A stretch of DNA of 64,000 bases from a virus. Taxonomy: Duplodnaviria > Caudoviricetes. Below, piece after piece: positions 1 to 64,000 of the stretch. Positions within the stretch are counted from its first letter, which is position 1. Each line of letters opens with the position of its first letter. The stretch lies in the IMG/VR virus record IMGVR_UViG_3300028591_000079, positions 32,001 to 96,000 of that record; one strand, written 5' to 3'. A program made the position numbers and the translations under genes. The notes below the pieces were generated by a model. It had not been told where the DNA came from. It was given only the letters and a program-made list of their open reading frames with translations, and searched no databases.

Positions 1-2
1 AT

Positions 3-479
3 ATAGTAAAGACGGTTGAAAGGTATCCAGATCTAAAAGTGAATGTACAAATGATTTTAACACAGCACCTTATCAATGAATACAATAAAAATAACAACAT
101 ATTGAAAGAATTAGAAGAAAAACTGCATATTGAATCTATAAATCTTCTTTTCCCACACAAACACAACACTGGAAAGACTCTTGTTGATTTTTATTTGAAG
201 AGAAGTGATTTTTTGAAGTTTTTATATGAGCTAAATAATACAGATCATAAAAAAGTAAGACAGTTTGTGGATAGTATTGTAAATGTGGATGATAATGCTT
301 TAATTGGACTTTATAGAAGAGATAAAATTGAAAAAAATGAAATAAACATAGACCAATTACCAATGAAGGAAGATAATAAAACCGTAATAAATCCAAAATG
401 CGGACACTCAACATTATATCAGTGCTATGAAGACTCTGATAAGTGTATGTTTTGTGATATAAGAAAGTTTCAGTGCTAA
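3..479 (+). CDS. C-terminal part of radical-SAM family paralog (5'-truncated by window)
   Basis: Frame open from base 3; ends in CGHSTLYQCYEDSDKCMFCD, the same Cys tail as the downstream radical-SAM proteins. Confidence 0.75.
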   Translation: MVKTVERYPDLKVNVQMILTQHLINEYNKNNNILKELEEKLHIESINLLFPHKHNTGKTLVDFYLKRSDFLKFLYELNNTDHKKVRQFVDSIVNVDDNALIGLYRRDKIEKNEINIDQLPMKEDNKTVINPKCGHSTLYQCYEDSDKCMFCDIRKFQC

Positions 480-499
480 TCATCTAAAAGGAGGAGGAA

Positions 500-1630
500 A
501 TGATACCACTATTTAAAGTTTTTATGGCAGATTCAGTAGATAAGCCATTATTAGAAACACTTCATTCTGGTTTTATTGGTGAAGGTCCAAAAGTACTAGA
601 ATTTGAAGAAACACTTAAAAAACATCTTAAAACAGAAAATGTATTAACTACTAATTCTGGTACTTCTGCATTATATCTTATTTATCATATGATAAAACAT
701 CCAAAAACTTCACATGTGTTGCGAAAAACAATTATAACAACACCCATAACTTGTACGGCAACAAATAATCCAATTGTTCTAAATGATATAGACATTGCTT
801 GGGCTGATGTTGATCCAATTACGGGAAACATTACTCCAGAATCGTTACTGGAAGCGCTGATGATAGAGCCAAATGGATATGCTTACAACACCCAGGGTGT
901 ATCTATAGTTCATTGGGGTGGAAATCCTTGTGATATAGAGGATATAGCTAAAATATCACATTCTTATGGTCTAAAACTTATAGAAGATGGTGCGCATTCA
1001 TTTGGTATGGAATATAATGGAAAACCTTTTGGATATTATTCAGATTTTGCTATGCACTCATTTCAAGCAATAAAGCATATAACTGCGGGGGATGGTGGTT
1101 GTTTAATATGTAAAAATAAGGATGATTATGAAAGAGCCAAGCTATTAAGATGGTATGGTATAGATAGAGAAATAAAAGAAGGCATAGATCTAAGATGCGA
1201 ATTAGACATTGCTGAAGCTGGATATAAATTTCACATGAATGATTTAGCGGCAACAATTGGTAATGAAAATTTTAAATATCTACCACAAATATTACAAAAG
1301 CATAGAGATAATGCAAAATTTTATGACAAAGCATTTGAGGGAAAAGTAAAATATGCACCAGAAAATCCAAATGGTAAATCAGCTTATTGGTTATATACTA
1401 TTCATGCCGAAAATAGAGATGAATTGATGCAAAAACTAAAAGAAAAAGGTATTATGGCATCAAAGGTACACTCAAGAAATGACACTCATAGTATGTTTAA
1501 GAGTTTTCAAAGACCATTGCCAGGAGTAGAAGAATTCAATCGTACCCATCTTTGTATTCCTGTTGGTTGGTGGGTTACAGAAGAAGATCGTGAATATATT
1601 GCAGAACAGGTGATAAAATATGCAAGATAA
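500..1630 (+). CDS. DegT/DnrJ/EryC1/StrS family PLP-dependent sugar aminotransferase
   Basis: NSGTSAL, VHWGG, IEDGAHSFG, SFQAIKHITAGDGG (PLP Lys), GYKFHMND; SD AGGAGG. Confidence 0.95.
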   Translation: MIPLFKVFMADSVDKPLLETLHSGFIGEGPKVLEFEETLKKHLKTENVLTTNSGTSALYLIYHMIKHPKTSHVLRKTIITTPITCTATNNPIVLNDIDIAWADVDPITGNITPESLLEALMIEPNGYAYNTQGVSIVHWGGNPCDIEDIAKISHSYGLKLIEDGAHSFGMEYNGKPFGYYSDFAMHSFQAIKHITAGDGGCLICKNKDDYERAKLLRWYGIDREIKEGIDLRCELDIAEAGYKFHMNDLAATIGNENFKYLPQILQKHRDNAKFYDKAFEGKVKYAPENPNGKSAYWLYTIHAENRDELMQKLKEKGIMASKVHSRNDTHSMFKSFQRPLPGVEEFNRTHLCIPVGWWVTEEDREYIAEQVIKYAR

Positions 1631-2459
1631 ACCAAAACTTTCAATTGTAGCCGGTATTTATTTTCCTCTAGAGATTTGTTTTAGAAGGTTTTTGGATGCG
1701 TGTCTTAGTCAAACAATAAAAGATGTTGAATTTATATTTCTATTAGATTCGCCTGAAGATAAACAATCAAGAAATATATTAGAAGAGTATAAAGACCTAT
1801 TGGATAACCGCTTTATAATTGTAGAAAATGAAAAAAATTTAGGGGTTGTTGATACATATTTGAAAGGTTGTGAGTTATCTAAAAGTGATTGTGTTATGAT
1901 AGTTGACTCAGATGATTTTTTTGATAATGACCTAATTGAAAAGATGTATAATTATTTTATTGAGCATGGTTTAGATTTTTTAGGCCCTAGAATATTGATG
2001 AGTTATCTTGGTGAATTAGATGTTTTTTATGCCTTAAACAATAACGATGATCCAACAGATACAGGAATAATGTTTAGAAAGAAGATTTTGGGTGAATATG
2101 AGGAATTTAGAAAATATATCAATTACACACTTATAAATACAATAAAAAAGACCAATTACAAAGTTGATGTTTTACCGTTAGATTTTGAAAGTTTTTATTA
2201 TTATACAGTCACCAATAGAAGTGCAACAAGTAGTTTTATATTACAAGACAACGGTGAAGTTCCCAAAAGCAAAGACTATCAATATTATAAAGATGGTGTG
2301 ATTAGATTTATAGAGACATTTTTGAGCAATACAACAAATAAAAAGATCAAATTTGAAGATTATACATTAGATGAATTGAAAGATATGGCAAAAAAGTATC
2401 TTGATTTAGACAATTTATTAGAAAACGACCTAACCTGTGAAGAGCTAAAAAAAATCTGA
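1620..2459 (+). CDS. GT2-family glycosyltransferase
   Basis: CLSQT, NEKNLG, DSDD DxD motif. Confidence 0.85.
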   Translation: MQDKPKLSIVAGIYFPLEICFRRFLDACLSQTIKDVEFIFLLDSPEDKQSRNILEEYKDLLDNRFIIVENEKNLGVVDTYLKGCELSKSDCVMIVDSDDFFDNDLIEKMYNYFIEHGLDFLGPRILMSYLGELDVFYALNNNDDPTDTGIMFRKKILGEYEEFRKYINYTLINTIKKTNYKVDVLPLDFESFYYYTVTNRSATSSFILQDNGEVPKSKDYQYYKDGVIRFIETFLSNTTNKKIKFEDYTLDELKDMAKKYLDLDNLLENDLTCEELKKI

Positions 2460-2812
2460 TGAATGAATATTATAATATCTTAAAAGAAAATCATAAAAAC
2501 ATAAAATACCATCCTGGTTTTGATATGCTAGTTATTAAGTGTACAAATATAAAAGAACAATTGACAGGCCTAAAAAAGATTGTAAAAACGCTCATATTTG
2601 GTATTCAATCTAAAAAAATAAACAAAAATTCGATTATAATAGAGATTAATGGTGAAGATTTTATTAAAGATGATATTATAATACTACTAAACATTATGAA
2701 ACTCACTAAAACGTCTCATTATTTCAATATAGTGGTCAAAAACGGATTAGATAGTAGGATAGAGTTTATAAGATGCAAATATAGAGGAGTAAAAATAAAT
2801 GAAGGGATATAA
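2459..2812 (+). CDS. hypothetical protein, paralog of 4045-4527
   Basis: Translationally coupled; LKKIVKTLIFGIQSKK resembles LKKLINMTLYMIQTKK. Confidence 0.65.
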   Translation: MNEYYNILKENHKNIKYHPGFDMLVIKCTNIKEQLTGLKKIVKTLIFGIQSKKINKNSIIIEINGEDFIKDDIIILLNIMKLTKTSHYFNIVVKNGLDSRIEFIRCKYRGVKINEGI

Positions 2813-3209
2813 AGTAATAGATTTTGAAGTGCACCCAGATGAGAGAGGAAAATTGACTGCTGTATCTGAAATGAAAGAGATACCGTTTGAGATAAAAAGA
2901 ATATACTACACATGGGATATGCCAAAAGAAGCAATTAGGGGAGGACATGCACACAAGGTTTTAGATGAAGTAATGATTTGTTTGCGTGGTTCTTGTGATT
3001 TTGTGTTAGATGATGGAAAAGAAAAAATTACAATCACACTAGACAGACCAAACAAGGGATTATATGTGTCAGCTCATTTATGGAGACATTTTACTAATTT
3101 TTCTCCAGACTGCGTTGTTATGTTGATTGCCTCAGACTATTTTCACCCAGAAGATCATGTAAAAGATTATAATGAGTTTTTAAAGCTAAGAGCAGAAGAT
3201 GAAGAATAA
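2799..3209 (+). CDS. FdtA/QdtA/WxcM-like dTDP-sugar 3,4-ketoisomerase (cupin)
   Basis: DERGKL, PFEIKRIYY, RGGHAH, LIASDYF. Confidence 0.92.
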   Translation: MKGYKVIDFEVHPDERGKLTAVSEMKEIPFEIKRIYYTWDMPKEAIRGGHAHKVLDEVMICLRGSCDFVLDDGKEKITITLDRPNKGLYVSAHLWRHFTNFSPDCVVMLIASDYFHPEDHVKDYNEFLKLRAEDEE

Positions 3210-4044
3210 TATAAAAATTTCTGTTATTACTGGAGTTTATCATCCGAATGAGTCTTTATTTCGGAAGTTTTTATATTCCTGCTTAAATCAAACTCTAGAT
3301 GGAATACAATTTATTATGGTTTTTGATGATCCAGAAGATAAAAATTCTAGAAGCATAATAAAAGAACACCAAGAACAAATAGATAATAACAAAAATACTT
3401 TTACGATACTAGAAAATAATAAAAACTTGGGAATATATGAAACACAAATGAAAGGATTGAAAAACGCATTGGGTGAATATATTGTGTTTTTTGATGATGA
3501 TGATTTTTTTGATTTTGAATATTTAGAGATAATGTACAAATATGCTAAAGAGTTTGATGCAAATGTCATAAAAGGCTGGGCATTGACTCATTATTTTGGA
3601 GATATAGATTTGAATTTTACTTTTATATGTCAACACGAAAATATATTCAATGAAGACGATTGGTTATATATGTACAAAAAAGATTTCTTCGTTAATTATT
3701 TCTATTATTCTAAAATGTACACTTCTGATACGGCAATAACAAACAGATCAAAAGAAAAAGAAATAATATTACAAATTCCATTTTATGAGGGTGTATTTTA
3801 TCATTATGTTAGGCACTGTGATAATACATCTTTTGTTCCAATTACAGAAGAAAATTTTAGCATCAGCAACAGTGAGGGTGTGGAAGATCAAAGAAGAATA
3901 TATGAAAGGTTTATGAAGGATGTAAAAGAAGAGTTTGATATAGAAAAAACAAACAAGCAAAAACTAACGACTATTTTACAAAATCATTTAAGACTAGATA
4001 ATACATCAAACGACTATAATTTTGAAAGACTGAAAGGATTATAA
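3199..4044 (+). CDS. GT2-family glycosyltransferase (paralog of 1620-2459)
   Basis: CLNQT, NNKNLG, GEYIVFFDDDD. Confidence 0.87.
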   Translation: MKNNIKISVITGVYHPNESLFRKFLYSCLNQTLDGIQFIMVFDDPEDKNSRSIIKEHQEQIDNNKNTFTILENNKNLGIYETQMKGLKNALGEYIVFFDDDDFFDFEYLEIMYKYAKEFDANVIKGWALTHYFGDIDLNFTFICQHENIFNEDDWLYMYKKDFFVNYFYYSKMYTSDTAITNRSKEKEIILQIPFYEGVFYHYVRHCDNTSFVPITEENFSISNSEGVEDQRRIYERFMKDVKEEFDIEKTNKQKLTTILQNHLRLDNTSNDYNFERLKGL

Positions 4045-4527
4045 ATGAACATAGGTATAGATATTTATAAAAACAGTCTTCATTTATCTAATCAACAGGC
4101 TATAAGTATAATAAAAAGAGCTCGTTATATGTTATCTGGACTGCAAACACAAAAAGAAGATATTATTGGATTTAATTTTGGTGGCATATTTACAAAAGAA
4201 GAAAAAGTATTGTTAGAGCTAAAAAAACTAATCAATATGACACTATACATGATACAAACAAAAAAATTAGATGGGATAGTATTATATATAGATGAATTGA
4301 TTGATAAAGAAGAATTTAGAAATATAATAGATCTTGCTAAATTTTCTGGTATAACAAACAGATTAAAAATAAAAACTAAAAGCATTAAAGATAAAGATTT
4401 TTTAATGTATTATCCTGAATTAAAAGTTGAAATTATTGAAAAAGATGATACAATATTCAGTAAAAGATATGTATTAGATCAAAAGGAAGAGTTTATTTGC
4501 AAATTATATGAAAATGGAGAAAAATAA
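4045..4527 (+). CDS. hypothetical protein, possibly degenerate radical-SAM N-terminal half
   Basis: GFNFGGIF aligns by eye with GIIGGEFF of neighbours; no CxxxCxxC. Confidence 0.55.
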   Translation: MNIGIDIYKNSLHLSNQQAISIIKRARYMLSGLQTQKEDIIGFNFGGIFTKEEKVLLELKKLINMTLYMIQTKKLDGIVLYIDELIDKEEFRNIIDLAKFSGITNRLKIKTKSIKDKDFLMYYPELKVEIIEKDDTIFSKRYVLDQKEEFICKLYENGEK

Positions 4528-5474
4528 TGCAGTTAGATAGTAGGTTTTTGCAATTAGTTTTATGGGTAGATTGTAATAGTCATTGTGCTTTTTGTTTGAA
4601 TCGAAGAGGATTAATGAATAAAGACTTTCACGAAGATAAGATAGAAAATATACATAAAGCCTTAGAAATAGTAAAAAACATAAAACAGGGACAGTATGAT
4701 TTTGTTGGTATTATCGGTGGCGAATTTTTTCAAGGACAAATAACGGAAGAAGTTGCACCACATTATCAAGAACTAGTAGATGAAATAAAAAGCAAAATTG
4801 ATAAAGGATATATAAAAAAATTGTTTGTGGCCAGTTCTTTGATGGGTCCGGATAATTATAATGAGTTTCAGAAATATTTTAGTGCATTTGATAGGTCTGA
4901 AATATTAATCTGTACATCATATAATACTTGGGGACAGTTTGGTTTTTTCCCTGAATCTAATTGGCAAGAAAACTACAAAAAATTTACAGATAATGGGTAC
5001 CAACTGCACATTGAAATTATAGCATCAGAAGCAAATCTAAATGCAATACTTGAAGGAAAATTGAATTTACTTCCTTGGGTTAGAAACAATATTAGAATAG
5101 ACTTCCTTAGACCAATTGATTTCCTAAATGAACCAAAACAAAAATTTCCATGCTTCTTTCCAAAACGAGAAACATTCATAAAATTCATGATGTTCTTAGA
5201 AGTCAATTTCCCGCAAATGATGGATGACTTCATGAGTCTAAAACAAAGAGCTTCGTTGCTACATAACTTTACATTTGATCAAACAGTAGAAAGAAAAGAA
5301 GAGTTTAACGAAGGTGAAGGTTATATAATGGATTGTGGACACTCTAGTTTATTTAAGGCATATATAGATTCAGATCATTGTATGGCTTGTGATATTTTGG
5401 CTTTTTATAAACGAAACAAATATAGAACAGTTGACAAAGATTTACCACAGGAGAAGAAAGATGGCAATGAATAA
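4527..5474 (+). CDS. radical SAM protein (phage paralog family)
   Basis: CNSHCAFC; GIIGGEFFQGQ; CTSYNTWG; C-terminal CGH...DSDHCMACD. Confidence 0.88.
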   Translation: MQLDSRFLQLVLWVDCNSHCAFCLNRRGLMNKDFHEDKIENIHKALEIVKNIKQGQYDFVGIIGGEFFQGQITEEVAPHYQELVDEIKSKIDKGYIKKLFVASSLMGPDNYNEFQKYFSAFDRSEILICTSYNTWGQFGFFPESNWQENYKKFTDNGYQLHIEIIASEANLNAILEGKLNLLPWVRNNIRIDFLRPIDFLNEPKQKFPCFFPKRETFIKFMMFLEVNFPQMMDDFMSLKQRASLLHNFTFDQTVERKEEFNEGEGYIMDCGHSSLFKAYIDSDHCMACDILAFYKRNKYRTVDKDLPQEKKDGNE

Positions 5475-6459
5475 AAGAATAATACAATATGAAGTTTGGA
5501 AGGAGTGCCATAATCACTGTAAATTTTGTTTTTTGAAAGATGATATACTTCACACTCCTGATCATGTAAAATTGGGTGGTATAAAAAACGCCATAAATCA
5601 AATCACAGATGATATAAACAATAAAAGAATAGATGGTGTAGGTATTATTGGTGGAGATTTTTGGCAAGGTGAAATTACAACAGAAGAAATAAGAACAGAA
5701 TTTTTCAAACTTATAGATTTATGTTTCAATTATCTAAAAAACGGAGACATAAGTGAAGTTTGGTTATCTGCAACATTAACATTAGGAGCTCAAGAAGATT
5801 TATATAGGGCTCTTGATATGTATAATGAAATGATTCCAGATGAAGAAAAAGAAGATAAAAGACTTTGGATCTGCACTTCTTATGATACAATTGGAAGGTT
5901 TCATATACCAGCAATGTTAGAAAACTGGGAATATCACATGAAGAATATTGGCGAAAAGTATCCAAAAGTCTTTAAAAACACATCATTTATTATAACCAAC
6001 GATCTAGTAAAGAAAACATTATCTGGCGAATTTGATTTTATAAAGTTTGAAGAAGAATTTGGAACCAATGTATATATGAAAACCCCATCACACATTTACG
6101 AAGATTGGGAAGAAGGTAAGAAGAAATTTCAAGAGACGGTGGGTGATTTCTTTTTAGAGCGCAAACCAACTATTGAATTCTTACAAAAGCTAAACGAGGT
6201 GTCTCCAGAGTTGTTGAACAAAATAATGAACAATGACTTAAGGGCTAATGTTTTGGTTGGACACAGTAATGATGGGAATTTTGATGTAATGATAAGAGAC
6301 CAAGAAGACCATCATAAAAATATTAGTGTGGCAACTGGCGGAGAAAACACTGAAAAAGCTCAAATAATGGCCTGTGGACACGAAAAACAGTATAAGTGCT
6401 ATATAGACTCAGACAAGTGTTTTATGTGCGATCTACAACGATTATTCAAGGTATTATAG
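5461..6459 (+). CDS. radical SAM protein (phage paralog family)
   Basis: CHNHCKFC; GIIGGDFWQG; CTSYDTIGRFH; CGHEKQYKCYIDSDKCFMCD; start moved to ATG 5461 after AGGAG. Confidence 0.88.
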   Translation: MAMNKRIIQYEVWKECHNHCKFCFLKDDILHTPDHVKLGGIKNAINQITDDINNKRIDGVGIIGGDFWQGEITTEEIRTEFFKLIDLCFNYLKNGDISEVWLSATLTLGAQEDLYRALDMYNEMIPDEEKEDKRLWICTSYDTIGRFHIPAMLENWEYHMKNIGEKYPKVFKNTSFIITNDLVKKTLSGEFDFIKFEEEFGTNVYMKTPSHIYEDWEEGKKKFQETVGDFFLERKPTIEFLQKLNEVSPELLNKIMNNDLRANVLVGHSNDGNFDVMIRDQEDHHKNISVATGGENTEKAQIMACGHEKQYKCYIDSDKCFMCDLQRLFKVL

Positions 6460-6467
6460 GGGGGAAA

Positions 6468-8078
6468 ATGAAAAAATATACTCTATTAGTTGAAGAAGAT
6501 ACAATACATGACAGTGATGTTGTATTGTTAGATGATAAAAAGATATTATGTATACTAGAAAATGAACGTGTAACAAAACATAAGCACGCAGTATATGAAA
6601 AATGTGATGCTATTATAGACTATGTATTGAAACGTTATAATATTGGCAAAGATGAAGTTAATATTGTCAAAGGAATAAATACACAACATAACAGCCATCA
6701 CGAATTACATGCTTTGGCCACATACCTTTCTTCTGGTTATGATAAAGCAAGTATTTTAGTTATAGATGGATATGGAGACCAAGATGATTCTGTGACTTTG
6801 TTTGCAGGGAGAGGTCAAAATATTTACGAATTAAAGAAGTATCACGTAATGTATTCTTTGGGTAATCTTTATAATTGTGCTTCTAGGTTACTCTATGATA
6901 ATGCTGGATATAGTGAAGGTAAGATGATGGGGTTGTCTTGTTGTTCTGAACCTGAATATAGTATACCAAGTCCAATACAATATCATGAAGATGGAACTGT
7001 AGAGTGTATTGCTAAAATAGATGAAAATTGTCCGATAGAAGAAAATATTATGAACTATATAAAGGAACAGTTTTCATATTTGATTGGTAATGATGGCAAT
7101 GTAATGGGTGTTGATATATATAAAGCTAAAATTGCTGCAACTGTTCAATGGTGGTTTACAGAGCAAGTTGTTAATCTGGTCAAATATATCAAAAAGCTAA
7201 ATCCTAACACTGAAAATCTTTGTGTTTGTGGTGGATGTTTTCTAAATTGCGAGACCAATGGAATTATAGACAGACTTGAATTATTCAAAAATATATATTG
7301 TATTCCAGCTCCTGCAGATAATTCAATAGTTTTAGGTAGAGCTCAACAATTTTTGGTAGAAATAGGATCAAAACCACAAACAATAAAAAGTCCATATTGG
7401 GGCCCTGACTCTGATAAAACTTTTGAAGATTTATTGGAAGAATTTAAAATAAAAGAAGTAGATGGTAAATTTAGATCACAAATAACAAATGCTCATGATA
7501 TAAGTAAGTATTCAGAAGATTGGGTTATTGAAAGACTAAAGGCAGATAGGGTTATTTTATGGTTTGATGGTGGTTCTGAATTTGGGCCTCGTGCATTAGG
7601 ACATAGATCGTTTTTAGCCAATCCTGCAACAAATGAAATGTTTTGGAGACTCAGTGTAAAAATCAAAAGTAGAGAAAACTATAGACCACTTGCGCCAATT
7701 ACAACAGATGAGCTATATCCAATGATTTTTGAAGATCCCAATCCAGAAAATCTTACACAATTTATGCTAAAAACAGTAAAAGTAAAAGATGAGTGGAGAT
7801 CTAAACTAAAAGCTGTTACACACATAAATCAAACAGCTCGTCCCCAACGTTTAACTGAAGATGTAAATCCAGTTCTATATTCATTAATAAGCAAATGGTA
7901 TAAAGAATCTGGACTGCCTTGTCTTATAAATACATCTCTAAATCTAAAAGGACAACCATTATTGGAAACATATGACGATTTAAAATCAATTCTTATAAAT
8001 CCTAACATTTTATTGAACAAGTGTAGTGTAGTAATTGATCATAAGTTGTGTTTTGATATTTACGAAGGAGCAGCATAA
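6468..8078 (+). CDS. carbamoyltransferase, NodU/CmcH/TobZ family
   Basis: ENER, SHHELHA, VIDGYGD, EGKMMGL, GGCFLNC, EFGPRALGHRS, RENYRPLAP, INTSLN. Confidence 0.95.
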   Translation: MKKYTLLVEEDTIHDSDVVLLDDKKILCILENERVTKHKHAVYEKCDAIIDYVLKRYNIGKDEVNIVKGINTQHNSHHELHALATYLSSGYDKASILVIDGYGDQDDSVTLFAGRGQNIYELKKYHVMYSLGNLYNCASRLLYDNAGYSEGKMMGLSCCSEPEYSIPSPIQYHEDGTVECIAKIDENCPIEENIMNYIKEQFSYLIGNDGNVMGVDIYKAKIAATVQWWFTEQVVNLVKYIKKLNPNTENLCVCGGCFLNCETNGIIDRLELFKNIYCIPAPADNSIVLGRAQQFLVEIGSKPQTIKSPYWGPDSDKTFEDLLEEFKIKEVDGKFRSQITNAHDISKYSEDWVIERLKADRVILWFDGGSEFGPRALGHRSFLANPATNEMFWRLSVKIKSRENYRPLAPITTDELYPMIFEDPNPENLTQFMLKTVKVKDEWRSKLKAVTHINQTARPQRLTEDVNPVLYSLISKWYKESGLPCLINTSLNLKGQPLLETYDDLKSILINPNILLNKCSVVIDHKLCFDIYEGAA

Positions 8079-10145
8079 ATGACATTTAAAGAGAAGATGG
8101 TAGAATTTTTACAGAACACAGATAAAGATAAAGTTCGTACAAATCTAAACGAAAACAGTATGAGCATATCTATTGGCTGCGACATAAACCATATAGAAGC
8201 TGAAAAAATTCGTACAATGATCAAAAATGCAAATGAGAACTATAAGGTTTGTATTATTCATACTTGTACTGCATATGGACAATTTATAGACTTGACGAAA
8301 GATGTAATCAATTTTGTATCTAAAAATCTTCCAAAGTCATATAGTTTATTTTTGGCTGGTTGTGGGGTAGATACATTTGCAGAAGAATTTCCAAAACTAA
8401 CAATAATATCTGGAAATGCAAAATTTGATGTAGAAAGTTATAATATTCCAAAAGTTGATGATGGCAAATCTGCAGATGCTCCAATGGGAATAATACAAAT
8501 TCAAACAGGATGCAATAATCAATGTTCATACTGCCAATTTCCAATGTTAAAAGGTCACAAATCAATATCTACACCTAAAAAAGAAATATTAGATCTGGTA
8601 AAATATAATATAAATAATGGAGTAAGAGACATAACATTGACAGGAGTAAACATCTGCCAGTATAAAGATCCAAATGATGAAACAGATCTAATTGGACTAC
8701 TAAAATATATAGTCAAAAATAGTATAGGGCTAAATAAACTTTCAATGTATTCGATAGATCCAGCTTATGAAGATATATTTAAATTGATTGATTATATAGA
8801 AGAAGAACCATTGATGAGTAAAGATTTGTATTTGGCAACTCAATCTGGTTCCGATAAGGTGTTGAAAAAAATGAATAGAAGACACAACACTTTTCGCATG
8901 AACTCTATAATAAACTATGTAAAAAATGTAAAACTAAGACATGATTTTATAATTGGGCACCCAGGCGAAGAAGATGAGGATTTTCAACAATCTTTACAAT
9001 TATTAAGAATGACTCAAGAAAACGAAATTGTTGGTGGTATAGCCGAGTTTTATGCGCACGAAGGAACAGCATCTTATTATATGGAAGACAAAGTAGATTC
9101 AAAAATAGCCCATGAAAGATATGAACTCATGACAAATACGCTAAATAAAATAACTAATCTAATAAAACAAGAAGTTAGATGTATTCAATTTGAACTTTGG
9201 CATAATTGTACTAATGAATGCAAATTTTGTTATTTAAATGGTTGTAGAAAGTGCTTTACCGAGGAACAAAAACAAAAATCAATACAAAAAGTTTTAGATA
9301 TATTAGAAACAGATAAAATAAATGGTTTCAATGCTGTTGGGCTTATAGGCGGGGAATTATTTATGGGGCAACAAGGAGATGAAAGAACACAAAACAAATT
9401 TCAAACACTGATACGCAAAATAAAAACATTCCTAGATAAAGATGAAATAAAGGAAGTCTGGTTAACATCCAATCTAATGACGGAAAACATTGGACCACTT
9501 ACGGAGACTTTAGATATATTGATGGAAAAATTGCCTAAATATCAAAGAATCATGTTGTGCACTTCTTATGATACAAAAGGAAGATTCCATACAGAGGCTG
9601 CTTATAAACAATGGTATGATAATTTATTGAGGCTTCGTGAAATTTATCCAAGACTCTGTATTCATATTCAATCTATTTGTACACAAGAATTAGTAAATGA
9701 GTGGTTGACTAACAAAGAAAAGTTTGTAGATTTTATAGATAGAGGCTTCTTAATTGATTTTAAACCACCTGCTACCAATGCTGTAGATTTTATATATAAC
9801 AACACAGGACATGATTCATACAGGGAAAATCTAGAAAAATTTGCAAAAACACAAGACTATAGATACTTAATTGATTCAAGAGAAAAGTTTATGAAATTCT
9901 GGGAGGTTGTATATAATACTTTTCCAGATGGGTTACAAAAACTAAAAGACTTTAATAGTAATCATGTTAAATCTGAGTGTTGTTATTCTGTCCCTTGGAA
10001 TGAATGGTTTGAAAATAGATGGGATAATAATATAGAAAACGCACCTTGTGGACACTGTTGGGATGGTTATTGTTATAAAGATCACCCGGATAGATGTGCC
10101 AAATGCGATGTAGAAAAACTAATAAAAATGTTGGAGAAAAAATAA
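8079..10145 (+). CDS. MiaB/RimO-like methylthiotransferase fused to second radical-SAM domain
   Basis: N-terminal GC..N/HTC/AGC cysteines, GCNNQCSYC, QSGSDKVLKKMNR, DFIIGHPGE; then CTNECKFC, GLIGGELF, TSYDTKGRFH, CGH tail. Confidence 0.88.
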   Translation: MTFKEKMVEFLQNTDKDKVRTNLNENSMSISIGCDINHIEAEKIRTMIKNANENYKVCIIHTCTAYGQFIDLTKDVINFVSKNLPKSYSLFLAGCGVDTFAEEFPKLTIISGNAKFDVESYNIPKVDDGKSADAPMGIIQIQTGCNNQCSYCQFPMLKGHKSISTPKKEILDLVKYNINNGVRDITLTGVNICQYKDPNDETDLIGLLKYIVKNSIGLNKLSMYSIDPAYEDIFKLIDYIEEEPLMSKDLYLATQSGSDKVLKKMNRRHNTFRMNSIINYVKNVKLRHDFIIGHPGEEDEDFQQSLQLLRMTQENEIVGGIAEFYAHEGTASYYMEDKVDSKIAHERYELMTNTLNKITNLIKQEVRCIQFELWHNCTNECKFCYLNGCRKCFTEEQKQKSIQKVLDILETDKINGFNAVGLIGGELFMGQQGDERTQNKFQTLIRKIKTFLDKDEIKEVWLTSNLMTENIGPLTETLDILMEKLPKYQRIMLCTSYDTKGRFHTEAAYKQWYDNLLRLREIYPRLCIHIQSICTQELVNEWLTNKEKFVDFIDRGFLIDFKPPATNAVDFIYNNTGHDSYRENLEKFAKTQDYRYLIDSREKFMKFWEVVYNTFPDGLQKLKDFNSNHVKSECCYSVPWNEWFENRWDNNIENAPCGHCWDGYCYKDHPDRCAKCDVEKLIKMLEKK

Positions 10146-11104
10146 TGAAAGTTTTGCAAATATCTCCTTGGTCTAATTGTAAAAACCACTGTGCCTTTTG
10201 TTCTCAGCGTGGGGATAGACCTTTTACGATTGAAGAAAGAAAACAGCATTTAGAAGATATATATTCTGAATTTATGGATGGTAGTATTTTTCAGAAGTAT
10301 GATTTTGAAGGTTTTGGTATTATAGGTGGAGAGTTTTTTGCCGGACAGATAGATGGAATAGAGGATGTTTGGTATAAGCTGGTTGAACATTTTGCAGAAC
10401 TATTGAAAACACACAAGCTAAAACAAATATGGATCAATAGTAATCTTATACAGGTCAATATGGAACAAATAGAAAAAACCTTTGAAAAATTTGACTGGGA
10501 TAGTTTGGGTGAAGATCAGAAAGTTTTATTACCAACCTCTTATGACACCAAAGGAAGATTTCATACAGAAGAAGATAAGACTCAATGGTATAAAAATGTG
10601 GAATATATAGCTAAAAAATTTCCAAAACTAGAAGTATATGGAACAGCTATTACCACCCAAGCATTTATTGAAGAATTGCTTGAAGATCGTTTTGTTTATC
10701 CAACTGGTCTTAGAGCTTTAAATTTATTGGTGCCAAGACTAACAGATGCAGATTATTTTAGCCCACAAACACACACAAAAGCGTATCGTGAAATTTTATT
10801 ATCTAAATTGAATGAATATCCTGAGTGGTTTTTCCCAAAGTCTAGAAAACAGTTTGTGCAATTTTTATATAAAGTAAGGGAAGTATTGGGAGATGGTGTG
10901 CTAAGAAACTTTTATGAGGTTGAAAGGCATTCTTCTGATGTGTTTACTTATTTTCCAGCTAAAAACACTTACTTTGTAGATCGTCATACTAAATGTAACT
11001 GTAAAGAAAACATGCCTTGTGGACACCCTTATACGTCTTGTTGTTATTTAGATTCTGATAAATGTTGCCACTGTGATGCTCAAAATATTGTAAAGTTTGA
11101 TTAG
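10145..11104 (+). CDS. radical SAM protein (phage paralog family)
   Basis: CKNHCAFC; GIIGGEFFAGQ; TSYDTKGRFH; CGHPYTSCCYLDSDKCCHCD. Confidence 0.88.
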   Translation: MKVLQISPWSNCKNHCAFCSQRGDRPFTIEERKQHLEDIYSEFMDGSIFQKYDFEGFGIIGGEFFAGQIDGIEDVWYKLVEHFAELLKTHKLKQIWINSNLIQVNMEQIEKTFEKFDWDSLGEDQKVLLPTSYDTKGRFHTEEDKTQWYKNVEYIAKKFPKLEVYGTAITTQAFIEELLEDRFVYPTGLRALNLLVPRLTDADYFSPQTHTKAYREILLSKLNEYPEWFFPKSRKQFVQFLYKVREVLGDGVLRNFYEVERHSSDVFTYFPAKNTYFVDRHTKCNCKENMPCGHPYTSCCYLDSDKCCHCDAQNIVKFD

Positions 11105-11124
11105 TATAACCTAACAAAAAGCAC

Positions 11125-11157
11125 AACCCATTGGATAATTCTGATGGGTTTTTTGTT
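11125..11157 (+). terminator. intrinsic terminator ending the modification operon
   Basis: AACCCATTGGA-TAAT-TCTGATGGGTT hairpin followed by T-tract. Confidence 0.8.
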
Positions 11158-11184
11158 TGATTTTTATATTAAATATGTTATAAT
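11157..11184 (+). promoter_or_regulatory. sigma70-type promoter, extended -10
   Basis: TTGATT-16-TATAAT with TG at -15/-14 and ATTAAA in spacer. Confidence 0.7.
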
Positions 11185-11204
11185 AAAATCAAAAGGAGTA
11201 AATA

Positions 11205-11447
11205 ATGTATTTGGTAAAATGCACAGCTGAAGATGGAACATTTGTACTAATCAACCCTAAAGATATACGATGGATAAAACAAAACGAAAAAGATGCTCGA
11301 ATTGAATTTATGAATGGTGAGCAGGTTACTGTGTTATGTGATGATTTTGATGATTTAGAACAAAAAATATTGGATGCAAGTATGCCAGAAATAGATTTAA
11401 AGTCTTTCGATGGTATAAAAGTAATCATTGAAAAAGAGGATAAATAA
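11205..11447 (+). CDS. hypothetical protein
   Basis: AAGGAG SD, directly after promoter. Confidence 0.75.
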   Translation: MYLVKCTAEDGTFVLINPKDIRWIKQNEKDARIEFMNGEQVTVLCDDFDDLEQKILDASMPEIDLKSFDGIKVIIEKEDK

Positions 11448-11532
11448 TGAAAGTAATTGGATTATTGCTTTGTGCTATTTTTATTTTTACCATTTTGTAT
11501 CAAGAAATCAAAGGAATAAAAGGAGACAAATA

Positions 11533-12126
11533 ATGGGAGAGTTGTTGAGTTGTTGTGATGAGTATTTAGAAAAGATTGATCCAGTTGATAGAGATACTGT
11601 TCATAAAGAAGGAATCTGGCATAAAACTTCTCACGTCTGGTTGTATGATGAAGAAGGTTATGTATATTTTCAAGTAAGGGCTGATGCAGATAAACTTTAT
11701 ACTTCAGCTTCTGGTCATGTAAGAGCAGGAGAAGATCCGAGATATACAGGCTTAAGAGAAACAGCTGAAGAATTAGGATTTAGAATTGATGGTGAAGATA
11801 AGTTGGAATTGATAGAAATAGATGCGTGGAAATTAGATAACGAAGTAAAACACGACCATGCATTTGCTTATATCTATATCTGTAAAATACCTGCAAACTA
11901 TTCTTCTTTTAGTGTTGATCCAAATGAAGTATCTGATGTGGTAAAAGTAAAAGCAAAAGAACTACTTGGATATTTACTTGGTTTACCTTGCGCATGTGAA
12001 CAATTTGATGTGCATGGAAATAAACTAAAGAAGAATAAAGACCTACTACTGATGAACGGTGAAGTTAGTATTTTGAAGTATGGAAGAATTTTAAAAGCAA
12101 TTGTAGAAAGGATAAACAATGAATAA
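11533..12126 (+). CDS. NUDIX hydrolase (IDI-like)
   Basis: Nudix box GHVRAGEDPRYTGLRETAEELG; start moved to ATG 11533 after AAGGAG. Confidence 0.9.
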   Translation: MGELLSCCDEYLEKIDPVDRDTVHKEGIWHKTSHVWLYDEEGYVYFQVRADADKLYTSASGHVRAGEDPRYTGLRETAEELGFRIDGEDKLELIEIDAWKLDNEVKHDHAFAYIYICKIPANYSSFSVDPNEVSDVVKVKAKELLGYLLGLPCACEQFDVHGNKLKKNKDLLLMNGEVSILKYGRILKAIVERINNE

Positions 12127-12374
12127 TATATTGTGGAAGCTTAGAAAATTGTTTTGTTGGCATAGTTGGGAGTTTTTTACCGAGTATGATGAATATAATG
12201 GTAAAAAAGACTATCATTATACTGTTTATCAATGCAAAAAATGTAATCAAGTGAAAATAGAAAGAAGAATAAAGGATTAATAATGAATAATGTTTGGGGT
12301 TATGTATTTTGTTTTTTGGTTGGATATATAATGGGTGCAATAAATGATTACTATCAAAATAAAGAGGGTAAATA

Positions 12375-13109
12375 ATGAATAAAATAATGTTAGATATCGA
12401 AACCACTGGAAATATTGTAAACACAGCCATTATTCAACTCTCAATGGTTAGATTTGATGAAGAGGGGGGTGTTGGAGACTTTATACGTATTAATATTGAT
12501 GCAGAAGAACAATATAAGTTAGGGGCTCAATATACTCAAAATACTTTAGACTGGTGGCAGGAAACAAACAAAGAGCTCTTTGAGTCTATTACAACTAAAA
12601 ACGTTCTATCGGTAAATACAGCATTGGACATTATAGATGCTTTTGTTACTATGGATGATCAAATTTGGTGTCATGCTACTTTTGATATGCCAATACTAGA
12701 TAATCTTTACCATTTAGCAGGCAGAGATAAAAGACCGTGGAAATATACAAAAATAAGAGATATTAGAACAATTGTGGAACTCTCTGGTATTGACCTTTCA
12801 ACATATAATTGGGGAAAAGAAAAAACACACGACTCTTTGGATGATTGCAGATTCCAAATAAAATATACAACAGATGCCATGAAAATGTTGAAAATCAGTA
12901 AAAATGGTGTTGAAAATTTGGAGCGTATGATAAAAGGACTCTGTGAAATGGAAAATTATATTGTAGGACTCAAATCACCATCTAAAGACACAATAGAATT
13001 AGGTAATAAAATATTCAATCTACGTGTCGAACAAATGAAGGCTATGGATCTAATTAATCAAAATAATGAATATTCTTACTCTAATTGGATAGAAGGCGCC
13101 GATGATTAG
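12375..13109 (+). CDS. DEDDh 3'-5' exonuclease (Rv2179c/ExoVIII-like)
   Basis: MLDIETTG, TLDWW, FDMPIL, RDIRT, HDSLDDC. Confidence 0.88.
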   Translation: MNKIMLDIETTGNIVNTAIIQLSMVRFDEEGGVGDFIRINIDAEEQYKLGAQYTQNTLDWWQETNKELFESITTKNVLSVNTALDIIDAFVTMDDQIWCHATFDMPILDNLYHLAGRDKRPWKYTKIRDIRTIVELSGIDLSTYNWGKEKTHDSLDDCRFQIKYTTDAMKMLKISKNGVENLERMIKGLCEMENYIVGLKSPSKDTIELGNKIFNLRVEQMKAMDLINQNNEYSYSNWIEGADD

Positions 13110-13148
13110 TTCTATAAAATATCAACAATACAAACAAAAGGATAAATT

Positions 13149-13733
13149 ATGACACAACTACTTATCGGGATTGCTTGTTGTTTGGGTATGGCAGGAAGTC
13201 TTTGGGGATATTTAAAATGGACTAAAAATAAATATTATGGCGGGAAAGATCAATCAAGTCTATCAAATACATTTTACCATACTGGCTGGAAATTTAGGGC
13301 TTTATTGATTGTTATGGCTTTATTTTTGATTTATCCAGTATTATTGGCCAATGGAGTTTATACATCTTACGGTTGGGAATTATCTGCACCATATACGTTG
13401 TTATCTTGGAGTAAATTTGCTTTTGCATTGGCTGTTGGTGGAATTATTGGTGTTGCTCTTGATAGTGATTTTATGAAAAAAGAAAACACAGCTCATGTAG
13501 TATCTGCTGTTGGAGTTGCTGGTGGTGGTGCCTTGGCTGGTTGTTTGTTGCGCAATGAATGGTATATTGGGTTAGGTATTTGGCTTGCTTGGTTAGTATA
13601 TTTCCTTATCAAAAACTACAAAAATAATAAAAAAGGGAACCCAAACGCATTAGATTTATATTTAGAATTGATGGCCTTCTATGCCACACCAACCTGCTTA
13701 ATTGTTTACATGATAATGACGTATTTATTCTAA
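13149..13733 (+). CDS. multi-pass membrane protein
   Basis: Several hydrophobic segments. Confidence 0.75.
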   Translation: MTQLLIGIACCLGMAGSLWGYLKWTKNKYYGGKDQSSLSNTFYHTGWKFRALLIVMALFLIYPVLLANGVYTSYGWELSAPYTLLSWSKFAFALAVGGIIGVALDSDFMKKENTAHVVSAVGVAGGGALAGCLLRNEWYIGLGIWLAWLVYFLIKNYKNNKKGNPNALDLYLELMAFYATPTCLIVYMIMTYLF

Positions 13734-13749
13734 AAAAACAAAAGGTTTT

Positions 13750-14709
13750 ATGATGGCAATATTAGATTTACAAAAATCGAATGTGAGATTCATAAAAGAA
13801 GCATCAATTAGATGTGAAGATGTTTTTAGAGATGATGATGAACTAAAAATATCAAAAGCTATATATAATAGAATAAAAGATTCTATTTATGCGTCAATGA
13901 GTCGCAGTAGCAGAAGTAAATATTATAGAATAACATATAATACCTATAATAATCAAAACATAAAACTAACCTTAAATAAACAAAAAACAACACAAAATGG
14001 GTATTTGGGGTTTTTATATAGTGTTGCCACTTATATGTTTGGAAAGTTGTATAAACTAAATGTGTTTCTGCATATAAACACTCAAAATGATTCTAATATA
14101 GAAGAATTTGCGGCATATGATACACAAACAAACACATTGTTTTTACCGTTATTAAATGATGACTTGACACTAAATTCAAGATTGTTTTTAGCTTTTGAAG
14201 GTTCATCTTGGATAATTACACATGAAATGACTCACAAACTTGATTTTGATAATATGATTTTTACAGAAGATGATTTTATAGATGCACAGAATAGTGTAAA
14301 AAACGAACAAGAATATTACAATAACGAACCTGAATTTAGTGCACATTCAAAAGAGTTGATGCATTTTGTTTTGGATTGTTTTATGTCTTATTTGGTTGGT
14401 CAAAAAAGTGAACTAGATAATTTTTCTAATCCAGAATATGTAAAAGAGGCTTTTGATTATATTTTCAATAACAAATACACAGTGATGGATAGATTTCAAA
14501 AGATTGCAGATATAAAAAAAGATCCATATACAAAAAAAGAGTCATACAGTTTATCTGTTTTTTACAATGCATTAACTGACAAAAACAAAACAAGATTAGC
14601 AAATGATTTTGCGAGAAGAGTTGATAAAATAATAAAACCAAAATATGAAGATAAAAATGGCTACAAAGAGGTAATATTACAAATTTTGGATGGGTTATAT
14701 GATGAATAA
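13750..14709 (+). CDS. hypothetical protein with HExxH motif
   Basis: ITHEMTH and downstream EFSA; possible zincin-like fold. Confidence 0.6.
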   Translation: MMAILDLQKSNVRFIKEASIRCEDVFRDDDELKISKAIYNRIKDSIYASMSRSSRSKYYRITYNTYNNQNIKLTLNKQKTTQNGYLGFLYSVATYMFGKLYKLNVFLHINTQNDSNIEEFAAYDTQTNTLFLPLLNDDLTLNSRLFLAFEGSSWIITHEMTHKLDFDNMIFTEDDFIDAQNSVKNEQEYYNNEPEFSAHSKELMHFVLDCFMSYLVGQKSELDNFSNPEYVKEAFDYIFNNKYTVMDRFQKIADIKKDPYTKKESYSLSVFYNALTDKNKTRLANDFARRVDKIIKPKYEDKNGYKEVILQILDGLYDE

Positions 14710-15106
14710 TAAAACAAAAGCTATTTACTGTGATATAGATGGCGTGGTGACTCATAAGTTTGCTGTGCCTAACTATGATCATTTTGGAGAACCTAATGAA
14801 AAAATGTTGCCAATACTAAAATGTTTAGGCCAAGAGTTTACAATTGTATTTATAACCGGTAGATGGGCAATGGGACAAGAAAAAGTAGAAAAACTATTGA
14901 ATGAGTTGTTGCCAAATATAAAGAAAAAAGTCTACTGTAAACCACATGATTATCCTGGAACAACTGCAGAATATAAACTTGCTAAAATAAAAGAATTAGA
15001 GGAAGAAGGATTTGATTTTCACTTGGGGCTAGATGACCATGGCGCGGTGGTTGGTTTAATGCATAATCACGGTATGTTCATGGCTCAAGTGTGGTCAGAA
15101 AAGTAG
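14699..15106 (+). CDS. HAD-family phosphatase (PNKP phosphatase-like)
   Basis: CDIDGV, FITGR, conserved K, LDD. Confidence 0.85.
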   Translation: MMNNKTKAIYCDIDGVVTHKFAVPNYDHFGEPNEKMLPILKCLGQEFTIVFITGRWAMGQEKVEKLLNELLPNIKKKVYCKPHDYPGTTAEYKLAKIKELEEEGFDFHLGLDDHGAVVGLMHNHGMFMAQVWSEK

Positions 15107-15129
15107 AACCGAAACATAAGGAGGTAAAA

Positions 15130-15375
15130 ATGGTTCAAAACAAAAGAGTGGCCGATGCAAAAAATGACAACTGGGAATTGTTCTTGTTGGGACATGTAAA
15201 TGAAAAACAACGTAAGGCTTTGATTCTAAATATTCTAACAAAAGAAGAGTTAGATGCAAAAGTTTCAATTTATGAAGACAAAGCAAAAACTACATATATT
15301 GTTACTGAAGCTGTGGATCCAAAGAAAAATATGTTTGTAGATTTTGCCAAGTCTTTTGTTGTAAATCATCGCTAA
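15130..15375 (+). CDS. hypothetical protein
   Basis: AAGGAGGT SD before ATG 15130. Confidence 0.7.
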   Translation: MVQNKRVADAKNDNWELFLLGHVNEKQRKALILNILTKEELDAKVSIYEDKAKTTYIVTEAVDPKKNMFVDFAKSFVVNHR

Positions 15376-15464
15376 TTTTCCACCCACTTAATATAATTAC
15401 TTCTTGTTGTTATGTTTTGTGGGTGTTTTTTATGTTCTATTTTTTATCAAGAAGAGGTGGCGTA

Positions 15465-15659
15465 ATGCAAATAGATCTAACCACAATGAAAGCAATAATG
15501 GAAAATGATGTTTTTGCTTTATATATTATAAAAGAGTTAAAAAAAGACCAATATGAAGGTGTTAGGCTAGATAAAAGAACAAACAAGCAAGTTGGAGTAT
15601 ATATACAAAAAACAAACCTTCCAAAACCACCTTATAGAGTAATTGGTTTTTGCAGATAA
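15465..15659 (+). CDS. hypothetical protein
   Basis: GAGGT SD; converges on the minus-strand block. Confidence 0.6.
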   Translation: MQIDLTTMKAIMENDVFALYIIKELKKDQYEGVRLDKRTNKQVGVYIQKTNLPKPPYRVIGFCR

Positions 15660-16241
15660 TTAAGAGTAAAGCATAATTAGATTTTCTAGTGCACTCATAT
15701 CTAATTCTAAGACTTTATATTTACAGTTGAGTTGATTGGTTTTTATTTCAAGTCCTTCAGTCATCTTGGCCAAGGGATTTATTATTGATAACGCACCTAA
15801 TCTTCCAACATCTAAAAAAAGAGTATAATTATTTTTATTCTGGCTAAATACGGTTAATATACAGTCCTGCCACTTATATGTTTCGTTTATTGCGCCTGTT
15901 TCTGACATGTTGAATTTGTTCACAAACATGTTAGCAAGATACAATAAGAAATTTTTACGGTCTTTGAAGAAATTTAAACTTTGATTACAGAATGTTTCTA
16001 TTTTTTCTTCTGCAGTATCATCTTTCATTGATTGTCCATTTAAACTATTGAAGAATATATGATTAAGAGTTGATTCTACTATTTGAGTTGGTTTATTATC
16101 TACCATATAAAAAAAAGATAACCTATATACTTTCCATTGTTTATCATAGCCGAAAAAGCAATTGCAAGATGTACCGAAGTTTTTTCTTATCATTCGGTTT
16201 ATTTTTCTGGTTGTTTTGTTATAATTAAAATCTGTGGTCAT
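15660..16241 (-). CDS. hypothetical protein
   Basis: Coupled ORF; ends LENLIMLYS. Confidence 0.7.
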   Translation of the reverse strand: MTTDFNYNKTTRKINRMIRKNFGTSCNCFFGYDKQWKVYRLSFFYMVDNKPTQIVESTLNHIFFNSLNGQSMKDDTAEEKIETFCNQSLNFFKDRKNFLLYLANMFVNKFNMSETGAINETYKWQDCILTVFSQNKNNYTLFLDVGRLGALSIINPLAKMTEGLEIKTNQLNCKYKVLELDMSALENLIMLYS

Positions 16242-16534
16242 AAGTTTGTATATCTCTTATCTTTTTTCCAAATATTGGTTAGTTCTTCTTCAATATCATA
16301 TAAAGATCCTTCTAATGTCATTTTTTTGGTCACAGACACGTATTTCTTTATTGATTCAGGAAAGTAGTCTGATTTGTGTTTTATTGTTATTTTCCAACCA
16401 TTTTTGACTCTTTCTATTGAATCTACCCAGTTAAAGTTTTTGGGTGTTTGTTCTTCTACTTGTTCAATGATATACCCCAATAGTCCAATAGCCAATTTTG
16501 TTTCATTGAATTTAGGACATGGTTTTTCTGTCAT
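16238..16534 (-). CDS. hypothetical protein
   Basis: AAGGAG SD after promoter. Confidence 0.75.
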   Translation of the reverse strand: MTEKPCPKFNETKLAIGLLGYIIEQVEEQTPKNFNWVDSIERVKNGWKITIKHKSDYFPESIKKYVSVTKKMTLEGSLYDIEEELTNIWKKDKRYTNL

Positions 16535-16556
16535 AATATATTCTCCTTTTTGAAGT

Positions 16557-16584
16557 ATAATAGCATAATTAATTCTTACTTCAA
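16557..16584 (-). promoter_or_regulatory. phage promoter (AATTAA-spacer class)
   Basis: TTGAAG-TAAGAATTAATTATGC-TATTAT. Confidence 0.65.
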
Positions 16585-16845
16585 GGCATTTTCACAAACT
16601 TTTTTTATATAACCTATTGCTTTACTGTCTATATGCGTTACAAAATCTTTCGAATATGAAGTAACGTCTGATTGGATAACTTCATCAACACCCAAAGAGC
16701 TGAACAATGGAAAACTTCTAACCGTAAAGACTGGATATTGATTAACTTGGCTAGTAATATAATCATGAAACATATTACAGCTCACATGATCTTCAAACAA
16801 TGTGGGATGTTTATGTTTTATAAGATTTATATTTTCTTTATTCAT
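16576..16845 (-). CDS. hypothetical protein
   Basis: Coupled ORF. Confidence 0.6.
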   Translation of the reverse strand: MNKENINLIKHKHPTLFEDHVSCNMFHDYITSQVNQYPVFTVRSFPLFSSLGVDEVIQSDVTSYSKDFVTHIDSKAIGYIKKVCENALK

Positions 16846-17470
16846 TGATTATTTCCACAATTGCCTTTATTTCTTCTAGTGTCATCCAATTATCAACCAG
16901 CGTTTCAACTTTGCTATTATATTTATAGCCTGCTGTTTTTGAAAGTCTATATTCAACTTTGTCATCTTCTTTTTTTATATCTATATTTATTCCTATTCCA
17001 TAATCATCCATATTTAAATTCAATTTTTCAAACAGCATATCTACTAAAATAAATTTATATATCATTTTTTGAATCTGTTTTTCTGTTTCTTCTAATACTC
17101 TTTCTGGTGTTATGTCTGGTAGATTCATTTTTTCCGTAACCAAATTGAAATTATTTTTACTAATATATTTTCTATTCCAATCATACCCTGTTATTTTTAA
17201 TTTATCTATTTGAACATAAAAATAAAACCTTGGACTTAATGAATTCCTATCTGTATCAAACTTTACATGCACATTATAATCATAACTTTCTTTTTTACCT
17301 AGATCAACAATTTGAAGTTTTTGTATTATGGATTGCTTTATCGAATGTTCCAACACACGAAAAAAGTCAGCGGCATGACTATTGTCATACACTATTGATG
17401 GATTTATACATAACTGGTGCGGCAATTGGGCTGGCATAATCAATCCTTTATGATAATATAAGTGTTCCAA
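16838..17470 (-). CDS. hypothetical protein
   Basis: Ends LEEIKAIVEIINE (long-form tail). Confidence 0.7.
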   Translation of the reverse strand: MEHLYYHKGLIMPAQLPHQLCINPSIVYDNSHAADFFRVLEHSIKQSIIQKLQIVDLGKKESYDYNVHVKFDTDRNSLSPRFYFYVQIDKLKITGYDWNRKYISKNNFNLVTEKMNLPDITPERVLEETEKQIQKMIYKFILVDMLFEKLNLNMDDYGIGINIDIKKEDDKVEYRLSKTAGYKYNSKVETLVDNWMTLEEIKAIVEIINE

Positions 17471-17648
17471 TGTAATAAATCCATGCCAGTGATGCGATTA
17501 TTGCTCCGGCTCCAACTAAATACCCCCCGAAATCAAAAAACACATCTTGGGTTGATAATTTTTTTGCAACCAATGAACCAGTAATTCCAAACATAAAACC
17601 CAATAATATCATAATAATTCCAATAAACATACACTCTAAAGCTGTCAT
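17448..17648 (-). CDS. small two-TM membrane protein
   Basis: Two hydrophobic segments. Confidence 0.65.
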   Translation of the reverse strand: MTALECMFIGIIMILLGFMFGITGSLVAKKLSTQDVFFDFGGYLVGAGAIIASLAWIYYIGTLILS

Positions 17649-17893
17649 TTTATATCCTTTTGTTCTAGTGCCGTTATTTCATTTATTGTTTCCTGTGCTA
17701 CTACAGAATCATAATTATCGTCATACCAATGAAGAGTGTCTTTTGCGATATCCAATGCCTTACGAGCATATATAAGTTCTTGCCAGAGCATTTCAGTTCC
17801 AAGATTGCGGCATTTAGGACAGCCACGCAATATACCATCAACGCCGCCAATTTCTAACTCATGCTGACAGAATGGACATTTCATATTACTCAT
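17645..17893 (-). CDS. zinc-ribbon protein
   Basis: CPFC and CPKC. Confidence 0.7.
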   Translation of the reverse strand: MSNMKCPFCQHELEIGGVDGILRGCPKCRNLGTEMLWQELIYARKALDIAKDTLHWYDDNYDSVVAQETINEITALEQKDIK

Positions 17894-18081
17894 TTTACAT
17901 CCTTTTTTAAGTTTATATCTTATGGCAGTCTTTCCACATAATAAAACCTATTATTTCCAAAAATGTTTCTATACACGCAAAAGTCATACAAATATGAATA
18001 AAAGTTTCATTAGGTGTATAATTCCACAACCATACCAAGAATTTCATAAGTAGTGTTATTATCATTATTTATCCTTTTGTT

Positions 18082-18303
18082 TTACCATATTATATAAAAG
18101 AGTGTTGCATTTAATGGTATGGCAATTATAATAAAAACTATAAATAACCATATTCCAAATCTAACAGCGTCTTTTCCTAAATAATCAAACGCATCATATA
18201 TAAAAGCACACAATCCGAATACATAATAAATCGTAATCAATGCAATAAAAATAGATGATACTTTTAGAAATAATTCTAATAAAAACAATAACACTTCAAT
18301 CAT
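18082..18303 (-). CDS. small membrane protein
   Basis: AGGAGG SD; two hydrophobic segments. Confidence 0.7.
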   Translation of the reverse strand: MIEVLLFLLELFLKVSSIFIALITIYYVFGLCAFIYDAFDYLGKDAVRFGIWLFIVFIIIAIPLNATLFYIIW

Positions 18304-18315
18304 ATAAACCTCCTA

Positions 18316-18939
18316 TTATAAGAACTCCCATATTGTTTTGTTTTCAGACAATTTTTCAACATCTAAATCGTAGAACCAAATTGTGCTAAGATTTACCGCT
18401 TGTGATTTTTGTTTTTCATAACCTAATAATTCTAAAAATTTTATAAGTTTTCCAAGGTCAGAACATATACTTTCTCCGTATGGATTTATTGATATTGTTA
18501 ATTTATCGGCAGTATCTAAATAAAAATTATCCATATATCTAAAACAGCAACAATCAAAATCTATATAATCCAAAAAATTATAAATTTCTTTTAATGCTTT
18601 TAGTTTTTGTTCAAACTCTAATAATTCATTTTTTCTATTTGTTCCTTGCCAATCTCCAGAACCAAAAGAGAAGAAATAAGCACATGCCGATACTTGTCGT
18701 ATTGCCCTTTCTATTGCCTTCATTGCTTTGAGAATATATTCTTCATTTATTCTTGGACCCCAAAAATTACTACCTTTATCTATGTATAATTTTGCGGCCT
18801 TTGTGTTCAAAAACTCTTTTACATTATTTGCACTAATTGATACGCGTATATTTTGTCCTTTACCTTTGTTGCAAGCCTTTATAAAATGCTTACATAAAAC
18901 AAATCTTGGATCATTTAAATCTACTATATCCATTTTCAT
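18316..18939 (-). CDS. hypothetical protein
   Basis: Start overlaps upstream stop (ATGA). Confidence 0.7.
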   Translation of the reverse strand: MKMDIVDLNDPRFVLCKHFIKACNKGKGQNIRVSISANNVKEFLNTKAAKLYIDKGSNFWGPRINEEYILKAMKAIERAIRQVSACAYFFSFGSGDWQGTNRKNELLEFEQKLKALKEIYNFLDYIDFDCCCFRYMDNFYLDTADKLTISINPYGESICSDLGKLIKFLELLGYEKQKSQAVNLSTIWFYDLDVEKLSENKTIWEFL

Positions 18940-19247
18940 TTTAATATCTCCTCTAATACACACTTAGCAAAAAGATCTACATAATTTTCTGCCGCAACAT
19001 AGTTTTTTATATACCAAATTCCACCAGATAAGCTCAGAAAAAACCTTGAATCGTGTAATAAAATTTTATCCTTTTTCTTTTTTGGTTTTATTGTGTAATT
19101 TGAATATAACCCATCTGCAGTTATAAGACCTATTTGCCTAAAATAACAATGACCATCTTCAGAATATTTATCGGTCCCATCATCTATTATTTTGATGTAT
19201 CCTCCATATCTTTTTTTTACCAAAGATCTAAATTCTTCTATTTTCAT
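18936..19247 (-). CDS. orphan with C-terminal tail VLEEILK
   Basis: Coupled ORF, tail motif. Confidence 0.7.
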   Translation of the reverse strand: MKIEEFRSLVKKRYGGYIKIIDDGTDKYSEDGHCYFRQIGLITADGLYSNYTIKPKKKKDKILLHDSRFFLSLSGGIWYIKNYVAAENYVDLFAKCVLEEILK

Positions 19248-19504
19248 TTGGTGGCATTTAGTTTTTCTTCTGTATAATAATATACTACCCCATAAGTGCT
19301 TGATTCTATTTTTACTAGATTTATTTTTATGCCGTGGCGGGCGTTTGCGTCTACAAAGTCTTGAAAATATATATCAGCAAGACCAACAGTAACACAATGT
19401 GGGTGAAATTTTTTTACTTTTTCAGCATTATTCCACTTTTCTGGTAAGCCCAGTACGCACGCAATTATGATCAAAATAAAACATATGACACAAGCAACAA
19501 TCAT
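19244..19504 (-). CDS. small protein with N-terminal TM
   Basis: AAGGAG SD; hydrophobic N-terminus. Confidence 0.7.
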   Translation of the reverse strand: MIVACVICFILIIIACVLGLPEKWNNAEKVKKFHPHCVTVGLADIYFQDFVDANARHGIKINLVKIESSTYGVVYYYTEEKLNATK

Positions 19505-19524
19505 TTATTATCTCCTTTTGTTTT

Positions 19525-19552
19525 ATTTTATCATGTTTAATTATTATTTCAA
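19525..19552 (-). promoter_or_regulatory. phage promoter (AATTAAA-spacer class)
   Basis: TTGAAA-TAATAATTAAACATGA-TAAAAT. Confidence 0.7.
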
Positions 19553-19852
19553 CAATTCTTCTATAATTTTTTTCTTACCAATCAGCGTTATGTGTTTTCT
19601 GTTTCCAATGTCCCAGTTGCCTATGGCATACACAGATATCGGCCTTATCTTAATTGTTTCGTCTATATTTTGTGCCAATTCAAAGCTAAAAAAAGCCCAC
19701 TGTAATTCTTTTTTAGCAGAAAAAGAATTATAATATCTAACATAGTCTTTTTTATACCACCCACCTTCTGATTCTGAAAAAAATCTAGCCCCTTGTGTAT
19801 GTTTTCCCCAACAGGCTTTTGTAAAATGAAAAAGATGTGTTTGATTATTCAT
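19544..19852 (-). CDS. orphan with tail IIEELLK
   Basis: Tail motif. Confidence 0.7.
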   Translation of the reverse strand: MNNQTHLFHFTKACWGKHTQGARFFSESEGGWYKKDYVRYYNSFSAKKELQWAFFSFELAQNIDETIKIRPISVYAIGNWDIGNRKHITLIGKKKIIEELLK

Positions 19853-20166
19853 GATAATAATTTTTCCAATATTCCCTTGTCGGTTATTATGATGTTTTCA
19901 ATAATATGTGTAACACTTTCTTTTATTTTTTCTAATTCCAGAAACACACATTGTTTGCTTGGATTGAATATTTCATTGTTACCAATATCATAAAACGAAA
20001 ACATTCTACCGCTAAAATCAAAATTTCGAAATTCCAATGTTAAATATAAATCGAGAACTTCACCATTGCGCAACACAACTCTTGGATGGGCACCTTCTTT
20101 ATTTGGATCCATTGGATATGATATTCCTGCAATATTGTTTCTTTCTATAATAATCCCTTTTATCAC
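19849..20166 (-). CDS. orphan with tail ILEKLLS
   Basis: Tail motif; GTG start overlapping stop. Confidence 0.7.
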   Translation of the reverse strand: MIKGIIIERNNIAGISYPMDPNKEGAHPRVVLRNGEVLDLYLTLEFRNFDFSGRMFSFYDIGNNEIFNPSKQCVFLELEKIKESVTHIIENIIITDKGILEKLLS

Positions 20167-20555
20167 AATAAAAACTCCATTATTTTATTTATATTAGAAA
20201 CAAAACCAACAATCCTATTATCTTCCAACAACACAATAAACTTTTTTGGTTGTTCAAATTTTACATAGTCATAATCATCTTTTGCTATACTATTAAAACA
20301 CGATCCACTTTTATTTGTTATATACCAAGTTGTCGTTTTTTCGTTTACTTTCCATGTATCGCTTCTATTATAAAATTTTGTAAAAGCAGCCATTACTCCA
20401 TTACTATTAGAAAACCAAAACCATTTATCCATACTTAGTCCAGATTCCCAAGTGCAAAGCTTGCAACAAAAAACCCCCTCAATAGGTACAACCAAACAAG
20501 AAGTCCATCTATTTTTCCCATCTGTCATATTCCATATCCAATCGTATTTATCCAT
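20163..20555 (-). CDS. orphan with tail IMEFLL
   Basis: Tail motif. Confidence 0.7.
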   Translation of the reverse strand: MDKYDWIWNMTDGKNRWTSCLVVPIEGVFCCKLCTWESGLSMDKWFWFSNSNGVMAAFTKFYNRSDTWKVNEKTTTWYITNKSGSCFNSIAKDDYDYVKFEQPKKFIVLLEDNRIVGFVSNINKIMEFLL

Positions 20556-20558
20556 TTC

Positions 20559-20927
20559 TCACTCCAATAACATTTCTAATATTGTAACATGTGAATCTTT
20601 TGCTAATTTTGCATCGTACATATATAAAAAGTCTTCAAGAGCATTATTATAACTCATTGTTTTTCCACAAGTTTTCCAATCTGAACTTATATTTTCACCA
20701 GCATAAGTTGTATAATACATTACTTTTCTATTTTGGTTCATTGTTTTTATTGTTGGCCAAACTTTTCTTATGTGTGATTGTGGTAAATGTTCATAATTGT
20801 TGCTTCTTATAAAATCACCCTCCCACTTGTTACCATTAATATCAACCATAAACCTATTACCCATCTCGTCTTTCTCCCAATGGTCTATTTTTACATAATG
20901 CTTCCAAGATGTTAGTTTTGTCACCAT
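20559..20927 (-). CDS. orphan with tail ILEMLLE
   Basis: Tail motif; follows promoter. Confidence 0.7.
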   Translation of the reverse strand: MVTKLTSWKHYVKIDHWEKDEMGNRFMVDINGNKWEGDFIRSNNYEHLPQSHIRKVWPTIKTMNQNRKVMYYTTYAGENISSDWKTCGKTMSYNNALEDFLYMYDAKLAKDSHVTILEMLLE

Positions 20928-20943
20928 TTTTCCTTTTTAACCT

Positions 20944-20971
20944 ATTCTATCATGTTTAATTCTTAACTCAA
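20944..20971 (-). promoter_or_regulatory. phage promoter (AATTAAA-spacer class)
   Basis: TTGAGT-TAAGAATTAAACATGA-TAGAAT. Confidence 0.7.
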
Positions 20972-21169
20972 CAACATTTCTAAAACTTCATCTACCCCTT
21001 TCCAATCATTATGAGGGTTTCTTGTCAAAATAGCTATTGTCATCTCACACAAACAGTCTCTAAGTAACCATTCTAATACAAAGCGTTTATCACCCAACTC
21101 CCTTCCTTGAGCTGCATACCAAACCATTTGTGTTATATCTTCTCCTGTTGTTGTTATTCTTCTAACCAT
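20963..21169 (-). CDS. orphan with tail VLEMLLS
   Basis: Tail motif; start uncertain. Confidence 0.6.
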   Translation of the reverse strand: MVRRITTTGEDITQMVWYAAQGRELGDKRFVLEWLLRDCLCEMTIAILTRNPHNDWKGVDEVLEMLLS

Positions 21170-21381
21170 TTTTCTATATCTTCTTTTTTTACTCTTTCTA
21201 CCCAAACCTCCCAGCAACAAGGAACATTGGTACTATCTTCTGTTTTTACCCAATACCCCGCTTTTTCAATATATCTTACATGTAGTCTTTCTTTCAATTC
21301 TTCTGTGAGCTCGACAAAAACATAATACCAATAACCATCGTATCTTGAATTAACTTTATATTTAGCTTTCTTTAAAATCAT
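21154..21381 (-). CDS. orphan, paralog of 21971-22213, tail IEKWLEE
   Basis: AKYKV..YD.Y.Y.VFV.L shared. Confidence 0.7.
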   Translation of the reverse strand: MILKKAKYKVNSRYDGYWYYVFVELTEELKERLHVRYIEKAGYWVKTEDSTNVPCCWEVWVERVKKEDIEKWLEE

Positions 21382-21656
21382 TTTAGTAACTCTTCTAATA
21401 TTTTTTCTATACCAACGCAAGTCTCTTTACAGTCTATTATGCTTATTATTCCTTCTGCTCTTTTTTTATCTACCAATGCCCAATTCTTCTTTTTTATTAG
21501 TGACAATGTGGTTTTTAGGTTTGGATTTGAATGATACAATGATGTTCTATATTGTATGCGATCAAGAGGAAAATTACTTATATACCATTCGCGAGTAGCT
21601 TTTCTTCCTGTTCCTTCTAAATATGTCTCACAATAAAGAAGCTCAATCAATTCCAT
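21378..21656 (-). CDS. orphan, paralog of 21687-21968, tail ILEELLK
   Basis: WAL....AE...SIID shared. Confidence 0.7.
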   Translation of the reverse strand: MELIELLYCETYLEGTGRKATREWYISNFPLDRIQYRTSLYHSNPNLKTTLSLIKKKNWALVDKKRAEGIISIIDCKETCVGIEKILEELLK

Positions 21657-21686
21657 CTATTTTTCCCTTATATAATGCCTTTCTTA

Positions 21687-21968
21687 TTATTTTAGTAGCT
21701 CCCTCAATATTAGATTTACTTTTATTATAGGACAACCTTCTCTATATTCATCATCAATTATACTTAAGGCTTCTGCATCTTCTTCTGGTATTAAAGCCCA
21801 ACCATTATACTCTCCATATTCCGCCAGTCGTCTTGTGTTAAATCGTAAAAAGCCATTTAAATTTCTATTTATAATATATACACCTTTCCCAGTATAATAT
21901 TCTATCACCGGCCTTGCTTCTATCCAGTTAGTTGTTTTCGTATAATAATAAAGCTTTACCAGTATCAT
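21687..21968 (-). CDS. orphan with tail ILRELLK
   Basis: Paralog of 21378-21656. Confidence 0.7.
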   Translation of the reverse strand: MILVKLYYYTKTTNWIEARPVIEYYTGKGVYIINRNLNGFLRFNTRRLAEYGEYNGWALIPEEDAEALSIIDDEYREGCPIIKVNLILRELLK

Positions 21969-21970
21969 TT

Positions 21971-22213
21971 TTATTCCAACCATTTATTTATTTGTCTATC
22001 TGTTACTTTATGTGTCAAATGCTCAAAACAATATCTCTCAAGGTTGTCTGGATTGGGCGCTTTCTCATCTACCCAAACCCAATAATCATCTAATTTTACA
22101 GCTTTTTTTACGCTCAACCAAGATTTTATATCATCATCCAAATCCACAAATACAAGATAAGTATAACAATCATATTCAGACCAAACCTTGTATTTTGCTT
22201 GTCTTATTGCCAT
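21971..22213 (-). CDS. orphan with tail INKWLE
   Basis: Paralog of 21154-21381. Confidence 0.7.
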   Translation of the reverse strand: MAIRQAKYKVWSEYDCYTYLVFVDLDDDIKSWLSVKKAVKLDDYWVWVDEKAPNPDNLERYCFEHLTHKVTDRQINKWLE

Positions 22214-22593
22214 CTGTTTTTACCATTTATTTTAGCTAATTCTGCTCTTGTTATTACTTTCAAATTACTTAACTCATTGTTCATAGGGTCTCCGTCTATA
22301 TGATAAATGACTTCTAACCTATCTAACTTTCTACCCAATTCTTTTTCCATCAGCCATTTAGCATAACTTACTCGCTTTTGATGCATATAGACTTTACCAT
22401 TACGACTTCTAATTGGTGTCTTTTCTTCACTAACACACACTAATTGATCTTTTCCTTGCATAACTTTACCAATATGTCTCTTAGATTCTGCATCTTCTTT
22501 AGTAAAACTTGTGCAATTGGCTCCCATATACCCAAACAGGCCTTTATTCCAAGTCTTATGCCCTTTTATAAATTGTCCACTATTAGTTTTCAT
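22204..22593 (-). CDS. HNH-family endonuclease
   Basis: GQFIKGHKTWNKG N-terminal motif; VIYHIDGDPMNNELSNL. Confidence 0.8.
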   Translation of the reverse strand: MKTNSGQFIKGHKTWNKGLFGYMGANCTSFTKEDAESKRHIGKVMQGKDQLVCVSEEKTPIRSRNGKVYMHQKRVSYAKWLMEKELGRKLDRLEVIYHIDGDPMNNELSNLKVITRAELAKINGKNRWQ

Positions 22594-23020
22594 GTTTTTT
22601 CTTCCAGTTTAAGTACATTTTCATATTATCTGATTTTTCTTTTGATTTTTCTTCGGCTCTTTCAACACTGGTAGCCACAATGCCCAAACCACCTTTTTTA
22701 TTCCAAACAAATTTATCATAGGAAAAACAAAATTCCATACCTTTATTCATTACTAAGTTATAAAAGTAATCAAAGTCAGCCTGTTTATTGATCATACGGC
22801 TAACCCATTCAAAAGCAACAATAATATCTGTACCATACTTTGCAATAATCTTTTCCATACCTTTAGGCCCCAATGAATATGAACCTTTGCCTAGTACATA
22901 TATTTCTTTTTCCAAACCAGGCCCATAAACACTATCTACATATTCACCCAATTGAGATGCCCATTCTTCTGCTGTTACTGCACTGGTTTCTTTTACTACT
23001 AATATTACTTTTTTATTCAT
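22583..23020 (-). CDS. hypothetical protein, weak resemblance to serine-recombinase catalytic fold
   Basis: GMEKII..DIIVAFEWVSRM..LVMNKGMEF pattern; no canonical YxRVS motif. Confidence 0.45.
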   Translation of the reverse strand: MNKKVILVVKETSAVTAEEWASQLGEYVDSVYGPGLEKEIYVLGKGSYSLGPKGMEKIIAKYGTDIIVAFEWVSRMINKQADFDYFYNLVMNKGMEFCFSYDKFVWNKKGGLGIVATSVERAEEKSKEKSDNMKMYLNWKKKHEN

Positions 23021-23042
23021 ATTGGCTCCTTTTGATACTACT

Positions 23043-23070
23043 ATTATACCAAATTTAATTATTATGTCAA
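23043..23070 (-). promoter_or_regulatory. phage promoter (AATTAAA-spacer class)
   Basis: TTGACA-TAATAATTAAATTTGG-TATAAT. Confidence 0.85.
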
Positions 23071-23393
23071 AACAACAGGCGCTCTAATAATTTTGACCTT
23101 TCTATTATTTTTCCTTCATAAACTCTACGATATAAAAAAGAATTTAGATCATTACTCTTTTTGTAAACTATCATTAAGTCTTCTTGTTTTATTTCAGCTC
23201 CAACTTTATATTCCATTCCATCTTTTAGTTTCAGTCCATTATTTGCATAGGTTGGTTCAGATTCTGTATGTTTACTACCTATACATTCCCATGATGATGT
23301 GTTTTCCCTTTCCCATACCAAATTATCTTCATCCACATAGGCTTTCATACGATCTATATACCTAACTATGTTCTTAATTCTGTATCCACTCAT
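23067..23393 (-). CDS. orphan with tail LLERLLF
   Basis: Tail motif. Confidence 0.7.
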   Translation of the reverse strand: MSGYRIKNIVRYIDRMKAYVDEDNLVWERENTSSWECIGSKHTESEPTYANNGLKLKDGMEYKVGAEIKQEDLMIVYKKSNDLNSFLYRRVYEGKIIERSKLLERLLF

Positions 23394-23518
23394 TTCAACC
23401 ACCAATCCAATACCAATTTTTCTAATTCTTCACTCAACCTTCCCATCTTCTTTGCATATATGATTGATCCAATATCCAAACTACCAAGAAAATGAGCCCA
23501 TATATCTTCTGTATTCAT
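23390..23518 (-). CDS. 42-aa orphan with tail VLDWWLK (not in ORF track)
   Basis: Manual translation MNTEDIWAHF...EKLVLDWWLK; stop overlaps next ATG. Confidence 0.6.
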   Translation of the reverse strand: MNTEDIWAHFLGSLDIGSIIYAKKMGRLSEELEKLVLDWWLK

Positions 23519-23599
23519 TTTTATTTCCTTTTGGATATCCTTATATCTAAATTCAAAAAATCTCTCTGTACGGTCAAATTTACTACTATAACGTTCATT

Positions 23600-23917
23600 T
23601 TATTCTAACAACCTATCTATAATCTGTTCTGGCCCAAAATAAAAGTTCCAACCCCAATGACCGATACTTATTGTTCCATAGTAATCAAAACTCAAAATAC
23701 CATGTTGTACCGTATGATCTACTCCAACACCTACTAACAACCAAAAATCTGCAGGTGTCCAATCATATTTATCAAGATCATATTTTTCACATACACCATT
23801 ACCAATAACTTTTATTTCAGAGGCCGTCTCAAATACATCTCTATCAGACTTAACATATTTAAGCTCTGCAATATCTTTCTTTCTTATAATGGCTTTGACT
23901 TTTACTAATTTTATCAT
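23600..23917 (-). CDS. orphan with tail IIDRLLE
   Basis: Tail motif. Confidence 0.7.
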   Translation of the reverse strand: MIKLVKVKAIIRKKDIAELKYVKSDRDVFETASEIKVIGNGVCEKYDLDKYDWTPADFWLLVGVGVDHTVQHGILSFDYYGTISIGHWGWNFYFGPEQIIDRLLE

Positions 23918-24048
23918 TTCAACAGCTCTTCTAGTATAAAACCTGTATTGACGACCATTAAACTACCTGAGCTCTTCTCTTTGTTTTCCATACATATTAC
24001 CCAGAAACCAGGCTCCGTTGTTGCTCTTATACTTGTTATTGTATTCAT
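23914..24048 (-). CDS. 44-aa orphan with tail ILEELLK (not in ORF track)
   Basis: Manual translation MNTITSIRATTEPG...FILEELLK; ATGA overlaps at both ends. Confidence 0.7.
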   Translation of the reverse strand: MNTITSIRATTEPGFWVICMENKEKSSGSLMVVNTGFILEELLK

Positions 24049-24332
24049 TCTAACAAACTCCCAATTTCTTTTATTTGATCCAACCCATACCCCATCAAAA
24101 CCCTTCCAGGTACCTCTAATTCATTTCCATATTTTTTCAATTCTATTATAACATGCTCTTTACATTCTTCAAAATTAAAATCGCTACGTTGAAAACCAGT
24201 GGTCCCAAAAAATATCCACCAACGACCCCTAAATTTTATCATATGTGAGTTGTCTTCATCTAAAACATAGGCGGCTAATTTTTTATCTTTCTTCCAATAT
24301 ATCTTCCAAAATACTTTATAAACACGATTCAT
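24045..24332 (-). CDS. orphan with tail IGSLLE
   Basis: Tail motif. Confidence 0.7.
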   Translation of the reverse strand: MNRVYKVFWKIYWKKDKKLAAYVLDEDNSHMIKFRGRWWIFFGTTGFQRSDFNFEECKEHVIIELKKYGNELEVPGRVLMGYGLDQIKEIGSLLE

Positions 24333-24655
24333 CTTAGCCACCTATTGATTATTACACCCTTATCTTTTTCAGTTAGTTCATCATTTTCACTCATAAAATC
24401 CATATAATTACCATCCTCAAAATCAAAATACTCTAGGCAGTCTTCTAAACATCCCCTAAACAATTCTTTTCCACCAACTCTATAAACAACCCACCTATCC
24501 TCTTCGATTTTATGTTTATATGTACTACTCCAACGCTCTATTTCTTTGTATATTCCATTTTTCCATTTTTGAATTTTATTAGGTCCACCCAGTTCATTAG
24601 ATAAAACACACCAGCCATCACCCAATTCTTTCCAAATCCTTAACATCAAAATCAT
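24329..24655 (-). CDS. orphan with tail IINRWLR
   Basis: Tail motif; AAGGAGG SD. Confidence 0.7.
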   Translation of the reverse strand: MILMLRIWKELGDGWCVLSNELGGPNKIQKWKNGIYKEIERWSSTYKHKIEEDRWVVYRVGGKELFRGCLEDCLEYFDFEDGNYMDFMSENDELTEKDKGVIINRWLR

Positions 24656-24778
24656 CTAACAACCTCCTTAATATTTCTTTTTTTATTTTTTCTAGTCCAA
24701 TTTGTTCAATATATACACTACTTATTTCTTTGTTATAATAATTCGCCAATACACCAACCCAAAAAGACACATCAAAAC

Positions 24779-25099
24779 TCATTTCAACAACTCTTCTATC
24801 ATTTCTTCAACATTAATCCATAAAGACTTTATTTCTCCTAATTTTTCTAACCAATCTCCAGTCTTTTCAATCGTAAACTCACAATAAATCAATGCATATT
24901 TGTTTGATACTGGTTTATATTTTCCTTCCCAAAACTTATTTCCAAGACCAACATTCCATCCTATATCATCTGTTTTTGGACTTACCCAAGATGTACCATC
25001 AACAGACCAATCCCATATCCATCTATTGTCTTCGGTCACAAAACCCTCCATTCCGTTTCTATTATCAAACACTCCAATACATTTTACAAGTAGATACAT
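24779..25099 (-). CDS. orphan with tail MIEELLK
   Basis: Tail motif. Confidence 0.7.
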   Translation of the reverse strand: MYLLVKCIGVFDNRNGMEGFVTEDNRWIWDWSVDGTSWVSPKTDDIGWNVGLGNKFWEGKYKPVSNKYALIYCEFTIEKTGDWLEKLGEIKSLWINVEEMIEELLK

Positions 25100-25180
25100 A
25101 GTTCAAGTCTTTTCTTTTATTAATTTTCTTTTTAATTTAAATTTTAATATTAATTTAATTAAATATATTAATTAAACAAA

Positions 25181-26041
25181 TTATCCTTTCTTTACGAGTT
25201 TCACCATGTTATCTAATTCCTCATAAGTTCCTTCAACGATTAAGCTTCCATACTCATTAGGTTTACCGCATATCGCCTCTATCCACTTCAATTCTTTATC
25301 CTCTTCTCCATGAAACAATTCCCAGTAATTAAATTCGACACGATATATTTCATTACCTAAATCTACCACTTGACAACAATTTCTGCCCAGTTTTTCTATA
25401 CCTTCATCTCCTTCTTGTAAAAATAATTTGGCAACTTTTACTTCTTTACTTGTTGATTCTATTTTATTTGTTATTTCTTTTATGGTTGATTCACTTACTA
25501 TTCCATCATAATCTGTTTCAATTTCATAATCATCCATCCAATTAAAGTTTATCAATCTGTAAGGAATACCATCTCTGCGATTCATTATAAGCTTTTCTTT
25601 TCCAATTTCTCCATCCAAAACTATATCAACACTTAAATTTGCCATCTCGTCATCTGAATCAACAAGAAGATCAATTTCAAATCCAACATGATATATTTCA
25701 CTTCTTTTGTTATATAATCTTCTCAAATACTTGCATACATCTTCTTCTTCAATAAAAACACCAATGTCACCTAAAAAACTGTCCACCCACTTGTTTATAA
25801 ATCCATCATCATAGTCTTTATTGTATGTTTTTTTCCCTCTTTTCAAATACTTACCCTCAAATCTGCCAAAAATTTTTAAATTCCATTCCAACACTTCCCT
25901 TAATGTAACATATATAAAACAATTATCTTGACCTTTAGTGTCCAGATCTACCCCAAAGAAATCTCCACAATCAAACTCTTTATCTCCAAAAACCTTCTTC
26001 TTCAAAATATCTATAACTTTTTCATACATATAACAACTCAT
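25181..26041 (-). CDS. 286-aa protein, paralog of 53854-54714
   Basis: Shared WVxSFL.DI, YLR.L.NK, AKLF, GTYEE...M..LVK. Confidence 0.8.
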   Translation of the reverse strand: MSCYMYEKVIDILKKKVFGDKEFDCGDFFGVDLDTKGQDNCFIYVTLREVLEWNLKIFGRFEGKYLKRGKKTYNKDYDDGFINKWVDSFLGDIGVFIEEEDVCKYLRRLYNKRSEIYHVGFEIDLLVDSDDEMANLSVDIVLDGEIGKEKLIMNRRDGIPYRLINFNWMDDYEIETDYDGIVSESTIKEITNKIESTSKEVKVAKLFLQEGDEGIEKLGRNCCQVVDLGNEIYRVEFNYWELFHGEEDKELKWIEAICGKPNEYGSLIVEGTYEELDNMVKLVKKG

Positions 26042-26205
26042 TTTAATACCTCTTCTAAATACCCTTCCAATGTTCTTGTTGCAATTACATAATCTTCACC
26101 AAACCGATTATAATACGTTACATACTTTGCCGGACCAGTTACCCACACAATTATATTTTTTCCGTTTCCCAATCCAGCTAAAAACTCTCCAACATATCCG
26201 TTCAT
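26038..26205 (-). CDS. 55-aa orphan with tail YLEEVLK (not in ORF track)
   Basis: Manual translation MNGYVGEFLAG...GYLEEVLK. Confidence 0.6.
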   Translation of the reverse strand: MNGYVGEFLAGLGNGKNIIVWVTGPAKYVTYYNRFGEDYVIATRTLEGYLEEVLK

Positions 26206-26371
26206 CTACCACCTGCCATCATTAATAAACTTAGACAAATCATCCCCCATCCAAATATAAACAAGCCAAATCCCTCACTAATATACCCCCACTGCTTCTT
26301 TTCTATATACATACCAATAAATAACCCTACAAAAAATAATATCACAATCCCAATCGCTAACAACATAATAA

Positions 26372-27100
26372 CTACCCCCTTACTAAATTTACCATTGTTT
26401 CTAATTCTTCAAAATCATCAAACTCTATTATTTTCCTACCATCTTTTTCTATTGCCAGTGTTTCTAATCTGTCCCCATTCCATTCATCGCCCACTAATTC
26501 TAAATAATTCTCGTGTAACTTATATTTCTTAATCTTTTTATAATACGAAACATCAATAAATAAATCCCATATAAATTTCCACCTCTTATAATACTCTAAT
26601 GTTCCCTTCTCACATAATCTATCTAATGCATCTAAACATTCTTCATTAAACGCATAAATACCATTCCCATAATCAGATCCTACGCCTAAAAACTCCCCTA
26701 TCCTTATCGCATCATCACTACTGTTTATCATCAAGCATATCCTATTCCCATCATGCCTCGCCCATATGTTTACCATACCGTAGTTCTTCAATATCTCTTC
26801 GTTCAATTCCACTCTCTTCTTAACCCAATCACCCATCTCTATCAATCTTTCATTTTTCTCCAAGATATCTATAGCGTCTGTGTTTCTTCCACTTATTATA
26901 TCTTCTACCATGCCACTTATACTATCATACTCCCCACAAAATTTCCCACATACATATAAATACCTACCATCCCCTACAACAACCTCATTACAAAAACCAA
27001 ATACCTCCTCCCCAAAATAATAAGTCCCATTACAATAAACTATCCCACTCTGTGACTCTAACCATTTTCTTCCTAACTCTAAATGCTCTTCTATCGTCAT
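26372..27100 (-). CDS. 242-aa protein, probable paralog of 51457-52194
   Basis: Ends FEELETMVNLVRG. Confidence 0.75.
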   Translation of the reverse strand: MTIEEHLELGRKWLESQSGIVYCNGTYYFGEEVFGFCNEVVVGDGRYLYVCGKFCGEYDSISGMVEDIISGRNTDAIDILEKNERLIEMGDWVKKRVELNEEILKNYGMVNIWARHDGNRICLMINSSDDAIRIGEFLGVGSDYGNGIYAFNEECLDALDRLCEKGTLEYYKRWKFIWDLFIDVSYYKKIKKYKLHENYLELVGDEWNGDRLETLAIEKDGRKIIEFDDFEELETMVNLVRG

Positions 27101-27135
27101 AATTTTATCCTTTTTAATAACATTCCTTTGTATTT

Positions 27136-27909
27136 TTATGATTTACTATTTGGACTGTTGGGATATAACTCATCTAAAAAATTGCTTTTCATATATCCAC
27201 GTTTCACTCCCTTAAACATAGTACTTAAATAAAACATCCCAGACCTTTCTTCTGTCTCACTATTACTATAACACTTCAACTCCTTTACAAAAAATAAACA
27301 TATCCCTTCTTTATCATACACATATCTCACATCTATTGAATCATGCTCTAAATCAAATTCATCAATAAGCCACCGTACACCTTCACACACCTTCCGTACT
27401 AATCCTACCTCGTCTTCATTATTGTATCTCGGTATTAGTAAGTGTAAATGCCAAAAACTACTCTCACCACGATCCATACACCCAATAAAATGTAACGGAT
27501 GCCTTCTCCAATTTTTCCCATATAAATGACACTCAAAACTACCTACCAATTTTTTATATCTCTCAAATGCTTCTTCACACTTCCTCGTCTTTTCTATCCC
27601 CTGTATATTTTTTGTTGGTAATGTCATAGTAATAAGAAGCGTGTAATCTAACCCTATCAATTTGTTATACCATCCGCTTTGATAATTGTTTATATTCACT
27701 CTATGTTCACGATATGCTTCCCCAAATACACTCTTATTATATAAACAATATTCTTCTCTTATTATCTTGTCTATTAATTCTGCATTGTCTTCCATATCTT
27801 TATTTGCCCTTTTGTTTTGTTCTTTTTTGAGAAGGGTTAGGTTTAGCTTATAGATGCGATCCCCTAACTCACCCGAAAGTCCATAATTAATCTCTTTATT
27901 CCTTCTCAA
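27136..27909 (-). CDS. HUH-motif (Rep-like) protein
   Basis: LITMTL (motif I-like), WHLHLLI (HUH), FFVKE (motif III position, Tyr absent). Confidence 0.55.
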   Translation of the reverse strand: MRRNKEINYGLSGELGDRIYKLNLTLLKKEQNKRANKDMEDNAELIDKIIREEYCLYNKSVFGEAYREHRVNINNYQSGWYNKLIGLDYTLLITMTLPTKNIQGIEKTRKCEEAFERYKKLVGSFECHLYGKNWRRHPLHFIGCMDRGESSFWHLHLLIPRYNNEDEVGLVRKVCEGVRWLIDEFDLEHDSIDVRYVYDKEGICLFFVKELKCYSNSETEERSGMFYLSTMFKGVKRGYMKSNFLDELYPNSPNSKS

Positions 27910-27921
27910 AACTCTTTCTAC

Positions 27922-28251
27922 TTATTTCATTAATACTTCTAACCACTCTTTCTTTGCTTTACTATCTACAAAATATATCCCCACACCTTTCTTTATATAC
28001 TTCACTAAATCCCATACCGTTATATCTTTTACCCTCTTCAATATCGCATCCCCATATCTGCGTCCACCACCTTTTTCACATATACACCCCTTACCGTCAG
28101 CCCCAATAAATATATATAATCCACCAGCCTTTACTTTATAATCATCACCATACCAAGGATCTTTATAATAAACATACATATCACGCCCAAAACCAAATCC
28201 CTCTAGCTCTATTATATCATCATCTACTAATCTTACTTCCTTATAACTCAT
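27922..28251 (-). CDS. orphan with tail WLEVLMK
   Basis: Tail motif. Confidence 0.7.
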   Translation of the reverse strand: MSYKEVRLVDDDIIELEGFGFGRDMYVYYKDPWYGDDYKVKAGGLYIFIGADGKGCICEKGGGRRYGDAILKRVKDITVWDLVKYIKKGVGIYFVDSKAKKEWLEVLMK

Positions 28252-28274
28252 CTATCCACCCCCTTCTTACTTAA

Positions 28275-28601
28275 TCAAGCTTCATAATAATCAGTCGGTT
28301 TATAAAATTCAATGTCCTCCGCCCCGTCATATTCACTAATCCTAAATACCTTACCCTTCTCAACCCATATAACCGTCAAACCATCTACCCCACCATAATA
28401 CCCGTCTGCACCAAATAATTCCTCCGCCTTTTGTATTATCTCTTCTTCCCCTGCACCCCTTTCTACTAATTCTATAATCTCAGGACTAAATACCATCTCT
28501 TCAACTTTATCAGGAACCCCACACCAAGTACTCCAACCAGCCCCATACCCACATGAAATCAATACCCCAATCTTTCCATCACGTTCTACTTTCTTTACCA
28601 T
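28275..28601 (-). CDS. conserved phage hypothetical protein (GYGAGWSTW type)
   Basis: SCGYGAGWSTW and FRISEYDGAE motifs. Confidence 0.75.
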   Translation of the reverse strand: MVKKVERDGKIGVLISCGYGAGWSTWCGVPDKVEEMVFSPEIIELVERGAGEEEIIQKAEELFGADGYYGGVDGLTVIWVEKGKVFRISEYDGAEDIEFYKPTDYYEA

Positions 28602-28773
28602 ACCTAATCACCCCTTTTCGTTATATGTGCTTCGTTCCCTATAAGACCCATTTCATTCCCTAAACAGTCTCAAAACCCCATCAGTAAAGTGTCATCTCCC
28701 TATATCAATAAAAAGACTCTATATACACTAGACTAAACTACCCCTCATGCTGTTTTAGACTCTTTTTTCTTAT

Positions 28774-28801
28774 ACTTTACCATATTTAATTCCGCTAACA
28801 A
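28774..28801 (-). promoter_or_regulatory. promoter heading the left orphan block
   Basis: TTGTTA-GCGGAATTAAATATGG-TAAAGT. Confidence 0.6.
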
Positions 28802-28820
28802 CATTAATTATCCCATACCC

Positions 28821-28890
28821 CATTTAATACCATACACTACCATATCATACCATCTTCACCCATAACTATACATAACAATACATAAAAAAC
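28821..28890. repeat. seven degenerate 10-bp units each starting CAT
   Basis: catttaatac catacactac catatcatac catcttcacc cataactata cataacaata cataaaaaac. Confidence 0.7.
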
Positions 28891-28913
28891 CAAAGAAAAG
28901 CACCGAATAACAG

Positions 28914-29115
28914 GACTCTAAGGCTCAAAATAAGGACTCCAAAAGACTATAAAAAGGGACTCCAAAAGACTGAAAAAAGACTCCAAGGACTAATTAACAA
29001 CTGTTTTCAAAGCCTAAGTCCATTTTGAGTCTCATAGCACGCATTTAATTCTAGTCCTTTCAAAGTCTTATTCAGTCCGGCCCAAAGACTATTATAAGAC
29101 TTATTTTTATGGACT
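28914..29115. repeat. helically phased GACT/AGTC box array
   Basis: GACT at 28914, 28935, 28945, 28958, 28968, 28979, 28988; AGTC at 29017, 29028, 29053, 29064, 29074. Confidence 0.8.
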
Positions 29116-29502
29116 ATGAGATGGGATAAAAGTCTTGAATGTATAGTTGTGGCCCAAGATAATAAAAGTCTCTGTACGGTCAAAAAAAGTAGGTTTATGG
29201 AGACTTTGTATTTTTAGATTTTAGATGGGTGAGATTTTTTTATTATGAGTTGATAGTGGGGTGAGACTAATATATAGAGATGATGCGGTAATAAAAGAGA
29301 CTATATTAGGACTGGAGAGGACTATTAAAAGACTAAAAAGGGGAGTTTTGTATTGACAGATGTATATACAAAGGCAAGGAAATTCTTAAGAGGAAAAGGA
29401 AGGGGTAAAAAATAAAAAATGTAGTAAATTCAATAGATTAGAAAAAATAAGGCTAAAAAGTTTGTATAGACATTTGTATAGACATTATGAAGATTTGGGT
29501 AT

Positions 29503-29544
29503 AAAAAAGAAAAGTCCCGATCTAGGAGTAGTAAGATTGGGACT
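29503..29544 (-). terminator. intrinsic terminator of sRNA2
   Basis: AGTCCCAATCT..AGATCGGGACT then U-tract on minus strand. Confidence 0.75.
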
Positions 29545-29682
29545 AAAAAGGAGTTATGGAATATGTCTTAGGCCTAGAGGAGAGAGAATGTAGGAGGGAG
29601 ACTAGGACCTAAGACTTGTGTGTGTATATGAATGACTAAGAGGTACTATAAGTAAAACAAACCAGTCAAAACAAGAACACGC
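29503..29682 (-). ncRNA. predicted sRNA2 with anti-SD/anti-AUG loops
   Basis: Consensus promoter 29688-29716, hairpin 29565-29615, terminator; no convincing SD-led ORF seen on this strand. Confidence 0.6.
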
Positions 29683-29687
29683 GGTAG

Positions 29688-29716
29688 ATTATAGGATGGT
29701 TTAGGATGGGTGTCAA
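29688..29716 (-). promoter_or_regulatory. perfect sigma70 promoter
   Basis: TTGACA-17-TATAAT. Confidence 0.85.
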
Positions 29717-29744
29717 GATTAATGTTTTATGGGAGGATGATAAG

Positions 29745-29783
29745 AAAAAGAAAAACCCTCCTAGTCTATGCTCTAAGAGGGTT
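29745..29783 (-). terminator. intrinsic terminator of sRNA1
   Basis: AACCCTCTTAG..CTAGGAGGGTT then U-tract. Confidence 0.75.
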
Positions 29784-30081
29784 ACGCAACATGTTTATAA
29801 TCTACATCGTCTACTTTTGTCCTTGAGACTGGAGGATTTCTATAAGACTGAACAGATATCAATAAAAAGATCTTATAGATAAACCAGACAAGGGGGTACA
29901 TCAAGCAAACGGATCTATGGTAGAGGAGAGAGAATGTAGGAAAGGGAATCTACCATAGGCCTGTTTACTCTAGCTGAGGGGATAAGATGAAAGGAAGGAA
30001 AGGAGAAATTTGGACTACTGGAGAAAAAGAAATAATAACGTTCAACGAGTCCAAAAAGATCTTATCCCCCTTGCTGAGTAC
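29745..30081 (-). ncRNA. predicted structured sRNA1 (~335 nt)
   Basis: Promoter 30088-30116; stems 29967-30080, 29907-29966, 29821-29892; terminator. Confidence 0.6.
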
Positions 30082-30087
30082 GAATAC

Positions 30088-30116
30088 ATTATAAGCCTAT
30101 TTAATTATATTATCAA
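30088..30116 (-). promoter_or_regulatory. sigma70 promoter
   Basis: TTGATA-17-TATAAT with AATTAAA in spacer. Confidence 0.75.
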
Positions 30117-30313
30117 GCTTTATTTTTCTTATTTTGATTAATTTTATTAGGTTTACATGTATTATTTGGTGTTTTGAATGTTTTAGTTATTGGTTTTGTT
30201 CCTAGGGCCTGAGAGAATGCTTGACCAACTTGAGAGAATGAGGTGTTAGTATTTAGGCATTTGATCAGGTTTTTCATAAGGTTATCTTGGATTTGTTTAT
30301 TTGTTTTAGTCAT
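30113..30313 (-). CDS. small basic protein
   Basis: AAGGAG SD. Confidence 0.55.
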   Translation of the reverse strand: MTKTNKQIQDNLMKNLIKCLNTNTSFSQVGQAFSQALGTKPITKTFKTPNNTCKPNKINQNKKNKA

Positions 30314-30704
30314 TTATATCTCCTTCATCTTCGTTATAGTCTTCACCCCATTTTTCTGCTTCTTCTTTCCATTTAGACTTTTTATATTCTTCCTGGGCGA
30401 TTTTGAGGTTACGGTCTATCATGATTTGTTCTATTTTCTGGCGTGCTTCTTCTGCTAATTTTTGGGTAGAGAATAGGCAGCGGTAAGGTAAGACATCATA
30501 TACAGGTCCTCTACGTTCTTTAATATCCACACCAAATTCCCAATACTGTTTAGCCACCTTCATAAATTCTTCTACAGTCTTTGGTTTAGTCCCATCTGGT
30601 GCATGTTTGGTTGATACGATTCTGGTAGAGACTTTATAGATGTGTTGTTTTTGTGTGATTTTAGGTGTGTTATTGATGAGTGTTGTTGTTTGTTTTATTG
30701 CCAT
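30306..30704 (-). CDS. hypothetical protein
   Basis: AAGGAGG SD. Confidence 0.75.
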   Translation of the reverse strand: MAIKQTTTLINNTPKITQKQHIYKVSTRIVSTKHAPDGTKPKTVEEFMKVAKQYWEFGVDIKERRGPVYDVLPYRCLFSTQKLAEEARQKIEQIMIDRNLKIAQEEYKKSKWKEEAEKWGEDYNEDEGDIND

Positions 30705-30724
30705 TTATCCCTCCTTTGGTTTGT

Positions 30725-31057
30725 TTAGGCGTTGATCATTACAGTCATTTTGAAGTTATTATCCATCAAAAAGAGTTCATCATATCTAACAGTATCCCAG
30801 TCTATATTTAGGTTAGGATAGTTTTCTTTTACGTATTGGGTTAGTTTTTCTTCCAGCTGCGCATATAATTGATCCAGGACTTTTTGTTGTTTATACATTT
30901 CTTTATCTGGTACATCTGGGAAGAAGGTAGATTTCCATATTTCTGTATTCTCTCCCATGCCTGCTTCCATTGTCAATTCATCACCTTCTTCATTTGTATA
31001 TACGCTGATGGATAATGGGATGGATTTGTTATTATAGGTTAGTTTGATTTCGTTCAT
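30725..31057 (-). CDS. hypothetical protein
   Basis: AAGGAG SD. Confidence 0.75.
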   Translation of the reverse strand: MNEIKLTYNNKSIPLSISVYTNEEGDELTMEAGMGENTEIWKSTFFPDVPDKEMYKQQKVLDQLYAQLEEKLTQYVKENYPNLNIDWDTVRYDELFLMDNNFKMTVMINA

Positions 31058-31080
31058 TTGTTATATCTCCTTAGTATTGT

Positions 31081-31123
31081 AAAAAAAGAAACCCCATCAA
31101 AAGGACTGTAGCATATGATGGGG
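31081..31123 (-). terminator. intrinsic terminator
   Basis: CCCCATCA..TGATGGGG with U-tract on minus strand. Confidence 0.6.
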
Positions 31124-31152
31124 ATAAGTCAAAATTAAATCATATCTTTTTG

Positions 31153-31413
31153 TTAACATTTAGGGGGCTGATTACTAGACGGTTCGAACTTGATCTTATA
31201 CCCATCTTTCCACGTAGCCCCCAATCTAACATTCCGATATTTTCCAGACCCGATTATTACACCATAGTAGTTTCCCATAGAGTAAGTTCTGCCGGCCCAA
31301 GGTTTTCCGTTAGATTTTAGTACAGGATTTCCACTAGAGTCTACAACAGAATAGGTTCCAGTCACACCAGTATAGTTCTTTCTATTGAATTTTGTTATAA
31401 AGATATCTGACAT
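31153..31413 (-). CDS. hypothetical protein
   Basis: AAGGAGAGG SD. Confidence 0.75.
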   Translation of the reverse strand: MSDIFITKFNRKNYTGVTGTYSVVDSSGNPVLKSNGKPWAGRTYSMGNYYGVIIGSGKYRNVRLGATWKDGYKIKFEPSSNQPPKC

Positions 31414-31614
31414 AATTCCTCTCCTTTTCTTTGAGTTGTTGTTTAATAGATTGCCAAAAGTTTATAAAATCCTTTGTTCATCTTGCTTACAACCATATCA
31501 TTAAAAAACATTAAGGTACAGCTGTTTTTTTATATCTCCCAAACATTAATTTCTTGCTTTTATCTCCTTTATCATTTATACTTATTTCGGACTTATTTGC
31601 GGTTATTGATTCTA

Positions 31615-31857
31615 CTACCATTTTTTGTTTATGATATTGTTTTGAATCACGATTAGTTCAGAGTCTTTCATCCCAATTTCTTTCAAAACCTTCTTTATTT
31701 CTTCTTCTGCTTTTTTACGTATTCTCTTGGCCTCATTCTCTTTACCCAATCTCATAAGTGTCGCGTATTGTTCTACCTTTTTCATGACTCCGCGTTCTTC
31801 CAGCATTTTATTTGCTTTGTTATATTTACGTTTGATTCTATATTCTTTGAAAAACAT
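31615..31857 (-). CDS. small basic helical protein
   Basis: AAGGAG SD. Confidence 0.7.
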   Translation of the reverse strand: MFFKEYRIKRKYNKANKMLEERGVMKKVEQYATLMRLGKENEAKRIRKKAEEEIKKVLKEIGMKDSELIVIQNNIINKKW

Positions 31858-31877
31858 ATCCGGTCTCCTTTTATTTA

Positions 31878-32060
31878 TTACATTGCCACTGTAGAATCTG
31901 TTATTAGTGTTTTGTTGTTATCTAAAGCCTCAATTTTATATCCATCATCTGTCAAATAAATCAAGACTGTCAGTTCATCATTTACCTTCACCTCTATTGC
32001 ATCTTTATTTTTACGTAAGTTTGGGTGAAGGTGTGTCTGTATCATATCGAAGTCGCTCAT
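31878..32060 (-). CDS. hypothetical protein
   Basis: AAGGAGG SD. Confidence 0.7.
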   Translation of the reverse strand: MSDFDMIQTHLHPNLRKNKDAIEVKVNDELTVLIYLTDDGYKIEALDNNKTLITDSTVAM

Positions 32061-32072
32061 TTTAGTCCTCCT

Positions 32073-32498
32073 TTATATTAGTTGTAGGTTGATTAATTGT
32101 GCTTGTGCTTCTTGGATTACGTTTTCTTCTACCATATCAACATAATTATTATTCACCACGATACTATCTCCAGCATATCCATATTTATCCAGCAGCAGAT
32201 ATATGGCGTAGATGTTGATATTATGTTTTTGAATCAGAGGTGAACAACGAACAGACCCAAGACAATCATGCTTTATACTAAGAACATTATGAGTCTCTAA
32301 GAAGCCAAAGACAGTATCAGCTCCAAGATCCAGTTTTATATCACCATTTTCTTTTACTGTTAGTGTCATCGTCAAGCCTATTTTTTCATAATCTTCCTCG
32401 ATAAAATCCCCATAAACTTTCAAATCATCTATAAATTTCTGGGAGAGTTTATTCATTTTACGCCACTTATTTGACAGATGTATGTTGGTTATCTTCAT
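32073..32498 (-). CDS. hypothetical protein
   Basis: AAGGAGG SD. Confidence 0.7.
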   Translation of the reverse strand: MKITNIHLSNKWRKMNKLSQKFIDDLKVYGDFIEEDYEKIGLTMTLTVKENGDIKLDLGADTVFGFLETHNVLSIKHDCLGSVRCSPLIQKHNINIYAIYLLLDKYGYAGDSIVVNNNYVDMVEENVIQEAQAQLINLQLI

Positions 32499-32929
32499 TT
32501 GTTATCCTCCTTCATTGACAATATTATACTCCAGGCTGTTTCCCAAAGTTCTTTATTCTCTCCATCTTCTTCGATCCCGTTTACATTTACAGCCTTTATA
32601 TATCCTTCTCTTTCTAAGACTATTATAACACACATCAGGGCAATAGGAACAGCTTTATCTTGCCACATTTTAGTTACAAGCTGTTCTCTCCATGGTGTGT
32701 TCTCTTCATAAGGCTTGATTACATATTGGTCTCTTATTCCTCCCGATGTTCCTGCCGTTACTTTATCACCACAAATCATAAGGTTAGCAGTTCCAAGTCC
32801 CCATTCTCTCAAAGCCAAATCAACTTCACCCAACTTCTTCAATATTGGCAGCGGGAATGTTTTGTTATTATTGACTATTTCATAAGAGATGTGGCAGGAA
32901 TGTTTGGTTGTTCTGTTTTGATCCCACAT
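32495..32929 (-). CDS. hypothetical protein
   Basis: AAGGAG SD. Confidence 0.7.
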   Translation of the reverse strand: MWDQNRTTKHSCHISYEIVNNNKTFPLPILKKLGEVDLALREWGLGTANLMICGDKVTAGTSGGIRDQYVIKPYEENTPWREQLVTKMWQDKAVPIALMCVIIVLEREGYIKAVNVNGIEEDGENKELWETAWSIILSMKEDNK

Positions 32930-32940
32930 CTTATACTCCT

Positions 32941-33411
32941 TTAGATTAATTCCATTTCTATCATTAGGTTCTGCGCGTTGACGTATTCTGGATCTTTCTC
33001 ATCACCATCGAAGCACCAACCACATTTATCTCCATCACCACCCAAATGATTTCCGGCATCGTTTTCTAACAAATCATACTTATCAGCTAACATCAAGATA
33101 CATTTCACCGCTAAGTCATATGGTTCTCTGGCGGTTTTACAACAATTCCATTCACCATCAAAGACCAGCGCAAATGTTTCACAGCCTCGATCTAAGAATC
33201 CGTTGAAACATAACCCAGGTGCTCTATTCTCTTCCGGTTCCCAATAATTTATAATCTTATCTAAATCTAAGACTTCTGTTCCATCTGGGCTTGCTAATAT
33301 AATACCTTTAGAAATGATCTTATCTAATACTTTTTCACAATCATCCCAGAACTGTGCAGGTATTTGTTCTTCTGTTAGTTTCTTAGGTGTCCAATAAACG
33401 CTATATCCCAT
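32941..33411 (-). CDS. conserved phage hypothetical protein (CKTARxPYD type)
   Basis: MGYSVYW, CETF, CKTAREPYDLAV. Confidence 0.75.
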   Translation of the reverse strand: MGYSVYWTPKKLTEEQIPAQFWDDCEKVLDKIISKGIILASPDGTEVLDLDKIINYWEPEENRAPGLCFNGFLDRGCETFALVFDGEWNCCKTAREPYDLAVKCILMLADKYDLLENDAGNHLGGDGDKCGWCFDGDEKDPEYVNAQNLMIEMELI

Positions 33412-33442
33412 AATTCTACTCCTTTATTTATTTAGTTGTTAT

Positions 33443-33479
33443 AAAAAGAAGGGGATCTAAGTCTATAACCTAAATCCCC
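33443..33479 (-). terminator. intrinsic terminator
   Basis: GGGGAT..ATCCCC with U-tract on minus strand. Confidence 0.55.
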
Positions 33480-33499
33480 GCGTTCTCTGTTAGTCTTCT

Positions 33500-33724
33500 T
33501 TATTGTTCTACAAAGACTGCCTTAAAGTTTCTTGGCAATTTAGAGTATGTTCCAGTGCTACGCTTAGATAAAGACTTCAACGTATTATACAGCGGATACA
33601 CATTGTCAGTAATAAATTCTTTCAATGTTTTACCGTTATACATTACATACAATTTACCAGCTTTACCTCTATATTGAGCCATATTCTCTTTAGTAATTAC
33701 AATTTGTTCATTTACTTTTTTCAT
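33500..33724 (-). CDS. hypothetical protein
   Basis: AAGGTG SD. Confidence 0.65.
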   Translation of the reverse strand: MKKVNEQIVITKENMAQYRGKAGKLYVMYNGKTLKEFITDNVYPLYNTLKSLSKRSTGTYSKLPRNFKAVFVEQ

Positions 33725-34025
33725 TTCTTCACCTTTATTTTTCTTGTTTATTTACTTTTCTTTCCTGTCTTTCATTATTTCTTACGCTTCTGAGTGATTG
33801 GTGTTGGTTTTGTTTTTATAGGTGTCAGTCTATTTTTTGCCATGATTATACCTCCTTTATGACTTTAGAATTGTTCGATGATTGGTTGTAATGCTGTTGC
33901 TGTACTGTAATACTTTCTTTGACAATCTACAGCATCGTTATGGCTTGAGAAAACACCCAGAACCATACCGCTATTAGGGATAACTACACGATACATTTTA
34001 CACTCCTTTTTGTTTGTTCGTATCT

Positions 34026-34054
34026 ATTTTACATTAATTTTTAGGTTTTGTCAA
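34026..34054 (-). promoter_or_regulatory. sigma70 promoter
   Basis: TTGACA-17-TAAAAT. Confidence 0.75.
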
Positions 34055-34336
34055 TTAATTTTCTTTAATCTTTATCGCAACTACTGTATAAGAGTGGCCG
34101 CCATATTCATCTTCAGTAAGAACACTGCCCAAGTCTATATCCTCTAAGACCTTATTCTCTGCCTGGTTTTGGATAAATGTTATAAGCACAGAAGCAGTAT
34201 TATATGAATCACCCAACTGAGTATCATCATCAAAAGCCTCTACCTCATAACCCGGCATATTTTCTTTCACCGCGCTTTCAATACCCGCAGCAGATATATT
34301 CAAGTCTAATTCATTCAAAATGTCTTGCACTGTCAT
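34055..34336 (-). CDS. small acidic protein
   Basis: AAGGAG SD. Confidence 0.75.
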   Translation of the reverse strand: MTVQDILNELDLNISAAGIESAVKENMPGYEVEAFDDDTQLGDSYNTASVLITFIQNQAENKVLEDIDLGSVLTEDEYGGHSYTVVAIKIKEN

Positions 34337-34347
34337 GTTTCACTCCT

Positions 34348-34533
34348 TTATTCAAATACTACTTCTTCTGGTTTCATTCCCATGTGTTTTGCGACTCTTT
34401 GTCTGATGGTATCGATAATGTCTTCTTCGCTATCATACAACAAGAATCTTTCATCCAGGAACACCCACCCATTTATCAAAACTCTGTAATCATATTTACC
34501 AAGTTTCTGCAGCGTGATTATATCTCTGTCCAT
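34348..34533 (-). CDS. hypothetical protein
   Basis: AAGGAGG SD. Confidence 0.7.
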   Translation of the reverse strand: MDRDIITLQKLGKYDYRVLINGWVFLDERFLLYDSEEDIIDTIRQRVAKHMGMKPEEVVFE

Positions 34534-34550
34534 ATTATCCTCCTTTATTT

Positions 34551-34865
34551 TTATAAGCAGTCTGTTCCGTTCAGTTTCAAAGTATCAATGTCGTAGTAAT
34601 GATAATCGCCACAACAATCATCTTCACCTACTTCACAATTTACATACTTTTCGCCTTTATACCATTTAACACCATACGAATACTCTTTGTTCAGTTGTTT
34701 CATTACCTTCACAGCAGTATCGTAATCAGTATAAACCCCACAAGGACAACCCATATAATTTTCATCAGGCTGCCATTGTCTTACTACATATACCTTCTCA
34801 ACCGGAAAGCACATACCATCTGATTCTCTCTGTTCTACAATGTGTGTTTTTACTTGTTTTGTCAT
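34551..34865 (-). CDS. hypothetical protein; similar to C-half of 35633-36028
   Basis: LNKEY..DYHYYDI vs LNKMY..DLHYFEV. Confidence 0.7.
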   Translation of the reverse strand: MTKQVKTHIVEQRESDGMCFPVEKVYVVRQWQPDENYMGCPCGVYTDYDTAVKVMKQLNKEYSYGVKWYKGEKYVNCEVGEDDCCGDYHYYDIDTLKLNGTDCL

Positions 34866-34884
34866 TTTATACTCCTTTTGTTTT

Positions 34885-35136
34885 TTATTTTGTTTCTACT
34901 TTTTCCAGATATTTATAACCACCATTTTGACACTTATCCCATTCTTCATGTTCTTCAGTTGTCCAATCATAATCACTTCTGCAGGTATCTACAACATGGG
35001 TCTTTTCATCATTCTCTAATAAATCCGCTACTTGTTCCACACTCATATTCTCAATGTCTTTATCAGATTCAATGATTAATGTTTGACTCACATATACAGA
35101 TACCAATTCTCCGATTTCAATTTTGTGTTTTGCCAT
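34885..35136 (-). CDS. small acidic protein
   Basis: AAGGAGGT SD before ATG 35136. Confidence 0.7.
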   Translation of the reverse strand: MAKHKIEIGELVSVYVSQTLIIESDKDIENMSVEQVADLLENDEKTHVVDTCRSDYDWTTEEHEEWDKCQNGGYKYLEKVETK

Positions 35137-35299
35137 CTTTACCTCCTTTATTTTGTTTTGTTGCAAATGATCTACATGTTTCGATTATCTTATCTAAAGC
35201 CATTATAGTCATTATCGAATCGCCACCCGTTTTTTCTATAGTTTCTTCATAGATAGAAATAAGTAAGTTTGCCAATTCTTCCGCTGTCATTTTGCTCAT
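35117..35299 (-). CDS. hypothetical protein
   Basis: AAGGAGGT SD. Confidence 0.7.
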   Translation of the reverse strand: MSKMTAEELANLLISIYEETIEKTGGDSIMTIMALDKIIETCRSFATKQNKGGKDGKTQN

Positions 35300-35359
35300 T
35301 ATTTACCTCCTTTGTTGTTTTTGTTTTCTACATCCTTATTATCACCCAAGTTTAGAAAA

Positions 35360-35617
35360 CTAATCCTGAAAAACTCTCTTAATCGTTATTTCATATTCTT
35401 CAACATCTGCACCAATCAAAATCGCAATTGTCTTTTTGTTTGTGTATTTGTCTTTATTCAATGCAATTGAAAGCCTATCTTCTTCCAAAAAATTGCCCTC
35501 ATTTGTAGCTTCTTCAATAACATCATACACTCTTTCAGTGATTTTGTTTTCTTTGCCAAGACGTTCATTTGCGTATGCCATAGCTTCATCAAATTGCTCT
35601 TTCAAACTTTTGCTCAT
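35360..35617 (-). CDS. hypothetical protein
   Basis: AAGGAGGT SD. Confidence 0.75.
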   Translation of the reverse strand: MSKSLKEQFDEAMAYANERLGKENKITERVYDVIEEATNEGNFLEEDRLSIALNKDKYTNKKTIAILIGADVEEYEITIKRVFQD

Positions 35618-35632
35618 AATGACCTCCTTTAT

Positions 35633-36028
35633 TTATTTGGTTATATTCATAGAGACAACTTCAAAGTAATGTAAATCATTTGTATAGCATTCATCATAAT
35701 CTACTGATTCAAAGTCTCCTTCTTCACTAAAGATACAACTTTTACCATACATTTTATTCAACCCTCTGGCTTCTTCAAGTGCTCGTTCTCTATCGGCAAA
35801 TACATAGATAGTTTCGTTTTTCATCATATTATCTTCTTCGCCAATGATTTGTTTAGTTTCATTCACCAGATATATTTTGATTTGATCTATCCCGCGCGCC
35901 AAGTTATCATCTCCATCACCTTCATAAGTTTCCAGCAATTCAGAATCATATCCGGCTTTATCTAATAAGTTTTCAAGTGGTTCATATTCATTTGCTTCTA
36001 CACGAATATTATATACATTTTTTGCCAT
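35633..36028 (-). CDS. small acidic protein
   Basis: AAGGAG SD. Confidence 0.75.
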   Translation of the reverse strand: MAKNVYNIRVEANEYEPLENLLDKAGYDSELLETYEGDGDDNLARGIDQIKIYLVNETKQIIGEEDNMMKNETIYVFADRERALEEARGLNKMYGKSCIFSEEGDFESVDYDECYTNDLHYFEVVSMNITK

Positions 36029-36046
36029 AGTTCACTCCTTTAGTTT

Positions 36047-36307
36047 TTATAAGTTTGGAAAGATAATCAATACGTTCTGGTTCTTGTTCTCTGCCTTTAC
36101 TGCCGGGTCTTTATCGTATCCCCTGTAGTAATCATCCGCTGCCATATCTTTAGCGTTATCAACTTCAAACATTAACACATCACCATACGAATTACCTTCT
36201 TCATCTTGACTCATAATCACCGCAGCATCTCCACCTAATCGTTTCTTTGCTGCTTCTAATTCTTTTATCAAGTCATCTATTGTTTTTATTGTGCATACGT
36301 TTTTCAT
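36047..36307 (-). CDS. phage hypothetical protein (SQDEEGN motif)
   Basis: VIMSQDEEGNSY; AAGGAG SD. Confidence 0.75.
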   Translation of the reverse strand: MKNVCTIKTIDDLIKELEAAKKRLGGDAAVIMSQDEEGNSYGDVLMFEVDNAKDMAADDYYRGYDKDPAVKAENKNQNVLIIFPNL

Positions 36308-36318
36308 AGTTTACTCCT

Positions 36319-36654
36319 TTATTTTGTTTGTAATTTCTTTGCCAGTTGTTTTGCCAAGAGTTCAATGTTCCAGGATGGTTCTCTCATTTCAGATTCGCCA
36401 TAGTGTTTTCCAACCCAACAGCGGATAAAGTCTTCAATCTGGTCTGATAATGGCGCGTCTGATATGTTTGCTTCTACCATTACTACCTTGCCAAAACAAA
36501 ACACATCACCATCATATAAGGCCAAATATTTTTCTGCTTCTGCTTTGGATTTAAATTTCTTGGCTTTATTTCTATCATATGTAGGTTCTGTATCTGGTTC
36601 TTCTGTCAAATATCCCAAATACATATCATCTTCATAAACTTTTGCTAACTTCAT
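36319..36654 (-). CDS. hypothetical protein
   Basis: GGAGGT SD, ATGA overlap. Confidence 0.75.
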   Translation of the reverse strand: MKLAKVYEDDMYLGYLTEEPDTEPTYDRNKAKKFKSKAEAEKYLALYDGDVFCFGKVVMVEANISDAPLSDQIEDFIRCWVGKHYGESEMREPSWNIELLAKQLAKKLQTK

Positions 36655-36875
36655 GCTTCTACCTCCATGTTATAATATTCCCCAACCTCAAATTCAGTAT
36701 CAGGGTGTTCTCTTTTTAGTTTTATCATTACCTTCGCAGCAGATTCAAAGTTGGGATAATACAAAGCCATATCTACTGTTCTGGCAAGGTGATAATAATA
36801 GTCATCGGTATCATCTATATAAGTATAATCACCGTAATCTTTATCAAACACTTTTATTACGTAGCGCTTTTCCAT
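36651..36875 (-). CDS. hypothetical protein
   Basis: AAGGAGG SD. Confidence 0.75.
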   Translation of the reverse strand: MEKRYVIKVFDKDYGDYTYIDDTDDYYYHLARTVDMALYYPNFESAAKVMIKLKREHPDTEFEVGEYYNMEVEA

Positions 36876-36886
36876 ATTATCCTCCT

Positions 36887-37327
36887 TTAGTTTTTATTCA
36901 TTAGGCTATTCAAGTTTTCAATGTATTTGTTTGCTTCTTGGATTGTCTCAAATTTATAAGGCTTACCATCAGCATCACAAACCGTATCTTGCTTGAGTTG
37001 TTTTACCGTATATGTTCCATCCTGATTATAGGTGGGTTCATATTCCGGCAATTCATACCAGTCCCACACATAACCATCCGCGTCAAAGATGTCTAAGATT
37101 GTGCTGATGTCTGTTTTGGAAAGGTCAAGGCTATCAACATCAAATGTATCAAAGTCTATCCCCATTACATCACAATAAGTTTCAGGCGTTATAGTATCGT
37201 CTTTAATATATTGTTCGCACAGTTCTCTTAGTTGTGCCACAGTATAGATATTGGTTTCACTCAATGTATCTTTCCAAGTCTCGTCTTCACAGTCTTCATT
37301 TGGATAATACAATTTATATACTCGCAT
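36887..37327 (-). CDS. acidic protein sharing C-terminal module with 37638-38021
   Basis: FETIQEANKYIENLNSLMNKN. Confidence 0.75.
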   Translation of the reverse strand: MRVYKLYYPNEDCEDETWKDTLSETNIYTVAQLRELCEQYIKDDTITPETYCDVMGIDFDTFDVDSLDLSKTDISTILDIFDADGYVWDWYELPEYEPTYNQDGTYTVKQLKQDTVCDADGKPYKFETIQEANKYIENLNSLMNKN

Positions 37328-37338
37328 CTTATACTCCT

Positions 37339-37626
37339 TTATTTTTCATATAAGTCCATTACAGTATCCAAAGTATCAACAAACTCTCCAGGCAACGGTT
37401 TAATATTAGTGGTATCAAAACTAGCAAATGGTCTTACATGGTCTGGACAAAGTTTCTCAAAGCCCCTGAAGGAACAGTCAAACACACTCCAACTACCCCA
37501 ACAACCAGAACCTTTATATCCTTGTCCCCACGTTCTAATATATAAAATATTGTTAGAGTCTATTGCAAACTGGACACCATTACGCTGATACAATTTTTTA
37601 CAATACAGTTTAGGTTTCTTATTCAT
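37339..37626 (-). CDS. hypothetical protein
   Basis: AAGGAGG SD. Confidence 0.75.
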   Translation of the reverse strand: MNKKPKLYCKKLYQRNGVQFAIDSNNILYIRTWGQGYKGSGCWGSWSVFDCSFRGFEKLCPDHVRPFASFDTTNIKPLPGEFVDTLDTVMDLYEK

Positions 37627-37637
37627 TTCGGCCTCCT

Positions 37638-38021
37638 TTAGTTTTTGTTCATTAGATTTAACATATTGTCTATAAACCTATTTGCTTCTTCAAAGGTTTC
37701 AAAAGTATCTATAACCTTATTTCCATCTTCTATGTCTACCACATCATATTTGTTATTGTTATATGTTGCTCGGTATTTGACAAAGTTCCAGGTTATAAAG
37801 TTGATACTAAACCCATATTCTTCAGTCAAAACATTCATCAAAACTTCTTCTACATGTCCATCATCCATTTCACTTGTAGGTGTGTTCTCTTTATAGTCTT
37901 CCAAGGTTAGTTTAAAAGAGTGTAGTATAGTAGGTAATTCTTCGTCAAACTCCGGATAATCTTCTAAGTCTTCCAAATCCCAATCTATACTATCCACATC
38001 TACTAATACTGTTCTGCTCAT
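37638..38021 (-). CDS. acidic protein sharing C-terminal module with 36887-37327
   Basis: FETFEEANRFIDNMLNLMNKN; start moved to 38021. Confidence 0.7.
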   Translation of the reverse strand: MSRTVLVDVDSIDWDLEDLEDYPEFDEELPTILHSFKLTLEDYKENTPTSEMDDGHVEEVLMNVLTEEYGFSINFITWNFVKYRATYNNNKYDVVDIEDGNKVIDTFETFEEANRFIDNMLNLMNKN

Positions 38022-38022
38022 T

Positions 38023-38622
38023 TTATTCATCCTCATCTTCATCATCTCTAGGTGGGTCAACATCATAGCAAGAAAAAGTCTCACCATCTGAATAACCTTC
38101 CATATAGATTTCGTTTCCACCTTCTTCACAATCCCAATCAAACTGAACACCTAACTCAGCCATTTTATGTAAGACTGGTTCAGGTGGCGCCCAAGCAGTA
38201 TCAAATTGTAAATAAAAGGGTTCGTTGTTTTTTATTGCCTCATCTAAATTGTCCAAATTGCAATCGTCATGAGCCAAATCCCACTTAGTTCCCCAGTTAT
38301 CACAATCCCATTCATACCAATTACTAGGCTTTACCCCTGTTCTCTCAGCCTCTTTGTTCATCCATTCTTTAGCATATAAAAAGTCTATCACCCCATCACG
38401 AAAGAAATCATTATCCGGTTCTTTCCCCAATCTTTCTTTAGTTATTCCGGCTTCTTCCATTAGGTTTTCATCACTTTCGCTCATATTCAAGTCGTTATAG
38501 AGTTTCATATGTTCAGGCTGAGGTATAATGTTATCAAAGCAAAAGTTCCCATTCTTTACACATTTCTCTTTGAACACTTCTGGATTTGAGATTGTCATAT
38601 GATTTTCACACCAGTTTGGCAT
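38023..38622 (-). CDS. DUF1281/YubB ferredoxin-like domain protein
   Basis: MPNWCEN, WYEW..NWGTKW, FDTAWAPP. Confidence 0.85.
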   Translation of the reverse strand: MPNWCENHMTISNPEVFKEKCVKNGNFCFDNIIPQPEHMKLYNDLNMSESDENLMEEAGITKERLGKEPDNDFFRDGVIDFLYAKEWMNKEAERTGVKPSNWYEWDCDNWGTKWDLAHDDCNLDNLDEAIKNNEPFYLQFDTAWAPPEPVLHKMAELGVQFDWDCEEGGNEIYMEGYSDGETFSCYDVDPPRDDEDEDE

Positions 38623-38642
38623 ATTATCCTCCTTTGTTTATA

Positions 38643-39017
38643 TTATCGTTGTTCATTAGTTAAGAGTCCTAACAATACTTCCCCATTCTCTTCAACCAAT
38701 CTCGCAGCCGTCAATAAATCATCTGTCCCCCAAAAATCTATATGTAAGTCTTGTAAGTTTCTGGAAGCCACACAAGTAAAGAAGGCTACATCTGGATTAT
38801 TGTTTATTTTCTGCGCTACTTTGAATAACTTATATCTATCTTCTTTATCCAACTTAGCATCAAAACCAATAAACTCTGGATACATCTCCCTTGCTACTTT
38901 TGCTCCTTCACCCGTTAGCATTTTATCAAGTTTAGGATTATCAACTATACAACAAGGGATTTGAAAGTGTTCGTCTATATTGTAGTTCTTCAACAGTTCT
39001 TCTTTATTTGGTTTCAT
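38643..39017 (-). CDS. hypothetical protein
   Basis: AAGGAGTAGAA SD. Confidence 0.75.
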   Translation of the reverse strand: MKPNKEELLKNYNIDEHFQIPCCIVDNPKLDKMLTGEGAKVAREMYPEFIGFDAKLDKEDRYKLFKVAQKINNNPDVAFFTCVASRNLQDLHIDFWGTDDLLTAARLVEENGEVLLGLLTNEQR

Positions 39018-39588
39018 TTTCTACTCCTTTTGTTATAAAACCTTTGACTAATTTACGACCCCACAACTTAAATTCTACTCGCAAGTCTGTATCAACCTCT
39101 CGTAAAACTTTTTGTATCTTAGGTGTCATAGCATATTTTACAAGTTTCTCTAAGTCTGCTTCTATCTCTTCTTGTCTTCCAGCCATTGCACCATAAAGAC
39201 TAAATTCAAATGAGATAGTTATGACCTTTTTTCTTGTGTTTAAGTCTATCCCGCGCTGAATCAAAACTTCATTACTTCTGTTTTGTTTGTCGCGCTTAGT
39301 TAGATTATTTCCATACCAGCAAAAAGGCTCTAATACACCACGCAACTTATCACGAATCAAAGTATAATCACTCAAAGTCTTGTCGGTATCCATCATTTTC
39401 ATATCACTAACCTTGACCCTGAATATCTTATACTGACCACCCATATGACCTTTTCTACAAGCATCAATTAAAATACTCTGCGCTTCACTATAATCACAAG
39501 TTGCAGAACGATAATCCCACAATCTAAAACCTACATTATATACATTATCAAATCTGCCAACTAAATATATATAGTCAATATTATCCAT
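39004..39588 (-). CDS. hypothetical protein, possible paralog of 41797-42351
   Basis: YLV.R, ITISF, similar C-terminal beta pattern. Confidence 0.7.
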   Translation of the reverse strand: MDNIDYIYLVGRFDNVYNVGFRLWDYRSATCDYSEAQSILIDACRKGHMGGQYKIFRVKVSDMKMMDTDKTLSDYTLIRDKLRGVLEPFCWYGNNLTKRDKQNRSNEVLIQRGIDLNTRKKVITISFEFSLYGAMAGRQEEIEADLEKLVKYAMTPKIQKVLREVDTDLRVEFKLWGRKLVKGFITKGVENETK

Positions 39589-39589
39589 C

Positions 39590-39934
39590 TTATTCTCCTA
39601 TTGTTTTTACATAATTATTGAAACCACCACACAACGAAATCATATTCTTAAACTCTTCATCACCATACACACTTATCATTCCGCTTGATGTATTGTAATG
39701 AATTAGTTGTATATGTTCGTTCTTTTTCACCCAGTCCAATAACTTAGACCATACATTACAGCTCGGCATATCAAACTCTTCTTTATGCCAATCTATAACA
39801 CCCTCACCAATTACGGCTTCAAGTATCTGTATTCCTCCCCACGCCAAATACTTTCCGCCCGCCGCATCGCAAAACACAGCACTAACTGGCACATCTTTTT
39901 CTTTCAATATGTTTATAATTTCTTCTCTGGTCAT
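39590..39934 (-). CDS. hypothetical protein
   Basis: AAGGAGGT SD. Confidence 0.75.
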   Translation of the reverse strand: MTREEIINILKEKDVPVSAVFCDAAGGKYLAWGGIQILEAVIGEGVIDWHKEEFDMPSCNVWSKLLDWVKKNEHIQLIHYNTSSGMISVYGDEEFKNMISLCGGFNNYVKTIGE

Positions 39935-39947
39935 AATTCAACCTCCT

Positions 39948-41096
39948 TTATTTGTTATTTACCACTTCTAAAAACTTATGCACATCACCTATCATTTCAT
40001 AAGTCATAGCAGTTTCACCCCACATAAAGACATTATAGGTTTCCATATCACTATTTACACACCACACAATACAATGGTCTAATCCTTCAAATTCAATCAT
40101 TGGAATATTGTCGTGGTAAAACCGGATAGTCAAAACCGTTAGTCCATCGGTAGGCAAAAGGTTTATAATGTTTCTATGGTTTTCCTTTGGTCTCCCCATA
40201 TACTTATCCAATAACAACTTCGCAGCAATCCCAAAGTCCTCATTCTCTTTATCCCCCGCAACAATCTCAAATAATTCTTTTAAGGTCATTGTCGGTTTGC
40301 AGACTTCTTTGATTTCCACATCGTCATTTCTCAAAAACCTAGCAGCCATCAAAGCATCTATAAAGTCTAATTCTGGATAGTCTTTCAAATATAATTCACA
40401 CCCAGTCAAAGCAGTTGTAAGTCTAAACGCTTCTCTTGCTGCCGCCTCACAGAGTTCCACCTTGGTTTTTACTTCTTTCGGGTCAAACATTTTTACTGTA
40501 TCAAACCCTAAATATGTTCTTTGCCGTTTGTCATTTTCAAGACCTTCGCCAGATGGTAAAAAGTTTATTGCTCTTCCTTCCATATAGTCAGTCCAAATAT
40601 CCTTAGCACAACACAACAAACCAAACAGATTGAATACATTATCTACATTCAACCCACTAGTCGCTTGTTTAAATGTTTTGTCTATGATTTCTTTTTCGTG
40701 TGGTAATAAGTCTCTGGGTGTTCCTAATTTACAATGTGTCCCATACCAACTCAGCGCTCCACGAATTTTTGAATCCATAAGTGCAAAATCATTCATATTC
40801 TTATTTACATTTACTACATCATTTACAAAGTATTCACCATCAGCAATAGATTCAAACCTACTACTTTCTTTACCGCTTTGATAATTCTTGCCTACAACAC
40901 ATACCTTGATATTACCTTTTGCAAATGCTTCTTGAAACGCTATAATGCTTTCTTTGCAGAAACAATACCAAGCACCACCCAACAACAACTGGGTCATCAA
41001 TTCTTTCAAGTCTGTATAAAAATATGCTTTGCCCTGATAGGTGCCATGATTTTCTTTAAACCACAACAGAGCCATTTTTTGTTCTTTCTTTGCCAT
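39948..41096 (-). CDS. hypothetical protein (382 aa)
   Basis: AAGGAGTAGAA SD; no recognised motif. Confidence 0.8.
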   Translation of the reverse strand: MAKKEQKMALLWFKENHGTYQGKAYFYTDLKELMTQLLLGGAWYCFCKESIIAFQEAFAKGNIKVCVVGKNYQSGKESSRFESIADGEYFVNDVVNVNKNMNDFALMDSKIRGALSWYGTHCKLGTPRDLLPHEKEIIDKTFKQATSGLNVDNVFNLFGLLCCAKDIWTDYMEGRAINFLPSGEGLENDKRQRTYLGFDTVKMFDPKEVKTKVELCEAAAREAFRLTTALTGCELYLKDYPELDFIDALMAARFLRNDDVEIKEVCKPTMTLKELFEIVAGDKENEDFGIAAKLLLDKYMGRPKENHRNIINLLPTDGLTVLTIRFYHDNIPMIEFEGLDHCIVWCVNSDMETYNVFMWGETAMTYEMIGDVHKFLEVVNNK

Positions 41097-41124
41097 AATT
41101 CTACTCCTTTTAGTTCTAGTTGAT

Positions 41125-41157
41125 AAAGCCCCAAGGTTTGTATTCTCTCAGGGCTTT
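41125..41157. other. intergenic hairpin, twin of 43883-43917
   Basis: AAAGCCC..ATTCTCTCAGGGCTTT. Confidence 0.6.
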
Positions 41158-41164
41158 TGTTTTC

Positions 41165-41626
41165 TTATTTCATTGCTTCTAAGATACAGTAGATAAACGA
41201 TACAATATGCTTACACCCATACCCCATATTCTCTGCGTTCTTTTCAGGTCTATCTGTTTTCTTTTTATAGTTAGTCAGCACCTTATCGGTATATAAAGCA
41301 CAACCACTATGCAGATTACCTTTCAAAGCACCGCCCAAAGTATAGTCAGTGCAATCACAATCTACCTTTATCTCTTTATCTAACAGGTCTTTTGGTCTTG
41401 GAAACTTACCCGCAACCAAATCGTCAGTAGTTAAACTCCCAGGCTCAACACCATAGAAAGCAACCTCAACCTTATACAGTTTATTGTTGCTCCCTTTTGC
41501 CAATGCCTTGAACGATAACTTCTTTTGTGATAAATCGTATCTGGGGTTCTCAAACTTATCAAACTCTATATCACTATTATCACGACCCATTGCTTTACTG
41601 TTATCTAAAAATTCTTTCGTTGTCAT
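41165..41626 (-). CDS. SWIM-type zinc finger protein
   Basis: VDCDCTDY ... GCKH. Confidence 0.7.
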   Translation of the reverse strand: MTTKEFLDNSKAMGRDNSDIEFDKFENPRYDLSQKKLSFKALAKGSNNKLYKVEVAFYGVEPGSLTTDDLVAGKFPRPKDLLDKEIKVDCDCTDYTLGGALKGNLHSGCALYTDKVLTNYKKKTDRPEKNAENMGYGCKHIVSFIYCILEAMK

Positions 41627-41796
41627 ACTTCACTCCTTTATTCTACTATAAATTCTATTTGGTTTCCATTCACTTTATCAAACACATCATATTCTGCTTG
41701 ATTATAAAGGTCTTGGAATTCTTTTAGTGTGTATGTTTTTGCTCCGCCCATACCACTTGCCCACCATACTCTTACCTTTATCATTTTATACTCCTT

Positions 41797-42351
41797 TTAG
41801 TTTTCGTTAGATGGTCGATATTTCTTGAACAGTTTTCCATTTATATTTACCTTTACAGGAACAAATATATCTACACCTTTCATTTTCTTGTCCAATATAA
41901 TACCAAAGACTTTATTATATGCTTCCTCTGCCACATAATGACGATTTGCTTTGCTGTTATGTATCAATGAGCAATTAGTATTTCCATAGTGATTTGTTTT
42001 TGCTTCATCAACATCATCCACTGTAAAACTTATCGTCACTCCACCTTTTTGATTTGTGACAGCCCTTGAATTTGCACGAACAAATAAAGCACGAATAACT
42101 TTTTTAGTGATTTCATTGATTTGCTCATCTTGCATAGACTTTACTTGATATTCTGGTAAAGCATCTAAATCTACACATTTGATATGAGGAACACAATAAT
42201 CACCACAGTTTCTTGCTATTGTTCTAAACCGTTGTAATGCCATTTTTTCATCAACACCAAACCAATCCATATCTTGTTTAGAAAAGGTTTGTGTGCGATA
42301 TTGACTTTCATGTCCTGGTTTGATTTGACGATATACTAAATAAAATTTCAT
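41797..42351 (-). CDS. hypothetical protein
   Basis: AAGGAGGT SD before ATG 42351. Confidence 0.75.
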   Translation of the reverse strand: MKFYLVYRQIKPGHESQYRTQTFSKQDMDWFGVDEKMALQRFRTIARNCGDYCVPHIKCVDLDALPEYQVKSMQDEQINEITKKVIRALFVRANSRAVTNQKGGVTISFTVDDVDEAKTNHYGNTNCSLIHNSKANRHYVAEEAYNKVFGIILDKKMKGVDIFVPVKVNINGKLFKKYRPSNEN

Positions 42352-42370
42352 GGTTATACCTCCTTTATTA

Positions 42371-42889
42371 TTAATCTCTGTCAAACAACAATTTACATTT
42401 TACTTCGTTGTTTTCCTCTATAAAGTCCAAAGCTGCAGCACATTGGTCAAACACCCAAATATCTATGGACTCTTTTGTTGTATCACTACCCCAAGAATGA
42501 TTGTAGTTTCCATAGTGCACTCCCTCACCATAACCATCTCTACCACCTGAAATACAATCACTTATAAGATAGCAACCATCACCAACAATACTTTCTAACT
42601 TTTTTGTTATCTTGTTGATTATTGGCATTAGGACTTTCTTTCGTTCAATGTCATATCCATCTTTACTTAAATCTCCCCGCACATCAGCCTCAATATAACA
42701 ATGATACCCTAACACATCTAAGGTATCCGCAACTCTACCGCTTGTTGATGTCGCCTCTCGTAATAATTGATAAGCTTCTAATGTTAATTTTTTCCCATCA
42801 AACAACAACTCATCTGTAATCTGTTCATTGTTGTCAAAATATTTCATAAGCACTTCTTTTATTGCTTGTTTAGTTGTCAATTTATCCAT
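42371..42889 (-). CDS. hypothetical protein
   Basis: AAGGAG SD. Confidence 0.75.
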   Translation of the reverse strand: MDKLTTKQAIKEVLMKYFDNNEQITDELLFDGKKLTLEAYQLLREATSTSGRVADTLDVLGYHCYIEADVRGDLSKDGYDIERKKVLMPIINKITKKLESIVGDGCYLISDCISGGRDGYGEGVHYGNYNHSWGSDTTKESIDIWVFDQCAAALDFIEENNEVKCKLLFDRD

Positions 42890-43016
42890 GACTTACTCCT
42901 TTGGTTTTTTATTGTTGATTCTGTCTTTTTTCCACAACTCGCAAAGACAGAAAGAAGCGAGCCAACAGCAGGACTCTAAGTTAGGAGTAGAATAGAAAAC
43001 CTGCCTGTGGAAACCA

Positions 43017-43862
43017 CTAAGCCTTGTTCTCTGCCACACCTAAACGATTCCTGATATATTGTTCCAAGAGTTCTTTATTGTTATCAACCAAGGACGCATA
43101 GTTTATTAGTTCTTGGTCATTTACTCTTGATAATCCATAGTCTTTATTCCAGTCTGTATTTGCTTTGATTCTATACAAGACACTTAACAAACCACTCTTA
43201 TCATTCATATTCAAGATGTTTGGTGTTAGTTCGTGTTTGTCCAGCATAGTAATCAGCAAATCAACAGGATAACAATCGACTTCAACTTTACGATTCATTT
43301 CATACCCACCATTCTCTGTATAGTATTTCCATAACAGTTCATATGATGGTTTGTTCATAAGTTCAACCAAGCGTATATTCTTATTTGCATACTTGGCGAA
43401 GTCTTTTTGATTGAAATCTGACCGAAAGTATTTGATTGTTTTGACTGAGTATTTTTCCAACAATTCTTTTTTTGCTGTTGGGGACAATTCAAATCTACCT
43501 CTCCACAGTTCATAAATATTACAGACATCGTTTTCTACTAATCTTACGAACCAATCTAAATCTTTCATACCAACTTTTAGTTTTGATTCATACTTGATAC
43601 TTGGGTCATAACAAAAGTCTATAATTCGTTGTAAGATTTTGTGAGATGTTTGTTTATTATATGCTCTGATTACATTCAATTTATATTTACCCATTATTTC
43701 CATTATTTGTTCGGGTTTCAATTTGTCTATCTGCTTTATATTAAACAATTCCAACAGATGTCCGGTTTTTGTGCTTATGATTGTTGTATATAATTTATTT
43801 GCATCAAACTTAGACACAAACAAATCTTTCAACATTGCTACTTCACTAAAACTATTAAACAT
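43017..43862 (-). CDS. hypothetical protein (281 aa)
   Basis: AGGAG SD. Confidence 0.8.
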   Translation of the reverse strand: MFNSFSEVAMLKDLFVSKFDANKLYTTIISTKTGHLLELFNIKQIDKLKPEQIMEIMGKYKLNVIRAYNKQTSHKILQRIIDFCYDPSIKYESKLKVGMKDLDWFVRLVENDVCNIYELWRGRFELSPTAKKELLEKYSVKTIKYFRSDFNQKDFAKYANKNIRLVELMNKPSYELLWKYYTENGGYEMNRKVEVDCYPVDLLITMLDKHELTPNILNMNDKSGLLSVLYRIKANTDWNKDYGLSRVNDQELINYASLVDNNKELLEQYIRNRLGVAENKA

Positions 43863-43882
43863 ATTTTACTCCTATTAGTTAT

Positions 43883-43917
43883 AAAGTCCTGAAAGGTGTT
43901 GATTCTCTCAGGACTTT
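43883..43917. other. intergenic hairpin, twin of 41125-41157
   Basis: AAAGTCCTGA..ATTCTCTCAGGACTTT. Confidence 0.65.
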
Positions 43918-43927
43918 GTTGGTTTAT

Positions 43928-45229
43928 TTAGAACTCCAACCGCATGGTCTTTGCTCTTTTTACACCGACAGGATTTTGAAAGTTATCGTTGCCAGTGATT
44001 CCCCATATTACAGGACAATAATCAAATTTCAAATTATCTATACAGTCATATCCATCAGTCATACAAATAAACACATCATATTTCTTTTTGTTTTCTTTTA
44101 TCCAATCGAAACTAGATGCGATAGTTGTTCCACCAAAGGATGCCAACTTATAGTCTTTGATTTTATCCTGCGTTGGTTTTGTATAATTCACAAGGGTATC
44201 CTCATGAACTTGTGTTGAAAAGCACCAGATGTCAATGTCAAATGATTTAAAACTGTGCATAATCTTTGCTATATGCGCCAAGAATTCATGCACTTGTTCA
44301 TCACCAACCGACCCTGATGTATCAATCGCAATACCTAACTTGATATGCGTATCTGTGCTAGTTCCTGGAAGTATATTACCCATACCCCAACTTCTACGAG
44401 ATGGACGCTTCCAAGAAAAGTCAGATTTGATAAACGCTTTCAGATAGTTAGATAAGAAACCACGCCAATCAAATGGAGGTTCCTGAAACAAGAAGTCAAA
44501 TGCTCGTTCTAAGAAACTATCAACCTTACCTGCATCTTGACCACCCATTTGTTTTTGGACTGCTTGGACTTGGGCTTTGATTCTGCCTGTGTCTGTTTCA
44601 TCCATACTATCTTGCCCGCCATGGTCATCAAACTGTTTTTGTCCTTTCGCTTGTTTTTCTAACCACTTACCAACAGCACCCATCATTTCTTGTTCTACTT
44701 GTTCAGGTGTTTTGCCATCGTGGTCTTTCTTGAAGTCCTCTAACAGTTTTTCATATATCTGCTCACAAGTCATATTTCTATACTTTTCATCATATAAACC
44801 AAATTGCCCTTTCGGATTTTCTGGTTTGATTAACTTGTCGCTATGATACATTTCACCAATCGGTTTAGGCTTACCATATCTATCACTGTTATTTACAAGG
44901 TCTGAATTGATAGAGTAGTCAGTAGCATAATTCCATAACTGAGGATTCCTGCTACCCCGTCTTTCCATAGTCAGATTCAACAAATGCCCTACTTCATGAC
45001 AGATTATAAACAAGATATTATCAACTGACATTTCGTGCATATCCTCGTGTTCTACCATATACTTCCAGTTGAAATAAATACCTTTACCATCTGTCCAGGC
45101 TATTGAATCGTGGTCAGACTCTACAAATTCAACCCCGACCCTTGCAGATATTGCCGCTAAGAAACTATGCTTTATCCACAGTTTTGTATTTACGGCTTCT
45201 TGCATTTCGTCTTTATTTACTGTTATCAT
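43928..45229 (-). CDS. HExxH metallopeptidase-like + VWA domain protein (DUF2201-like)
   Basis: AWTDGK, HEVGH, WNYATD..IN, WKRPSRR, IDTSGS (MIDAS), GGTT, MTDGY. Confidence 0.9.
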   Translation of the reverse strand: MITVNKDEMQEAVNTKLWIKHSFLAAISARVGVEFVESDHDSIAWTDGKGIYFNWKYMVEHEDMHEMSVDNILFIICHEVGHLLNLTMERRGSRNPQLWNYATDYSINSDLVNNSDRYGKPKPIGEMYHSDKLIKPENPKGQFGLYDEKYRNMTCEQIYEKLLEDFKKDHDGKTPEQVEQEMMGAVGKWLEKQAKGQKQFDDHGGQDSMDETDTGRIKAQVQAVQKQMGGQDAGKVDSFLERAFDFLFQEPPFDWRGFLSNYLKAFIKSDFSWKRPSRRSWGMGNILPGTSTDTHIKLGIAIDTSGSVGDEQVHEFLAHIAKIMHSFKSFDIDIWCFSTQVHEDTLVNYTKPTQDKIKDYKLASFGGTTIASSFDWIKENKKKYDVFICMTDGYDCIDNLKFDYCPVIWGITGNDNFQNPVGVKRAKTMRLEF

Positions 45230-45363
45230 ACTTACCTCCTTTTAGTTTAGGATTACACAAATGACGGCTGCGAGTATCAACAAAATAATCAACATACACA
45301 GCATCATACCATTTACACTATCTTTTACACTATCAGTTATTGGATGCATATTTACCCCCTTTA

Positions 45364-45537
45364 TTATTCTTTATAAAATACATGCATCCAAGATTTTTTA
45401 TAATCACTGCTACATGTAAAGTGTGTATCATCTCTACTACAATGTTCCCTGGCTTCCTCTAAGGTCAAGCCAGTCATTATAGTTGTTTTTCTTTTATTCG
45501 GGTCACCCCATACTTTTACAATTTTATAAGTAGCCAT
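45364..45537 (-). CDS. small phage protein
   Basis: TGLTLEEAREHC; AAGGAGGT SD. Confidence 0.7.
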   Translation of the reverse strand: MATYKIVKVWGDPNKRKTTIMTGLTLEEAREHCSRDDTHFTCSSDYKKSWMHVFYKE

Positions 45538-45551
45538 ATTTACCTCCTTTA

Positions 45552-45914
45552 TCATTCTTGTTCATTATCATCTACACCAACACTTATCATACCATTACCC
45601 AAGTCTTTTACATTCAACTTTTCAGATAATTCCTCAGCCTCCTGTTCTCTCATTTGTTTTTCCATTTCTTTTTCGTGGTATTCTTTCAACAAGTCCGCCA
45701 CATTTTCATCAAACCATTTAGATTCGTGCAGGTGATATTCATAGTTGTCCTCATTGTTTAGTAAGGATTCCATTTTATCACCAACCTCAACTTTACACAA
45801 TAAATCATTAGCCATATTTAAACCTATCTGTTCGTGGTCATCATTCTCTTGCCACACCACCATCAAGGCTTTCATAATTGCTTTGATTTCTTTATCTGTA
45901 AATAGTCTTGCCAT
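45552..45914 (-). CDS. hypothetical acidic protein
   Basis: AAGGAG SD. Confidence 0.75.
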   Translation of the reverse strand: MARLFTDKEIKAIMKALMVVWQENDDHEQIGLNMANDLLCKVEVGDKMESLLNNEDNYEYHLHESKWFDENVADLLKEYHEKEMEKQMREQEAEELSEKLNVKDLGNGMISVGVDDNEQE

Positions 45915-45973
45915 AACTTACTCCTTTATAAATTGTTGGGCAGTTTTATATCTTACCCAGGATAGTTATGTTA

Positions 45974-47206
45974 TTAGAAGTTAGTTTTAGATGTGCAGAA
46001 TTTTGCGACTGCTTGAATATCTTTATGACTTACATACGACAACAGTTTATTATTCTGTGTGATATGTTTAGTCAAAATCGCTTGCCAATCCGCTCGTTTC
46101 AACTTCTGGCAGGCTTCAAACAGATTATGCACAGCCTCAACCAATGCCTTACCCTCTTTTGATTCTTTATTTGGGCGACCATTTTCATCTTTTTCTGGTT
46201 CGTCCATCTGATTCAAAGTGGCAATACAACCTGTCAATGTTCCGAAAAATCCGTTTATATCACCATCATCACGAAAACCTTTACCTTTGAATAAGATTTC
46301 CGCTGGGTCTTGATATTTTTCAGAGTTTTTCAGATATTCCAACAACATATTTGATACTGCTCCACCAAAATACATACTTGCAAAATGGAACACTTCATCA
46401 TAACTTGCATCCGTATTCATACTATATAACTTGATGAATCGTGACCAAGAACGAGGTGTGCCAAATGTATATGAATTGTTGTTGTAGTTATCAGTATCAA
46501 ACAACTTATCAGGATTACGCTTTACAAACGCAGCCACCATTTGTTTAATCTTTTCTGGTGTGATTCCTGCGATAAAAGGTTTTTCCTGTGCTGGTGTTGT
46601 ATCCAAGCCTAAGACATAATCAAACCACACATCCGCATTGGTTTTTACGAATATATGCCCGAATCTATCTTTGACTGGCGCTTGGATTTCAGTTGAGTAA
46701 GCATTGACCCCTGACTGATTACCTGCCGCAATGATACGATAACCATCTGGCAAGAAGTAATCACCAATTCGTCTTTCTTGAACCAACTGTTGAACAGCAT
46801 TTTGCATAGCCGCAGGTGCATTATTCATTTCATCAAAGTATAACAACCCACGACCATTTGGATTTGTTGGTAAGCATTTAGGAATCGCCCAAGTTGTCTT
46901 AGTCATTTCCTTACCATACTCATTTACTTTTTCAGGCATAGGAATACCAATCAAGTCAGCAGGTTCCATAGATGATAAAGGATAGTAGAAGTATTCAAAC
47001 TCTTTATCCTCTTGTTTCATCTTGCTTACAAACTGTTCTACCGATTGAGTTTTGCCAATACCAGGGTCACCCCAAACAAACAAGTTCAAGTTAGCCCGAT
47101 ACATACAATCAATCAATCTTGGTAATTTGTTTAAGACTATCCCCGAATCCATCAGTTCTTTGATTTCACGAGATACATTTACTTCATTGTTTTGATTTTT
47201 AGCCAT
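45974..47206 (-). CDS. MoxR-like AAA+ ATPase
   Basis: Walker A GDPGIGKT, DLIGIP, Walker B LYFDEMN, IIAAGN, DRF, TPRSW. Confidence 0.92.
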   Translation of the reverse strand: MAKNQNNEVNVSREIKELMDSGIVLNKLPRLIDCMYRANLNLFVWGDPGIGKTQSVEQFVSKMKQEDKEFEYFYYPLSSMEPADLIGIPMPEKVNEYGKEMTKTTWAIPKCLPTNPNGRGLLYFDEMNNAPAAMQNAVQQLVQERRIGDYFLPDGYRIIAAGNQSGVNAYSTEIQAPVKDRFGHIFVKTNADVWFDYVLGLDTTPAQEKPFIAGITPEKIKQMVAAFVKRNPDKLFDTDNYNNNSYTFGTPRSWSRFIKLYSMNTDASYDEVFHFASMYFGGAVSNMLLEYLKNSEKYQDPAEILFKGKGFRDDGDINGFFGTLTGCIATLNQMDEPEKDENGRPNKESKEGKALVEAVHNLFEACQKLKRADWQAILTKHITQNNKLLSYVSHKDIQAVAKFCTSKTNF

Positions 47207-47274
47207 ATTCTACTCCTTTTTTTAGTTTTTTGGTGTTGATTTTGTTAGGTTTTATTTATTGACTACCCTAACTT

Positions 47275-47823
47275 TTAGTCATCGGCTCTGAAACAGTAAT
47301 CGTGACTTGCCAATCCTGCTTCATAAGCCCATCTTGTTGAGGTATTACTGTAAATTGCTCCACATATATACCCCCCTAACTTTATATTGGTGACGGTTGA
47401 ATAGGTTTTTACTCCCTCAACTTCAACCCCATCAATATTCAGTTTTACATATTTAGGACAACTTGGACTATACCGCATCCATTTTCCACCCAAGTCCTCA
47501 ACACTTACATCATCATAACCACTCACCATTTTGTTATAGATGTAGTTTTGAACCTCTTGGAATGTCCGTCCTAAATATTTTTCACAAACCAAATCAGCCC
47601 ATCCGTCTTTGCGACTTTCTATTTCAATTTCTGCTCCCCAATGGTCTTTTATATTAAACTTTGTCTTGCATCCACTAATAGTAAAGTCACCAGTATCAGG
47701 ATTATAACTTTCAATGGTTCGTTTCAAGTAGTTTCGTTTGTTCTTGATGTCATATACCCTAGTCAAAGGTAAATGCTTGTCAAAATAATACTCAACCACT
47801 TCTTTTATTGTGATGTCGTTCAT
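47275..47823 (-). CDS. hypothetical protein
   Basis: AAGGAGGT SD. Confidence 0.75.
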   Translation of the reverse strand: MNDITIKEVVEYYFDKHLPLTRVYDIKNKRNYLKRTIESYNPDTGDFTISGCKTKFNIKDHWGAEIEIESRKDGWADLVCEKYLGRTFQEVQNYIYNKMVSGYDDVSVEDLGGKWMRYSPSCPKYVKLNIDGVEVEGVKTYSTVTNIKLGGYICGAIYSNTSTRWAYEAGLASHDYCFRADD

Positions 47824-48003
47824 TTTACACCTCCTTTATTTCTTTTGTTGCTAAGAATAAACAAACACTAGCAATAATACAGTGTCCGATATTTGCATTG
47901 TTAGGTATTGATACAAACAAAAACGCAGTCATTACAATTAGCAAGAATAACAACCACACATTTGATACCATCTTTTTAGTGTCTTTCATACTTACCTCCT
48001 TTA

Positions 48004-48609
48004 TTAGTATCTATTGTTATCTTTATAGTCCTCAACACCATACTTTTCTTTCATTTGCTCTTTCCACTCGTTTATTTCTTTTTGTGTTGATAGACTAGTG
48101 ATTTCATCAACAGGTTCATCATTGTAGTTATCATAGACATACAGGCGTTCAATACTTCCGTTCCAAGCGTCACTCAAATTACTTGCATATCTACTCAAAT
48201 CTACTTTCAATTCCTTGCTGATACCTACAAAACCACAAGTGCCGCTATCCCATCTACATCTTGTATCGTCACTCTTATTGAAAGCAAACGACACCATACC
48301 ATGCACATAAGCACCTAAGGCATACGCTTCATATTTGTCTTTTCCATAGGTTTCGTCAAGGTATTTTTGAAATGATTCTATGTCTTGTTCCACATTTCCA
48401 GTTTCAGGCTCCCAACTTTCATCAGTAGCCAACCTTTCAAACCCCTCACGATTTTTACCTATCCAGGCTTTGTTGTTCGCTTTAAAGTCCTCAACCACAA
48501 ATTCAGGTTCGCTTTCATCATACTCACAATAGCCTACATATCTATCTTGCTCGGTTGTTTCTATTACTTCAACCTTGCCACTTTCTAACAGTTTCTTTTC
48601 TACCGTCAT
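48004..48609 (-). CDS. hypothetical acidic phage protein
   Basis: AYVHG, CRWDSGTCGFV; AAGGAG SD. Confidence 0.75.
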   Translation of the reverse strand: MTVEKKLLESGKVEVIETTEQDRYVGYCEYDESEPEFVVEDFKANNKAWIGKNREGFERLATDESWEPETGNVEQDIESFQKYLDETYGKDKYEAYALGAYVHGMVSFAFNKSDDTRCRWDSGTCGFVGISKELKVDLSRYASNLSDAWNGSIERLYVYDNYNDEPVDEITSLSTQKEINEWKEQMKEKYGVEDYKDNNRY

Positions 48610-48738
48610 ATCTTTACTCCTTTATTTTTAGATGTTCTTGTTCAATTTCGTGTCTCATTTGTCTAAGGTTTTCTAAATATGCCCTAAACGATTCTACCTT
48701 ATTCACGATTTTCCACATTAGCGCCGCTCCTACCTTAT

Positions 48739-48996
48739 TTACAGTTCATAATTCCAACGGTTCTTGTCTATTGCTTTTTCTAAGTCTAACATCGCACAAA
48801 AACCGCTCACATCTGCCAAAACGCCGTTCAATATTCGTTCTTGTTGTCTAATCGTTATTCCACTATCTACACAATATTCATCAAACGCCGCTAGTATGCA
48901 CAAATTCTGCTCATACATCGCTCGTCTATAAACCTTATCATACTGATTCGCGTTCCGTCTTGCTATACTTTTTACTAATTTATTCAAGTTTGTCAT
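48739..48996 (-). CDS. hypothetical protein
   Basis: AAGGAGTAGAA SD. Confidence 0.75.
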   Translation of the reverse strand: MTNLNKLVKSIARRNANQYDKVYRRAMYEQNLCILAAFDEYCVDSGITIRQQERILNGVLADVSGFCAMLDLEKAIDKNRWNYEL

Positions 48997-49027
48997 TTTT
49001 CTACTCCTTTATGTTTTTTGTTGTTCC

Positions 49028-49161
49028 ACTAGCGCCGCTCATAGCCCTAGTCTTTTAGTATATACTTGGACTAGCACCGCTTATAGCACCAACCATAGTA
49101 TATACTACCCACTCGCACCGCTAATAGACCATAATAACCCTACTAGCGCCGCAAATAGACC
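49028..49161. repeat. four ~20-bp direct repeats ACTAGCRCCGCNNATAG
   Basis: Copies at 49028, 49070, 49111, 49142. Confidence 0.8.
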
Positions 49162-49313
49162 TACATACCAAATATTAACCCCATAGACCACTTTACACAT
49201 ACCGCAATAAGACAACTACAACCTAACACATTGAAAAAATAATCTAGTGCCTTGTTGATTGTGTCTATTGGATTTTTCTTGTAGTTTAATCTATCCAAAA
49301 ATTTGTTATACAT
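49161..49313 (-). CDS. 50-aa protein with hydrophobic C-terminus (not in ORF track)
   Basis: AAGGAGTAGAA SD; MYNKFLDRL...LIAVCVKWSMGLIFGM. Confidence 0.6.
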   Translation of the reverse strand: MYNKFLDRLNYKKNPIDTINKALDYFFNVLGCSCLIAVCVKWSMGLIFGM

Positions 49314-49475
49314 TTTATTCTACTCCTTTCTAAACCAACCCATACTATCTTTCTATCAACGAAAAATAGCAGGCAATAACTAACCGATACAATATAACCT
49401 ATACCAATTCGTTATTATCTGCTATCTACTTGAATCTATATTGGTCTTGGAATCACTCGCCCCTTGACATAACAC

Positions 49476-49503
49476 AATATAACACAATCAAAAACAAAAG
49501 CAA
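49476..49503 (-). promoter_or_regulatory. promoter for central module
   Basis: TTGCTT-16-TATATT with TG; duplicated unit at 49645-49693 (shared CAAGAAAAATTAAGTATATACTTT). Confidence 0.6.
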
Positions 49504-49920
49504 GAAAAATTAAGTATATACTTTTGACTTGCCTTGACTGGAATATAAAAACTTGACAAAAACAAAAACAAGTCAAGCCCCCGCCCCCCTGTCAAGTCGC
49601 AACCGATAAAATAAAACGAATCACCCGCCCGCTTTACATAGTCAATTAAAACACAAAACAAAAAAAACGCAAGAAAAATTAAGTATATACTTTTTAATCG
49701 CCTTTATATTATACTATTAAAGAAAAATTTTAAACTATAATAAACGCAATTTAAACGGGCTTTTAAAGGGCTTGTTTTTTTATAACTTTACACTATACCA
49801 AAAACAAAAAACACGCTTTTAAACGCAAAAAAACACCTATTAAAATAGTATATACTAAAAAAACGCCTTTAAGGGCTTATACTGGAAACCCCCACCAGTT
49901 AACAGTGCAAAAGATGTAGT

Positions 49921-49996
49921 TAGTCCTTTTGAGTCTCTGAAGTCCTTTTGAGTTCATGCAGTCTTTTGTGGTCTCTGGGGCTGGATCCTTTGAGTC
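49921..49996. repeat. helically phased AGTC box array
   Basis: AGTC at 49922, 49932, 49941, 49960, 49993; variants at 49951, 49970. Confidence 0.7.
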
Positions 49997-50105
49997 TTTA
50001 TTTGGCCAATTATAGGATTTTTGATTGGTAAGTTGTGGGATTATGTTTTATTGATTTTACTGATTAATTATAGATTTTTCTTTAAGTGGGTGTTATAATT
50101 AATGT

Positions 50106-50133
50106 TTGAGTTTAGAATTAAAAGCGATATAGT
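50106..50133 (+). promoter_or_regulatory. promoter heading right orphan block
   Basis: TTGAGT-TTAGAATTAAAAGCGA-TATAGT. Confidence 0.65.
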
Positions 50134-50158
50134 ATAACAAACGAGGAGTATAGTCATT

Positions 50159-50419
50159 ATGAGTAGAAGAAAAGAATTTTTATTATGGGGTGTAAAAAAG
50201 TCTAGGAATGGTATATATTGGAGTGATGGGTTAGGATTATCTTTTATTGATGGTGGTTTGATGACGGAATATGATGGTAAGTATGATGGATCAGGGAAAG
50301 ACATTGGTTGTTGCTTAGTAGAGATGGGGTATTGGTTAGGTGGTAGGACAAAGGTTGATATAAATGTAGCTGGTAAAAAGGAGTTATTGTTTTATTTATT
50401 GAAGAAAGCAAAGGTATAG
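50159..50419 (+). CDS. orphan, tail LLFYLLKKAKV
   Basis: GAGGAG SD. Confidence 0.7.
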   Translation: MSRRKEFLLWGVKKSRNGIYWSDGLGLSFIDGGLMTEYDGKYDGSGKDIGCCLVEMGYWLGGRTKVDINVAGKKELLFYLLKKAKV

Positions 50420-50422
50420 TAT

Positions 50423-50722
50423 ATGAGAAGGGTATTAGTAAGATATTATGGTTGTGTTTTAGAGGGTGGTAAGAAGAAGTATTTTATTTATAGTAATGAC
50501 GAGAGTAAGACTGGGAGGATTTACATATATGTTGGTGGTTATATTGGAATGGGAGACAATGGGATAAGGTTTGGCAGTGGTTATAGTTATGTATTAGGGG
50601 GAGTGGAGAAAAAAGATGGGTGGTTATATGTTGTTTTATTTGGGAGTGGTAAGGGTGGTAAGTATAGTATAGCCAACATAATAGAGAGTGATAAGTATAA
50701 ATTGACTGCTTTGTTAGGGTAA
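50423..50722 (+). CDS. orphan, tail LTALLG
   Basis: Tail motif. Confidence 0.7.
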   Translation: MRRVLVRYYGCVLEGGKKKYFIYSNDESKTGRIYIYVGGYIGMGDNGIRFGSGYSYVLGGVEKKDGWLYVVLFGSGKGGKYSIANIIESDKYKLTALLG

Positions 50723-50726
50723 TAAG

Positions 50727-51050
50727 ATGAGGGATTATGACACTTTGAATCTTTTTTGGGAATATGATGCGATACAGGACTGGGGTAAAGGCGGTTGTTG
50801 GTATCATTTAATCAAGGGAACAAAGAAGCAAGGTATATGGTATGAATGTGATAGTTGGATATTATGGAAAGACGGGAGAGGATATATAGGTTATTGTTTT
50901 AGAAATGAACATAAAAGGGCCAGCAAAACAAATAGAGTAGTATGTGAGATGAAGAGTGGAATAATTGGTGGATACTTAGTTGATAATGGGGACTTTTGTG
51001 ATGGTGGTTATGGCAAGAAAGAATATATAGATTGGTTGTTGGGGGGATAA
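50727..51050 (+). CDS. orphan, tail YIDWLLGG
   Basis: Tail motif. Confidence 0.7.
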   Translation: MRDYDTLNLFWEYDAIQDWGKGGCWYHLIKGTKKQGIWYECDSWILWKDGRGYIGYCFRNEHKRASKTNRVVCEMKSGIIGGYLVDNGDFCDGGYGKKEYIDWLLGG

Positions 51051-51054
51051 TGAG

Positions 51055-51426
51055 ATGATGATGAGGTGTTTGATTAGGTATATTGGGTATTTTGATGATC
51101 ACGACAGGCACAGGCATTATATTTGTAAAAGGATTAATATTTATAGGCATTTATTTGGGTATGGATGTTTAGTTGATAATGATCTTATAAGTTTTGGTGC
51201 TAATGGTGAATGGATATATGATGATTTAATAAGTAACAAGGATTTTGAGCGTGGATGTCCGACAGGGAGAAAGAATGAAATAATTAATAAGGTAGATGGA
51301 TGGGTGTGTGTATGTTATAATATTGAAGATGAGGGCGGCTGCAATGTTTCAACTGGGGAAGTAAGTTATTTTAAGTCTGATATTTTTGACAAAGAAGAGG
51401 ATATTTTAGAATATTTATTGGCTTGA
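51055..51426 (+). CDS. orphan, tail ILEYLLA
   Basis: Tail motif. Confidence 0.7.
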   Translation: MMMRCLIRYIGYFDDHDRHRHYICKRINIYRHLFGYGCLVDNDLISFGANGEWIYDDLISNKDFERGCPTGRKNEIINKVDGWVCVCYNIEDEGGCNVSTGEVSYFKSDIFDKEEDILEYLLA

Positions 51427-51450
51427 AGAAGTAATTAAATATGGTAAAAT
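51423..51450 (+). promoter_or_regulatory. phage promoter (AATTAAA-spacer class)
   Basis: TTGAAG-AAGTAATTAAATATGG-TAAAAT; ATG 7 nt downstream, possibly leaderless mRNA. Confidence 0.7.
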
Positions 51451-51456
51451 AGTAAT

Positions 51457-52194
51457 ATGGTGATAAATGAAGAAAAACATATTGTAAAGCATAATGAAGA
51501 CTTAGGATGGCTATTTGGTTTACCTGAGGGTGTTTTGTATGTATATTATGGTGGTTTGATATTTTTGAATTACGGTTGGTTTCACGAGATGGATAATTGT
51601 GGCAGGCCTGTAATAAACAACATGACGATTAGTGAAGTTGTAAGATTAATAAAAAGTGATACGGGATTAGTAGAGAGGATAGAATGTTTGAGTAAGGGCG
51701 TTATAAGAGACTATTATGACGCAAATGAGATGTTATCAAAGCACAAGAAATTATTAAGCAAGTACGGAATAAAAGAATTAGAGCCTGTTGTTGATGGACA
51801 TTCTTTTGTTATTAAGTTGTGGTTTGAAGATTTTGAAAACGACAGTATGTTTAGGTTTTATTTTAGGACCAGTGGGAGTTATATGGATGGAAGGGTATTA
51901 TTAAAGCTTTTGGGTAGGATAGTTGACAAAGGTGAAGACGGGGTAAAAGAATACAATAAGTGGTTAGAATTTGCACGGTTATTGAAGAAATTTGATATTG
52001 AGATTGGGTGGTTTAATTATTTTAGGTTAGAAGGTGATAATATAGTATTTAAGGGAAAAGACTGGAGATTGGATTGGTGTACTGATTTTGAAAAGAAGCT
52101 GATAAGTATATGTGAGAAGGATAAGGGTAATAATTATAGGATGAGGTGTGGTAGTATTGAAGAATTTGATGCATTATTGGAGTTATTAACGTGA
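51457..52194 (+). CDS. 245-aa protein, probable paralog of 26372-27100
   Basis: Ends EEFDALLELLT. Confidence 0.75.
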   Translation: MVINEEKHIVKHNEDLGWLFGLPEGVLYVYYGGLIFLNYGWFHEMDNCGRPVINNMTISEVVRLIKSDTGLVERIECLSKGVIRDYYDANEMLSKHKKLLSKYGIKELEPVVDGHSFVIKLWFEDFENDSMFRFYFRTSGSYMDGRVLLKLLGRIVDKGEDGVKEYNKWLEFARLLKKFDIEIGWFNYFRLEGDNIVFKGKDWRLDWCTDFEKKLISICEKDKGNNYRMRCGSIEEFDALLELLT

Positions 52195-52541
52195 TATATA
52201 AAAACACTGGAGCTGTTGTAGATTTTAGCAGTGGTTATCCTGAGACTGTTGGGAGACATTGGATTTATTGTAACAGGAATGAAAGAAGGATAACTGAATT
52301 CAAGAACCTATATAGTTCAAATGGGATAAATTGGTATGCTATTGGTTTTGAGAGTTGTGTTTCTGAGGATGTTGGAGAAAATGATGCAATAGAAAAGTGT
52401 AGTTTATGGGAATTATTTAAATGTAAGAAGGTTTTTGATGATGCTGGATTTGTAAGTTTTTGTCATGGTTTTGAGAACATATTTGACATTTTGGATAACA
52501 TAGAAGATAAAAGTGCGATATTGGAAGGGTTATTGAGATGA
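52191..52541 (+). CDS. orphan, tail ILEGLLR
   Basis: Tail motif. Confidence 0.7.
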   Translation: MIYKNTGAVVDFSSGYPETVGRHWIYCNRNERRITEFKNLYSSNGINWYAIGFESCVSEDVGENDAIEKCSLWELFKCKKVFDDAGFVSFCHGFENIFDILDNIEDKSAILEGLLR

Positions 52542-53236
52542 ATTGGGAAAAAATTGTAAAATATATTGAATCAGGGTATTATAAGAAAGATTTGAAGGCA
52601 GCCAAGGAAATTAGCGGATGGCTGGATGTAAGTTATAGGTTTGATTTATGCTCTGGGTGTATTATAGTTGGCGAAAATAATAGAGTTGATATTTTTGATA
52701 CGATGTTTAGGGTTGAAAATTATAAAATAGAACAAATAGAAAAACTGAAAGAGGTTATAGAAGGTTGGGATGATGTAATAAAAGAAATAAAGATTATAAT
52801 GGGGAACCAAGAATATCAAAAACTAATTGAGAAAAAAAGAGGGCATATAGAATTTAATAGGTATGCTAGTGATGGGCGAACTTTAGATTATATAGAATTG
52901 AAATGGGATAAGTCTTTGGTTGATTATATGTTGGGTTTGGATATTATTGGTAATGATTCTATAATTGAGCAGACGGAGGCTATAAACAATATTGATGATG
53001 AATTATATGCAGTTGGGGCGGTTTTTTGTAATCATTTGAAATCAGTGCTCTTTAGTAGATATTTTATATTAAAGAAAGACCCTGGAACTGGCAAATATTG
53101 TATAAAGTTTGAGTATAGCGATAAATTAAAATTGGAGAGTGTAGATCAAAAGCTTAGTATGTTGTTTGGTAATAGGAATAAGTTGTATGTAAAAAATGCA
53201 GAAGAGTTAGATGTTTTGATGGGGTTGATAGAATAA
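52538..53236 (+). CDS. orphan, tail EELDVLMGLIE
   Basis: Long-form tail. Confidence 0.75.
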   Translation: MNWEKIVKYIESGYYKKDLKAAKEISGWLDVSYRFDLCSGCIIVGENNRVDIFDTMFRVENYKIEQIEKLKEVIEGWDDVIKEIKIIMGNQEYQKLIEKKRGHIEFNRYASDGRTLDYIELKWDKSLVDYMLGLDIIGNDSIIEQTEAINNIDDELYAVGAVFCNHLKSVLFSRYFILKKDPGTGKYCIKFEYSDKLKLESVDQKLSMLFGNRNKLYVKNAEELDVLMGLIE

Positions 53237-53545
53237 ATGTTAGAGCGTATACCATTTATTTTTAAAATACTAGAAGCCTATAAGGATGAAACCTATGGGA
53301 ATTATTGGCTAAGGGTAAAATTGACTTTAGACGGATCAGAGCACGTAATGAGTTTGACAGAAGAAGATAAGCGTGTAATATTTTTTCAGAGCACAACCAC
53401 AGAATCCTCTCAAGAAGTGTTAGAAAAAGCAAGAAAAGACTTTAGAAAATTGGAAAAATTGAGAACCAGAAAGAATGATTTTACAATAGAAAGCACAGGT
53501 AAGGCAAAAAAAATCATAAAGGTATTAGAGGAGTTGTTGGTATGA
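53237..53545 (+). CDS. orphan, tail VLEELLV
   Basis: Tail motif. Confidence 0.7.
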   Translation: MLERIPFIFKILEAYKDETYGNYWLRVKLTLDGSEHVMSLTEEDKRVIFFQSTTTESSQEVLEKARKDFRKLEKLRTRKNDFTIESTGKAKKIIKVLEELLV

Positions 53546-53814
53546 TAATTTTTATAAGAGATGTTTTAGATATAGAGTTTGATAGTGAATTAAATGTTGT
53601 TTGGTATGTTATAAGAAATATCCATCAAACCCAAGTCACAGAATATATTAAAGTTTCATACAGCAGCAATCATCCTTTATTATATTGTCCACTTTCTATG
53701 GATTATAACCCCCCAGCAAAATCGTTATCTAAAAAAGTTATTATTGTATTAGATGGTGAAAATGGATATATTGAAGATTTTTATATGTGGCTGGAAAAAA
53801 TCTTGTCAAACTAA
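53542..53814 (+). CDS. orphan, tail WLEKILSN
   Basis: Tail motif. Confidence 0.7.
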   Translation: MIIFIRDVLDIEFDSELNVVWYVIRNIHQTQVTEYIKVSYSSNHPLLYCPLSMDYNPPAKSLSKKVIIVLDGENGYIEDFYMWLEKILSN

Positions 53815-53831
53815 TTAAAAGATGTTATTAT
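53803..53831 (+). promoter_or_regulatory. phage promoter (AATTAAA-spacer class)
   Basis: TTGTCA-17-TATTAT with TG. Confidence 0.6.
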
Positions 53832-53853
53832 AATTTGGAAATGGAGAGTAAAT

Positions 53854-54714
53854 ATGGAAATAAAAGATAAAATTTTAGAAATATTGATTTTTATGACTTT
53901 TGGAAATGATCCTAAGTATTTGTTTTCTGTTTCAAATATTGAAGATAATGCTAAAAGTTGTTATATTGGTATTTCTAATGTTTTATGGTATAATTCAGAT
54001 GTTTGGGGTAATGCTAATGGTAAGTTTATAGAAAATGGCAGACTTTCTTATAAAGATGAATATGAACAATTTTGTAAAGACTGGGTAGAAAGTTTTTTGA
54101 GCGATATAAGAGTTCGTTTGTTTTATCCTAATTCTGTATATAAATATTCTAGTGTGTATGATTATTTGAGAAAGTTACACAATAAATATGTTGCAAGCAT
54201 TGATTTAAATGCAAAATTTGAAAGAGAATTTCCAGAATTATATAGCCTTTGTAATTTTGTTTTTGATGTTTGTGGTAATGTTGGAGAAGAAACTGTTGGT
54301 GTTTTTAATGTTGGAAGAGAAAGTCCATTGTATTTATTAGATGATTATGAGTGGCTTGAACACGAAAAAATAATCAAAATAGATGAAAATGGTTGTGTTG
54401 ATCTTGGAAGCTTTTATCAGTTTATACAAAGACTAGAAGATAATAAAGATAAAATTCAATTAGCAAAATTATTTAATGATTATGCAGGAGAAAACGTAAC
54501 ATGTAGTAAAAGAATCGTAAAGCTTGATGGTGGCGTATATGAGTTTTCTTTTTTGAGTTGGGATCTGTGGAAAAATAAAGAAATAGAATGGCTAGAACAG
54601 ATAGGAGAAATAAAAAAAGAGCCTGGGTATTTTACTTCGTTTACTAATTTGGTTATAACTGGAACATATGAAGAAATTGAAACTATGTTGGAACTTGTAA
54701 AAGGTGGAAAATAA
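53854..54714 (+). CDS. 286-aa protein, paralog of 25181-26041
   Basis: Ends GTYEEIETMLELVKGGK. Confidence 0.8.
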   Translation: MEIKDKILEILIFMTFGNDPKYLFSVSNIEDNAKSCYIGISNVLWYNSDVWGNANGKFIENGRLSYKDEYEQFCKDWVESFLSDIRVRLFYPNSVYKYSSVYDYLRKLHNKYVASIDLNAKFEREFPELYSLCNFVFDVCGNVGEETVGVFNVGRESPLYLLDDYEWLEHEKIIKIDENGCVDLGSFYQFIQRLEDNKDKIQLAKLFNDYAGENVTCSKRIVKLDGGVYEFSFLSWDLWKNKEIEWLEQIGEIKKEPGYFTSFTNLVITGTYEEIETMLELVKGGK

Positions 54715-54716
54715 AG

Positions 54717-55418
54717 ATGATGTTTATAAATGTTCTCGTTTTTGTTGTAACTTTTGGTGTTTGTTTTTATATTGCAAAAAGAGATAAAAGAAATAGAAAC
54801 ATAAAAGCAACTTCGGCAAAAATCATGGCAGTAATAGTGGACATGGCTTACCACGGAGACGAATTTGCAAGTTGTTTAAGTATAGATGATCTTATTATTG
54901 ATCTAAAAGTAAAGGCTAGATATGACTTTTTAGATTATTTTGAATGGGATAAAAAATTGACAATTGACAGCGAAGATTCCAGTGCGTTTTGGAAAAAGTA
55001 TGAAGAAGAAAAAAGAAGGTTCAAATCAGATAGAAGATATAAAATATACAAACTCTTTCTAAAAAATCTAACCCGTCATGGGAAAATTATTGTTTTAGAT
55101 GATGGTAGTGTTTATTTGGTTGTTTATAAATACTATTATAATCCTGGTGGAGTGGTGTTGAATTATACATCTTGGCCTAATTCAGCTACTTGTATTGCTT
55201 TAGGCGGCGGTGGAGGAGGAGGCGGTTTTTATTATTTAAATGCGCCAGATTTGAAAAGGAATGACAAATTGAAATGTGAAGGGTTTGAAAAAATAAGACA
55301 AATATGGCACAATACAATAGAAGAAAGAACACACACAATATTTATAATCAAAGAAAACGAGATAGATGATTTTTATAGTATGTGTGAGCTAATATGTGGA
55401 GAAGAACTATCATGGTAA
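54717..55418 (+). CDS. membrane-anchored protein with poly-Gly tract
   Basis: N-terminal TM; ALGGGGGGGGF. Confidence 0.7.
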   Translation: MMFINVLVFVVTFGVCFYIAKRDKRNRNIKATSAKIMAVIVDMAYHGDEFASCLSIDDLIIDLKVKARYDFLDYFEWDKKLTIDSEDSSAFWKKYEEEKRRFKSDRRYKIYKLFLKNLTRHGKIIVLDDGSVYLVVYKYYYNPGGVVLNYTSWPNSATCIALGGGGGGGGFYYLNAPDLKRNDKLKCEGFEKIRQIWHNTIEERTHTIFIIKENEIDDFYSMCELICGEELSW

Positions 55419-55933
55419 TAAAAGAGCAAAATAAAAAAAGTAAAGTATGGTTTGTGGTGGCATGTGAAGAAGAATTTTATATGCCAGATGTTAATATTGT
55501 TTATACTGGAGTTGGTAAGGTAAGAGCTACAATGGCTACACAACACATTATAGACAAATATCAACCAGAAAAAATTATAAATATTGGGACTGCTGGTTGT
55601 ATTAGTGAGTCTTTATGCTTCAATGTTTTTCGTATTGGTAAGATTGTTGAAAGAGATTATGATACAAAAGATGGTAAAATCAATGAAATAGTCTTGGATG
55701 GCAATGTTGTTTTGGGCACCGGAGATAGCTTTGTGGAAGATTGGACTGGTTTGAATTTTTCTTTAGTAGATATGGAAGGGTATGCTGTTGGTTATGTATG
55801 TAAAGAAAATAATATAAAGTTCGAATGTTATAAATATGCAAGTGATACGGGAAATATGGAAAGTTGGGAAAAAAGTTTAGAAGGATGCAATAAAACATTT
55901 GTGGATCTAATTAAAAGCAGTAAAATAGGATAA
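55412..55933 (+). CDS. MTA/SAH nucleosidase-like nucleoside phosphorylase family protein
   Basis: TGVGKVRA, INIGTAG, TGDSFV, VDMEGYA, KYASD. Confidence 0.85.
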   Translation: MVIKEQNKKSKVWFVVACEEEFYMPDVNIVYTGVGKVRATMATQHIIDKYQPEKIINIGTAGCISESLCFNVFRIGKIVERDYDTKDGKINEIVLDGNVVLGTGDSFVEDWTGLNFSLVDMEGYAVGYVCKENNIKFECYKYASDTGNMESWEKSLEGCNKTFVDLIKSSKIG

Positions 55934-56731
55934 ATGAAAAAAGCTATAAATATTTTTGATCTAATAGAAGAAGTAAACAAGGACTTGGGAGAGGACTTGT
56001 TGTTTGCTGTTGTACCAGAAAATGATATTAGTGTTTATGTTATGGTTGCAGATAAAAAAATTGGTAAACAACAAAAACTAATAATAAGCTCAAAATATGA
56101 TATGTTTACCAAAAAAGATGATATACTACGCGCTAAAAAAAGAATTGTAAGTGTTTTGATTCCTTTTGGTTTTATATCTTTAGCAAATCCATATGAACAA
56201 TTTCTATCAAAGGCAAAACAACAAGTGAGTAAAATTAGAAACTTCTCAAAAACAAAAGATTATTTAGAATCCAGATATGGCATAGAATTTGGTCATTATG
56301 CTTGTATGGGAAATTCTTTAGATTGTTTTGTTGTTTTTCCAAAATTAGAGTGTAGAATGAATCCAATGTTTAAGTTTACCATGTATTATAGTCTTTTATT
56401 TGATGGTGATAAGATAAGCGAAAAAAGTTTGAAATCTTATTGTAGAAAAATGGATAAAGTAATAACGAGAATGAAATGTTTGTCTGCGGCTTTTGATAAT
56501 TGTGAGTTGATGTGGAATGGTAAAAACTTTTATAAACACTGTACAATAAAAAGAAGTGGTTTTGGAGATTGGATTATAAAGTTTCCGTATATTGATAAGT
56601 ATTTTGCTGCTCAAGGCATCAATGATATAAAAAAACTGATAAAAATATATCACTATAAAGACACAGACTATTGTATATGGAGAGGATCAACACCAGAAGA
56701 ATTTACTACAATGAGGGAATTACTGAAATGA
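55934..56731 (+). CDS. orphan, tail EEFTTMRELLK
   Basis: Long-form tail. Confidence 0.75.
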   Translation: MKKAINIFDLIEEVNKDLGEDLLFAVVPENDISVYVMVADKKIGKQQKLIISSKYDMFTKKDDILRAKKRIVSVLIPFGFISLANPYEQFLSKAKQQVSKIRNFSKTKDYLESRYGIEFGHYACMGNSLDCFVVFPKLECRMNPMFKFTMYYSLLFDGDKISEKSLKSYCRKMDKVITRMKCLSAAFDNCELMWNGKNFYKHCTIKRSGFGDWIIKFPYIDKYFAAQGINDIKKLIKIYHYKDTDYCIWRGSTPEEFTTMRELLK

Positions 56732-57105
56732 AAACTAAAGAACCTAAATTTGATACAGGTAAAGAGTTGATGGAGTGGAGAAGATCTTATGTCAAAAACT
56801 GGCTCAAAGAACACCATCCGGCCCTTACTTGCACCTACAGAAAAACAAAATTCGGTGGTGAAGACCTGTGGATATGTTTAAACTCTTATTTGAGTGATGA
56901 TGAAATAATGTTTGGAATTCAGTGTCCAGAGTATGCCAAAGACTCAAAAAGCATCATAGGCAATACAATAATTATGGGCGGTGTGAACTCTTTTACAGCT
57001 CCAGTTATGTGTGAAAGAATTGAGAAGCGCATAAAAAAATACGGTAATTATAATGCTTTATGTTTTTTGGATTCAGTTGTAAAAAGATCTGGCAAATATT
57101 ATTAA
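56728..57105 (+). CDS. hypothetical protein
   Basis: ATGA-coupled start 56728. Confidence 0.7.
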   Translation: MKTKEPKFDTGKELMEWRRSYVKNWLKEHHPALTCTYRKTKFGGEDLWICLNSYLSDDEIMFGIQCPEYAKDSKSIIGNTIIMGGVNSFTAPVMCERIEKRIKKYGNYNALCFLDSVVKRSGKYY

Positions 57106-57124
57106 ATGTGGTAGAATATAAATC

Positions 57125-57451
57125 ATGAAAATAAATGTACAGAAATATTTATCAATGCATGACTCGGTGGTAAAAGAAATATTGGATAAAACTGATATTC
57201 CTTTTGCCAGGGTTGAGACTACTTGGTTTAGAAAAGGACAACAGCATAGATATAAAGGTAAAATGCTAAAAATCGAATGTGAAGAACCTATTTTGATCTC
57301 TAGTTATATTGATCTTGGTGATGGTAGAACTTTGAGAATTAGTAATCATGAAAAAAAACAAGGACTACCACCGGCTATGTTGAATTGTGTTTATGAATGG
57401 CAGACTGGAAAAATAGACAATAAAGTGTTGAAAAAAATAATAGGAGACTAA
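57125..57451 (+). CDS. hypothetical protein (LRISNH motif)
   Basis: SSYI..TLRISNH; promoter TGGCAA-16-TAGAAT at 57090-57117. Confidence 0.7.
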   Translation: MKINVQKYLSMHDSVVKEILDKTDIPFARVETTWFRKGQQHRYKGKMLKIECEEPILISSYIDLGDGRTLRISNHEKKQGLPPAMLNCVYEWQTGKIDNKVLKKIIGD

Positions 57452-57452
57452 A

Positions 57453-58106
57453 ATGAAAAAAACATTTAGTAATATTTGGTATAGTATACGTTCTTTTTTG
57501 TGGAAGATAACACCCAAATATCAAGATAGAAGTATATTTACTAAAGAATATTGGGAAATGTGGAAAGATAGACGTAAACAAGGATTTGATGTTTCGGACA
57601 CTTGGAGTCTTGATTATACTTTTACTAAATTTATAGCTCCAAGACTTAATGCTTTTGCTTATACTTATGATTTAGGCAGACTGAGTGTTCCAAATGAAAT
57701 TTTAGATGAAGAACAAAGAGTATCTATCAATAAAGGTTATGAATGGGACGCAATGAAACATCAATTAGTTAATAAAAAAGAAAGACAAAGATGTTGGGAT
57801 AGAGCAATAAAACGCTGGACAAATATCTTACACGAAATGGCTGACGGTTTTAATGATATGAAATTGGAAGAAGATGATTGGGATGCTTGGAGAAAAAAAT
57901 GGGAACCTGTAGCAAATAAATGGAATAAAAAAATACAAAAAGCAAAAACCGTTCAGGAAAAACAAGCAATCTGGAATCAAGTAGGAACATGGAGAAAATA
58001 TGATAATCGTAGTTCCTTTGGTATAAATGTAGATGATGTTGTTTGGGCTATGCGTGAGAGATCTATGGACTTATTCAGAAAATATTATCATTGCTTGTGG
58101 TGGTAA
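57453..58106 (+). CDS. Trp-rich conserved phage protein
   Basis: DTWSLDYT..FIAPRL; LFRKYYHCLWW. Confidence 0.75.
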   Translation: MKKTFSNIWYSIRSFLWKITPKYQDRSIFTKEYWEMWKDRRKQGFDVSDTWSLDYTFTKFIAPRLNAFAYTYDLGRLSVPNEILDEEQRVSINKGYEWDAMKHQLVNKKERQRCWDRAIKRWTNILHEMADGFNDMKLEEDDWDAWRKKWEPVANKWNKKIQKAKTVQEKQAIWNQVGTWRKYDNRSSFGINVDDVVWAMRERSMDLFRKYYHCLWW

Positions 58107-58112
58107 AATGTC

Positions 58113-58141
58113 TTGTCAAAATAATTAAATAATACTACAAT
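58113..58141 (+). promoter_or_regulatory. phage promoter (AATTAAA-spacer class)
   Basis: TTGTCA-17-TACAAT. Confidence 0.65.
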
Positions 58142-58168
58142 ATAAGAGTCAAAACAAAGGAGTAAAAA

Positions 58169-58720
58169 ATGGATAATAAAATAAAACTTACATTGTTGTT
58201 GGTCTTTTGGGCTCTTATATTTTTTATTGTTGGTATTGGTGTTTCTGCTAGAGCTAATGCAAACAATATGGCTTTTCAATATGGTGTCTTGTATCCTCAA
58301 TATGTTAGAAATGCAAATTGTGAAATAGAAAAAATCTTAGTAGAAAAATCTCAAAAGAAAATGCACCTAATTGATTGTAATGGTAATGTAGTCAAGTCTT
58401 ATAATGTGGTAACTGGTAAAAACAAAGGCGCTAAACAATGTGATGGCGATAAAAAAACTCCAGAAGGCACTTACCATATTATAGAAAAACGTGACTCTAA
58501 ATATTATAAATTCTTGGCTTTAGATTATCCACAAGCTAAGGATATAAAAAAAGCAAAAGAATTAGGATGTAAGCCAGGAGACTCAATCGGTATTCATGGT
58601 TGGATTGAAGGACTTCCACTTGATGGTTCTCTTGGGTGTGTGCGGGTTATGACCAAAGAAGAAATATTAGAAATTGAAAAAATGGTAAAAGTAGGAACAG
58701 AAGTAGAGATAGTTAAATAA
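58169..58720 (+). CDS. L,D-transpeptidase (YkuD) family protein with N-terminal signal/TM
   Basis: GDKKTPEG, LDYP, IGIHG, SLGCVR catalytic His/Cys. Confidence 0.9.
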   Translation: MDNKIKLTLLLVFWALIFFIVGIGVSARANANNMAFQYGVLYPQYVRNANCEIEKILVEKSQKKMHLIDCNGNVVKSYNVVTGKNKGAKQCDGDKKTPEGTYHIIEKRDSKYYKFLALDYPQAKDIKKAKELGCKPGDSIGIHGWIEGLPLDGSLGCVRVMTKEEILEIEKMVKVGTEVEIVK

Positions 58721-58726
58721 TTTTTC

Positions 58727-58755
58727 TTGACTTTGTAGTTCTATTAGATTATCAT
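58727..58755 (+). promoter_or_regulatory. promoter of tRNA cluster
   Basis: TTGACT-17-TATCAT just upstream of first tRNA. Confidence 0.65.
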
Positions 58756-58762
58756 AATCATT

Positions 58763-58838
58763 GGGGTTGTAGCTCAGTTGGTAGAGCACCTGCTTTGCAA
58801 GCAGGGGGTCGTCAGTTCGAGTCTGATCAGCTCCACCA
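58763..58838 (+). tRNA. tRNA-Ala(UGC)
   Basis: Full cloverleaf, canonical TTCGA, encoded CCA. Confidence 0.95.
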
Positions 58839-58840
58839 GT

Positions 58841-58914
58841 GGTCCTGTCGTCTAAAGGAAGGACACCACCCTTTCAAGGTGAGAATGCGGTCTCGGGATC
58901 CGCCAGGACTACCA
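58841..58914 (+). tRNA. tRNA-Glu(UUC), atypical T-arm
   Basis: Acceptor GGTCCTG/CAGGACT, anticodon loop CTTTCAA, CCA. Confidence 0.85.
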
Positions 58915-58921
58915 TTTTTAT

Positions 58922-58997
58922 TCCCGCTTAGCTCAATGAGTAGAGCATCTGACTGTTAATCAGAAGGTTGTTGGGGCGGAGCCAACAGCGGGAGCCA
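58922..58997 (+). tRNA. tRNA-Asn(GUU), atypical T-loop
   Basis: Acceptor TCCCGCT/AGCGGGA, loop CTGTTAA, CCA. Confidence 0.9.
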
Positions 58998-58998
58998 C

Positions 58999-59074
58999 GC
59001 CTGTGTAGCACAATTGGTAGTGCATCCGATTTGTAATCGGAAGGTTGGCGGATCATGCCCGTCCACAGGCACCA
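58999..59074 (+). tRNA. tRNA-Thr(UGU), atypical T-loop
   Basis: Acceptor GCCTGTG/CACAGGC, loop TTTGTAA, CCA. Confidence 0.9.
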
Positions 59075-59082
59075 TTTTTATT

Positions 59083-59168
59083 GGGTCACTATTCCACTAA
59101 AGACGTGGGGCGGACTGTAAATCCGTTATCTTTCGATTGGCCTGGAGCGTTACCAGGGTGGCCCACCA
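59083..59168 (+). tRNA. tRNA-Tyr(GUA), long variable arm, atypical T-loop
   Basis: Acceptor GGGTCAC/GTGGCCC, loop CTGTAAA, CCA. Confidence 0.88.
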
Positions 59169-59176
59169 TCATATTT

Positions 59177-59202
59177 TACCACATTTATATGTGGTATTTT
59201 TT
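59177..59202 (+). terminator. intrinsic terminator after tRNA-Tyr
   Basis: TACCACAT-TTAT-ATGTGGTA then T-tract. Confidence 0.65.
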
Positions 59203-59268
59203 ATTAAATATTTCAAACATTAGTATGAAAAATAAGTTCTAATACTTATCCAGCAAAAGGTAAGTATT

Positions 59269-60159
59269 ATGTTTAATTGTAAATATTGTAATGAAAAATT
59301 TGAAAATGCCAAAAAAGTTGCAGCACATACAAAATGGTGCAAACAAAATCCAAATCGTGGGGTTGGGGTGTTGAAAATAAAACACAGATATTGTGCTATT
59401 TGTGGAAAAGAAATTTTTTGGAACAAAAAACACAGGAGTAAAGTGTGTGATAATGAAAATTGCAAAAAAGAAATAAGAAAACATACTGATGATTATAAAA
59501 AATCAATGTCTAAAAAAAGAAAAAAATGGCTAAAAGAACATCCAAATTTGCATCCATGGAAAAATAATAACAAATTTATATCAAAACCATGTGAACATTT
59601 AAAAAATATATTACAAAAAAACAATATTTTTTTTGAAAAAGAATTTTCGCCAATAGAAAACAGATTTTTTTCAATAGATATATTTATTCCATCTAAAAAT
59701 ATTGGATTAGAAGTGAACGGAAATCAACATTACACAAAAGATGGTAATTTAAAAAAATATTATCAAAACAGACATGATCTTATTGAAAAACATGGAATAA
59801 AATTAATAGAAATACATTATGCAATGGTTTATAATAATAATTTTATTGTTGATCTTTTGGGTTTTATAAATAATTTAAAAGAGATAAATATTGATCAATA
59901 TAAAAAAGATGTAAAATTATCTAAAAAACAAAAAATTATTGAACAAAAAAAATATAGAGAAAACAAAGCGAAGGAAAAAATACAAAAAAGAATTCAAAAA
60001 ATACAAAATATGAACATAAATTTTTCAAAATTTGGTTGGAACACCAAAGTGTCAAAAAATCTTCAAATTTCAAACACACAAGTAAGACGTTTTATGGAAA
60101 AATATATGCCAGAATTTTATTCAAAATGTTATAAAAGAAAAAGTTGTAAAAAAAATTAA
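59269..60159 (+). CDS. putative free-standing homing endonuclease (Vsr/DUF559-like PD-(D/E)xK with Zn fingers)
   Basis: CKYC..H...C, CAIC; FSIDIF..IGLEVNGNQHY; located inside tRNA cluster, very AT-rich. Confidence 0.7.
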   Translation: MFNCKYCNEKFENAKKVAAHTKWCKQNPNRGVGVLKIKHRYCAICGKEIFWNKKHRSKVCDNENCKKEIRKHTDDYKKSMSKKRKKWLKEHPNLHPWKNNNKFISKPCEHLKNILQKNNIFFEKEFSPIENRFFSIDIFIPSKNIGLEVNGNQHYTKDGNLKKYYQNRHDLIEKHGIKLIEIHYAMVYNNNFIVDLLGFINNLKEINIDQYKKDVKLSKKQKIIEQKKYRENKAKEKIQKRIQKIQNMNINFSKFGWNTKVSKNLQISNTQVRRFMEKYMPEFYSKCYKRKSCKKN

Positions 60160-60171
60160 ACATGCTATTAT
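60144..60171 (+). promoter_or_regulatory. phage promoter for second tRNA group
   Basis: TTGTAA-AAAAAATTAAACATGC-TATTAT. Confidence 0.6.
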
Positions 60172-60180
60172 ATAAATATA

Positions 60181-60255
60181 GCCCCTGTGGTGTAATAGAT
60201 AGCATTTATCTCTTCTAAAGATACGATCCTGGCGCACATCCAGGCAGGGGTGCCA
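60181..60255 (+). tRNA. tRNA-Arg(UCU), atypical T-loop
   Basis: Acceptor GCCCCTG/CAGGGGT, loop CTTCTAA, CCA. Confidence 0.88.
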
Positions 60256-60262
60256 GTTTTAT

Positions 60263-60347
60263 CCGTCTGTGGCGGAATTGGTAGACGCTCAGCACTAAGG
60301 ATGCTGTGGAGAAACCCGTGGGGGTTCAAGTCCCCCCAGACGGACCA
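60263..60347 (+). tRNA. tRNA-Leu(AAG)
   Basis: Leu-type D-arm GGCGGAATTGGTAGACGC, stem CAGCA/TGCTG, loop CTAAGGA, long variable arm, TTCAAGT, CCA. Confidence 0.88.
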
Positions 60348-60366
60348 AAAACAAAGGAGAAGAATT

Positions 60367-60930
60367 ATGAGTCGTATTGCTGTACCAAATATAAATGGAA
60401 CCATTGGAGCCATAACTGCTGTAGATAATTCCATAGATGCTTCTGGTTCTTGGGGACAAATTATTGGAGATTGTGGTAGTCCTATTTATACTACTGGTTA
60501 TCAATCTTCTTCTACTCGTATTGAAAACGTTTATAGTCTACAAGAGCGTCATAAAACATATAAAATCATCAGCGCAACAATATCGGAGTATAAAAAGAAC
60601 AAAAAGAATTATATATTAGGTGTTGGTAATTATTATTCATATGGCATTGGTAGAGAGTCTGGTTTGAGTTTTAAGATCAACACAACAATCGATATAAATT
60701 TATTTAACAAAAGAGAGCAAAGAACCGAGAAGATATGCAATGTAAGTCAATATGCGGCTCCTATATTTGAAAATTGTGTTATGAAGTTTTTGAACGATCA
60801 TGCGGAAGAATTTTTAGAATTATTAGAGTCCGAAACAAAAAAAGATGTTATAAGTTTTGCCAAGGAAGAGGGGCAAAAGTTGAAAGACCAGTTAGAGTTT
60901 ATTGAAGAATTAGAAAAGATAGGAGACTAA
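60367..60930 (+). CDS. hypothetical protein
   Basis: AAGGAG SD; start moved downstream of tRNA-Leu. Confidence 0.75.
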   Translation: MSRIAVPNINGTIGAITAVDNSIDASGSWGQIIGDCGSPIYTTGYQSSSTRIENVYSLQERHKTYKIISATISEYKKNKKNYILGVGNYYSYGIGRESGLSFKINTTIDINLFNKREQRTEKICNVSQYAAPIFENCVMKFLNDHAEEFLELLESETKKDVISFAKEEGQKLKDQLEFIEELEKIGD

Positions 60931-60932
60931 AT

Positions 60933-61490
60933 ATGAAGAAATTTACTGTTATTATGAATTGTATTAGTTTATTATTGATAGGTTTTATTTCCGTTATGCT
61001 TTTGACATGGAGTGTAAGTGCTGAAACAATAAGGGGCAAAGCAAGAGTTATAGATGGGGATACGATAGAAATAAACGGAGAAAAGATTAGATTATTGTGT
61101 GTTGATACTCCGGAAAGCAATTATCGTGGAAAGACTCAGTATTGCTTAGATAATGAGACTGATTGTGGTGATTTAGCTAAAAAAGCATTAAAACGTTTAA
61201 TTGGCAATGAACATGAAGTATGGTGTGAATATGAAAAACATGATATGTATGGTAGAATATTAGGTATGTGTCAAGAGTATTCATATTGGAATACATATCC
61301 ATATTGGGGTACCTATAATTATGAAATGATTTATTATGGATATGCTTGGTTTTATCCTGGTGGCAAAGAATGTGAAGAATTTAAACAAGCTTTTGAAAGT
61401 GCTAAAGAAAAAGGTCGTGGTTTATTTAATGAAGAATTAGGTGGATTTAAAGAACCAAAATTATGGAGGAAAAAGAGAAGCAATGACTAA
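60933..61490 (+). CDS. thermonuclease (SNase-like) with N-terminal signal/TM
   Basis: VIDGDTI, IRLLCVDTPE, DMYGRILG, GYAW. Confidence 0.92.
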   Translation: MKKFTVIMNCISLLLIGFISVMLLTWSVSAETIRGKARVIDGDTIEINGEKIRLLCVDTPESNYRGKTQYCLDNETDCGDLAKKALKRLIGNEHEVWCEYEKHDMYGRILGMCQEYSYWNTYPYWGTYNYEMIYYGYAWFYPGGKECEEFKQAFESAKEKGRGLFNEELGGFKEPKLWRKKRSND

Positions 61491-61680
61491 AACAATGCGC
61501 AATGTTTGTATTATGTTGGTTGTCATAGCTGTATTTTTGTGGCTTGTAGGTTTAGGTCTTGATTATCTAAAAGAAGCATCAATGACAAATAATGCGAAAA
61601 CTGGCTGGATTGTTTTTGGTTGGATTGGTGGTTGGGTTGTTATGGGACTTATTGCTAATTGGCTAGAACAAAGAGAGTGA
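61483..61680 (+). CDS. small two-TM membrane protein
   Basis: Two hydrophobic segments. Confidence 0.65.
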   Translation: MTKTMRNVCIMLVVIAVFLWLVGLGLDYLKEASMTNNAKTGWIVFGWIGGWVVMGLIANWLEQRE

Positions 61681-61684
61681 ATGA

Positions 61685-62125
61685 ATGGTAAATGATATGT
61701 TTGTTTTGAATAAGAAGATTGCTAAATTACGTCATTGTCACACTATCTATAATAATAATTTAGATTTAATGTATGATGCAAACGGAAAACAAACTGAACT
61801 AAGAAAAGAAATCAATCGTTTGCTATATAAAATTGCTACTGGGGAGCTTGGAACATCTTATCTTGCCGGTGTAAATTCTGAAATAAAATATGCAAAAGAA
61901 AAAATCAAAAAAGAAGAAAAACTAAAACTTGGAATTGGCAAAAGACATAAGAAGAAAAAAGAACCATCAATAGCAGAACAACAGGCGGCATTATTACGAG
62001 GGGTGAAAAATCTAGAAAAACAACAAGACAACCATCATCGGCAAGTATGTTTAGCTAAGATTGGAATGCTAAAAACTCAATTACAACAATCTTATAGAAA
62101 AGCATTGCCATATTATAAAGCTTGA
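61685..62125 (+). CDS. basic hypothetical protein
   Basis: In-operon ORF. Confidence 0.65.
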   Translation: MVNDMFVLNKKIAKLRHCHTIYNNNLDLMYDANGKQTELRKEINRLLYKIATGELGTSYLAGVNSEIKYAKEKIKKEEKLKLGIGKRHKKKKEPSIAEQQAALLRGVKNLEKQQDNHHRQVCLAKIGMLKTQLQQSYRKALPYYKA

Positions 62126-62149
62126 GTTTGTAATTAAATTTGATACAAT
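62122..62149 (+). promoter_or_regulatory. phage promoter (AATTAAA-spacer class)
   Basis: TTGAGT-TTGTAATTAAATTTGA-TACAAT. Confidence 0.7.
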
Positions 62150-62172
62150 GGTAATATAAAAGGAGATAAAGT

Positions 62173-63450
62173 ATGAAACAATATAAATTCAAAAATGGCT
62201 TAGTATTATTATATGAAAAGAATAAATACAATAATTTAGACTCTTTTCAAGTAAATGTTGGTACCGGATCATTATTAGAAGGAGAAGGTGAATATGGGAT
62301 TAATCATCTTATAGAACATCTTATTTTTAAATCCACAAAAAAACGTACAACACAACAGATTTCAACAGAATTAGAAATAACTGGAGCCAATATAAACGCA
62401 TGGACAAGTTATAGTAATGTTCGTTTTTATTTTGATGTATTACCGAAGCATTTAGAAAAGTGTGCAGAAATTTATGCTGATATGTTGTTCAATAAAGACA
62501 TAAAATTATCAGAATTCAAAATGGAACGTGATGTGGTATGTCAAGAAATTGCAATGTACGAAGATCATCCGGCGGTAATAAATGAAGAAAATTGGTGGAA
62601 TAAGTTTTATAACTGGAAACCTGTAGCTGGAACGATTGAAAGCGTGAAAACAATAACTCTTGGAAAAGCAAACAGATATATCGAAAAATATTATAACCCT
62701 CAAAATATGGTAATTTCTGTTTGTTCTAGATTGTCATTTCTTACCATAAAAAAGATTGTTGCAAAATATTATGGCTGTATTGAAAATCGTGAAGAAGCAA
62801 TTACAACCAAAGAAGCCTGGAATTTTATGTCTTATCAAGGACGCAGATCTTTTATTAAGAGCGATGTATTCAAAAAAGAAGTATATAAAAAGAAAAAGAA
62901 AACATCACAGGTTCAGATTGCTTATGGATATGATATGAAAGACTTTAATATTGAAGAAATAGAATTTTTGAACAATATTTTGTCTGATGGCCTATCCAGT
63001 ATCTTATATCGCGAAATTAGAGAAAAATATGGTTTGTGTTATGGATTTCATATTGATACAGATCCATATTATAACAAACAGGTAATGGAAGATCAGTGCC
63101 TTGTTTCTATGATAAAAGCAAGCACAGAATCTCAAAATGTGGACAAGTTTTGTAAAATATTTGAAGGCGTAATGTCTGATATAAAATCTGGTGAATTAAT
63201 ATTAGATAGTGATATTGAAAGGGTAAAAAATATTTATGAATCAAAAGAAATAAAAGCAGAAGATGTTGCCTCATATAATCACTATAGATACAATTCAATA
63301 TGTTGCGATTATCCAAGTCTTGAAAAAATGAAAAAAAGAATTTTGAAACGTAGCAACAGAGAAATAAGAGAATTGATTAATTATATGTTGGAGAATTCGA
63401 ATTTTAATGTCAGCATGCTTGGAAATATTGATACCAAAAAGATTAAATGA
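62173..63450 (+). CDS. M16 family zinc peptidase
   Basis: Inverted motif HLIEH, INAWTS, ERDVVCQEI, SSILYREIREKYGLCY. Confidence 0.93.
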   Translation: MKQYKFKNGLVLLYEKNKYNNLDSFQVNVGTGSLLEGEGEYGINHLIEHLIFKSTKKRTTQQISTELEITGANINAWTSYSNVRFYFDVLPKHLEKCAEIYADMLFNKDIKLSEFKMERDVVCQEIAMYEDHPAVINEENWWNKFYNWKPVAGTIESVKTITLGKANRYIEKYYNPQNMVISVCSRLSFLTIKKIVAKYYGCIENREEAITTKEAWNFMSYQGRRSFIKSDVFKKEVYKKKKKTSQVQIAYGYDMKDFNIEEIEFLNNILSDGLSSILYREIREKYGLCYGFHIDTDPYYNKQVMEDQCLVSMIKASTESQNVDKFCKIFEGVMSDIKSGELILDSDIERVKNIYESKEIKAEDVASYNHYRYNSICCDYPSLEKMKKRILKRSNREIRELINYMLENSNFNVSMLGNIDTKKIK

Positions 63451-63529
63451 TGTTACATTAATTGAGATTAAGGTCTGGTAATTCTGGGCCTTTTTCTTTA
63501 TAATGTGGGAGTAAGTAAAAGGAGATTGT

Positions 63530-64000
63530 ATGAAAAACCAACTCAAAAAATTTAGTTTTAGTATTGTTTTACACACGCTTAAGGAAATAGAAGATTTGTT
63601 TGCTGGTAATTGGAATTCTCTGAAAGTTGAAACAGAAGAAAGACCAATAAGGGCGCAAGATGATGACAACAGCATAGAAGAAAGAATAAAAGATTTTGAA
63701 CTTATGCAGCTTATTAAATACAAAAAAAATGCATATTTAGAACCATACAAAAAAAGAAATAAAAGTATGGAACATTACTCCCGTTGGTTGCTGAATTTTA
63801 TGGATATTTCTAATTTTGCGTATTTTTTGGCCTCTAATTGTCATAAGTTAAATATTGAGAGTATTTATAATTTTGAATGTAAAATAAATTCATTAGAGGA
63901 AACAAAAGTTTTTCTGAAAGAGTGGAATGATTCTAATGGGAATTTGCCTGCAGAAAGTATAATACAATTTTTCAAAAAAAAGATTGTGCGGGAGATGATT
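63530..64000 (+). CDS. hypothetical protein, 3'-truncated
   Basis: AAGGAG SD, ATG 63530, frame appears open to window end. Confidence 0.6.
   Translation, partial: MKNQLKKFSFSIVLHTLKEIEDLFAGNWNSLKVETEERPIRAQDDDNSIEERIKDFELMQLIKYKKNAYLEPYKKRNKSMEHYSRWLLNFMDISNFAYFLASNCHKLNIESIYNFECKINSLEETKVFLKEWNDSNGNLPAESIIQFFKKKIVREMI

What the first reader, a model, noticed from the sequence alone, without database searches (positions are those of the whole stretch)
3..11104. Phage operon with five copies of an unusual radical-SAM domain carrying a conserved CGH-x5-CY-x-DSD-x-Cx2CD tail
Seen: 4527, 5461, the C-half of 8079 and 10145 share W-x2-Cx3Cx2C, G[IL]IGG[ED][FL][FW]xG and TSY[DN]TxG[RQ]F. These four plus the truncated ORF 3-479 end in a compact Cys tail (about Cx7Cx6Cx2C; second Cys is Ala in 4527). 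Known: CxxxCxxC binds the SAM-cleaving [4Fe-4S] cluster, and SPASM/twitch C-terminal domains bind auxiliary clusters. I do not recognise this tail as either. Inference: an expanded, possibly undescribed radical-SAM subfamily working in series or as a hetero-oligomer with the co-transcribed sugar and carbamoyl enzymes to build a complex modification (DNA base, virion glycan or host surface).
Basis: partly seen in the sequence, partly recalled or inferred. Interest (0 to 1): 0.8.

Follow-up and report, generated by a model that had tools for sequence, protein, structure and literature searches.

The report
Phage radical-SAM set beside poly-serine-tailed proteins
An uncultured 231-kb gut/rumen phage carries seven copies of an undescribed type of radical-SAM enzyme that, across its relatives, always sits beside proteins ending in a run of 14-35 serines and cysteines. 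This makes it most likely a virus-encoded machine for chemically rebuilding that protein tail, not a sugar or DNA pathway.

Summary
The window cuts the operon: the phage has seven paralogs, not five.

The proteins are true radical-SAM enzymes. CX3CX2C is kept in 99% of 133 members and GGE in 98%. The AlphaFold model (pLDDT 87) matches SkfB, anSME, SuiB, viperin and EpeE at Z 12-15. They fit no Pfam, NCBIfam, SPASM or twitch definition. About 865 cluster representatives exist, all unnamed metagenome sequences.

In 37 related loci the conserved neighbours are not the sugar genes. They are a 244-aa protein and one or two ~200-aa proteins ending in [S/C]14-35 plus xFIAYM[D/N][I/L]. Four old enzyme orthogroups recur in a usual order. 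One has lost the tail's Cys and His.

The invariant tail ligands are C-x-H...C-x2-C. This looks more like a RING-type Cys3His zinc site than an auxiliary Fe-S cluster, but that is unproven.

My best reading (about 0.55) is a RiPP-like, multi-enzyme modification of the Ser/Cys tail. Glycosyl, carbamoyl and methylthio steps are added in some lineages. The chemistry is unknown.

This scan had already flagged the same cassette on this genome (e1-5665493, e1-5665492).

The parts
3..479 (+). C-terminal 158 aa of paralog rs3. The full gene is 308 aa at genome 31553-32479 and starts 447 nt before the window. The tail motif is at 399-458. Orthogroup G5.
500..1630 (+). DegT/PseC-like nucleotide-sugar aminotransferase. 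Lineage-specific accessory gene.
   Evidence: Pfam PF01041 at 4e-68. It falls below all NCBIfam equivalog cut-offs. A homologue occurs in only 1 of 37 related loci.
1620..2459 (+). GT2 family glycosyltransferase.
   Evidence: PF00535 at 1e-18. The best PDB relative is GalT1 5hea at 2e-8, a generic GT-A match.
2459..2812 (+). 117-aa protein of no known family, weakly similar to the 160-aa protein at 4045-4527.
2799..3209 (+). FdtA/WxcM-like sugar 3,4-ketoisomerase domain.
   Evidence: PF05523 at 6.5e-47
3199..4044 (+). Second GT2 family glycosyltransferase.
   Evidence: PF00535 at 7e-19
4045..4527 (+). 160-aa protein, possibly a half copy of the radical-SAM family that has lost the cluster motif. 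It has no CX3CX2C, and 'FNFGGIF' sits where the GGE motif would be.
   Evidence: The Atlas structure search gives TM 0.73-0.79 (by query) to viral radical-SAM clusters, but the Atlas model has pLDDT of only 0.60. Sequence support is weak.
4527..5474 (+). Paralog rs4 (315 aa). The second tail Cys is Ala. It groups loosely with orthogroup G1.
5461..6459 (+). Paralog rs5 (332 aa), orthogroup G10. This is the protein that was modelled.
6396..8078 (+). NodU/CmcH-type carbamoyltransferase. A recurrent accessory gene of the cassette.
   Evidence: PF16861 at 4e-48 and PF02543 at 7e-27. PHROG 1601 at 1.5e-78. Present in 8 of 37 related loci.
8079..9125 (+). N-half of the 688-aa fusion: a MiaB/RimO-type methylthiotransferase with the three N-terminal Cys and its own CX3CX2C at 8511-8534. 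There is no TRAM domain.
   Evidence: TIGR00089 at 2e-52 over profile positions 6-369 of 429. PF04055 scores 90 bits. The sequence is shown.
9126..10145 (+). C-half of the fusion: paralog rs6, orthogroup G6, occupying the place of the TRAM domain.
10145..11104 (+). Paralog rs7 (319 aa from the ATG at 10145; the ORF is open from 10094).
11125..11150 (+). Terminator-like hairpin (11-bp stem plus a T run) that marks the 3' end of the operon. A promoter-like site follows at 11157-11184.

Best explanation
The seven proteins belong to an undescribed, phage-restricted branch of the peptide-modifying (SPASM/twitch-like) radical-SAM enzymes. Each keeps the SAM-cleaving [4Fe-4S] site and so should make a 5'-deoxyadenosyl radical (inferred).

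The likely substrate (inferred from conserved gene neighbourhood) is the C-terminal tract of the co-encoded ~200-aa proteins. That tract is 14-35 Ser with 0-8 Cys, ending in xFIAYM[D/N][I/L]. The conserved 244-aa protein probably acts as an adaptor.

Four ancient orthogroups (usual order G3-G1-G5-G10) act as separate steps or as one hetero-oligomer on that tract. This would be H-atom abstraction at Ser/Cys C-alpha or C-beta, giving epimerisation, oxidation to formylglycine, or thioether/ether links. Which of these happens is not known.

In this phage and one buffalo-rumen relative the tail is probably decorated further. The candidate steps are O/S-glycosylation (two GT2s with an amino-deoxysugar made by FdtA plus DegT), carbamoylation, and methylthiolation by the MiaB/RimO-like domain fused to rs6.

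The C-terminal C-x-H...C-x2-C tail is more likely a structural Cys3His zinc site (treble-clef, like RING site 2) than an auxiliary Fe-S cluster. My odds are about 55:40.
For: Radical-SAM identity:
- CX3CX2C is kept in 99%, GGE in 98% and the S-x-D ribose motif in about 100% of 133 members.
- The AF2 model has pLDDT 87.
- The only PDB sequence hit is YydG/EpeE at 4e-6, and Foldseek ranks EpeE first at 8e-7.
- VIA scores: SkfB Z 14.8, anSMEcpe 14.6 over the whole length, SuiB 14.2, CteB 13.7, EpeE 12.3.

The cassette:
- In 26 viral and 11 MAG loci the only genes conserved around the family are the 244-aa protein (26 loci) and the tailed proteins (26 loci by homology, 29 by tail pattern).
- Whole modules of tailed protein, 244-aa protein and about 3 enzymes are duplicated together in L020, L033 and L011.
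- The reverse search with the DNA pattern of the tail cap in 2.9 million viral contigs gave 8 hits. All are in such cassettes, including one new contig.
- Ser codons in the tracts are mixed, so selection acts on the protein.

Orthogroups: four groups occur in 22-27 loci each, with support 0.84-1.0 and a usual order.

Accessory genes:
- Carbamoyltransferase occurs in 8 loci and the MiaB-like enzyme in about 6. A classical SPASM radical-SAM enzyme occurs in 3.
- GT2, DegT and carbamoyltransferase genes are interleaved again in a 245-kb relative.

Tail as a zinc site:
- The invariant residues are C, H, C, C. The 'second Cys' is present in only 33% of members.
- Orthogroup G1 replaced the ligands by G[YF]xDSDxxM while keeping all catalytic motifs.
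- The C-x2-C sits at the start of the last helix.
- The only weak matches are zinc fingers: RNF4 RING 0.013, Vps27 FYVE 0.22, Prok-RING_1 0.0067.
Against: - No chemistry was tested. The substrate assignment rests on gene neighbourhood alone.
- The tailed protein's N-domain and the 244-aa protein match no known fold or family, so their roles are guesses.
- There is no recognisable RiPP recognition element.
- The fold matches to peptide maturases tie with viperin, BlsE and DesII, which act on nucleotides or sugars.
- Eight of 37 loci show no tailed protein. Most of these are cut by contig ends, but L027 has a lone enzyme in 17.9 kb.
- The zinc-finger matches are not statistically significant, and Cys3His sites can also hold Fe-S clusters.
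Confidence: 0.55

Rival explanations
1. The paralogs act on nucleotide-sugars or a glycan. They would reshape the sugar made by FdtA/DegT and moved by the GT2s, in the manner of DesII or BlsE. The tailed protein would be only the final acceptor, or unrelated.
For: Sugar genes sit inside the operon here and again in the buffalo-rumen relative. The model matches the sugar-acting twitch enzymes BlsE (Z 14.0) and DesII (Z 12.6) about as well as it matches the peptide maturases.
Against: In the 37-locus tally DegT occurs in 1 locus and FdtA and GT2 in none. GT2 homologues appear only in the extension of that same relative (L055). The four-orthogroup enzyme set with the tailed protein is kept throughout, and a core pathway cannot depend on genes that most cassettes lack.
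Confidence: 0.13
2. The enzymes modify something else, such as a host or phage protein, a small molecule or a lipid. The poly-Ser/Cys protein would then be a scaffold, carrier or regulator of the enzyme complex rather than its substrate.
For: Co-localisation shows a functional link, not which partner is the substrate. The tail cap xFIAYM[D/N][I/L] could be a docking strand. Paralogs of the N-domain without any tail are also kept in many cassettes.
Against: A homopolymeric tract under protein-level selection that is duplicated together with its own enzyme set is what precursor-enzyme pairs look like. The accessory enzymes (O-carbamoyltransferase, GT2, RimO-like) all have plausible targets on Ser/Cys side chains.
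Confidence: 0.2
3. The operon hypermodifies phage DNA bases, as radical-SAM steps do in the thymidine hypermodification pathways.
For: Phage DNA hypermodification clusters can include radical-SAM and PLP enzymes (PMC8989533, found; I did not read it in depth).
Against: No DNA-handling, kinase or hydroxymethyl-pyrimidine genes were seen among the genes scanned in the operon and its flanks. No such gene is shared across the cassettes, where only the 244-aa protein and the tailed proteins recur.
Confidence: 0.03
4. Most copies are inactive structural relics, and only one or two are enzymes.
For: One orthogroup lost the tail ligands, and a 160-aa neighbour looks like a half copy without the cluster motif.
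Against: The cluster triad, GGE and ribose motifs are kept in 98-100% of 133 members across all orthogroups.
Confidence: 0.05

Closest known systems
EpeE/YydG, the radical-SAM peptide epimerase of Bacillus subtilis (PDB 8ai1-8ai6; PMC13012085)
   Same: It is the only solved protein found by sequence profile (4e-6, N-terminal 185 residues) and is the top Foldseek hit. It is a small (~320 aa) enzyme that acts on a ribosomal peptide.
   Different: EpeE carries an auxiliary [4Fe-4S] cluster in an extended twitch ('T-SPASM') domain and uses Cys223 as H-donor (PMC13012085). Here the C-terminus does not align by sequence. The conserved Cys are confined to the cluster triad and the last 20-residue motif, and one orthogroup has none in the tail.
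anSME (anaerobic sulfatase-maturating enzyme, PDB 4k36-4k39)
   Same: It gives the best whole-length structural alignment (model 4-332 to chain 2-361, Z 14.6). It acts on a Ser or Cys side chain of a protein, the two residues that make up the tract here (from my own knowledge of anSME).
   Different: anSME has a seven-Cys SPASM domain with two auxiliary clusters and modifies one residue in a sulfatase motif. No SPASM match or motif is present here.
Proteusin / polytheonamide pathway (PoyB, PoyC, PoyD), recalled from my own knowledge and not tested here
   Same: Several radical-SAM enzymes make many modifications on one ribosomal product that has a large N-terminal leader-like domain.
   Different: Those enzymes belong to different radical-SAM classes (B12-dependent methylases and an epimerase), the core is not homopolymeric, and the system is bacterial. 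Here four paralogs of one new family act beside a Ser/Cys homopolymer, in phages.
Sactipeptide and ranthipeptide maturases (SkfB, CteB, SuiB-type)
   Same: They are among the top fold matches (SkfB Z 14.8, SuiB 14.2, CteB 13.7). Their precursors contain Cys.
   Different: They have SPASM/twitch clusters and an N-terminal RRE domain. Here there is no RRE, the tail is Cys3His, and at least one tract has no Cys at all.
Multi-copy radical-SAM genes of Campylobacter phages CP220/CPt10 (PMC2853527)
   Same: These phage genomes hold 11-12 radical-SAM genes, five of them in one exchangeable module, and their function is unknown.
   Different: It is not the same family. The family profile scores only E 0.0097 on the cluster loop of one CP220 gene, and there is no tailed-protein homologue.
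MiaB/RimO/MtaB methylthiotransferases
   Same: The N-half of the 688-aa fusion has the three-Cys N-domain and the radical-SAM core (TIGR00089 at 2e-52). RimO acts on a protein.
   Different: The C-terminal TRAM domain is replaced by a full copy of the new family. The score is below the family cut-off (178 against 251 bits).

Membership tests
Radical SAM superfamily | CX3CX2C motif that binds the SAM-cleaving [4Fe-4S] cluster | tested here: met
   Present in all seven paralogs. The three Cys are 99% conserved in 133 members.
Radical SAM superfamily | GGE SAM-binding motif and the beta-4 ribose motif | tested here: met
   G63, G64 and E65 are 98-99% conserved. S135 and D137 are 98-100% conserved.
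Radical SAM superfamily | Partial TIM-barrel fold | tested here: met
   The AF2 model has pLDDT 87. It scores Z 12-15 against many solved radical-SAM enzymes.
Radical SAM superfamily | Pfam PF04055 gathering score (29.5 bits) | tested here: not met
   The new-family domains that hit PF04055 score 19.8-25.3 bits, and rs5 and rs3 have no hit at E 0.01. 16 of 22 members hit at E<=0.01, the best at 7e-6. Only the MiaB-like half of the fusion passes (90 bits). This shows how divergent the family is, not that it lies outside the superfamily.
Radical SAM superfamily | Reductive cleavage of SAM to 5'-deoxyadenosine | not testable with these tools
   This needs an enzyme assay.
SPASM domain (PF13186 / TIGR04085) | Seven-Cys motif CX9-15GX4C...CX2CX5CX3C...C that binds two auxiliary clusters | tested here: not met
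   No SPASM hit at E<=0.01 in 22 members or in the window proteins. Only 3-4 Cys lie downstream of the core. True SPASM enzymes in three cassettes do show CX2CX5CX3C, which serves as a positive contrast.
Twitch domain | Beta-hairpin plus helix after the barrel | tested here: inconclusive
   The model has a hairpin at 264-279 and a last helix at 321-331. I had no coordinates with which to superpose them.
Twitch domain | One auxiliary [4Fe-4S] cluster held by Cys that flank the hairpin | tested here: not met
   No conserved Cys lies between alignment columns 133 and 290. All ligands sit in one 19-residue stretch after the hairpin. Whether any cluster binds there cannot be tested with these tools.
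YydG/EpeE epimerase family | Full-length homology, and a conserved thiol H-donor (Cys223 in EpeE) | tested here: inconclusive
   The profile match covers only residues 3-185. No conserved Cys exists outside the cluster triad and the tail, but position 223 could not be aligned.
RiPP-like precursor and maturase system | Enzyme genes consistently next to a gene whose product carries a distinctive core peptide | tested here: met
   Found in 26-29 of 37 loci. Modules are duplicated together, and the reverse search gave 8 of 8 hits in such cassettes.
RiPP-like precursor and maturase system | Enzyme-dependent modification of the core peptide | not testable with these tools
   This needs co-expression and mass spectrometry.
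RiPP-like precursor and maturase system | RiPP recognition element (RRE) in the enzyme or a partner | tested here: inconclusive
   No Pfam or PHROG hit for the 244-aa protein. The Atlas gave no lead. No structure was predicted for it.
RING / treble-clef zinc site | Cys-x-His plus Cys-x2-Cys ligand set, with the second pair at a helix N-terminus | tested here: inconclusive
   The ligand set is invariant and C320/C323 lie at the start of helix 321-331. The matches are weak: RNF4 0.013, FYVE 0.22, Prok-RING_1 0.0067. Metal content is untested.
MiaB/RimO methylthiotransferase (N-half of the fusion) | N-terminal three-Cys domain, radical-SAM core and C-terminal TRAM domain | tested here: not met
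   The first two are present. The TRAM domain is absent and is replaced by the new family's domain. The TIGR00089 score is 178 bits against a cut-off of 251.

The most novel reading that the evidence does not exclude
Jumbo phages of gut and rumen carry a self-contained set of four radical-SAM enzymes. It turns a genetically encoded poly-Ser/Cys tract on a folded protein into a new, heavily modified polymer, for example D/L-alternating, aldehyde-bearing or cross-linked. Some lineages then glycosylate, carbamoylate or methylthiolate it. This would be a protein-scale, virus-encoded counterpart of RiPP maturation, using an enzyme family whose auxiliary Fe-S domain has been replaced by a zinc knuckle.
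Probability: 0.35. Interest if true: 0.85.

Novelty: new variant of a known kind. Interest (0 to 1): 0.72.

Why it matters
Radical-SAM maturases are the main source of unusual peptide chemistry, yet almost all known ones are bacterial and act on short peptides.

This is a phage-restricted family of about 865 cluster representatives, none of them named. It has a new C-terminal metal-binding module and four co-inherited paralogs. Its likely substrate is a near-homopolymer of serine on a ~200-aa protein.

If the tail is the substrate, the products would be new post-translational chemistry on Ser/Cys. They would also be a new way for large phages to build a modified protein, perhaps for the virion surface or for takeover of the host.

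The system can be tested directly by co-expression, because all parts sit in one operon.

Tried and rejected
1. Cultured-phage relatives. Megablast of the operon and tblastn of rs5 and rs7 against 50,697 phage records gave nothing, even at E 0.01. Only PHROG 1802 hits three paralogs (2e-14 to 5e-9).
2. Campylobacter phage CP220, known for 11 radical-SAM genes. It is not this family and has no tailed protein.
3. NCBIfam found no family for any of the new domains.
4. Fold of the tailed protein's N-domain (AF2 pLDDT 77). Foldseek against PDB and BFVD gave nothing at E<=0.001. VIA against 48,161 chains gave a best Z of 4.5.
5. The 244-aa protein has no Pfam, PHROG or Atlas lead and no Cys/His motif.
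6. N-terminal extensions of 180-330 aa on fused family members. They have no Pfam hit and are neither the 244-aa nor the tailed-protein family.
7. Linkage to the major capsid gene. A Gp23-like gene lies 5 kb upstream here but is shared with only one related locus.
9. The tailed-protein alignment was too variable for the search for related loci.
10. I could not read model coordinates, so ligand distances in the tail were not measured.
11. Literature searches for poly-serine plus radical SAM, and for phage-encoded RiPP systems, found nothing relevant.

Full report
**Setting.** The window is bases 32001-96000 of a 231,064-bp IMG/VR phage record that is 96% complete. Its G+C content is about 30%. 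Every gene from the window start to 11104 is on the + strand with touching or overlapping ends. A terminator-like hairpin at 11125-11150 follows the last gene.

**Checking the observation.**
- The alignment of the five window proteins shows the three core motifs and the tail exactly as described. Their coordinates are listed.
- The strict tail pattern occurs six times in the six-frame translation of the whole genome, always at the end of a paralog, and never in 20 shuffles.
- The window cuts the operon. A search of the whole genome with rs5 found eight matching stretches between genome 26986 and 43095. These resolve into seven genes: rs1 27019-27963, rs2 30547-31560, rs3 31553-32479 (the ORF truncated at window 3-479), rs4, rs5, the C-half of the 688-aa fusion (rs6), and rs7.
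- rs1 has a degenerate tail.

**What the proteins are.**
- Pfam sees the radical-SAM domain only below its cut-off (19.8-25.3 bits against 29.5). 16 of 22 members hit at E<=0.01 and none hits SPASM.
- NCBIfam has no model for them. PHROG 1802 hits three of the seven.
- In 133 members taken from related loci, the cluster triad is 99% conserved, GGE 98-99%, the S-x-D ribose motif 98-100%, and an Arg after it 99%.
- An AlphaFold model of rs5, built on 22 sequences, has pLDDT 87 and pTM 0.87.
- The family profile finds only YydG/EpeE among all PDB sequences (4e-6, first 185 residues). Foldseek also ranks EpeE first (8e-7).
- Re-scoring by VIA gives a near-tie: SkfB 14.8, anSMEcpe 14.6 (aligned over the whole model), SuiB 14.2, viperin-like about 14, BlsE 14.0, CteB 13.7, PqqE 13.1, MoaA 12.7, DesII 12.6, EpeE 12.3.
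- The family therefore sits in the SPASM/twitch neighbourhood of the superfamily, with no single closest relative.

**How large the family is.**
- A word-indexed search gave 44 hits, all unnamed metagenome proteins.
- An exhaustive HMM search of 1.84 billion cluster representatives gave 865 at E<=0.001 and 289 at E<=1e-30. Such small numbers show that the profile is specific and does not pull in the wider superfamily.
- Some members are fused to a MiaB-like half, as in this phage. Others carry N-terminal extensions of 180-330 aa with no known domain.

**The neighbourhood survey changes the interpretation.** I fetched 26 loci from viral contigs, most of them 140-313 kb. I also fetched 11 from gut and rumen 'MAG' contigs, several of which are 245-283-kb contigs that look like phage genomes.
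- Comparing every ORF of genome 8-52 kb with these loci, the only shared genes are the radical-SAM family (36 loci), a 244-aa protein (26), and two paralogous ~220-aa proteins (26). Carbamoyltransferase is shared with 8 loci. DegT, the 160-aa protein and the capsid gene are each shared with one locus.
- The ~220-aa proteins lie just upstream of the window (genome 29233-29895 and 29898-30554). Each ends in Cys plus 20-23 Ser and then (I)FIAY.
- Across the loci there are 39 such tails in 29 loci. The tract is 14-35 residues long (median 24) with 0-8 Cys, and the cap consensus is xFIAYM[D/N][I/L] followed by the stop.
- Ser codons are mixed among AGT, TCA, TCT, AGC, TCC and TCG, so the tract is kept at the protein level.
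- The gene order 244-aa protein, tailed protein(s), then 4-8 enzymes is typical. In L020, L033 and L011 whole modules are duplicated together.
- Some loci looked as if they lacked a tailed protein only because of the flank limit. In the contig of L039 the tailed proteins lie 10 kb further upstream.
- A reverse search with the DNA pattern of four Ser codons plus the FIAYM[D/N]I cap in all 2.9 million viral contigs gave eight hits. Seven are in contigs already found through the enzyme. The eighth is a new contig that again has the 244-aa protein, two tailed-family proteins and the enzymes.
I saw it after finding the upstream copies, and the tallies here are my own test of it.

**The paralogs are old and non-redundant.** A tree of the 133 members resolves four large orthogroups, each present in 22-27 of the 27 genomes with members in the tree (26 viral loci plus this phage; the MAG loci were not in the tree). 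Support is 0.84-1.0, and the usual order is G3, G1, G5, G10.
- The groups differ at the 'second Cys' of the tail. G3 has Lys, G5 has Cys, and G10 has Ala or Ser.
- G1 has lost all Cys and His of the tail but keeps G[YF]xDSDxxM and all catalytic motifs.
- This phage has G3 (rs1), two G5 (rs2, rs3), G10 (rs5), G6 (rs6), a singleton (rs7), and rs4, which groups loosely with G1.

**The tail.**
- Only C-x-H and C-x2-C are invariant in tail-bearing members, together with Y, two Asp and the Asp after the last Cys. The second Cys is present in 33% of members.
- No conserved Cys flanks the predicted beta-hairpin at 264-279, and the SPASM motif is absent. Both known auxiliary-cluster architectures therefore fail their sequence definitions.
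- In the model the C-x2-C lies at the first turn of the last helix (321-331), as in treble-clef zinc sites.
- A tail-only profile finds just two weak PDB matches, and both are zinc fingers: the C-G-H-x2-C part of the RNF4 RING (0.013) and the DSD-x-C-x2-C part of a FYVE domain (0.22). Pfam gives Prok-RING_1 at 0.0067 on rs3.
- C-x-H with C-x2-C is the ligand set of RING site 2 (established knowledge).
- Loss of all ligands in one otherwise intact orthogroup is typical of structural zinc sites.
- None of this is proof. I put zinc at about 55% and an Fe-S cluster at about 40%.

**The accessory genes.**
- The sugar block (DegT aminotransferase, FdtA-type isomerase, two GT2s) is missing from nearly all cassettes.
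- In a 245-kb buffalo-rumen relative, however, GT2, DegT and carbamoyltransferase genes are again interleaved with about eleven family members. In this sub-clade they therefore belong to the same pathway.
- GT2 enzymes include peptide O/S-glycosyltransferases (my own knowledge). The closest solved relative here is GalT1 5hea at 1e-8 to 2e-8, a generic match.
- The carbamoyltransferase recurs in 8 loci and a MiaB/RimO-like enzyme in about 6. Three cassettes add a classical SPASM enzyme.
- In this phage the MiaB-like half keeps its three N-terminal Cys and its own CX3CX2C, but has the new domain where TRAM should be.

**Mechanism.**
- Shown: a conserved cassette, intact catalytic motifs, and four co-inherited orthogroups.
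- Inferred: the Ser/Cys tract is the substrate and the 244-aa protein is an adaptor. The four enzymes carry out radical H-abstraction steps on Ser/Cys. Sugar, carbamoyl and methylthio groups are lineage-specific additions.
- The specific chemistry (epimerisation, as in EpeE; oxidation to formylglycine, as in anSME; or thioether/ether links) is open.
- No conserved thiol outside the metal sites is available as an H-donor. That weighs slightly against an EpeE-type epimerase.

**Novelty.** Radical-SAM maturation of a ribosomal product is a known kind of system. The new features are the enzyme family, its tail, the four-paralog set, the homopolymeric Ser/Cys substrate on a folded protein, and the restriction to large phages. 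I found no paper on it. The multi-radical-SAM Campylobacter phages are a different case. The scan itself had already noted the same cassette on this genome.

Noticed in passing
L046:14391-15053 (genome 24391-25053, upstream of the window): A 220-aa protein matches the S-adenosylmethionine lyase family (PF23780 at 9e-10) about 2 kb upstream of an operon with seven SAM-dependent radical enzymes. It is odd for one phage to both destroy and rely on SAM. Timing or compartment may separate the two.
   Followed up: no
window 4045-4527 and 2459-2812: The 160-aa protein looks by structure like the first half of the viral radical-SAM family but lacks the Cys triad (Atlas TM 0.73-0.79 on a low-confidence model). 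The 117-aa protein is weakly similar to it (E 0.016). They may be degenerate copies or non-catalytic partners.
   Followed up: partly
L011:12755-13771(-), L016:7356-8378, L020:15839-16900: Three related cassettes add a classical SPASM radical-SAM enzyme with CX2CX5CX3C. In L011 it sits next to a stand-alone MiaB-like gene.
   Followed up: partly
proteins P0035, P0142, P0170 (family members): The family domain is split by inserts of about 110-120 residues, just after the cluster motif in P0035 and P0170 and mid-domain in P0142. These may be inteins or mobile inserts.
   Followed up: no
L012:5653-6249, L020:8279-8785 and similar: Many cassettes also keep a paralog of the tailed protein that stops exactly where the Ser tract would begin. 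It may be a tail-less partner or competitor.
   Followed up: no
L046:10670-12229(-) and L046:8406-9200: A Gp23-like major capsid gene (4e-22) lies 5 kb upstream of the cassette, and a weak, sub-threshold Stealth CR2 match (sugar-phosphate transferase family) lies 8 kb upstream.
   Followed up: no
window 43928-47206 (-) and 62173-63450 (+): There is a MoxR-type AAA protein, a DUF2201 metallopeptidase/VWA protein and an M16 peptidase. Any of these proteases could process a modified tail, but they are far from the operon.
   Followed up: no
window 11428-13109: A NUDIX hydrolase and an Rv2179c-like 3'-5' exoribonuclease follow the operon's terminator. They are not shared with related cassettes.
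   Followed up: partly

What the first reader, a model, noticed from the sequence alone, without database searches (positions are those of the whole stretch)
15660..56731. About 34 mostly unrelated orphan proteins share a C-terminal hydrophobic tail ([IL]-E-x-L-L-x-stop): candidate common targeting or docking signal
Seen in the left block (-): VLEEILK, IIEELLK, ILEKLLS, IMEFLL, ILEMLLE, VLEMLLS, IEKWLEE, ILEELLK (twice), ILRELLK, INKWLE, LLERLLF, VLDWWLK, IIDRLLE, IGSLLE, IINRWLR, MIEELLK, YLEEVLK, WLEVLMK. Right block (+): LTALLG, YIDWLLGG, ILEYLLA, ILEGLLR, VLEELLV, WLEKILSN. Larger proteins carry a longer form (EELDNMVKLVK, EELETMVNLVR, EEFDALLELLT, EELDVLMGLIE, EEIETMLELVK, EEFTTMRELLK). 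Protein bodies are mostly unrelated and even 42-55 aa ORFs carry the tail. Leu codons vary (TTG/TTA/CTA/CTG), and the tail persists where no downstream gene is coupled (19544, 20963, 23067, 51055). The ~40 central-module proteins largely lack it. This points to protein-level selection. Known analogy: T4 gp33/gp55/gp43 dock on the gp45 clamp through C-terminal (S/T)LDFL tails. Inference: a modular effector system in which diverse cargo domains are sent to one hub (clamp, chaperone/protease, capsid-packaging or export machinery).
Basis: partly seen in the sequence, partly recalled or inferred. Interest (0 to 1): 0.87.

Follow-up and report, generated by a model that had tools for sequence, protein, structure and literature searches.

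The report
Shared C-terminal helix on phage orphans
In an uncultured 231-kb phage, 31 small proteins of no known family, most with no detectable similarity to each other, end in the same short amphipathic helix; selection keeps it at the protein level in related phages, so it is a real shared module and probably a common docking piece, but its partner is unknown.

Summary
Observation confirmed. The window is part of a 231-kb uncultured jumbo myovirus. The core [ILVM]-[ED]-x-[LIVMW]-L, 0-2 residues before the stop, ends 19 of 50 block genes (0.2 expected) and 0 of 280 other genes.

It is not a by-product of DNA signals:
- Information in the tail codons sits at positions 1 and 2, not 3.
- The conserved Glu uses GAA/GAG as gene bodies do.
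- None of 147 translationally coupled gene ends elsewhere in the genome has the tail.
- Tails are about as frequent with and without a coupled downstream gene.

Only the last residue, one GAG and some TTG codons reflect ATGA overlaps, Shine-Dalgarno sites and -35 boxes.

The tail is kept in syntenic blocks of at least five related phage lineages, including gene families with no counterpart here. A more distant relative lacks it.

AlphaFold models of two families place the tail as a confident closing helix after a beta-strand. Bodies are mostly unrelated by BLAST, HMM and HH comparison, with a few paralogue groups.

A shared docking function is plausible but unproven, and no hub was identified. 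The scan noted different tails in other big phages.

The parts
27922..28251 (-). 109-aa orphan, tail WLEVLMK
26372..27100 (-). 242-aa orphan, long-form tail EELETMVNLVRG; relatives in L030
26038..26205 (-). 55-aa ORF, tail YLEEVLK
25181..26041 (-). 286-aa orphan, long-form tail EELDNMVKLVKKG; paralogue of W53854 (E 1e-29)
24779..25099 (-). 106-aa orphan, tail MIEELLK; modelled, beta-rich body with closing helix 97-105
24329..24655 (-). 108-aa orphan, tail IINRWLR
24045..24341 (-). 98-aa orphan, tail IGSLLE; orthologues in L029 and L030
23914..24048 (-). 44-aa ORF, tail ILEELLK; 35-aa orthologue in L029 (45% identity)
23600..23917 (-). 105-aa orphan, tail IIDRLLE; orthologues in L029 and L030
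23390..23518 (-). 42-aa ORF, tail VLDWWLK
23067..23405 (-). 112-aa orphan, tail LLERLLF; followed by a consensus promoter
21971..22213 (-). 80-aa orphan, tail INKWLE; family of 7 with W21154 and members in L029 and L030
21687..21983 (-). 98-aa orphan, tail ILRELLK; orthologue in L029 with the same tail
21378..21656 (-). 92-aa orphan, tail ILEELLK
21154..21420 (-). 88-aa orphan, tail IEKWLEE
20963..21220 (-). 85-aa orphan, tail VLEMLLS; no coupled downstream gene
20559..20927 (-). 122-aa orphan, tail ILEMLLE
20163..20555 (-). 130-aa orphan, tail IMEFLL
19849..20166 (-). 105-aa orphan, tail ILEKLLS
19544..19852 (-). 102-aa orphan, tail IIEELLK; no coupled downstream gene
18936..19247 (-). 103-aa orphan, tail VLEEILK; orthologue in L030 ends VLEDMLK
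50423..50722 (+). 99-aa orphan, tail LTALLG
50727..51050 (+). 107-aa Cys/Trp/Gly-rich orphan, tail YIDWLLGG; 92-93% identical to orthologues, the best conserved block gene
51055..51426 (+). 123-aa orphan, tail ILEYLLA; no coupled downstream gene
51457..52194 (+). 245-aa orphan, long-form tail EEFDALLELLT
52191..52541 (+). 116-aa orphan, tail ILEGLLR
52538..53236 (+). 232-aa orphan, long-form tail EELDVLMGLIE
53237..53545 (+). 102-aa orphan, tail VLEELLV; orthologue 28% identical overall, tail kept (VIEELLV)
53542..53814 (+). 90-aa orphan, tail WLEKILSN
53854..54714 (+). 286-aa orphan, long-form tail EEIETMLELVKGGK; model pLDDT 85.7, closing helix 272-283
55934..56731 (+). 265-aa orphan, tail EEFTTMRELLK
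29688..29716 (-). Perfect TTGACA-17-TATAAT promoter-like site upstream of the left block, just after a terminator-like hairpin (W29754-29783)
23043..23070 (-). Internal 12/12 promoter-like site with TG extension; its -35 spans the stop codon of W23067
28935..28985 (-). Three tandem AGTCYTTTTGRAGTC-like units in the left-block leader
49922..49978 (+). Three tandem copies (period 19) of the same unit in the right-block leader

Best explanation
The tail is a short C-terminal amphipathic alpha-helix of about 9-12 residues. Its pattern is: cap residue (G/D/S/T/N/P), 3-4 residues, hydrophobic-hydrophobic-Glu/Asp-x-Leu-Leu, then 0-3 variable residues. It is an LxxLL-like helix that follows a beta-strand, and selection keeps it at the protein level.

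It marks a clade-specific, fast-evolving set of promoter-proximal, strongly C-depleted genes in three transcription units of this jumbo phage and its relatives. These are probably early or host-takeover genes.

Most likely (inferred, not shown) the helix is a common interaction module. Diverse bodies carry the same hydrophobic stripe plus one conserved acidic residue, and plug it into a groove of one shared partner, of phage or host. The partner is unknown.

Shown: the motif, its restriction to the blocks, protein-level selection, conservation across lineages and across gene turnover, and its helical character in models. Inferred: early expression, docking and the existence of a hub.
For: - Enrichment is confined to the blocks: 19/50 against 0/280 genes.
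- Information content of the tail codons is three-periodic. Codon position 2 is T in 27/27 tails at two positions, while third positions are near background.
- The conserved Glu at -3 uses GAA:GAG 13:4, the same 24% GAG as gene bodies. Leu codons are mixed TTA/TTG/CTA/CTG.
- Outside the blocks, 0 of 147 gene ends that overlap or lie within 15 nt of the next gene have the tail. Inside the blocks, tails occur at 11/25 overlapping, 2/10 close, 5/11 at 16-60 nt and 1/4 distant gene ends.
- Syntenic blocks in relatives keep the tail: L023-L028, L029, L030, L044, L043 and G001. This includes families with no BLAST homologue in the window. 40 of 95 sequence families carry it.
- In 13 independent orthologue pairs the last 9 residues are 55% identical against 39% for the body (Wilcoxon p = 0.004).
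- In the 10-member p53854 family, GTYEE..M..L is the most conserved segment.
- A mostly charged, partly solvent-facing position (-3) is acidic in 80% of 30 family representatives. Position -5, which was not part of the search pattern, is hydrophobic in 83% against a 43% background.
- Every tail-bearing protein lacks Pfam and PHROG matches. The only block genes with known families (HNH_3, PNP_UDP_1) lack the tail.
Against: - No partner was identified.
- AlphaFold2 gives the tail helix the highest or near-highest confidence of the chain in both modelled families: pLDDT 86-91 in m24779 and about 94 in p53854. That is what a helix packed onto its own beta-sheet would give, and is not typical of a free docking peptide.
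- In relative G001 the syntenic block is a single 11-member paralogous family ending in the long-form tail. Common descent alone could therefore explain the sharing.
- The distance from the motif to the C-terminus varies by 0-5 residues, and some orthologues have degenerate tails.
- Early expression rests only on sigma-70-like promoter matches, which as a class are not enriched over shuffles in this AT-rich DNA.
Confidence: 0.45

Rival explanations
1. One deeply diverged paralogous superfamily. All block proteins descend by tandem duplication from an ancestor whose fold closes with strand-turn-helix. The helix is kept because it completes each protein's own hydrophobic core, and there is no common partner.
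For: - Tandem arrays of similar-sized genes.
- Demonstrable paralogue groups: m25181/p53854 at 1e-29 and m21154/m21971 at 2e-14.
- HH probability of 42% over 107 columns between the p53854 and p55934 families.
- The G001 block is one 11-member family with the long-form tail.
- AlphaFold places the helix confidently after the last strand in two families.
- The cap residue at -9 and weak strand-like hydrophobicity at -10 to -12 are shared.
Against: - With the tails trimmed, 287 profile-profile comparisons gave no significant body similarity between families. The best pair that was not within G001 had 15% probability.
- An HMM of the G001 family hits no window protein.
- The two modelled bodies differ: a beta-rich 106-aa protein against a mixed alpha/beta 286-aa protein.
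- Residue identity (Glu at -3, Leu-Leu), not just hydrophobic pattern, is kept across 40 families while everything else has decayed. That is unusual for a purely structural helix.
Confidence: 0.3
2. Association module. The helices pair or bundle with each other, so that block proteins form homo- or hetero-oligomers.
For: - The i, i+1, i+4, i+5 hydrophobic stripe is what short coiled coils and helical bundles use.
- Dozens of co-expressed proteins carry the same stripe.
Against: - The helix has only about 2.5 turns, which is short for a stable coiled coil.
- There is no positive evidence for this reading.
Confidence: 0.1
3. Timer or degron. The tail is recognised by an unfoldase or protease, such as the phage's two-ring AAA ATPase and M16 peptidase encoded just downstream, or a host Clp or Lon protease. 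The whole early set is then removed together.
For: - In relatives, the region 3-7 kb downstream of the right block encodes Peptidase_M16 and a protein with two AAA domains.
- Hydrophobic C-terminal peptides are a common class of bacterial degrons (established knowledge).
Against: - The residues after Leu-Leu are variable and usually charged (K, E, R), and their number varies from 0 to 5. Known C-terminal degrons such as ssrA depend on the last residues and the free carboxylate.
- The same AAA and M16 genes are present in G001, which has only the long-form tails.
Confidence: 0.08
4. DNA-level by-product. The motif is the in-frame reading of Shine-Dalgarno, ATGA-overlap and -35 TTG signals of the next gene.
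For: - The last residue is often K, E, R or S from an NNA codon in ATGA overlaps.
- Glu at -2 is GAG in 7 of 9 cases, against 24% in bodies.
- The final Leu is TTG in 14 of 25 cases, against 30% in bodies.
- The -35 boxes of four internal promoter-like sites overlap the last codon or the stop.
Against: - These effects touch only positions -2, 0 and +1.
- Information is at codon positions 1 and 2.
- Glu at -3 shows no GAG bias.
- 0 of 147 coupled gene ends elsewhere have the tail, and tails are about as frequent without coupling.
- Identical peptides are written with different codons.
- Orthologues keep the peptide.
Confidence: 0.02

Closest known systems
Sliding-clamp-binding C-terminal motifs of T4 gp43, gp55 and gp33 (Geiduschek and Kassavetis review, PMC2988020)
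   Same: Otherwise unrelated phage proteins end in highly similar, freely interchangeable hydrophobic C-terminal peptides that dock on one hub.
   Different: T4 has a handful of proteins of known function, and the peptide binds a hydrophobic patch or subunit interface of the gp45 ring. Here there are 31 orphan proteins and a different, helical, acidic LxxLL-like motif. No clamp gene was found in the genome, and the hub is unknown.
LxxLL-type amphipathic docking helices (nuclear-receptor boxes; my own knowledge)
   Same: A short helix with a Leu-x-x-Leu-Leu stripe flanked by charged residues. Many tails literally contain LExLL or IExLL.
   Different: LxxLL boxes are eukaryotic, usually internal motifs in disordered regions. 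Here the helix is C-terminal, follows a strand and is modelled as part of the fold.
Lineage-specific multigene families of large DNA viruses with a conserved C-terminal adaptor part, such as poxvirus ankyrin/PRANC (F-box-like) proteins (my own knowledge)
   Same: Tandem, fast-evolving paralogues in which a small C-terminal element is conserved and connects variable bodies to one cellular machine.
   Different: In those families homology of the whole proteins is evident, and the partner (SCF ligase) is known. Here the bodies are mostly not alignable and the module is only about 10 residues.
PeSL regulatory cassettes between ORFan genes in T4-type hyperplastic regions (my own knowledge)
   Same: A repeated element at the boundaries of small early orphan genes in plastic regions.
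   Different: PeSLs are conserved at the DNA level (promoter plus stem-loop). Here the nucleotides are not conserved but the peptide is.
Other lineage-specific C-terminal tails on orphans of large phages noted by this scan (e1-5392207, e1-5409296, e1-5368775, e1-365322)
   Same: The same kind of observation in four other big phages: small orphan proteins ending in one short peptide kept at the protein level, with an unknown partner (AI notes, not checked here).
   Different: The motifs differ (for example K-h-x-K-[YLF]-x-x-L-h, or IP-x-E/D-L/M-F). The phages are unrelated to this one as far as told.

Membership tests
T4-type / bacterial sliding-clamp-binding motif | Consensus peptide at the C-terminus (T4 type with Leu-Asp-Phe-Leu-like core; bacterial QL[SD]LF or QLxLxL) | tested here: not met
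   None of the 31 tails has the clamp consensus. The core is hydrophobic-hydrophobic-[ED]-x-[LW]-L, and Phe is rare.
T4-type / bacterial sliding-clamp-binding motif | A clamp encoded by the phage, or use of the host clamp | tested here: inconclusive
   PF00712 (DnaN) found nothing in the 231-kb genome, with working controls. PF09116 (gp45) found nothing, but its control set has no true positive. The host is unknown.
LxxLL-like amphipathic docking helix | Leu-x-x-Leu-Leu or equivalent stripe in a helical conformation | tested here: met
   The pattern is present. DSSP helices 97-105 and 272-283 appear in the two models.
LxxLL-like amphipathic docking helix | Binds a hydrophobic groove of a partner | not testable with these tools
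   No partner is known.
ssrA/ClpX-type C-terminal degron | Recognition of the last 2-3 non-polar residues and the free carboxylate at a fixed position | tested here: not met
   0-5 variable, mostly charged residues follow Leu-Leu.
MinD/FtsA-type membrane-targeting amphipathic helix | Cationic amphipathic C-terminal helix | tested here: not met
   The tail is acidic: position -3 is 80% D/E and -2 is 37% D/E, with a single K/R at the end.
Single paralogous gene family (lineage-specific expansion) | Detectable homology of the protein bodies | tested here: inconclusive
   A few groups were found. Most pairs show nothing by BLAST, HMM or HH with tails trimmed. The profiles are shallow, so deep homology is not excluded.
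Single paralogous gene family (lineage-specific expansion) | Tandem arrangement and shared terminal secondary-structure element | tested here: met
   Tandem blocks. Strand plus cap plus helix. The G001 block is one family.
PeSL-like DNA cassette | Conservation at the nucleotide level across gene boundaries | tested here: not met
   Third codon positions are near background, and there is no conserved downstream sequence.

The most novel reading that the evidence does not exclude
The helix is an address tag. One hub protein, of the host or the phage, recognises it and thereby collects the phage's whole promoter-proximal (early) orphan proteome. Together with the different tails noted in four other big phages by this scan, this would point to a general, lineage-specific 'tag and hub' organisation of host-takeover proteins in large phages.
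Probability: 0.3. Interest if true: 0.85.

Novelty: new variant of a known kind. Interest (0 to 1): 0.68.

Why it matters
Orphan early genes are the least understood part of phage genomes. If about 31 of them in one phage, and about 40 sequence families across its clade, share one selected interaction module, a single pull-down with the tail could name their common partner. That would give a handle on the function of the whole set.

The tail is also a simple sequence marker that separates real small genes, down to 35-55 aa, from noise in these phages. If the helix turns out to be only structural, the blocks are still a striking case of a multigene family that has diverged beyond recognition except for its last ten residues.

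Tried and rejected
- Megablast and tblastn of block DNA and proteins against 50,697 phage records found nothing.
- Pfam and PHROGs on all 50 block proteins matched only HNH_3 and PNP_UDP_1, both on tail-less genes.
- IMG/VR peptide scans with m25181, the AAA_5 ATPase and p50727 found nothing.
- An HMM iteration from m25181/p53854 recruited no further block protein.
- An HMM of the G001 family hit no window protein.
- A profile search of the p53854 family against 1.84 billion representatives gave only 9 clusters, all of the same family, so it made no bridge to other families.
- A profile of the G001 family against 5.8 billion proteins gave 6 hits.
- ESM Atlas had no usable look-alike for p53854.
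- Fold searches of both models gave no match with Foldseek E <= 0.001, and the best VIA-align Z was 4.5 (RNAP alpha N-terminal domain, 66 residues) and 4.0. Weak rows for the T4 MotA C-terminal domain (Foldseek E 0.15, Z 3.6) are not above noise.
- Complex prediction of m24779 as a homodimer gave 'no answer' (score 0.12, mark 0.42). This is evidence neither for nor against.
- A phylogenetic-profile search for a hub, taking genes shared with tail-bearing G001 but absent from tail-less G004, left 63 candidates. That is too many to be useful.
- Internal copies of the motif at domain boundaries of the larger proteins were not found.
- Rfam found only tRNAs.
- Two literature searches found no description of this motif.

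Full report
**Context.** The window is bases 32001-96000 of a single 231,064-bp contig. The contig encodes a tail sheath and a prohead protease and has 29-36% G+C. It has no close relative among 50,697 deposited phage genomes, so it is an uncultured jumbo myovirus. Related contigs come from metagenomes, including JGI sample 3300028887.

The finding covers two gene blocks. The left block is W15660-28601 on the minus strand. The right block is W50159-56731 on the plus strand. They flank a 'central module' on the minus strand (W30113-49313).

**Observation.** A simple ORF and codon-usage gene call gave 329 genes for the genome, plus one added by hand; 50 of them lie in the two blocks.

| Motif, ending 0-2 residues before the stop | Block genes (of 50) | Expected | Other genes (of 280) | Expected |
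|---|---|---|---|---|
| Title motif [IL]ExLL | 11 | 0.05 | 0 | 0.05 |
| Core [ILVM][ED]x[LIVMW]L | 19 | 0.2 | 0 | 0.7 |
| Loose form | 27 | 1.9 | 10 | 7.8 |

Expected values come from the motif's frequency at internal positions. For the core motif, Fisher p = 9e-18.

I count 31 clear carriers: 25 short-form and 6 long-form. About five more are borderline. The distal third of the left block (W15660-18303; small membrane-like and other proteins) and the central module lack the tail.

**DNA-level controls.**
- Tails were anchored on the second Leu. Relative entropy per nucleotide column is then high at codon positions 1 and 2 (up to 1.68 bits, T in 27 of 27 tails) and low at position 3 (0.18-0.86 bits).
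- The conserved Glu at -3 is GAA 13: GAG 4. That is 24% GAG, the same as in block gene bodies. It is therefore not a Shine-Dalgarno GAG.
- Leu codons at -4, -1 and 0 are mixtures of TTA, TTG, CTA and CTG. The identical peptide ILEELLK is written with four synonymous differences in W21378 and W23914.
- Outside the blocks, 147 genes overlap the next gene or stop within 15 nt of it. None has the core tail. Inside the blocks the tail occurs at 11/25 overlapping, 2/10 close, 5/11 intermediate and 1/4 distant gene ends.

Some DNA-level influence is real but marginal:
- The residue after Leu-Leu is often encoded NNA in ATGA overlaps.
- Glu at -2 is GAG in 7 of 9 cases.
- The final Leu is TTG more often than in bodies.
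- The -35 hexamers of four promoter-like sites that follow 'uncoupled' tails overlap the last codon or the stop.

None of this reaches positions -5, -4, -3 or -1.

**Anatomy of the tail.** I took one representative per sequence family (30 families). Positions 0 and -1 are Leu (28/30 and 24/30). Position -3 is acidic in 80%. Position -4 is I/L/M. Position -5 was not in the search pattern, yet it is hydrophobic in 83% against a 43% background. Position -9 is G/D/T/S/N/P in 60% against 29%, which is cap-like. Positions -10 to -12 are weakly strand-like, and nothing is conserved beyond -13.

The long form ([ST]-x-E-E-[FLI]-x-x-[ML]-h-x-L-h, where h is a hydrophobic residue) is the same element with one more turn. 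So the unit is strand, cap, then a 2.5-3.5-turn amphipathic helix with an i, i+1, i+4, i+5 stripe and one conserved acidic flank residue.

**Relatives.**
- Homologues of p53854 (38-64% identical) and m25181 (35-51%) exist only in metagenomes. A full HMMER pass over 1.84 billion representatives found just nine clusters.
- Their contigs hold syntenic right blocks (L023-L028, L044) and left blocks (L029, L030). These are full of the same tails: IIEELLR, ILEELLK, LALEWLLK, IAKELLR, VLEELLK, NILEKLLK, IVEELLR, WLEKLLEG, AILEGLLS and others.
- Several of these families have no BLAST homologue in the window. Conversely, W51055, W52191 and W53542 have none in the relatives. Gene content turns over while the tail stays.
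- Clustering all block proteins gives 95 families, of which 40 carry the tail.
- In 13 independent orthologue pairs the last nine residues are more conserved than the body (0.55 against 0.39, p = 0.004).
- Even the 44-aa ORF W23914 has a 35-aa orthologue ending in the same LEELLK (WVLEELLK against FILEELLK).
- A more distant phage (G001, major capsid protein 69% identical) has, at the syntenic place, an 11-member paralogous family of about 155 aa. It ends ..LPxDxFxEhhxLLG, the long form.
- A still more distant relative (G004, 231.6 kb) has neither tails (1 core hit in 301 genes) nor C-depleted blocks.

**Are the bodies related?** BLAST finds a few groups: m25181/p53854, m21154/m21971, and weaker pairs. 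With the last 14 residues trimmed, 287 profile-profile comparisons found nothing significant between families. Untrimmed, the p53854 and p55934 families reach 42% HH probability over their C-terminal 107 columns.

The profiles are shallow, so deep common descent cannot be excluded. The G001 family shows that a coherent family with this ending exists. No tail-bearing protein matches Pfam or PHROGs. The only block genes that do (HNH_3 at W22204, PNP_UDP_1 at W55394) have no tail.

**Structure.**
- AlphaFold2 on the five-sequence alignment of m24779 gave pLDDT 73.9 and pTM 0.64. The model is a beta-rich body with a closing helix at 97-105, and the last blocks score 86-91.
- The ten-sequence p53854 alignment gave pLDDT 85.7 and pTM 0.77. 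The model is mixed alpha/beta, with strand 263-270 followed by helix 272-283 at about 94.
- Neither model has a convincing match in the PDB.

High confidence at the very end suggests the helix lies on the protein's own sheet in the monomer model. I could not inspect coordinates, and such helices can also swing out to dock.

**Mechanism.** Protein-level selection on a shared C-terminal helix is, in my judgement, established.

I favour a common interaction module (0.45). Residue identities, not only hydrophobicity, are kept across about 40 otherwise unalignable families, including a partly exposed acidic residue. The tail also survives gene replacement.

The main rival (0.30) is a purely structural closing helix inherited within one exploded superfamily. 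Mutual association (0.10) and a degron or timer role (0.08) are minor alternatives. A DNA by-product is essentially excluded (0.02).

The T4 clamp analogy holds as a principle: interchangeable C-terminal epitopes on gp43, gp55 and gp33 (PMC2988020). It does not hold for membership. The motif differs, and no clamp gene was found.

**Expression context (inferred).** A perfect TTGACA-17-TATAAT site follows a terminator-like hairpin upstream of the left block. Internal extended -10 sites sit in the gaps. Both block leaders carry three tandem copies of an AGTCYTTTTGRAGTC-like unit, which suggests co-regulation.

Coding strands are extremely C-poor at the promoter-proximal ends, 3-7% C. The only other genes in the genome that C-poor (apart from one 53-aa ORF at W12119) are a pair at genome 22539-23664, outside the window, and they also end in long-form-like tails.

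**Earlier notes of this scan.** These report different C-terminal tails on orphans of four other large phages, and one first-reader note on the right block of this same window. I did not test the former. If they hold, they suggest the phenomenon is general.

Noticed in passing
window 24000-28600 (-) and 50159-53236 (+); also genome 22539-23664 (+), i.e. about 9 kb before the window: Extreme cytosine depletion of the coding strand (3-7% C, 25-35% G) in the promoter-proximal genes of three transcription units. C rises to 10-15% towards the distal ends. It affects all three codon positions and depletes Pro, Gln, Ala and Thr. The same holds in relatives with tails, and it is absent in the tail-less relative G004. 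C-poor, G-rich RNA would lack Rho-utilisation sites; that link is my inference only.
   Followed up: partly
window 49922-49978 (+) and 28935-28985 (-): Three tandem copies of an AGTCYTTTTGRAGTC-like unit (periods 19 and 23 nt) sit in the 5' leader of each block, in the sense of transcription. This may be a shared operator or RNA element that co-regulates the blocks.
   Followed up: partly
window 28602-29688 (-): About 1.1 kb without a convincing ORF lies between a perfect sigma-70-type promoter-like site (29716->29688) and the first left-block gene. Its first part is C/T-rich and full of AGTC words. It has no Rfam match.
   Followed up: partly
window 49460-49535 and 49629-49704: A 76-nt direct repeat (79% identical), with a shorter third copy of its 3' part at 49847-49871, lies in the divergent region between the central module and the right block. 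Each copy contains a TTGACA/TTTACA word.
   Followed up: no
window 50727-51050 (+): The Cys/Trp/Gly-rich 107-aa block protein is 92-93% identical to its orthologues, while neighbouring block genes are 24-78% identical. It is by far the most constrained member and might be a fixed component of whatever the blocks do.
   Followed up: no
window 22204-22593 (-): An HNH_3 endonuclease gene sits inside the left block, at the same place in relatives L029 and L030. It has no tail.
   Followed up: partly
window 58763-59074 and 60181-60347 (+): tRNA cluster: Rfam finds six tRNAs, ARAGORN four. The extra ones are at 58841-58911 and 60181-60252.
   Followed up: no
window 500-11104 (+): A run of genes matching aminotransferase, Nol-like carbamoyltransferase and radical-SAM families. 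This may be a sugar or base modification pathway.
   Followed up: no
window 43928-47206 (-) and 62173-64000 (+): A MoxR-like AAA_5 ATPase with a DUF2201 (VWA-type) partner lies next to the divergent region. An M16 peptidase plus a two-AAA-domain ATPase lies downstream of the right block. Both sets are conserved in relatives, and I considered them as possible hubs without any test.
   Followed up: no

What the first reader, a model, noticed from the sequence alone, without database searches (positions are those of the whole stretch)
29503..30081. Two tandem predicted sRNAs presenting antisense copies of a ribosome-binding site plus start codon in hairpin loops
Seen: two minus-strand units, each with promoter, several stems and a U-tailed terminator, and no convincing ORF. 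An identical 21-nt segment (+ strand TAGAGGAGAGAGAATGTAGGA at 29575 and 29921) sits in the loops of two hairpins whose stems differ, so the RNA loop reads CCUACAUUCUCUCUCCU, the complement of AGGAG-spacer-AUG. Further anti-SD tracts occur: CAUAACUCCUUUUU (29545-29558), the terminator loop UACUACUCCU (complement of the AGGAGUAG RBS of several central genes) and a UUCUCCUUUCCUUCCUUUC bulge (~29989-30007). Known: C/U-rich anti-SD loops are how AbcR, cuckoo and RsaE-type sRNAs block translation. Inference: phage-encoded translation-silencing RNAs that shut off host or pre-early mRNAs with strong SDs while sparing the weak-SD, translationally coupled flanking blocks.
Basis: partly seen in the sequence, partly recalled or inferred. 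Interest (0 to 1): 0.8.

Follow-up and report, generated by a model that had tools for sequence, protein, structure and literature searches.

The report
Phage small RNAs copying host sRNA seeds
A 231-kb phage of uncultured gut Alphaproteobacteria carries two small-RNA genes that display the same exposed loop sequences as a conserved host small RNA, and one of those loops matches the ribosome-binding site of the host replication-initiator gene dnaA, so the phage probably uses RNA mimicry to act on host replication.

Summary
Two minus-strand units, about 337 and 179 nt, each have a near-perfect sigma-70 promoter, strong structure and a U-tailed terminator. They share an identical 21-nt segment held in hairpin loops whose stems differ.

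The loops belong to a larger family. The 22-nt "loop-1" motif and a second "loop-2" CU motif are the two invariant loops of a single-copy chromosomal sRNA. That sRNA was found in 93 of 121 sampled genomes of the host order (Rs-D84, Ca. Enterousia). Its stems covary, and it is not in Rfam 15. A model built from host copies hits both phage hairpins (E 1e-9 and 1e-4). The phage tRNA-Ala is 76/76 identical to that of 36 species, all of this lineage.

The 16-nt complement of loop 2 occurs about twice per host genome: once as the antisense of the sRNA gene, and once on the Shine-Dalgarno region of dnaA. Phage unit 1 carries this seed, predicted fully unpaired.

Best reading: the phage RNAs are same-sense mimics of the host sRNA, and unit 1 blocks dnaA translation. 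The loop-1 target is unresolved. There are no expression data. Other windows of this scan had already noted the host sRNA; the phage copies and the dnaA link are new here.

The parts
30088..30116 (-). Promoter of unit 1 (TTGATA, 17 nt, TATAAT)
   Evidence: It matches the consensus 11/12. The inferred start is near 30081.
29745..30081 (-). Unit 1 transcript, about 337 nt (predicted)
   Evidence: Minimum free energy is -94.4 kcal/mol, z = -4.6, and 0 of 100 shuffles fold as well. The ends are inferred from the promoter and terminator. There are no RNA data.
29988..30009 (-). Loop-2-type seed in unit 1. It is the complement of the host dnaA ribosome-binding site and lies in an internal loop of the 5' long hairpin.
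   Evidence: Host model R1 matches it at positions 90-111, 21 of 22 letters identical, E = 0.06. Unpaired probability is 1.00. Duplex energy with 28 host dnaA initiation regions averages -28.5 kcal/mol. Its 16-mer complement has no other copy in the phage genome.
29915..29958 (-). Loop-1 hairpin of unit 1. The loop is a variant: 24 nt, with changes in the 5' part.
   Evidence: Folded. Model R1 scores it 26.4 bits, E = 1.3e-4, over 29969-29895. The loop has unpaired probability 1.00.
29745..29783 (-). Intrinsic terminator of unit 1 (11-bp stem plus U-run)
   Evidence: Found by the terminator scan and present in the fold.
29688..29716 (-). Promoter of unit 2 (TTGACA, 17 nt, TATAAT)
   Evidence: It matches the consensus 12/12, one of only two such sites in 231 kb. 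The inferred start is near 29681.
29503..29681 (-). Unit 2 transcript, about 179 nt (predicted)
   Evidence: Minimum free energy is -41.3 kcal/mol, z = -5.5, and 0 of 200 shuffles fold as well.
29565..29615 (-). Loop-1 hairpin of unit 2. The loop is identical to the host consensus.
   Evidence: Model R1 scores it 47.3 bits, E = 1.3e-9. The stem letters differ from the host consensus, and the pairs are kept except one at the loop-closing position.
29545..29558 (-). Single-stranded CU tract between the hairpins of unit 2
   Evidence: Sequence read. Unpaired probability is 1.00. No target was tested.
29503..29544 (-). Intrinsic terminator of unit 2, with a 10-nt CU-containing loop and a U-run
   Evidence: Present in the fold. 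The loop has unpaired probability 0.99. The scanner missed it because its loop limit is 8 nt.

Best explanation
The region holds two tandem, independently transcribed small-RNA genes of a jumbo myovirus that infects gut Alphaproteobacteria of order Rs-D84 (Ca. Enterousia and relatives). The RNAs are same-sense mimics of a single-copy host sRNA. They keep the host RNA's two exposed, invariant loop sequences (seeds) but have unrelated stems and their own strong sigma-70 promoters.

Unit 1 shows the loop-2 seed and a loop-1 variant. Unit 2 shows an exact loop 1.

Inferred mechanism:
- Host RNA polymerase makes the RNAs in quantity early in infection.
- The loop-2 seed of unit 1 pairs over 16-18 nt with the Shine-Dalgarno region of host dnaA mRNA and blocks 30S binding. 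DnaA synthesis, and with it new rounds of host replication, stop. The phage replicates with its own polymerase.
- Loop 1 acts on a second partner that I could not identify. A weaker two-part site in the dnaA leader is one candidate.

Shown: the anatomy, family membership by seed and hairpin position, the host link, and the conserved, genome-unique complementarity to dnaA.

Inferred: transcription, repression rather than activation, and any benefit to the phage.
For: Gene anatomy and strand:
- Promoters match the consensus 12/12 and 11/12, both units have U-tailed terminators, and the fold z-scores are -4.6 and -5.5.
- The seeds are predicted unpaired with probability 1.00.

The host family:
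- More than 70 non-redundant chromosomal copies were found.
- 97.2% of cells are paired, 16 of 22 pairs show compensatory changes, and 0 of 500 shuffles reach the observed values.
- More than 100 G-U cells fix the CU strand as the RNA strand.
- The sRNA was found in 93 of 121 genomes of the order, almost always as one copy.
- Loop 1 has 0 mismatches in all 32 genomes found by a search that allowed 3 mismatches.
- No Rfam 15 family matches.

Phage membership:
- The host model hits 29615-29565 (E = 1.3e-9), 29969-29895 (E = 1.3e-4) and 30009-29988 (E = 0.06).

Host link:
- The tRNA-Ala at 58763-58838 is 76/76 identical in 36 of the 185,579 species genomes, and all 36 are gut or rumen Alphaproteobacteria or Enterousia.
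- At least 5 of those genomes also carry the sRNA.

The record is a phage: it encodes a tail sheath, baseplate, portal, tail fibre and DNA polymerase.

The dnaA target:
- Across 30 genomes the loop 2 / dnaA initiation-region duplex averages -28.7 kcal/mol, against -18.9 for shuffled loops.
- The real loop beats all 60 shuffles in 22 of 28 genomes.
- The 16-mer complement, with at most 1 mismatch, occurs in most sRNA-bearing genomes only at the sRNA gene and 4-9 nt upstream of the dnaA start. The reversed control gives about 0.

Precedents:
- An alphaproteobacterial two-hairpin sRNA represses dnaA through a conserved loop (EcpR1, PMC4414408).
- A phage sRNA acts on a host replication gene (lambda PreS/LPR1, bioRxiv 10.1101/2024.10.31.621285).

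Three other phage-like contigs (L003, L006, L026) carry a loop-1 hairpin on unrelated stems.
Against:
- No related phage was found, so nothing in the phage-specific parts can be tested by covariation.
- The order of the seeds in unit 1 (loop 2, then loop 1) is the reverse of the host order. There the loop-2 seed lies in an internal loop, not a hairpin loop.
- The dnaA match weakens in the more distant sRNA-bearing lineages (G003, G004, G031, G062) while the sRNA loop stays invariant. In genomes where the dnaA site carries one mismatch, the sRNA shows no compensating change. dnaA therefore cannot be the only constraint.
- Loop 1, the feature shared by both units and by the other phage contigs, has no identified target.
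- The exact host species is unknown, so the phage seed was tested only against candidate hosts.
Confidence: 0.58

Rival explanations
1. General translation silencers. The CU-rich loops act as surplus anti-Shine-Dalgarno sequences that bind any strong ribosome-binding site and shut off many host or early mRNAs.
For: - All exposed tracts are CU-rich and contain CUCC or UCCU cores.
- In the host genome G001, 8 of 11 exact complements of loop 1 of at least 10 nt lie on SD-plus-start regions.
- Cuckoo-type and RNAIII-type sRNAs work through such loops (PMC4615179).
Against: - Loop 1 binds initiation regions no better than shuffles of the same composition, in both host and phage.
- Only about 4% of initiation regions reach -15 kcal/mol.
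- Generic SD pairing does not explain why 22-28 nt stay invariant.
- Loop 2 has one specific, genome-unique partner.
Confidence: 0.12
2. Decoys for a host factor. The RNAs titrate a protein or RNase that recognises the loops of the host sRNA, rather than pairing with mRNAs themselves.
For: - Loop 1 is letter-for-letter invariant over 22 nt in every host genome found, yet has no matching RNA target.
- Several unrelated phage contigs carry loop 1 alone.
- Two loop-1 copies driven by very strong promoters would suit titration.
Against: - No candidate protein was identified.
- The loop-2 seed does have a clear RNA partner.
- A weak two-part loop-1 site exists in the dnaA leader, with median shuffle rank 0.06.
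Confidence: 0.13
3. A plus-strand transcript acts as an anti-sRNA sponge. RNA read from the opposite strand would be perfectly complementary to the host sRNA loops and would neutralise the host sRNA, raising DnaA.
For: - The plus strand carries 22-25 nt perfect complements of host loop 1 and 20 nt of loop 2.
- Phage anti-sRNAs are known, for example AgvB, reviewed in PMC12197685.
- The plus strand also folds better than shuffles, with z = -3.0 and -3.6.
Against: - The plus strand has no good promoter (best 9/12) and no terminator.
- Both consensus promoters and both U-tailed terminators face the other way.
- The minus strand folds better.
Confidence: 0.05
4. Unit 1 is the mRNA of a small hydrophobic peptide: the 39/40-codon frame at 29904-29782, which ends at the terminator. 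The structured CU-rich 5' part would be its leader.
For: - The frame runs from just after the loop-1 hairpin to the terminator.
- Its N-terminal half is hydrophobic (my reading).
Against: - No Shine-Dalgarno sequence precedes the start.
- ORFs of 30-60 codons are common on both strands of this AT-rich DNA.
- No relatives are available to test coding conservation.
- It would not explain unit 2 or the conserved loops.
Confidence: 0.05
5. Inert remnant of host DNA picked up by recombination.
For: The seeds are identical to host sequence.
Against: - Only the loops are retained, and the stems are rebuilt with different letters.
- Each unit has its own consensus promoter and terminator.
- There are two units, and the seeds are kept unpaired.
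Confidence: 0.03

Closest known systems
Unnamed chromosomal two-loop CU-rich sRNA of order Rs-D84 (Ca. Enterousia and relatives). Modelled here as R1. Noted in other windows of this scan. Not in Rfam 15.
   Same: - The loop-1 sequence is the same: exact in unit 2, a variant in unit 1.
- The loop-closing position is the same.
- The loop-2 core is the same in unit 1.
- Both have their own sigma-70 promoter and an intrinsic terminator.
   Different: - The phage copies have unrelated stems and extra hairpins.
- The seed order is reversed in unit 1.
- Unit 2 lacks loop 2.
- There are two tandem genes rather than one.
- The promoters differ: a single consensus promoter instead of the host's doubled -35.
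- There is no neighbouring small HTH gene.
EcpR1 of Sinorhizobium meliloti and other Rhizobiales (PMC4414408)
   Same: It is an alphaproteobacterial trans-acting sRNA with two stem-loops. A strongly conserved, unpaired loop pairs with dnaA mRNA around the ribosome-binding site and start codon and represses it.
   Different: - Its loop motif, UCCGCCGCAUCU, is absent here.
- It is chromosomal and induced by stress.
- Its dnaA regulation was shown by experiment, whereas here it is only predicted.
Cuckoo / alpha-r14 family (CcsR1-4, NfeR1; Rfam RF02344; PMC4615179)
   Same: It has a modular set of hairpins with variable stems. The only conserved sequence is a CU-rich, anti-SD-like loop motif. It occurs in Alphaproteobacteria.
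   Different: - Its defining motif, CCUCCUCCC, is absent from the units.
- There is no Rfam hit.
- Here the two loops differ from each other and are much longer (22 and about 27 nt).
Lambda PreS / LPR1 (bioRxiv 10.1101/2024.10.31.621285)
   Same: It is a phage-encoded trans-acting sRNA that acts on the mRNA of a host replication gene to favour the phage.
   Different: - PreS enhances dnaN translation, whereas here repression of dnaA is predicted.
- PreS is not a copy of a host sRNA seed.
Prophage anti-sRNAs AgvB and AsxR of enterohaemorrhagic E. coli (reviewed in PMC12197685)
   Same: A mobile element interferes with a core host sRNA network by sequence mimicry.
   Different: Those RNAs mimic the mRNA target and sponge the host sRNA. 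The RNAs here are same-sense copies of the host sRNA's seeds, so they should add to its action, not cancel it.

Membership tests
Rs-D84 two-loop sRNA (model R1) | A hairpin whose 22-nt loop is the invariant loop-1 motif, closed by an AGA/UCU-type stem end | tested here: met
   Unit 2 scores 47.3 bits, E = 1.3e-9, with an identical loop and with pairing kept on different stem letters. Unit 1 scores 26.4 bits, E = 1.3e-4, with the AGA/UCU closure and a loop variant carrying a 2-nt insertion.
Rs-D84 two-loop sRNA (model R1) | A second exposed loop carrying the loop-2 CU motif | tested here: inconclusive
   The motif is present in unit 1 at 30009-29988 (21 of 22 letters, E = 0.06) and is unpaired. 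However, it lies in an internal loop and upstream of loop 1. It is absent from unit 2.
Rs-D84 two-loop sRNA (model R1) | Order: hairpin 1, then hairpin 2, then terminator. One copy per genome. | tested here: not met
   The seed order is reversed in unit 1, and the phage has two tandem genes. Host genomes have one copy.
Rs-D84 two-loop sRNA (model R1) | Own sigma-70 promoter and intrinsic terminator on the CU strand | tested here: met
   Shown for the phage, and for the hosts. G-U cells fix the strand in the family.
Cuckoo / alpha-r14 (RF02344) | 2-4 adjacent hairpins, each with CCUCCUCCC in the loop (PMC4615179) | tested here: not met
   The motif is absent from 29503-30116; the only window match is at 27004 on the plus strand. 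No Rfam match was found at gathering score or at E up to 10.
EcpR1 | Conserved SL1 loop motif UCCGCCGCAUCU (PMC4414408) | tested here: not met
   No match within 2 mismatches in the region.
EcpR1 | Pairs with dnaA mRNA at the ribosome-binding site and represses it | not testable with these tools
   Complementarity is shown. Repression needs an experiment.
Phage anti-sRNA (AgvB type) | The transcript is complementary to the host sRNA seed | tested here: not met
   The strand with promoters and terminators carries the same sense as the host sRNA.

The most novel reading that the evidence does not exclude
Phages of a reduced-genome gut lineage pirate the seed loops of a core host sRNA. This jumbo phage rebuilt both seeds on its own scaffolds under constitutive promoters, and so takes over the host's own RNA switch on DnaA synthesis. 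This would be viral mimicry of a bacterial sRNA, aimed at chromosome replication initiation. The recurrence of loop-1 hairpins in unrelated phage contigs would make this a general strategy, not a single case.
Probability: 0.4. Interest if true: 0.85.

Novelty: new variant of a known kind. Interest (0 to 1): 0.72.

Why it matters
Phage-encoded sRNAs are known, but a phage RNA that copies the seeds of a conserved host sRNA is not an established category. If confirmed, it would show that viruses can seize a host regulatory circuit by copying about 20 nt of RNA. No protein would be needed.

The work also yields three testable by-products:
- An uncatalogued, order-wide sRNA family in Rs-D84 bacteria.
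- A precise predicted target for it, the dnaA ribosome-binding site. This suggests RNA control of replication initiation in bacteria with genomes below 1 Mb.
- A host assignment for an orphan 231-kb phage.

The pairing can be tested in E. coli with reporter fusions even though the host is uncultured.

Tried and rejected
- **Rfam.** No family matched the window at gathering score, the region at E up to 10, or ten related loci. The only matches were tRNAs and sub-threshold chance hits.
- **GenBank phages.** Neither near nor distant DNA searches found a match.
- **Related phages.** A flanking 132-aa protein has no relative in IMG/VR. The phage-type seed order (loop 2, a gap, then loop 1) was absent from both viral and metagenome contigs.
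- **14-mer scan.** An exact 14-mer gave more than 100 loci, almost all chance.
- **Flanking genes.** Ten neighbours have no significant Pfam or PHROG family; the one Pfam line is below its cutoff. The neighbourhood therefore gives no functional clue.
- **Terminase Pfam models.** No hit. Phage identity was settled by the tail sheath, baseplate, portal and polymerase instead.
- **Targets in the phage genome.** Apart from the antisense of the genes themselves, no site stands out.
- **Loop-1 target in hosts.**
  - Exact and wobble-tolerant seeds in a complete host genome gave nothing.
  - Pattern searches of 22, 20 and 16 nt with 2-3 mismatches over 61 genomes gave no recurrent site.
  - A two-part site in the dnaA leader is only suggestive.
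- **Divergent small HTH neighbour of the host sRNA as target.** Its initiation region matches loop 1 over 11 nt in one genome but not in others. It has no Pfam family.
- **G031 double hit.** I first suspected a second phage-like tandem. It is a host copy with a long insert between the two hairpins.

Full report
**Observation**

The window is bases 32001-96000 of a 231,064-bp IMG/VR virus record with 32% G+C and a CheckV completeness estimate of 96%.

The 21-nt segment is identical at 29575-29595 and 29921-29941, and these are the only copies in the genome. On the minus strand each copy lies in a 24-nt hairpin loop, and the two stems differ.

Unit 1 (30081-29745) and unit 2 (29681-29503) fold far better than shuffles, with z = -4.6 and -5.5. 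The plus strand folds less well, with z = -3.0 and -3.6.

Each unit is preceded by a minus-strand sigma-70 promoter. They match the consensus 11/12 and 12/12, and only two 12/12 sites exist in 231 kb. Each ends in a hairpin followed by a U-run. The plus strand has no terminator, and its best promoter matches 9/12.

The neighbouring genes all lie on the minus strand and have no significant Pfam or PHROG family.

**The loops belong to a conserved RNA family**

An exact-match scan with the loop core found it in other viral contigs, always in a hairpin loop and on different stems. A 15-mer scan of one genome per prokaryotic species returned more than 70 non-redundant chromosomal copies. Nearly all were in gut or rumen Alphaproteobacteria such as Ca. 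Enterousia.

The chromosomal gene has this layout:
- a doubled -35 promoter;
- small 5' hairpins;
- a long hairpin 1 whose 22-nt loop, CUCCCUCCUACAUUCUCUCUCC, is closed by AGA/UCU;
- hairpin 2, whose loop holds the core UUUCUCCUUUCCUUCC;
- a GC-rich terminator.

In an alignment of 57 copies, 97.2% of cells are paired and 16 of 22 pairs show compensatory changes. None of 500 shuffles reaches the observed values, and versions with the partners slid by 1-3 columns fall to 55% paired or less. More than 100 G-U cells show that the CU strand is the RNA strand.

Rfam 15 has no such family.

A covariance model (R1) finds the RNA in 93 of 121 sampled genomes of the order, almost always once per genome of 0.7-1.1 Mb. 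The genomes without it have a DnaA only about 30% identical, so they belong to other families of the order. A search that allowed 3 mismatches still found loop 1 with 0 mismatches in all 32 genomes it hit.

**The phage units carry these seeds**

Model R1, built from host copies only, matches three places:
- 29615-29565: 47.3 bits, E = 1.3e-9. The loop is identical and the stem letters differ but still pair.
- 29969-29895: 26.4 bits, E = 1.3e-4.
- 30009-29988: the loop-2 motif, 21 of 22 letters identical, E = 0.06.

Unit 1 therefore shows loop 2 followed by a loop-1 variant, which is the reverse of the host order. Unit 2 shows an exact loop 1. Because I found the family through the loop sequence, the loop identity itself is not an independent test. 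The independent points are the same loop boundaries, the pairing kept on different stem letters, and the second motif.

**Host and phage identity**

The record encodes a tail sheath, baseplate wedge, portal, tail fibre and DNA polymerase, so it is a myovirus-type jumbo phage.

Its tRNA-Ala(UGC) at 58763-58838 is 76/76 identical to a tRNA in exactly 36 species genomes. All 36 are gut or rumen Alphaproteobacteria or Enterousia, and at least five of them also carry the sRNA. Published work places this lineage in order Rs-D84, with reduced genomes mostly below 1 Mb (PMC12306168).

**What the seeds bind**

I assembled one complete host genome (G001, 958,618 bp) and scanned it. Loop 1 binds initiation regions no better than shuffles of the same composition, in host or phage, so a generic anti-SD role is not supported.

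The best loop-2 site in G001 is the initiation region of dnaA. In 30 genomes of the clade the dnaA leader carries GGAAGGAAAGGAGAAA, ending 4-9 nt before the start codon. This is the exact complement of the loop-2 core.
- Duplex energy averages -28.7 kcal/mol, against -18.9 for shuffled loops.
- The real loop beats all 60 shuffles in 22 of 28 genomes.
- Genome-wide, this 16-mer (at most 1 mismatch) occurs in most sRNA-bearing genomes only twice: as the antisense of the sRNA gene and at dnaA. The reversed control gives about zero.

The phage seed in unit 1 pairs with these leaders at a mean of -28.5 kcal/mol, and 21 of 28 reach -25 or lower. The phage genome has no other copy of the 16-mer. Because the pairing covers the Shine-Dalgarno sequence, repression is the expected outcome. 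This follows from the established mechanism of sRNA occlusion of ribosome-binding sites and is an inference here.

**Limits**

- The match decays in the more distant sRNA-bearing lineages while the sRNA stays invariant, and single mismatches in dnaA are not compensated in the sRNA. dnaA is therefore not the only constraint.
- Loop 1 has no near-perfect target. A two-part site in the dnaA leader is only suggestive, with median shuffle rank 0.06.
- No expression data could be obtained.
- No relative of the phage was found.

**Comparison with known systems**

- The architecture (variable stems, conserved CU loops) works like the cuckoo family, but the defining motif CCUCCUCCC is absent (PMC4615179).
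- The predicted function parallels EcpR1, which represses dnaA through a conserved loop. The EcpR1 loop motif is absent here (PMC4414408).
- Lambda PreS/LPR1 shows that a phage sRNA can act on a host replication gene (bioRxiv 10.1101/2024.10.31.621285).
- Prophage anti-sRNAs mimic targets, not seeds (PMC12197685).
- A same-sense copy of host sRNA seeds on a viral scaffold is, to my knowledge, not a described category. I searched the held literature only briefly.
- Three other phage-like contigs carry loop-1 hairpins on unrelated stems, which suggests repeated acquisition.

**Verdict**

The finding is real and more specific than first proposed. These are two phage sRNA genes that copy the seeds of a conserved host sRNA. 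One seed has a conserved, genome-unique match to the host dnaA ribosome-binding site. The anatomy, family link and host link are well supported. The regulatory outcome is inferred.

Earlier notes of this scan had seen the host sRNA in other genomes.

Noticed in passing
window 58763-60347: A tRNA cluster. Rfam finds 6 tRNAs and ARAGORN finds 4 (Ala, Asn, Thr, Leu). The tRNA-Ala is 100% identical to that of Rs-D84 bacteria. Other phage tRNAs, including some near genome position 218,000, are 77-92% identical to tRNAs of host G001.
   Followed up: partly
window 28600-29500: About 900 nt with no ORF of 60 or more codons lie downstream of unit 2. The stretch holds 23-nt spaced repeats containing GGACTCCAAAAGACT-like units (28920-28985), many AGTCT/GAGTC words, a TATGG-rich run (about 28790-28890) and a tandem TTTGTATAGACA pair (29461-29484). 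It could be a protein-binding array, an origin, or further RNA genes. It was not analysed.
   Followed up: no
phage genome 156722-157792 (L368:6722-7792, outside the window): The phage encodes a bacterial-type RecA that is 58% identical in protein to the RecA of host genome G001.
   Followed up: partly
host loci L389-L418, about 45 nt upstream of dnaA: Just before the 16-mer, the dnaA leader has a conserved ACUCUUUU that could pair with the AAAGGAG of the Shine-Dalgarno region. The site may therefore already sit in a small hairpin. A conserved GCGAGAGAG...GUAGGG element lies about 150-200 nt upstream of the start.
   Followed up: partly
host locus L270:1018-1263 (minus strand) and equivalents in L002, L004, L005: A small (81-aa) protein gene is transcribed divergently from the host sRNA in many genomes. 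Another reader described it as LexA-like HTH. It has no Pfam family at E 0.001. It may regulate the sRNA promoter, which has a doubled -35.
   Followed up: partly
L002, L004, L005 (IMG/VR contigs): These 'viral' contigs carry the complete host-type sRNA with host-type neighbours. They look like chromosomal or prophage-adjacent fragments, not phages. L003, L006 and L026 do carry phage genes.
   Followed up: partly
L181, L182, L185, L204, L226 (genome contigs): These records are labelled Muribaculaceae yet carry the alphaproteobacterial sRNA. The genome behind L182 is placed in the same order as G001 by the genome tool, so at least that label looks wrong.
   Followed up: partly
whole record: At 231 kb, the phage genome is about a quarter the size of its probable host's chromosome (0.7-1.1 Mb).
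   Followed up: no
window 500-11104: A plus-strand block encodes an aminotransferase, a Nol-like carbamoyltransferase and radical-SAM-type proteins (weak MtaB-like similarity). It may be a nucleotide-modification or sugar-modification module.
   Followed up: no
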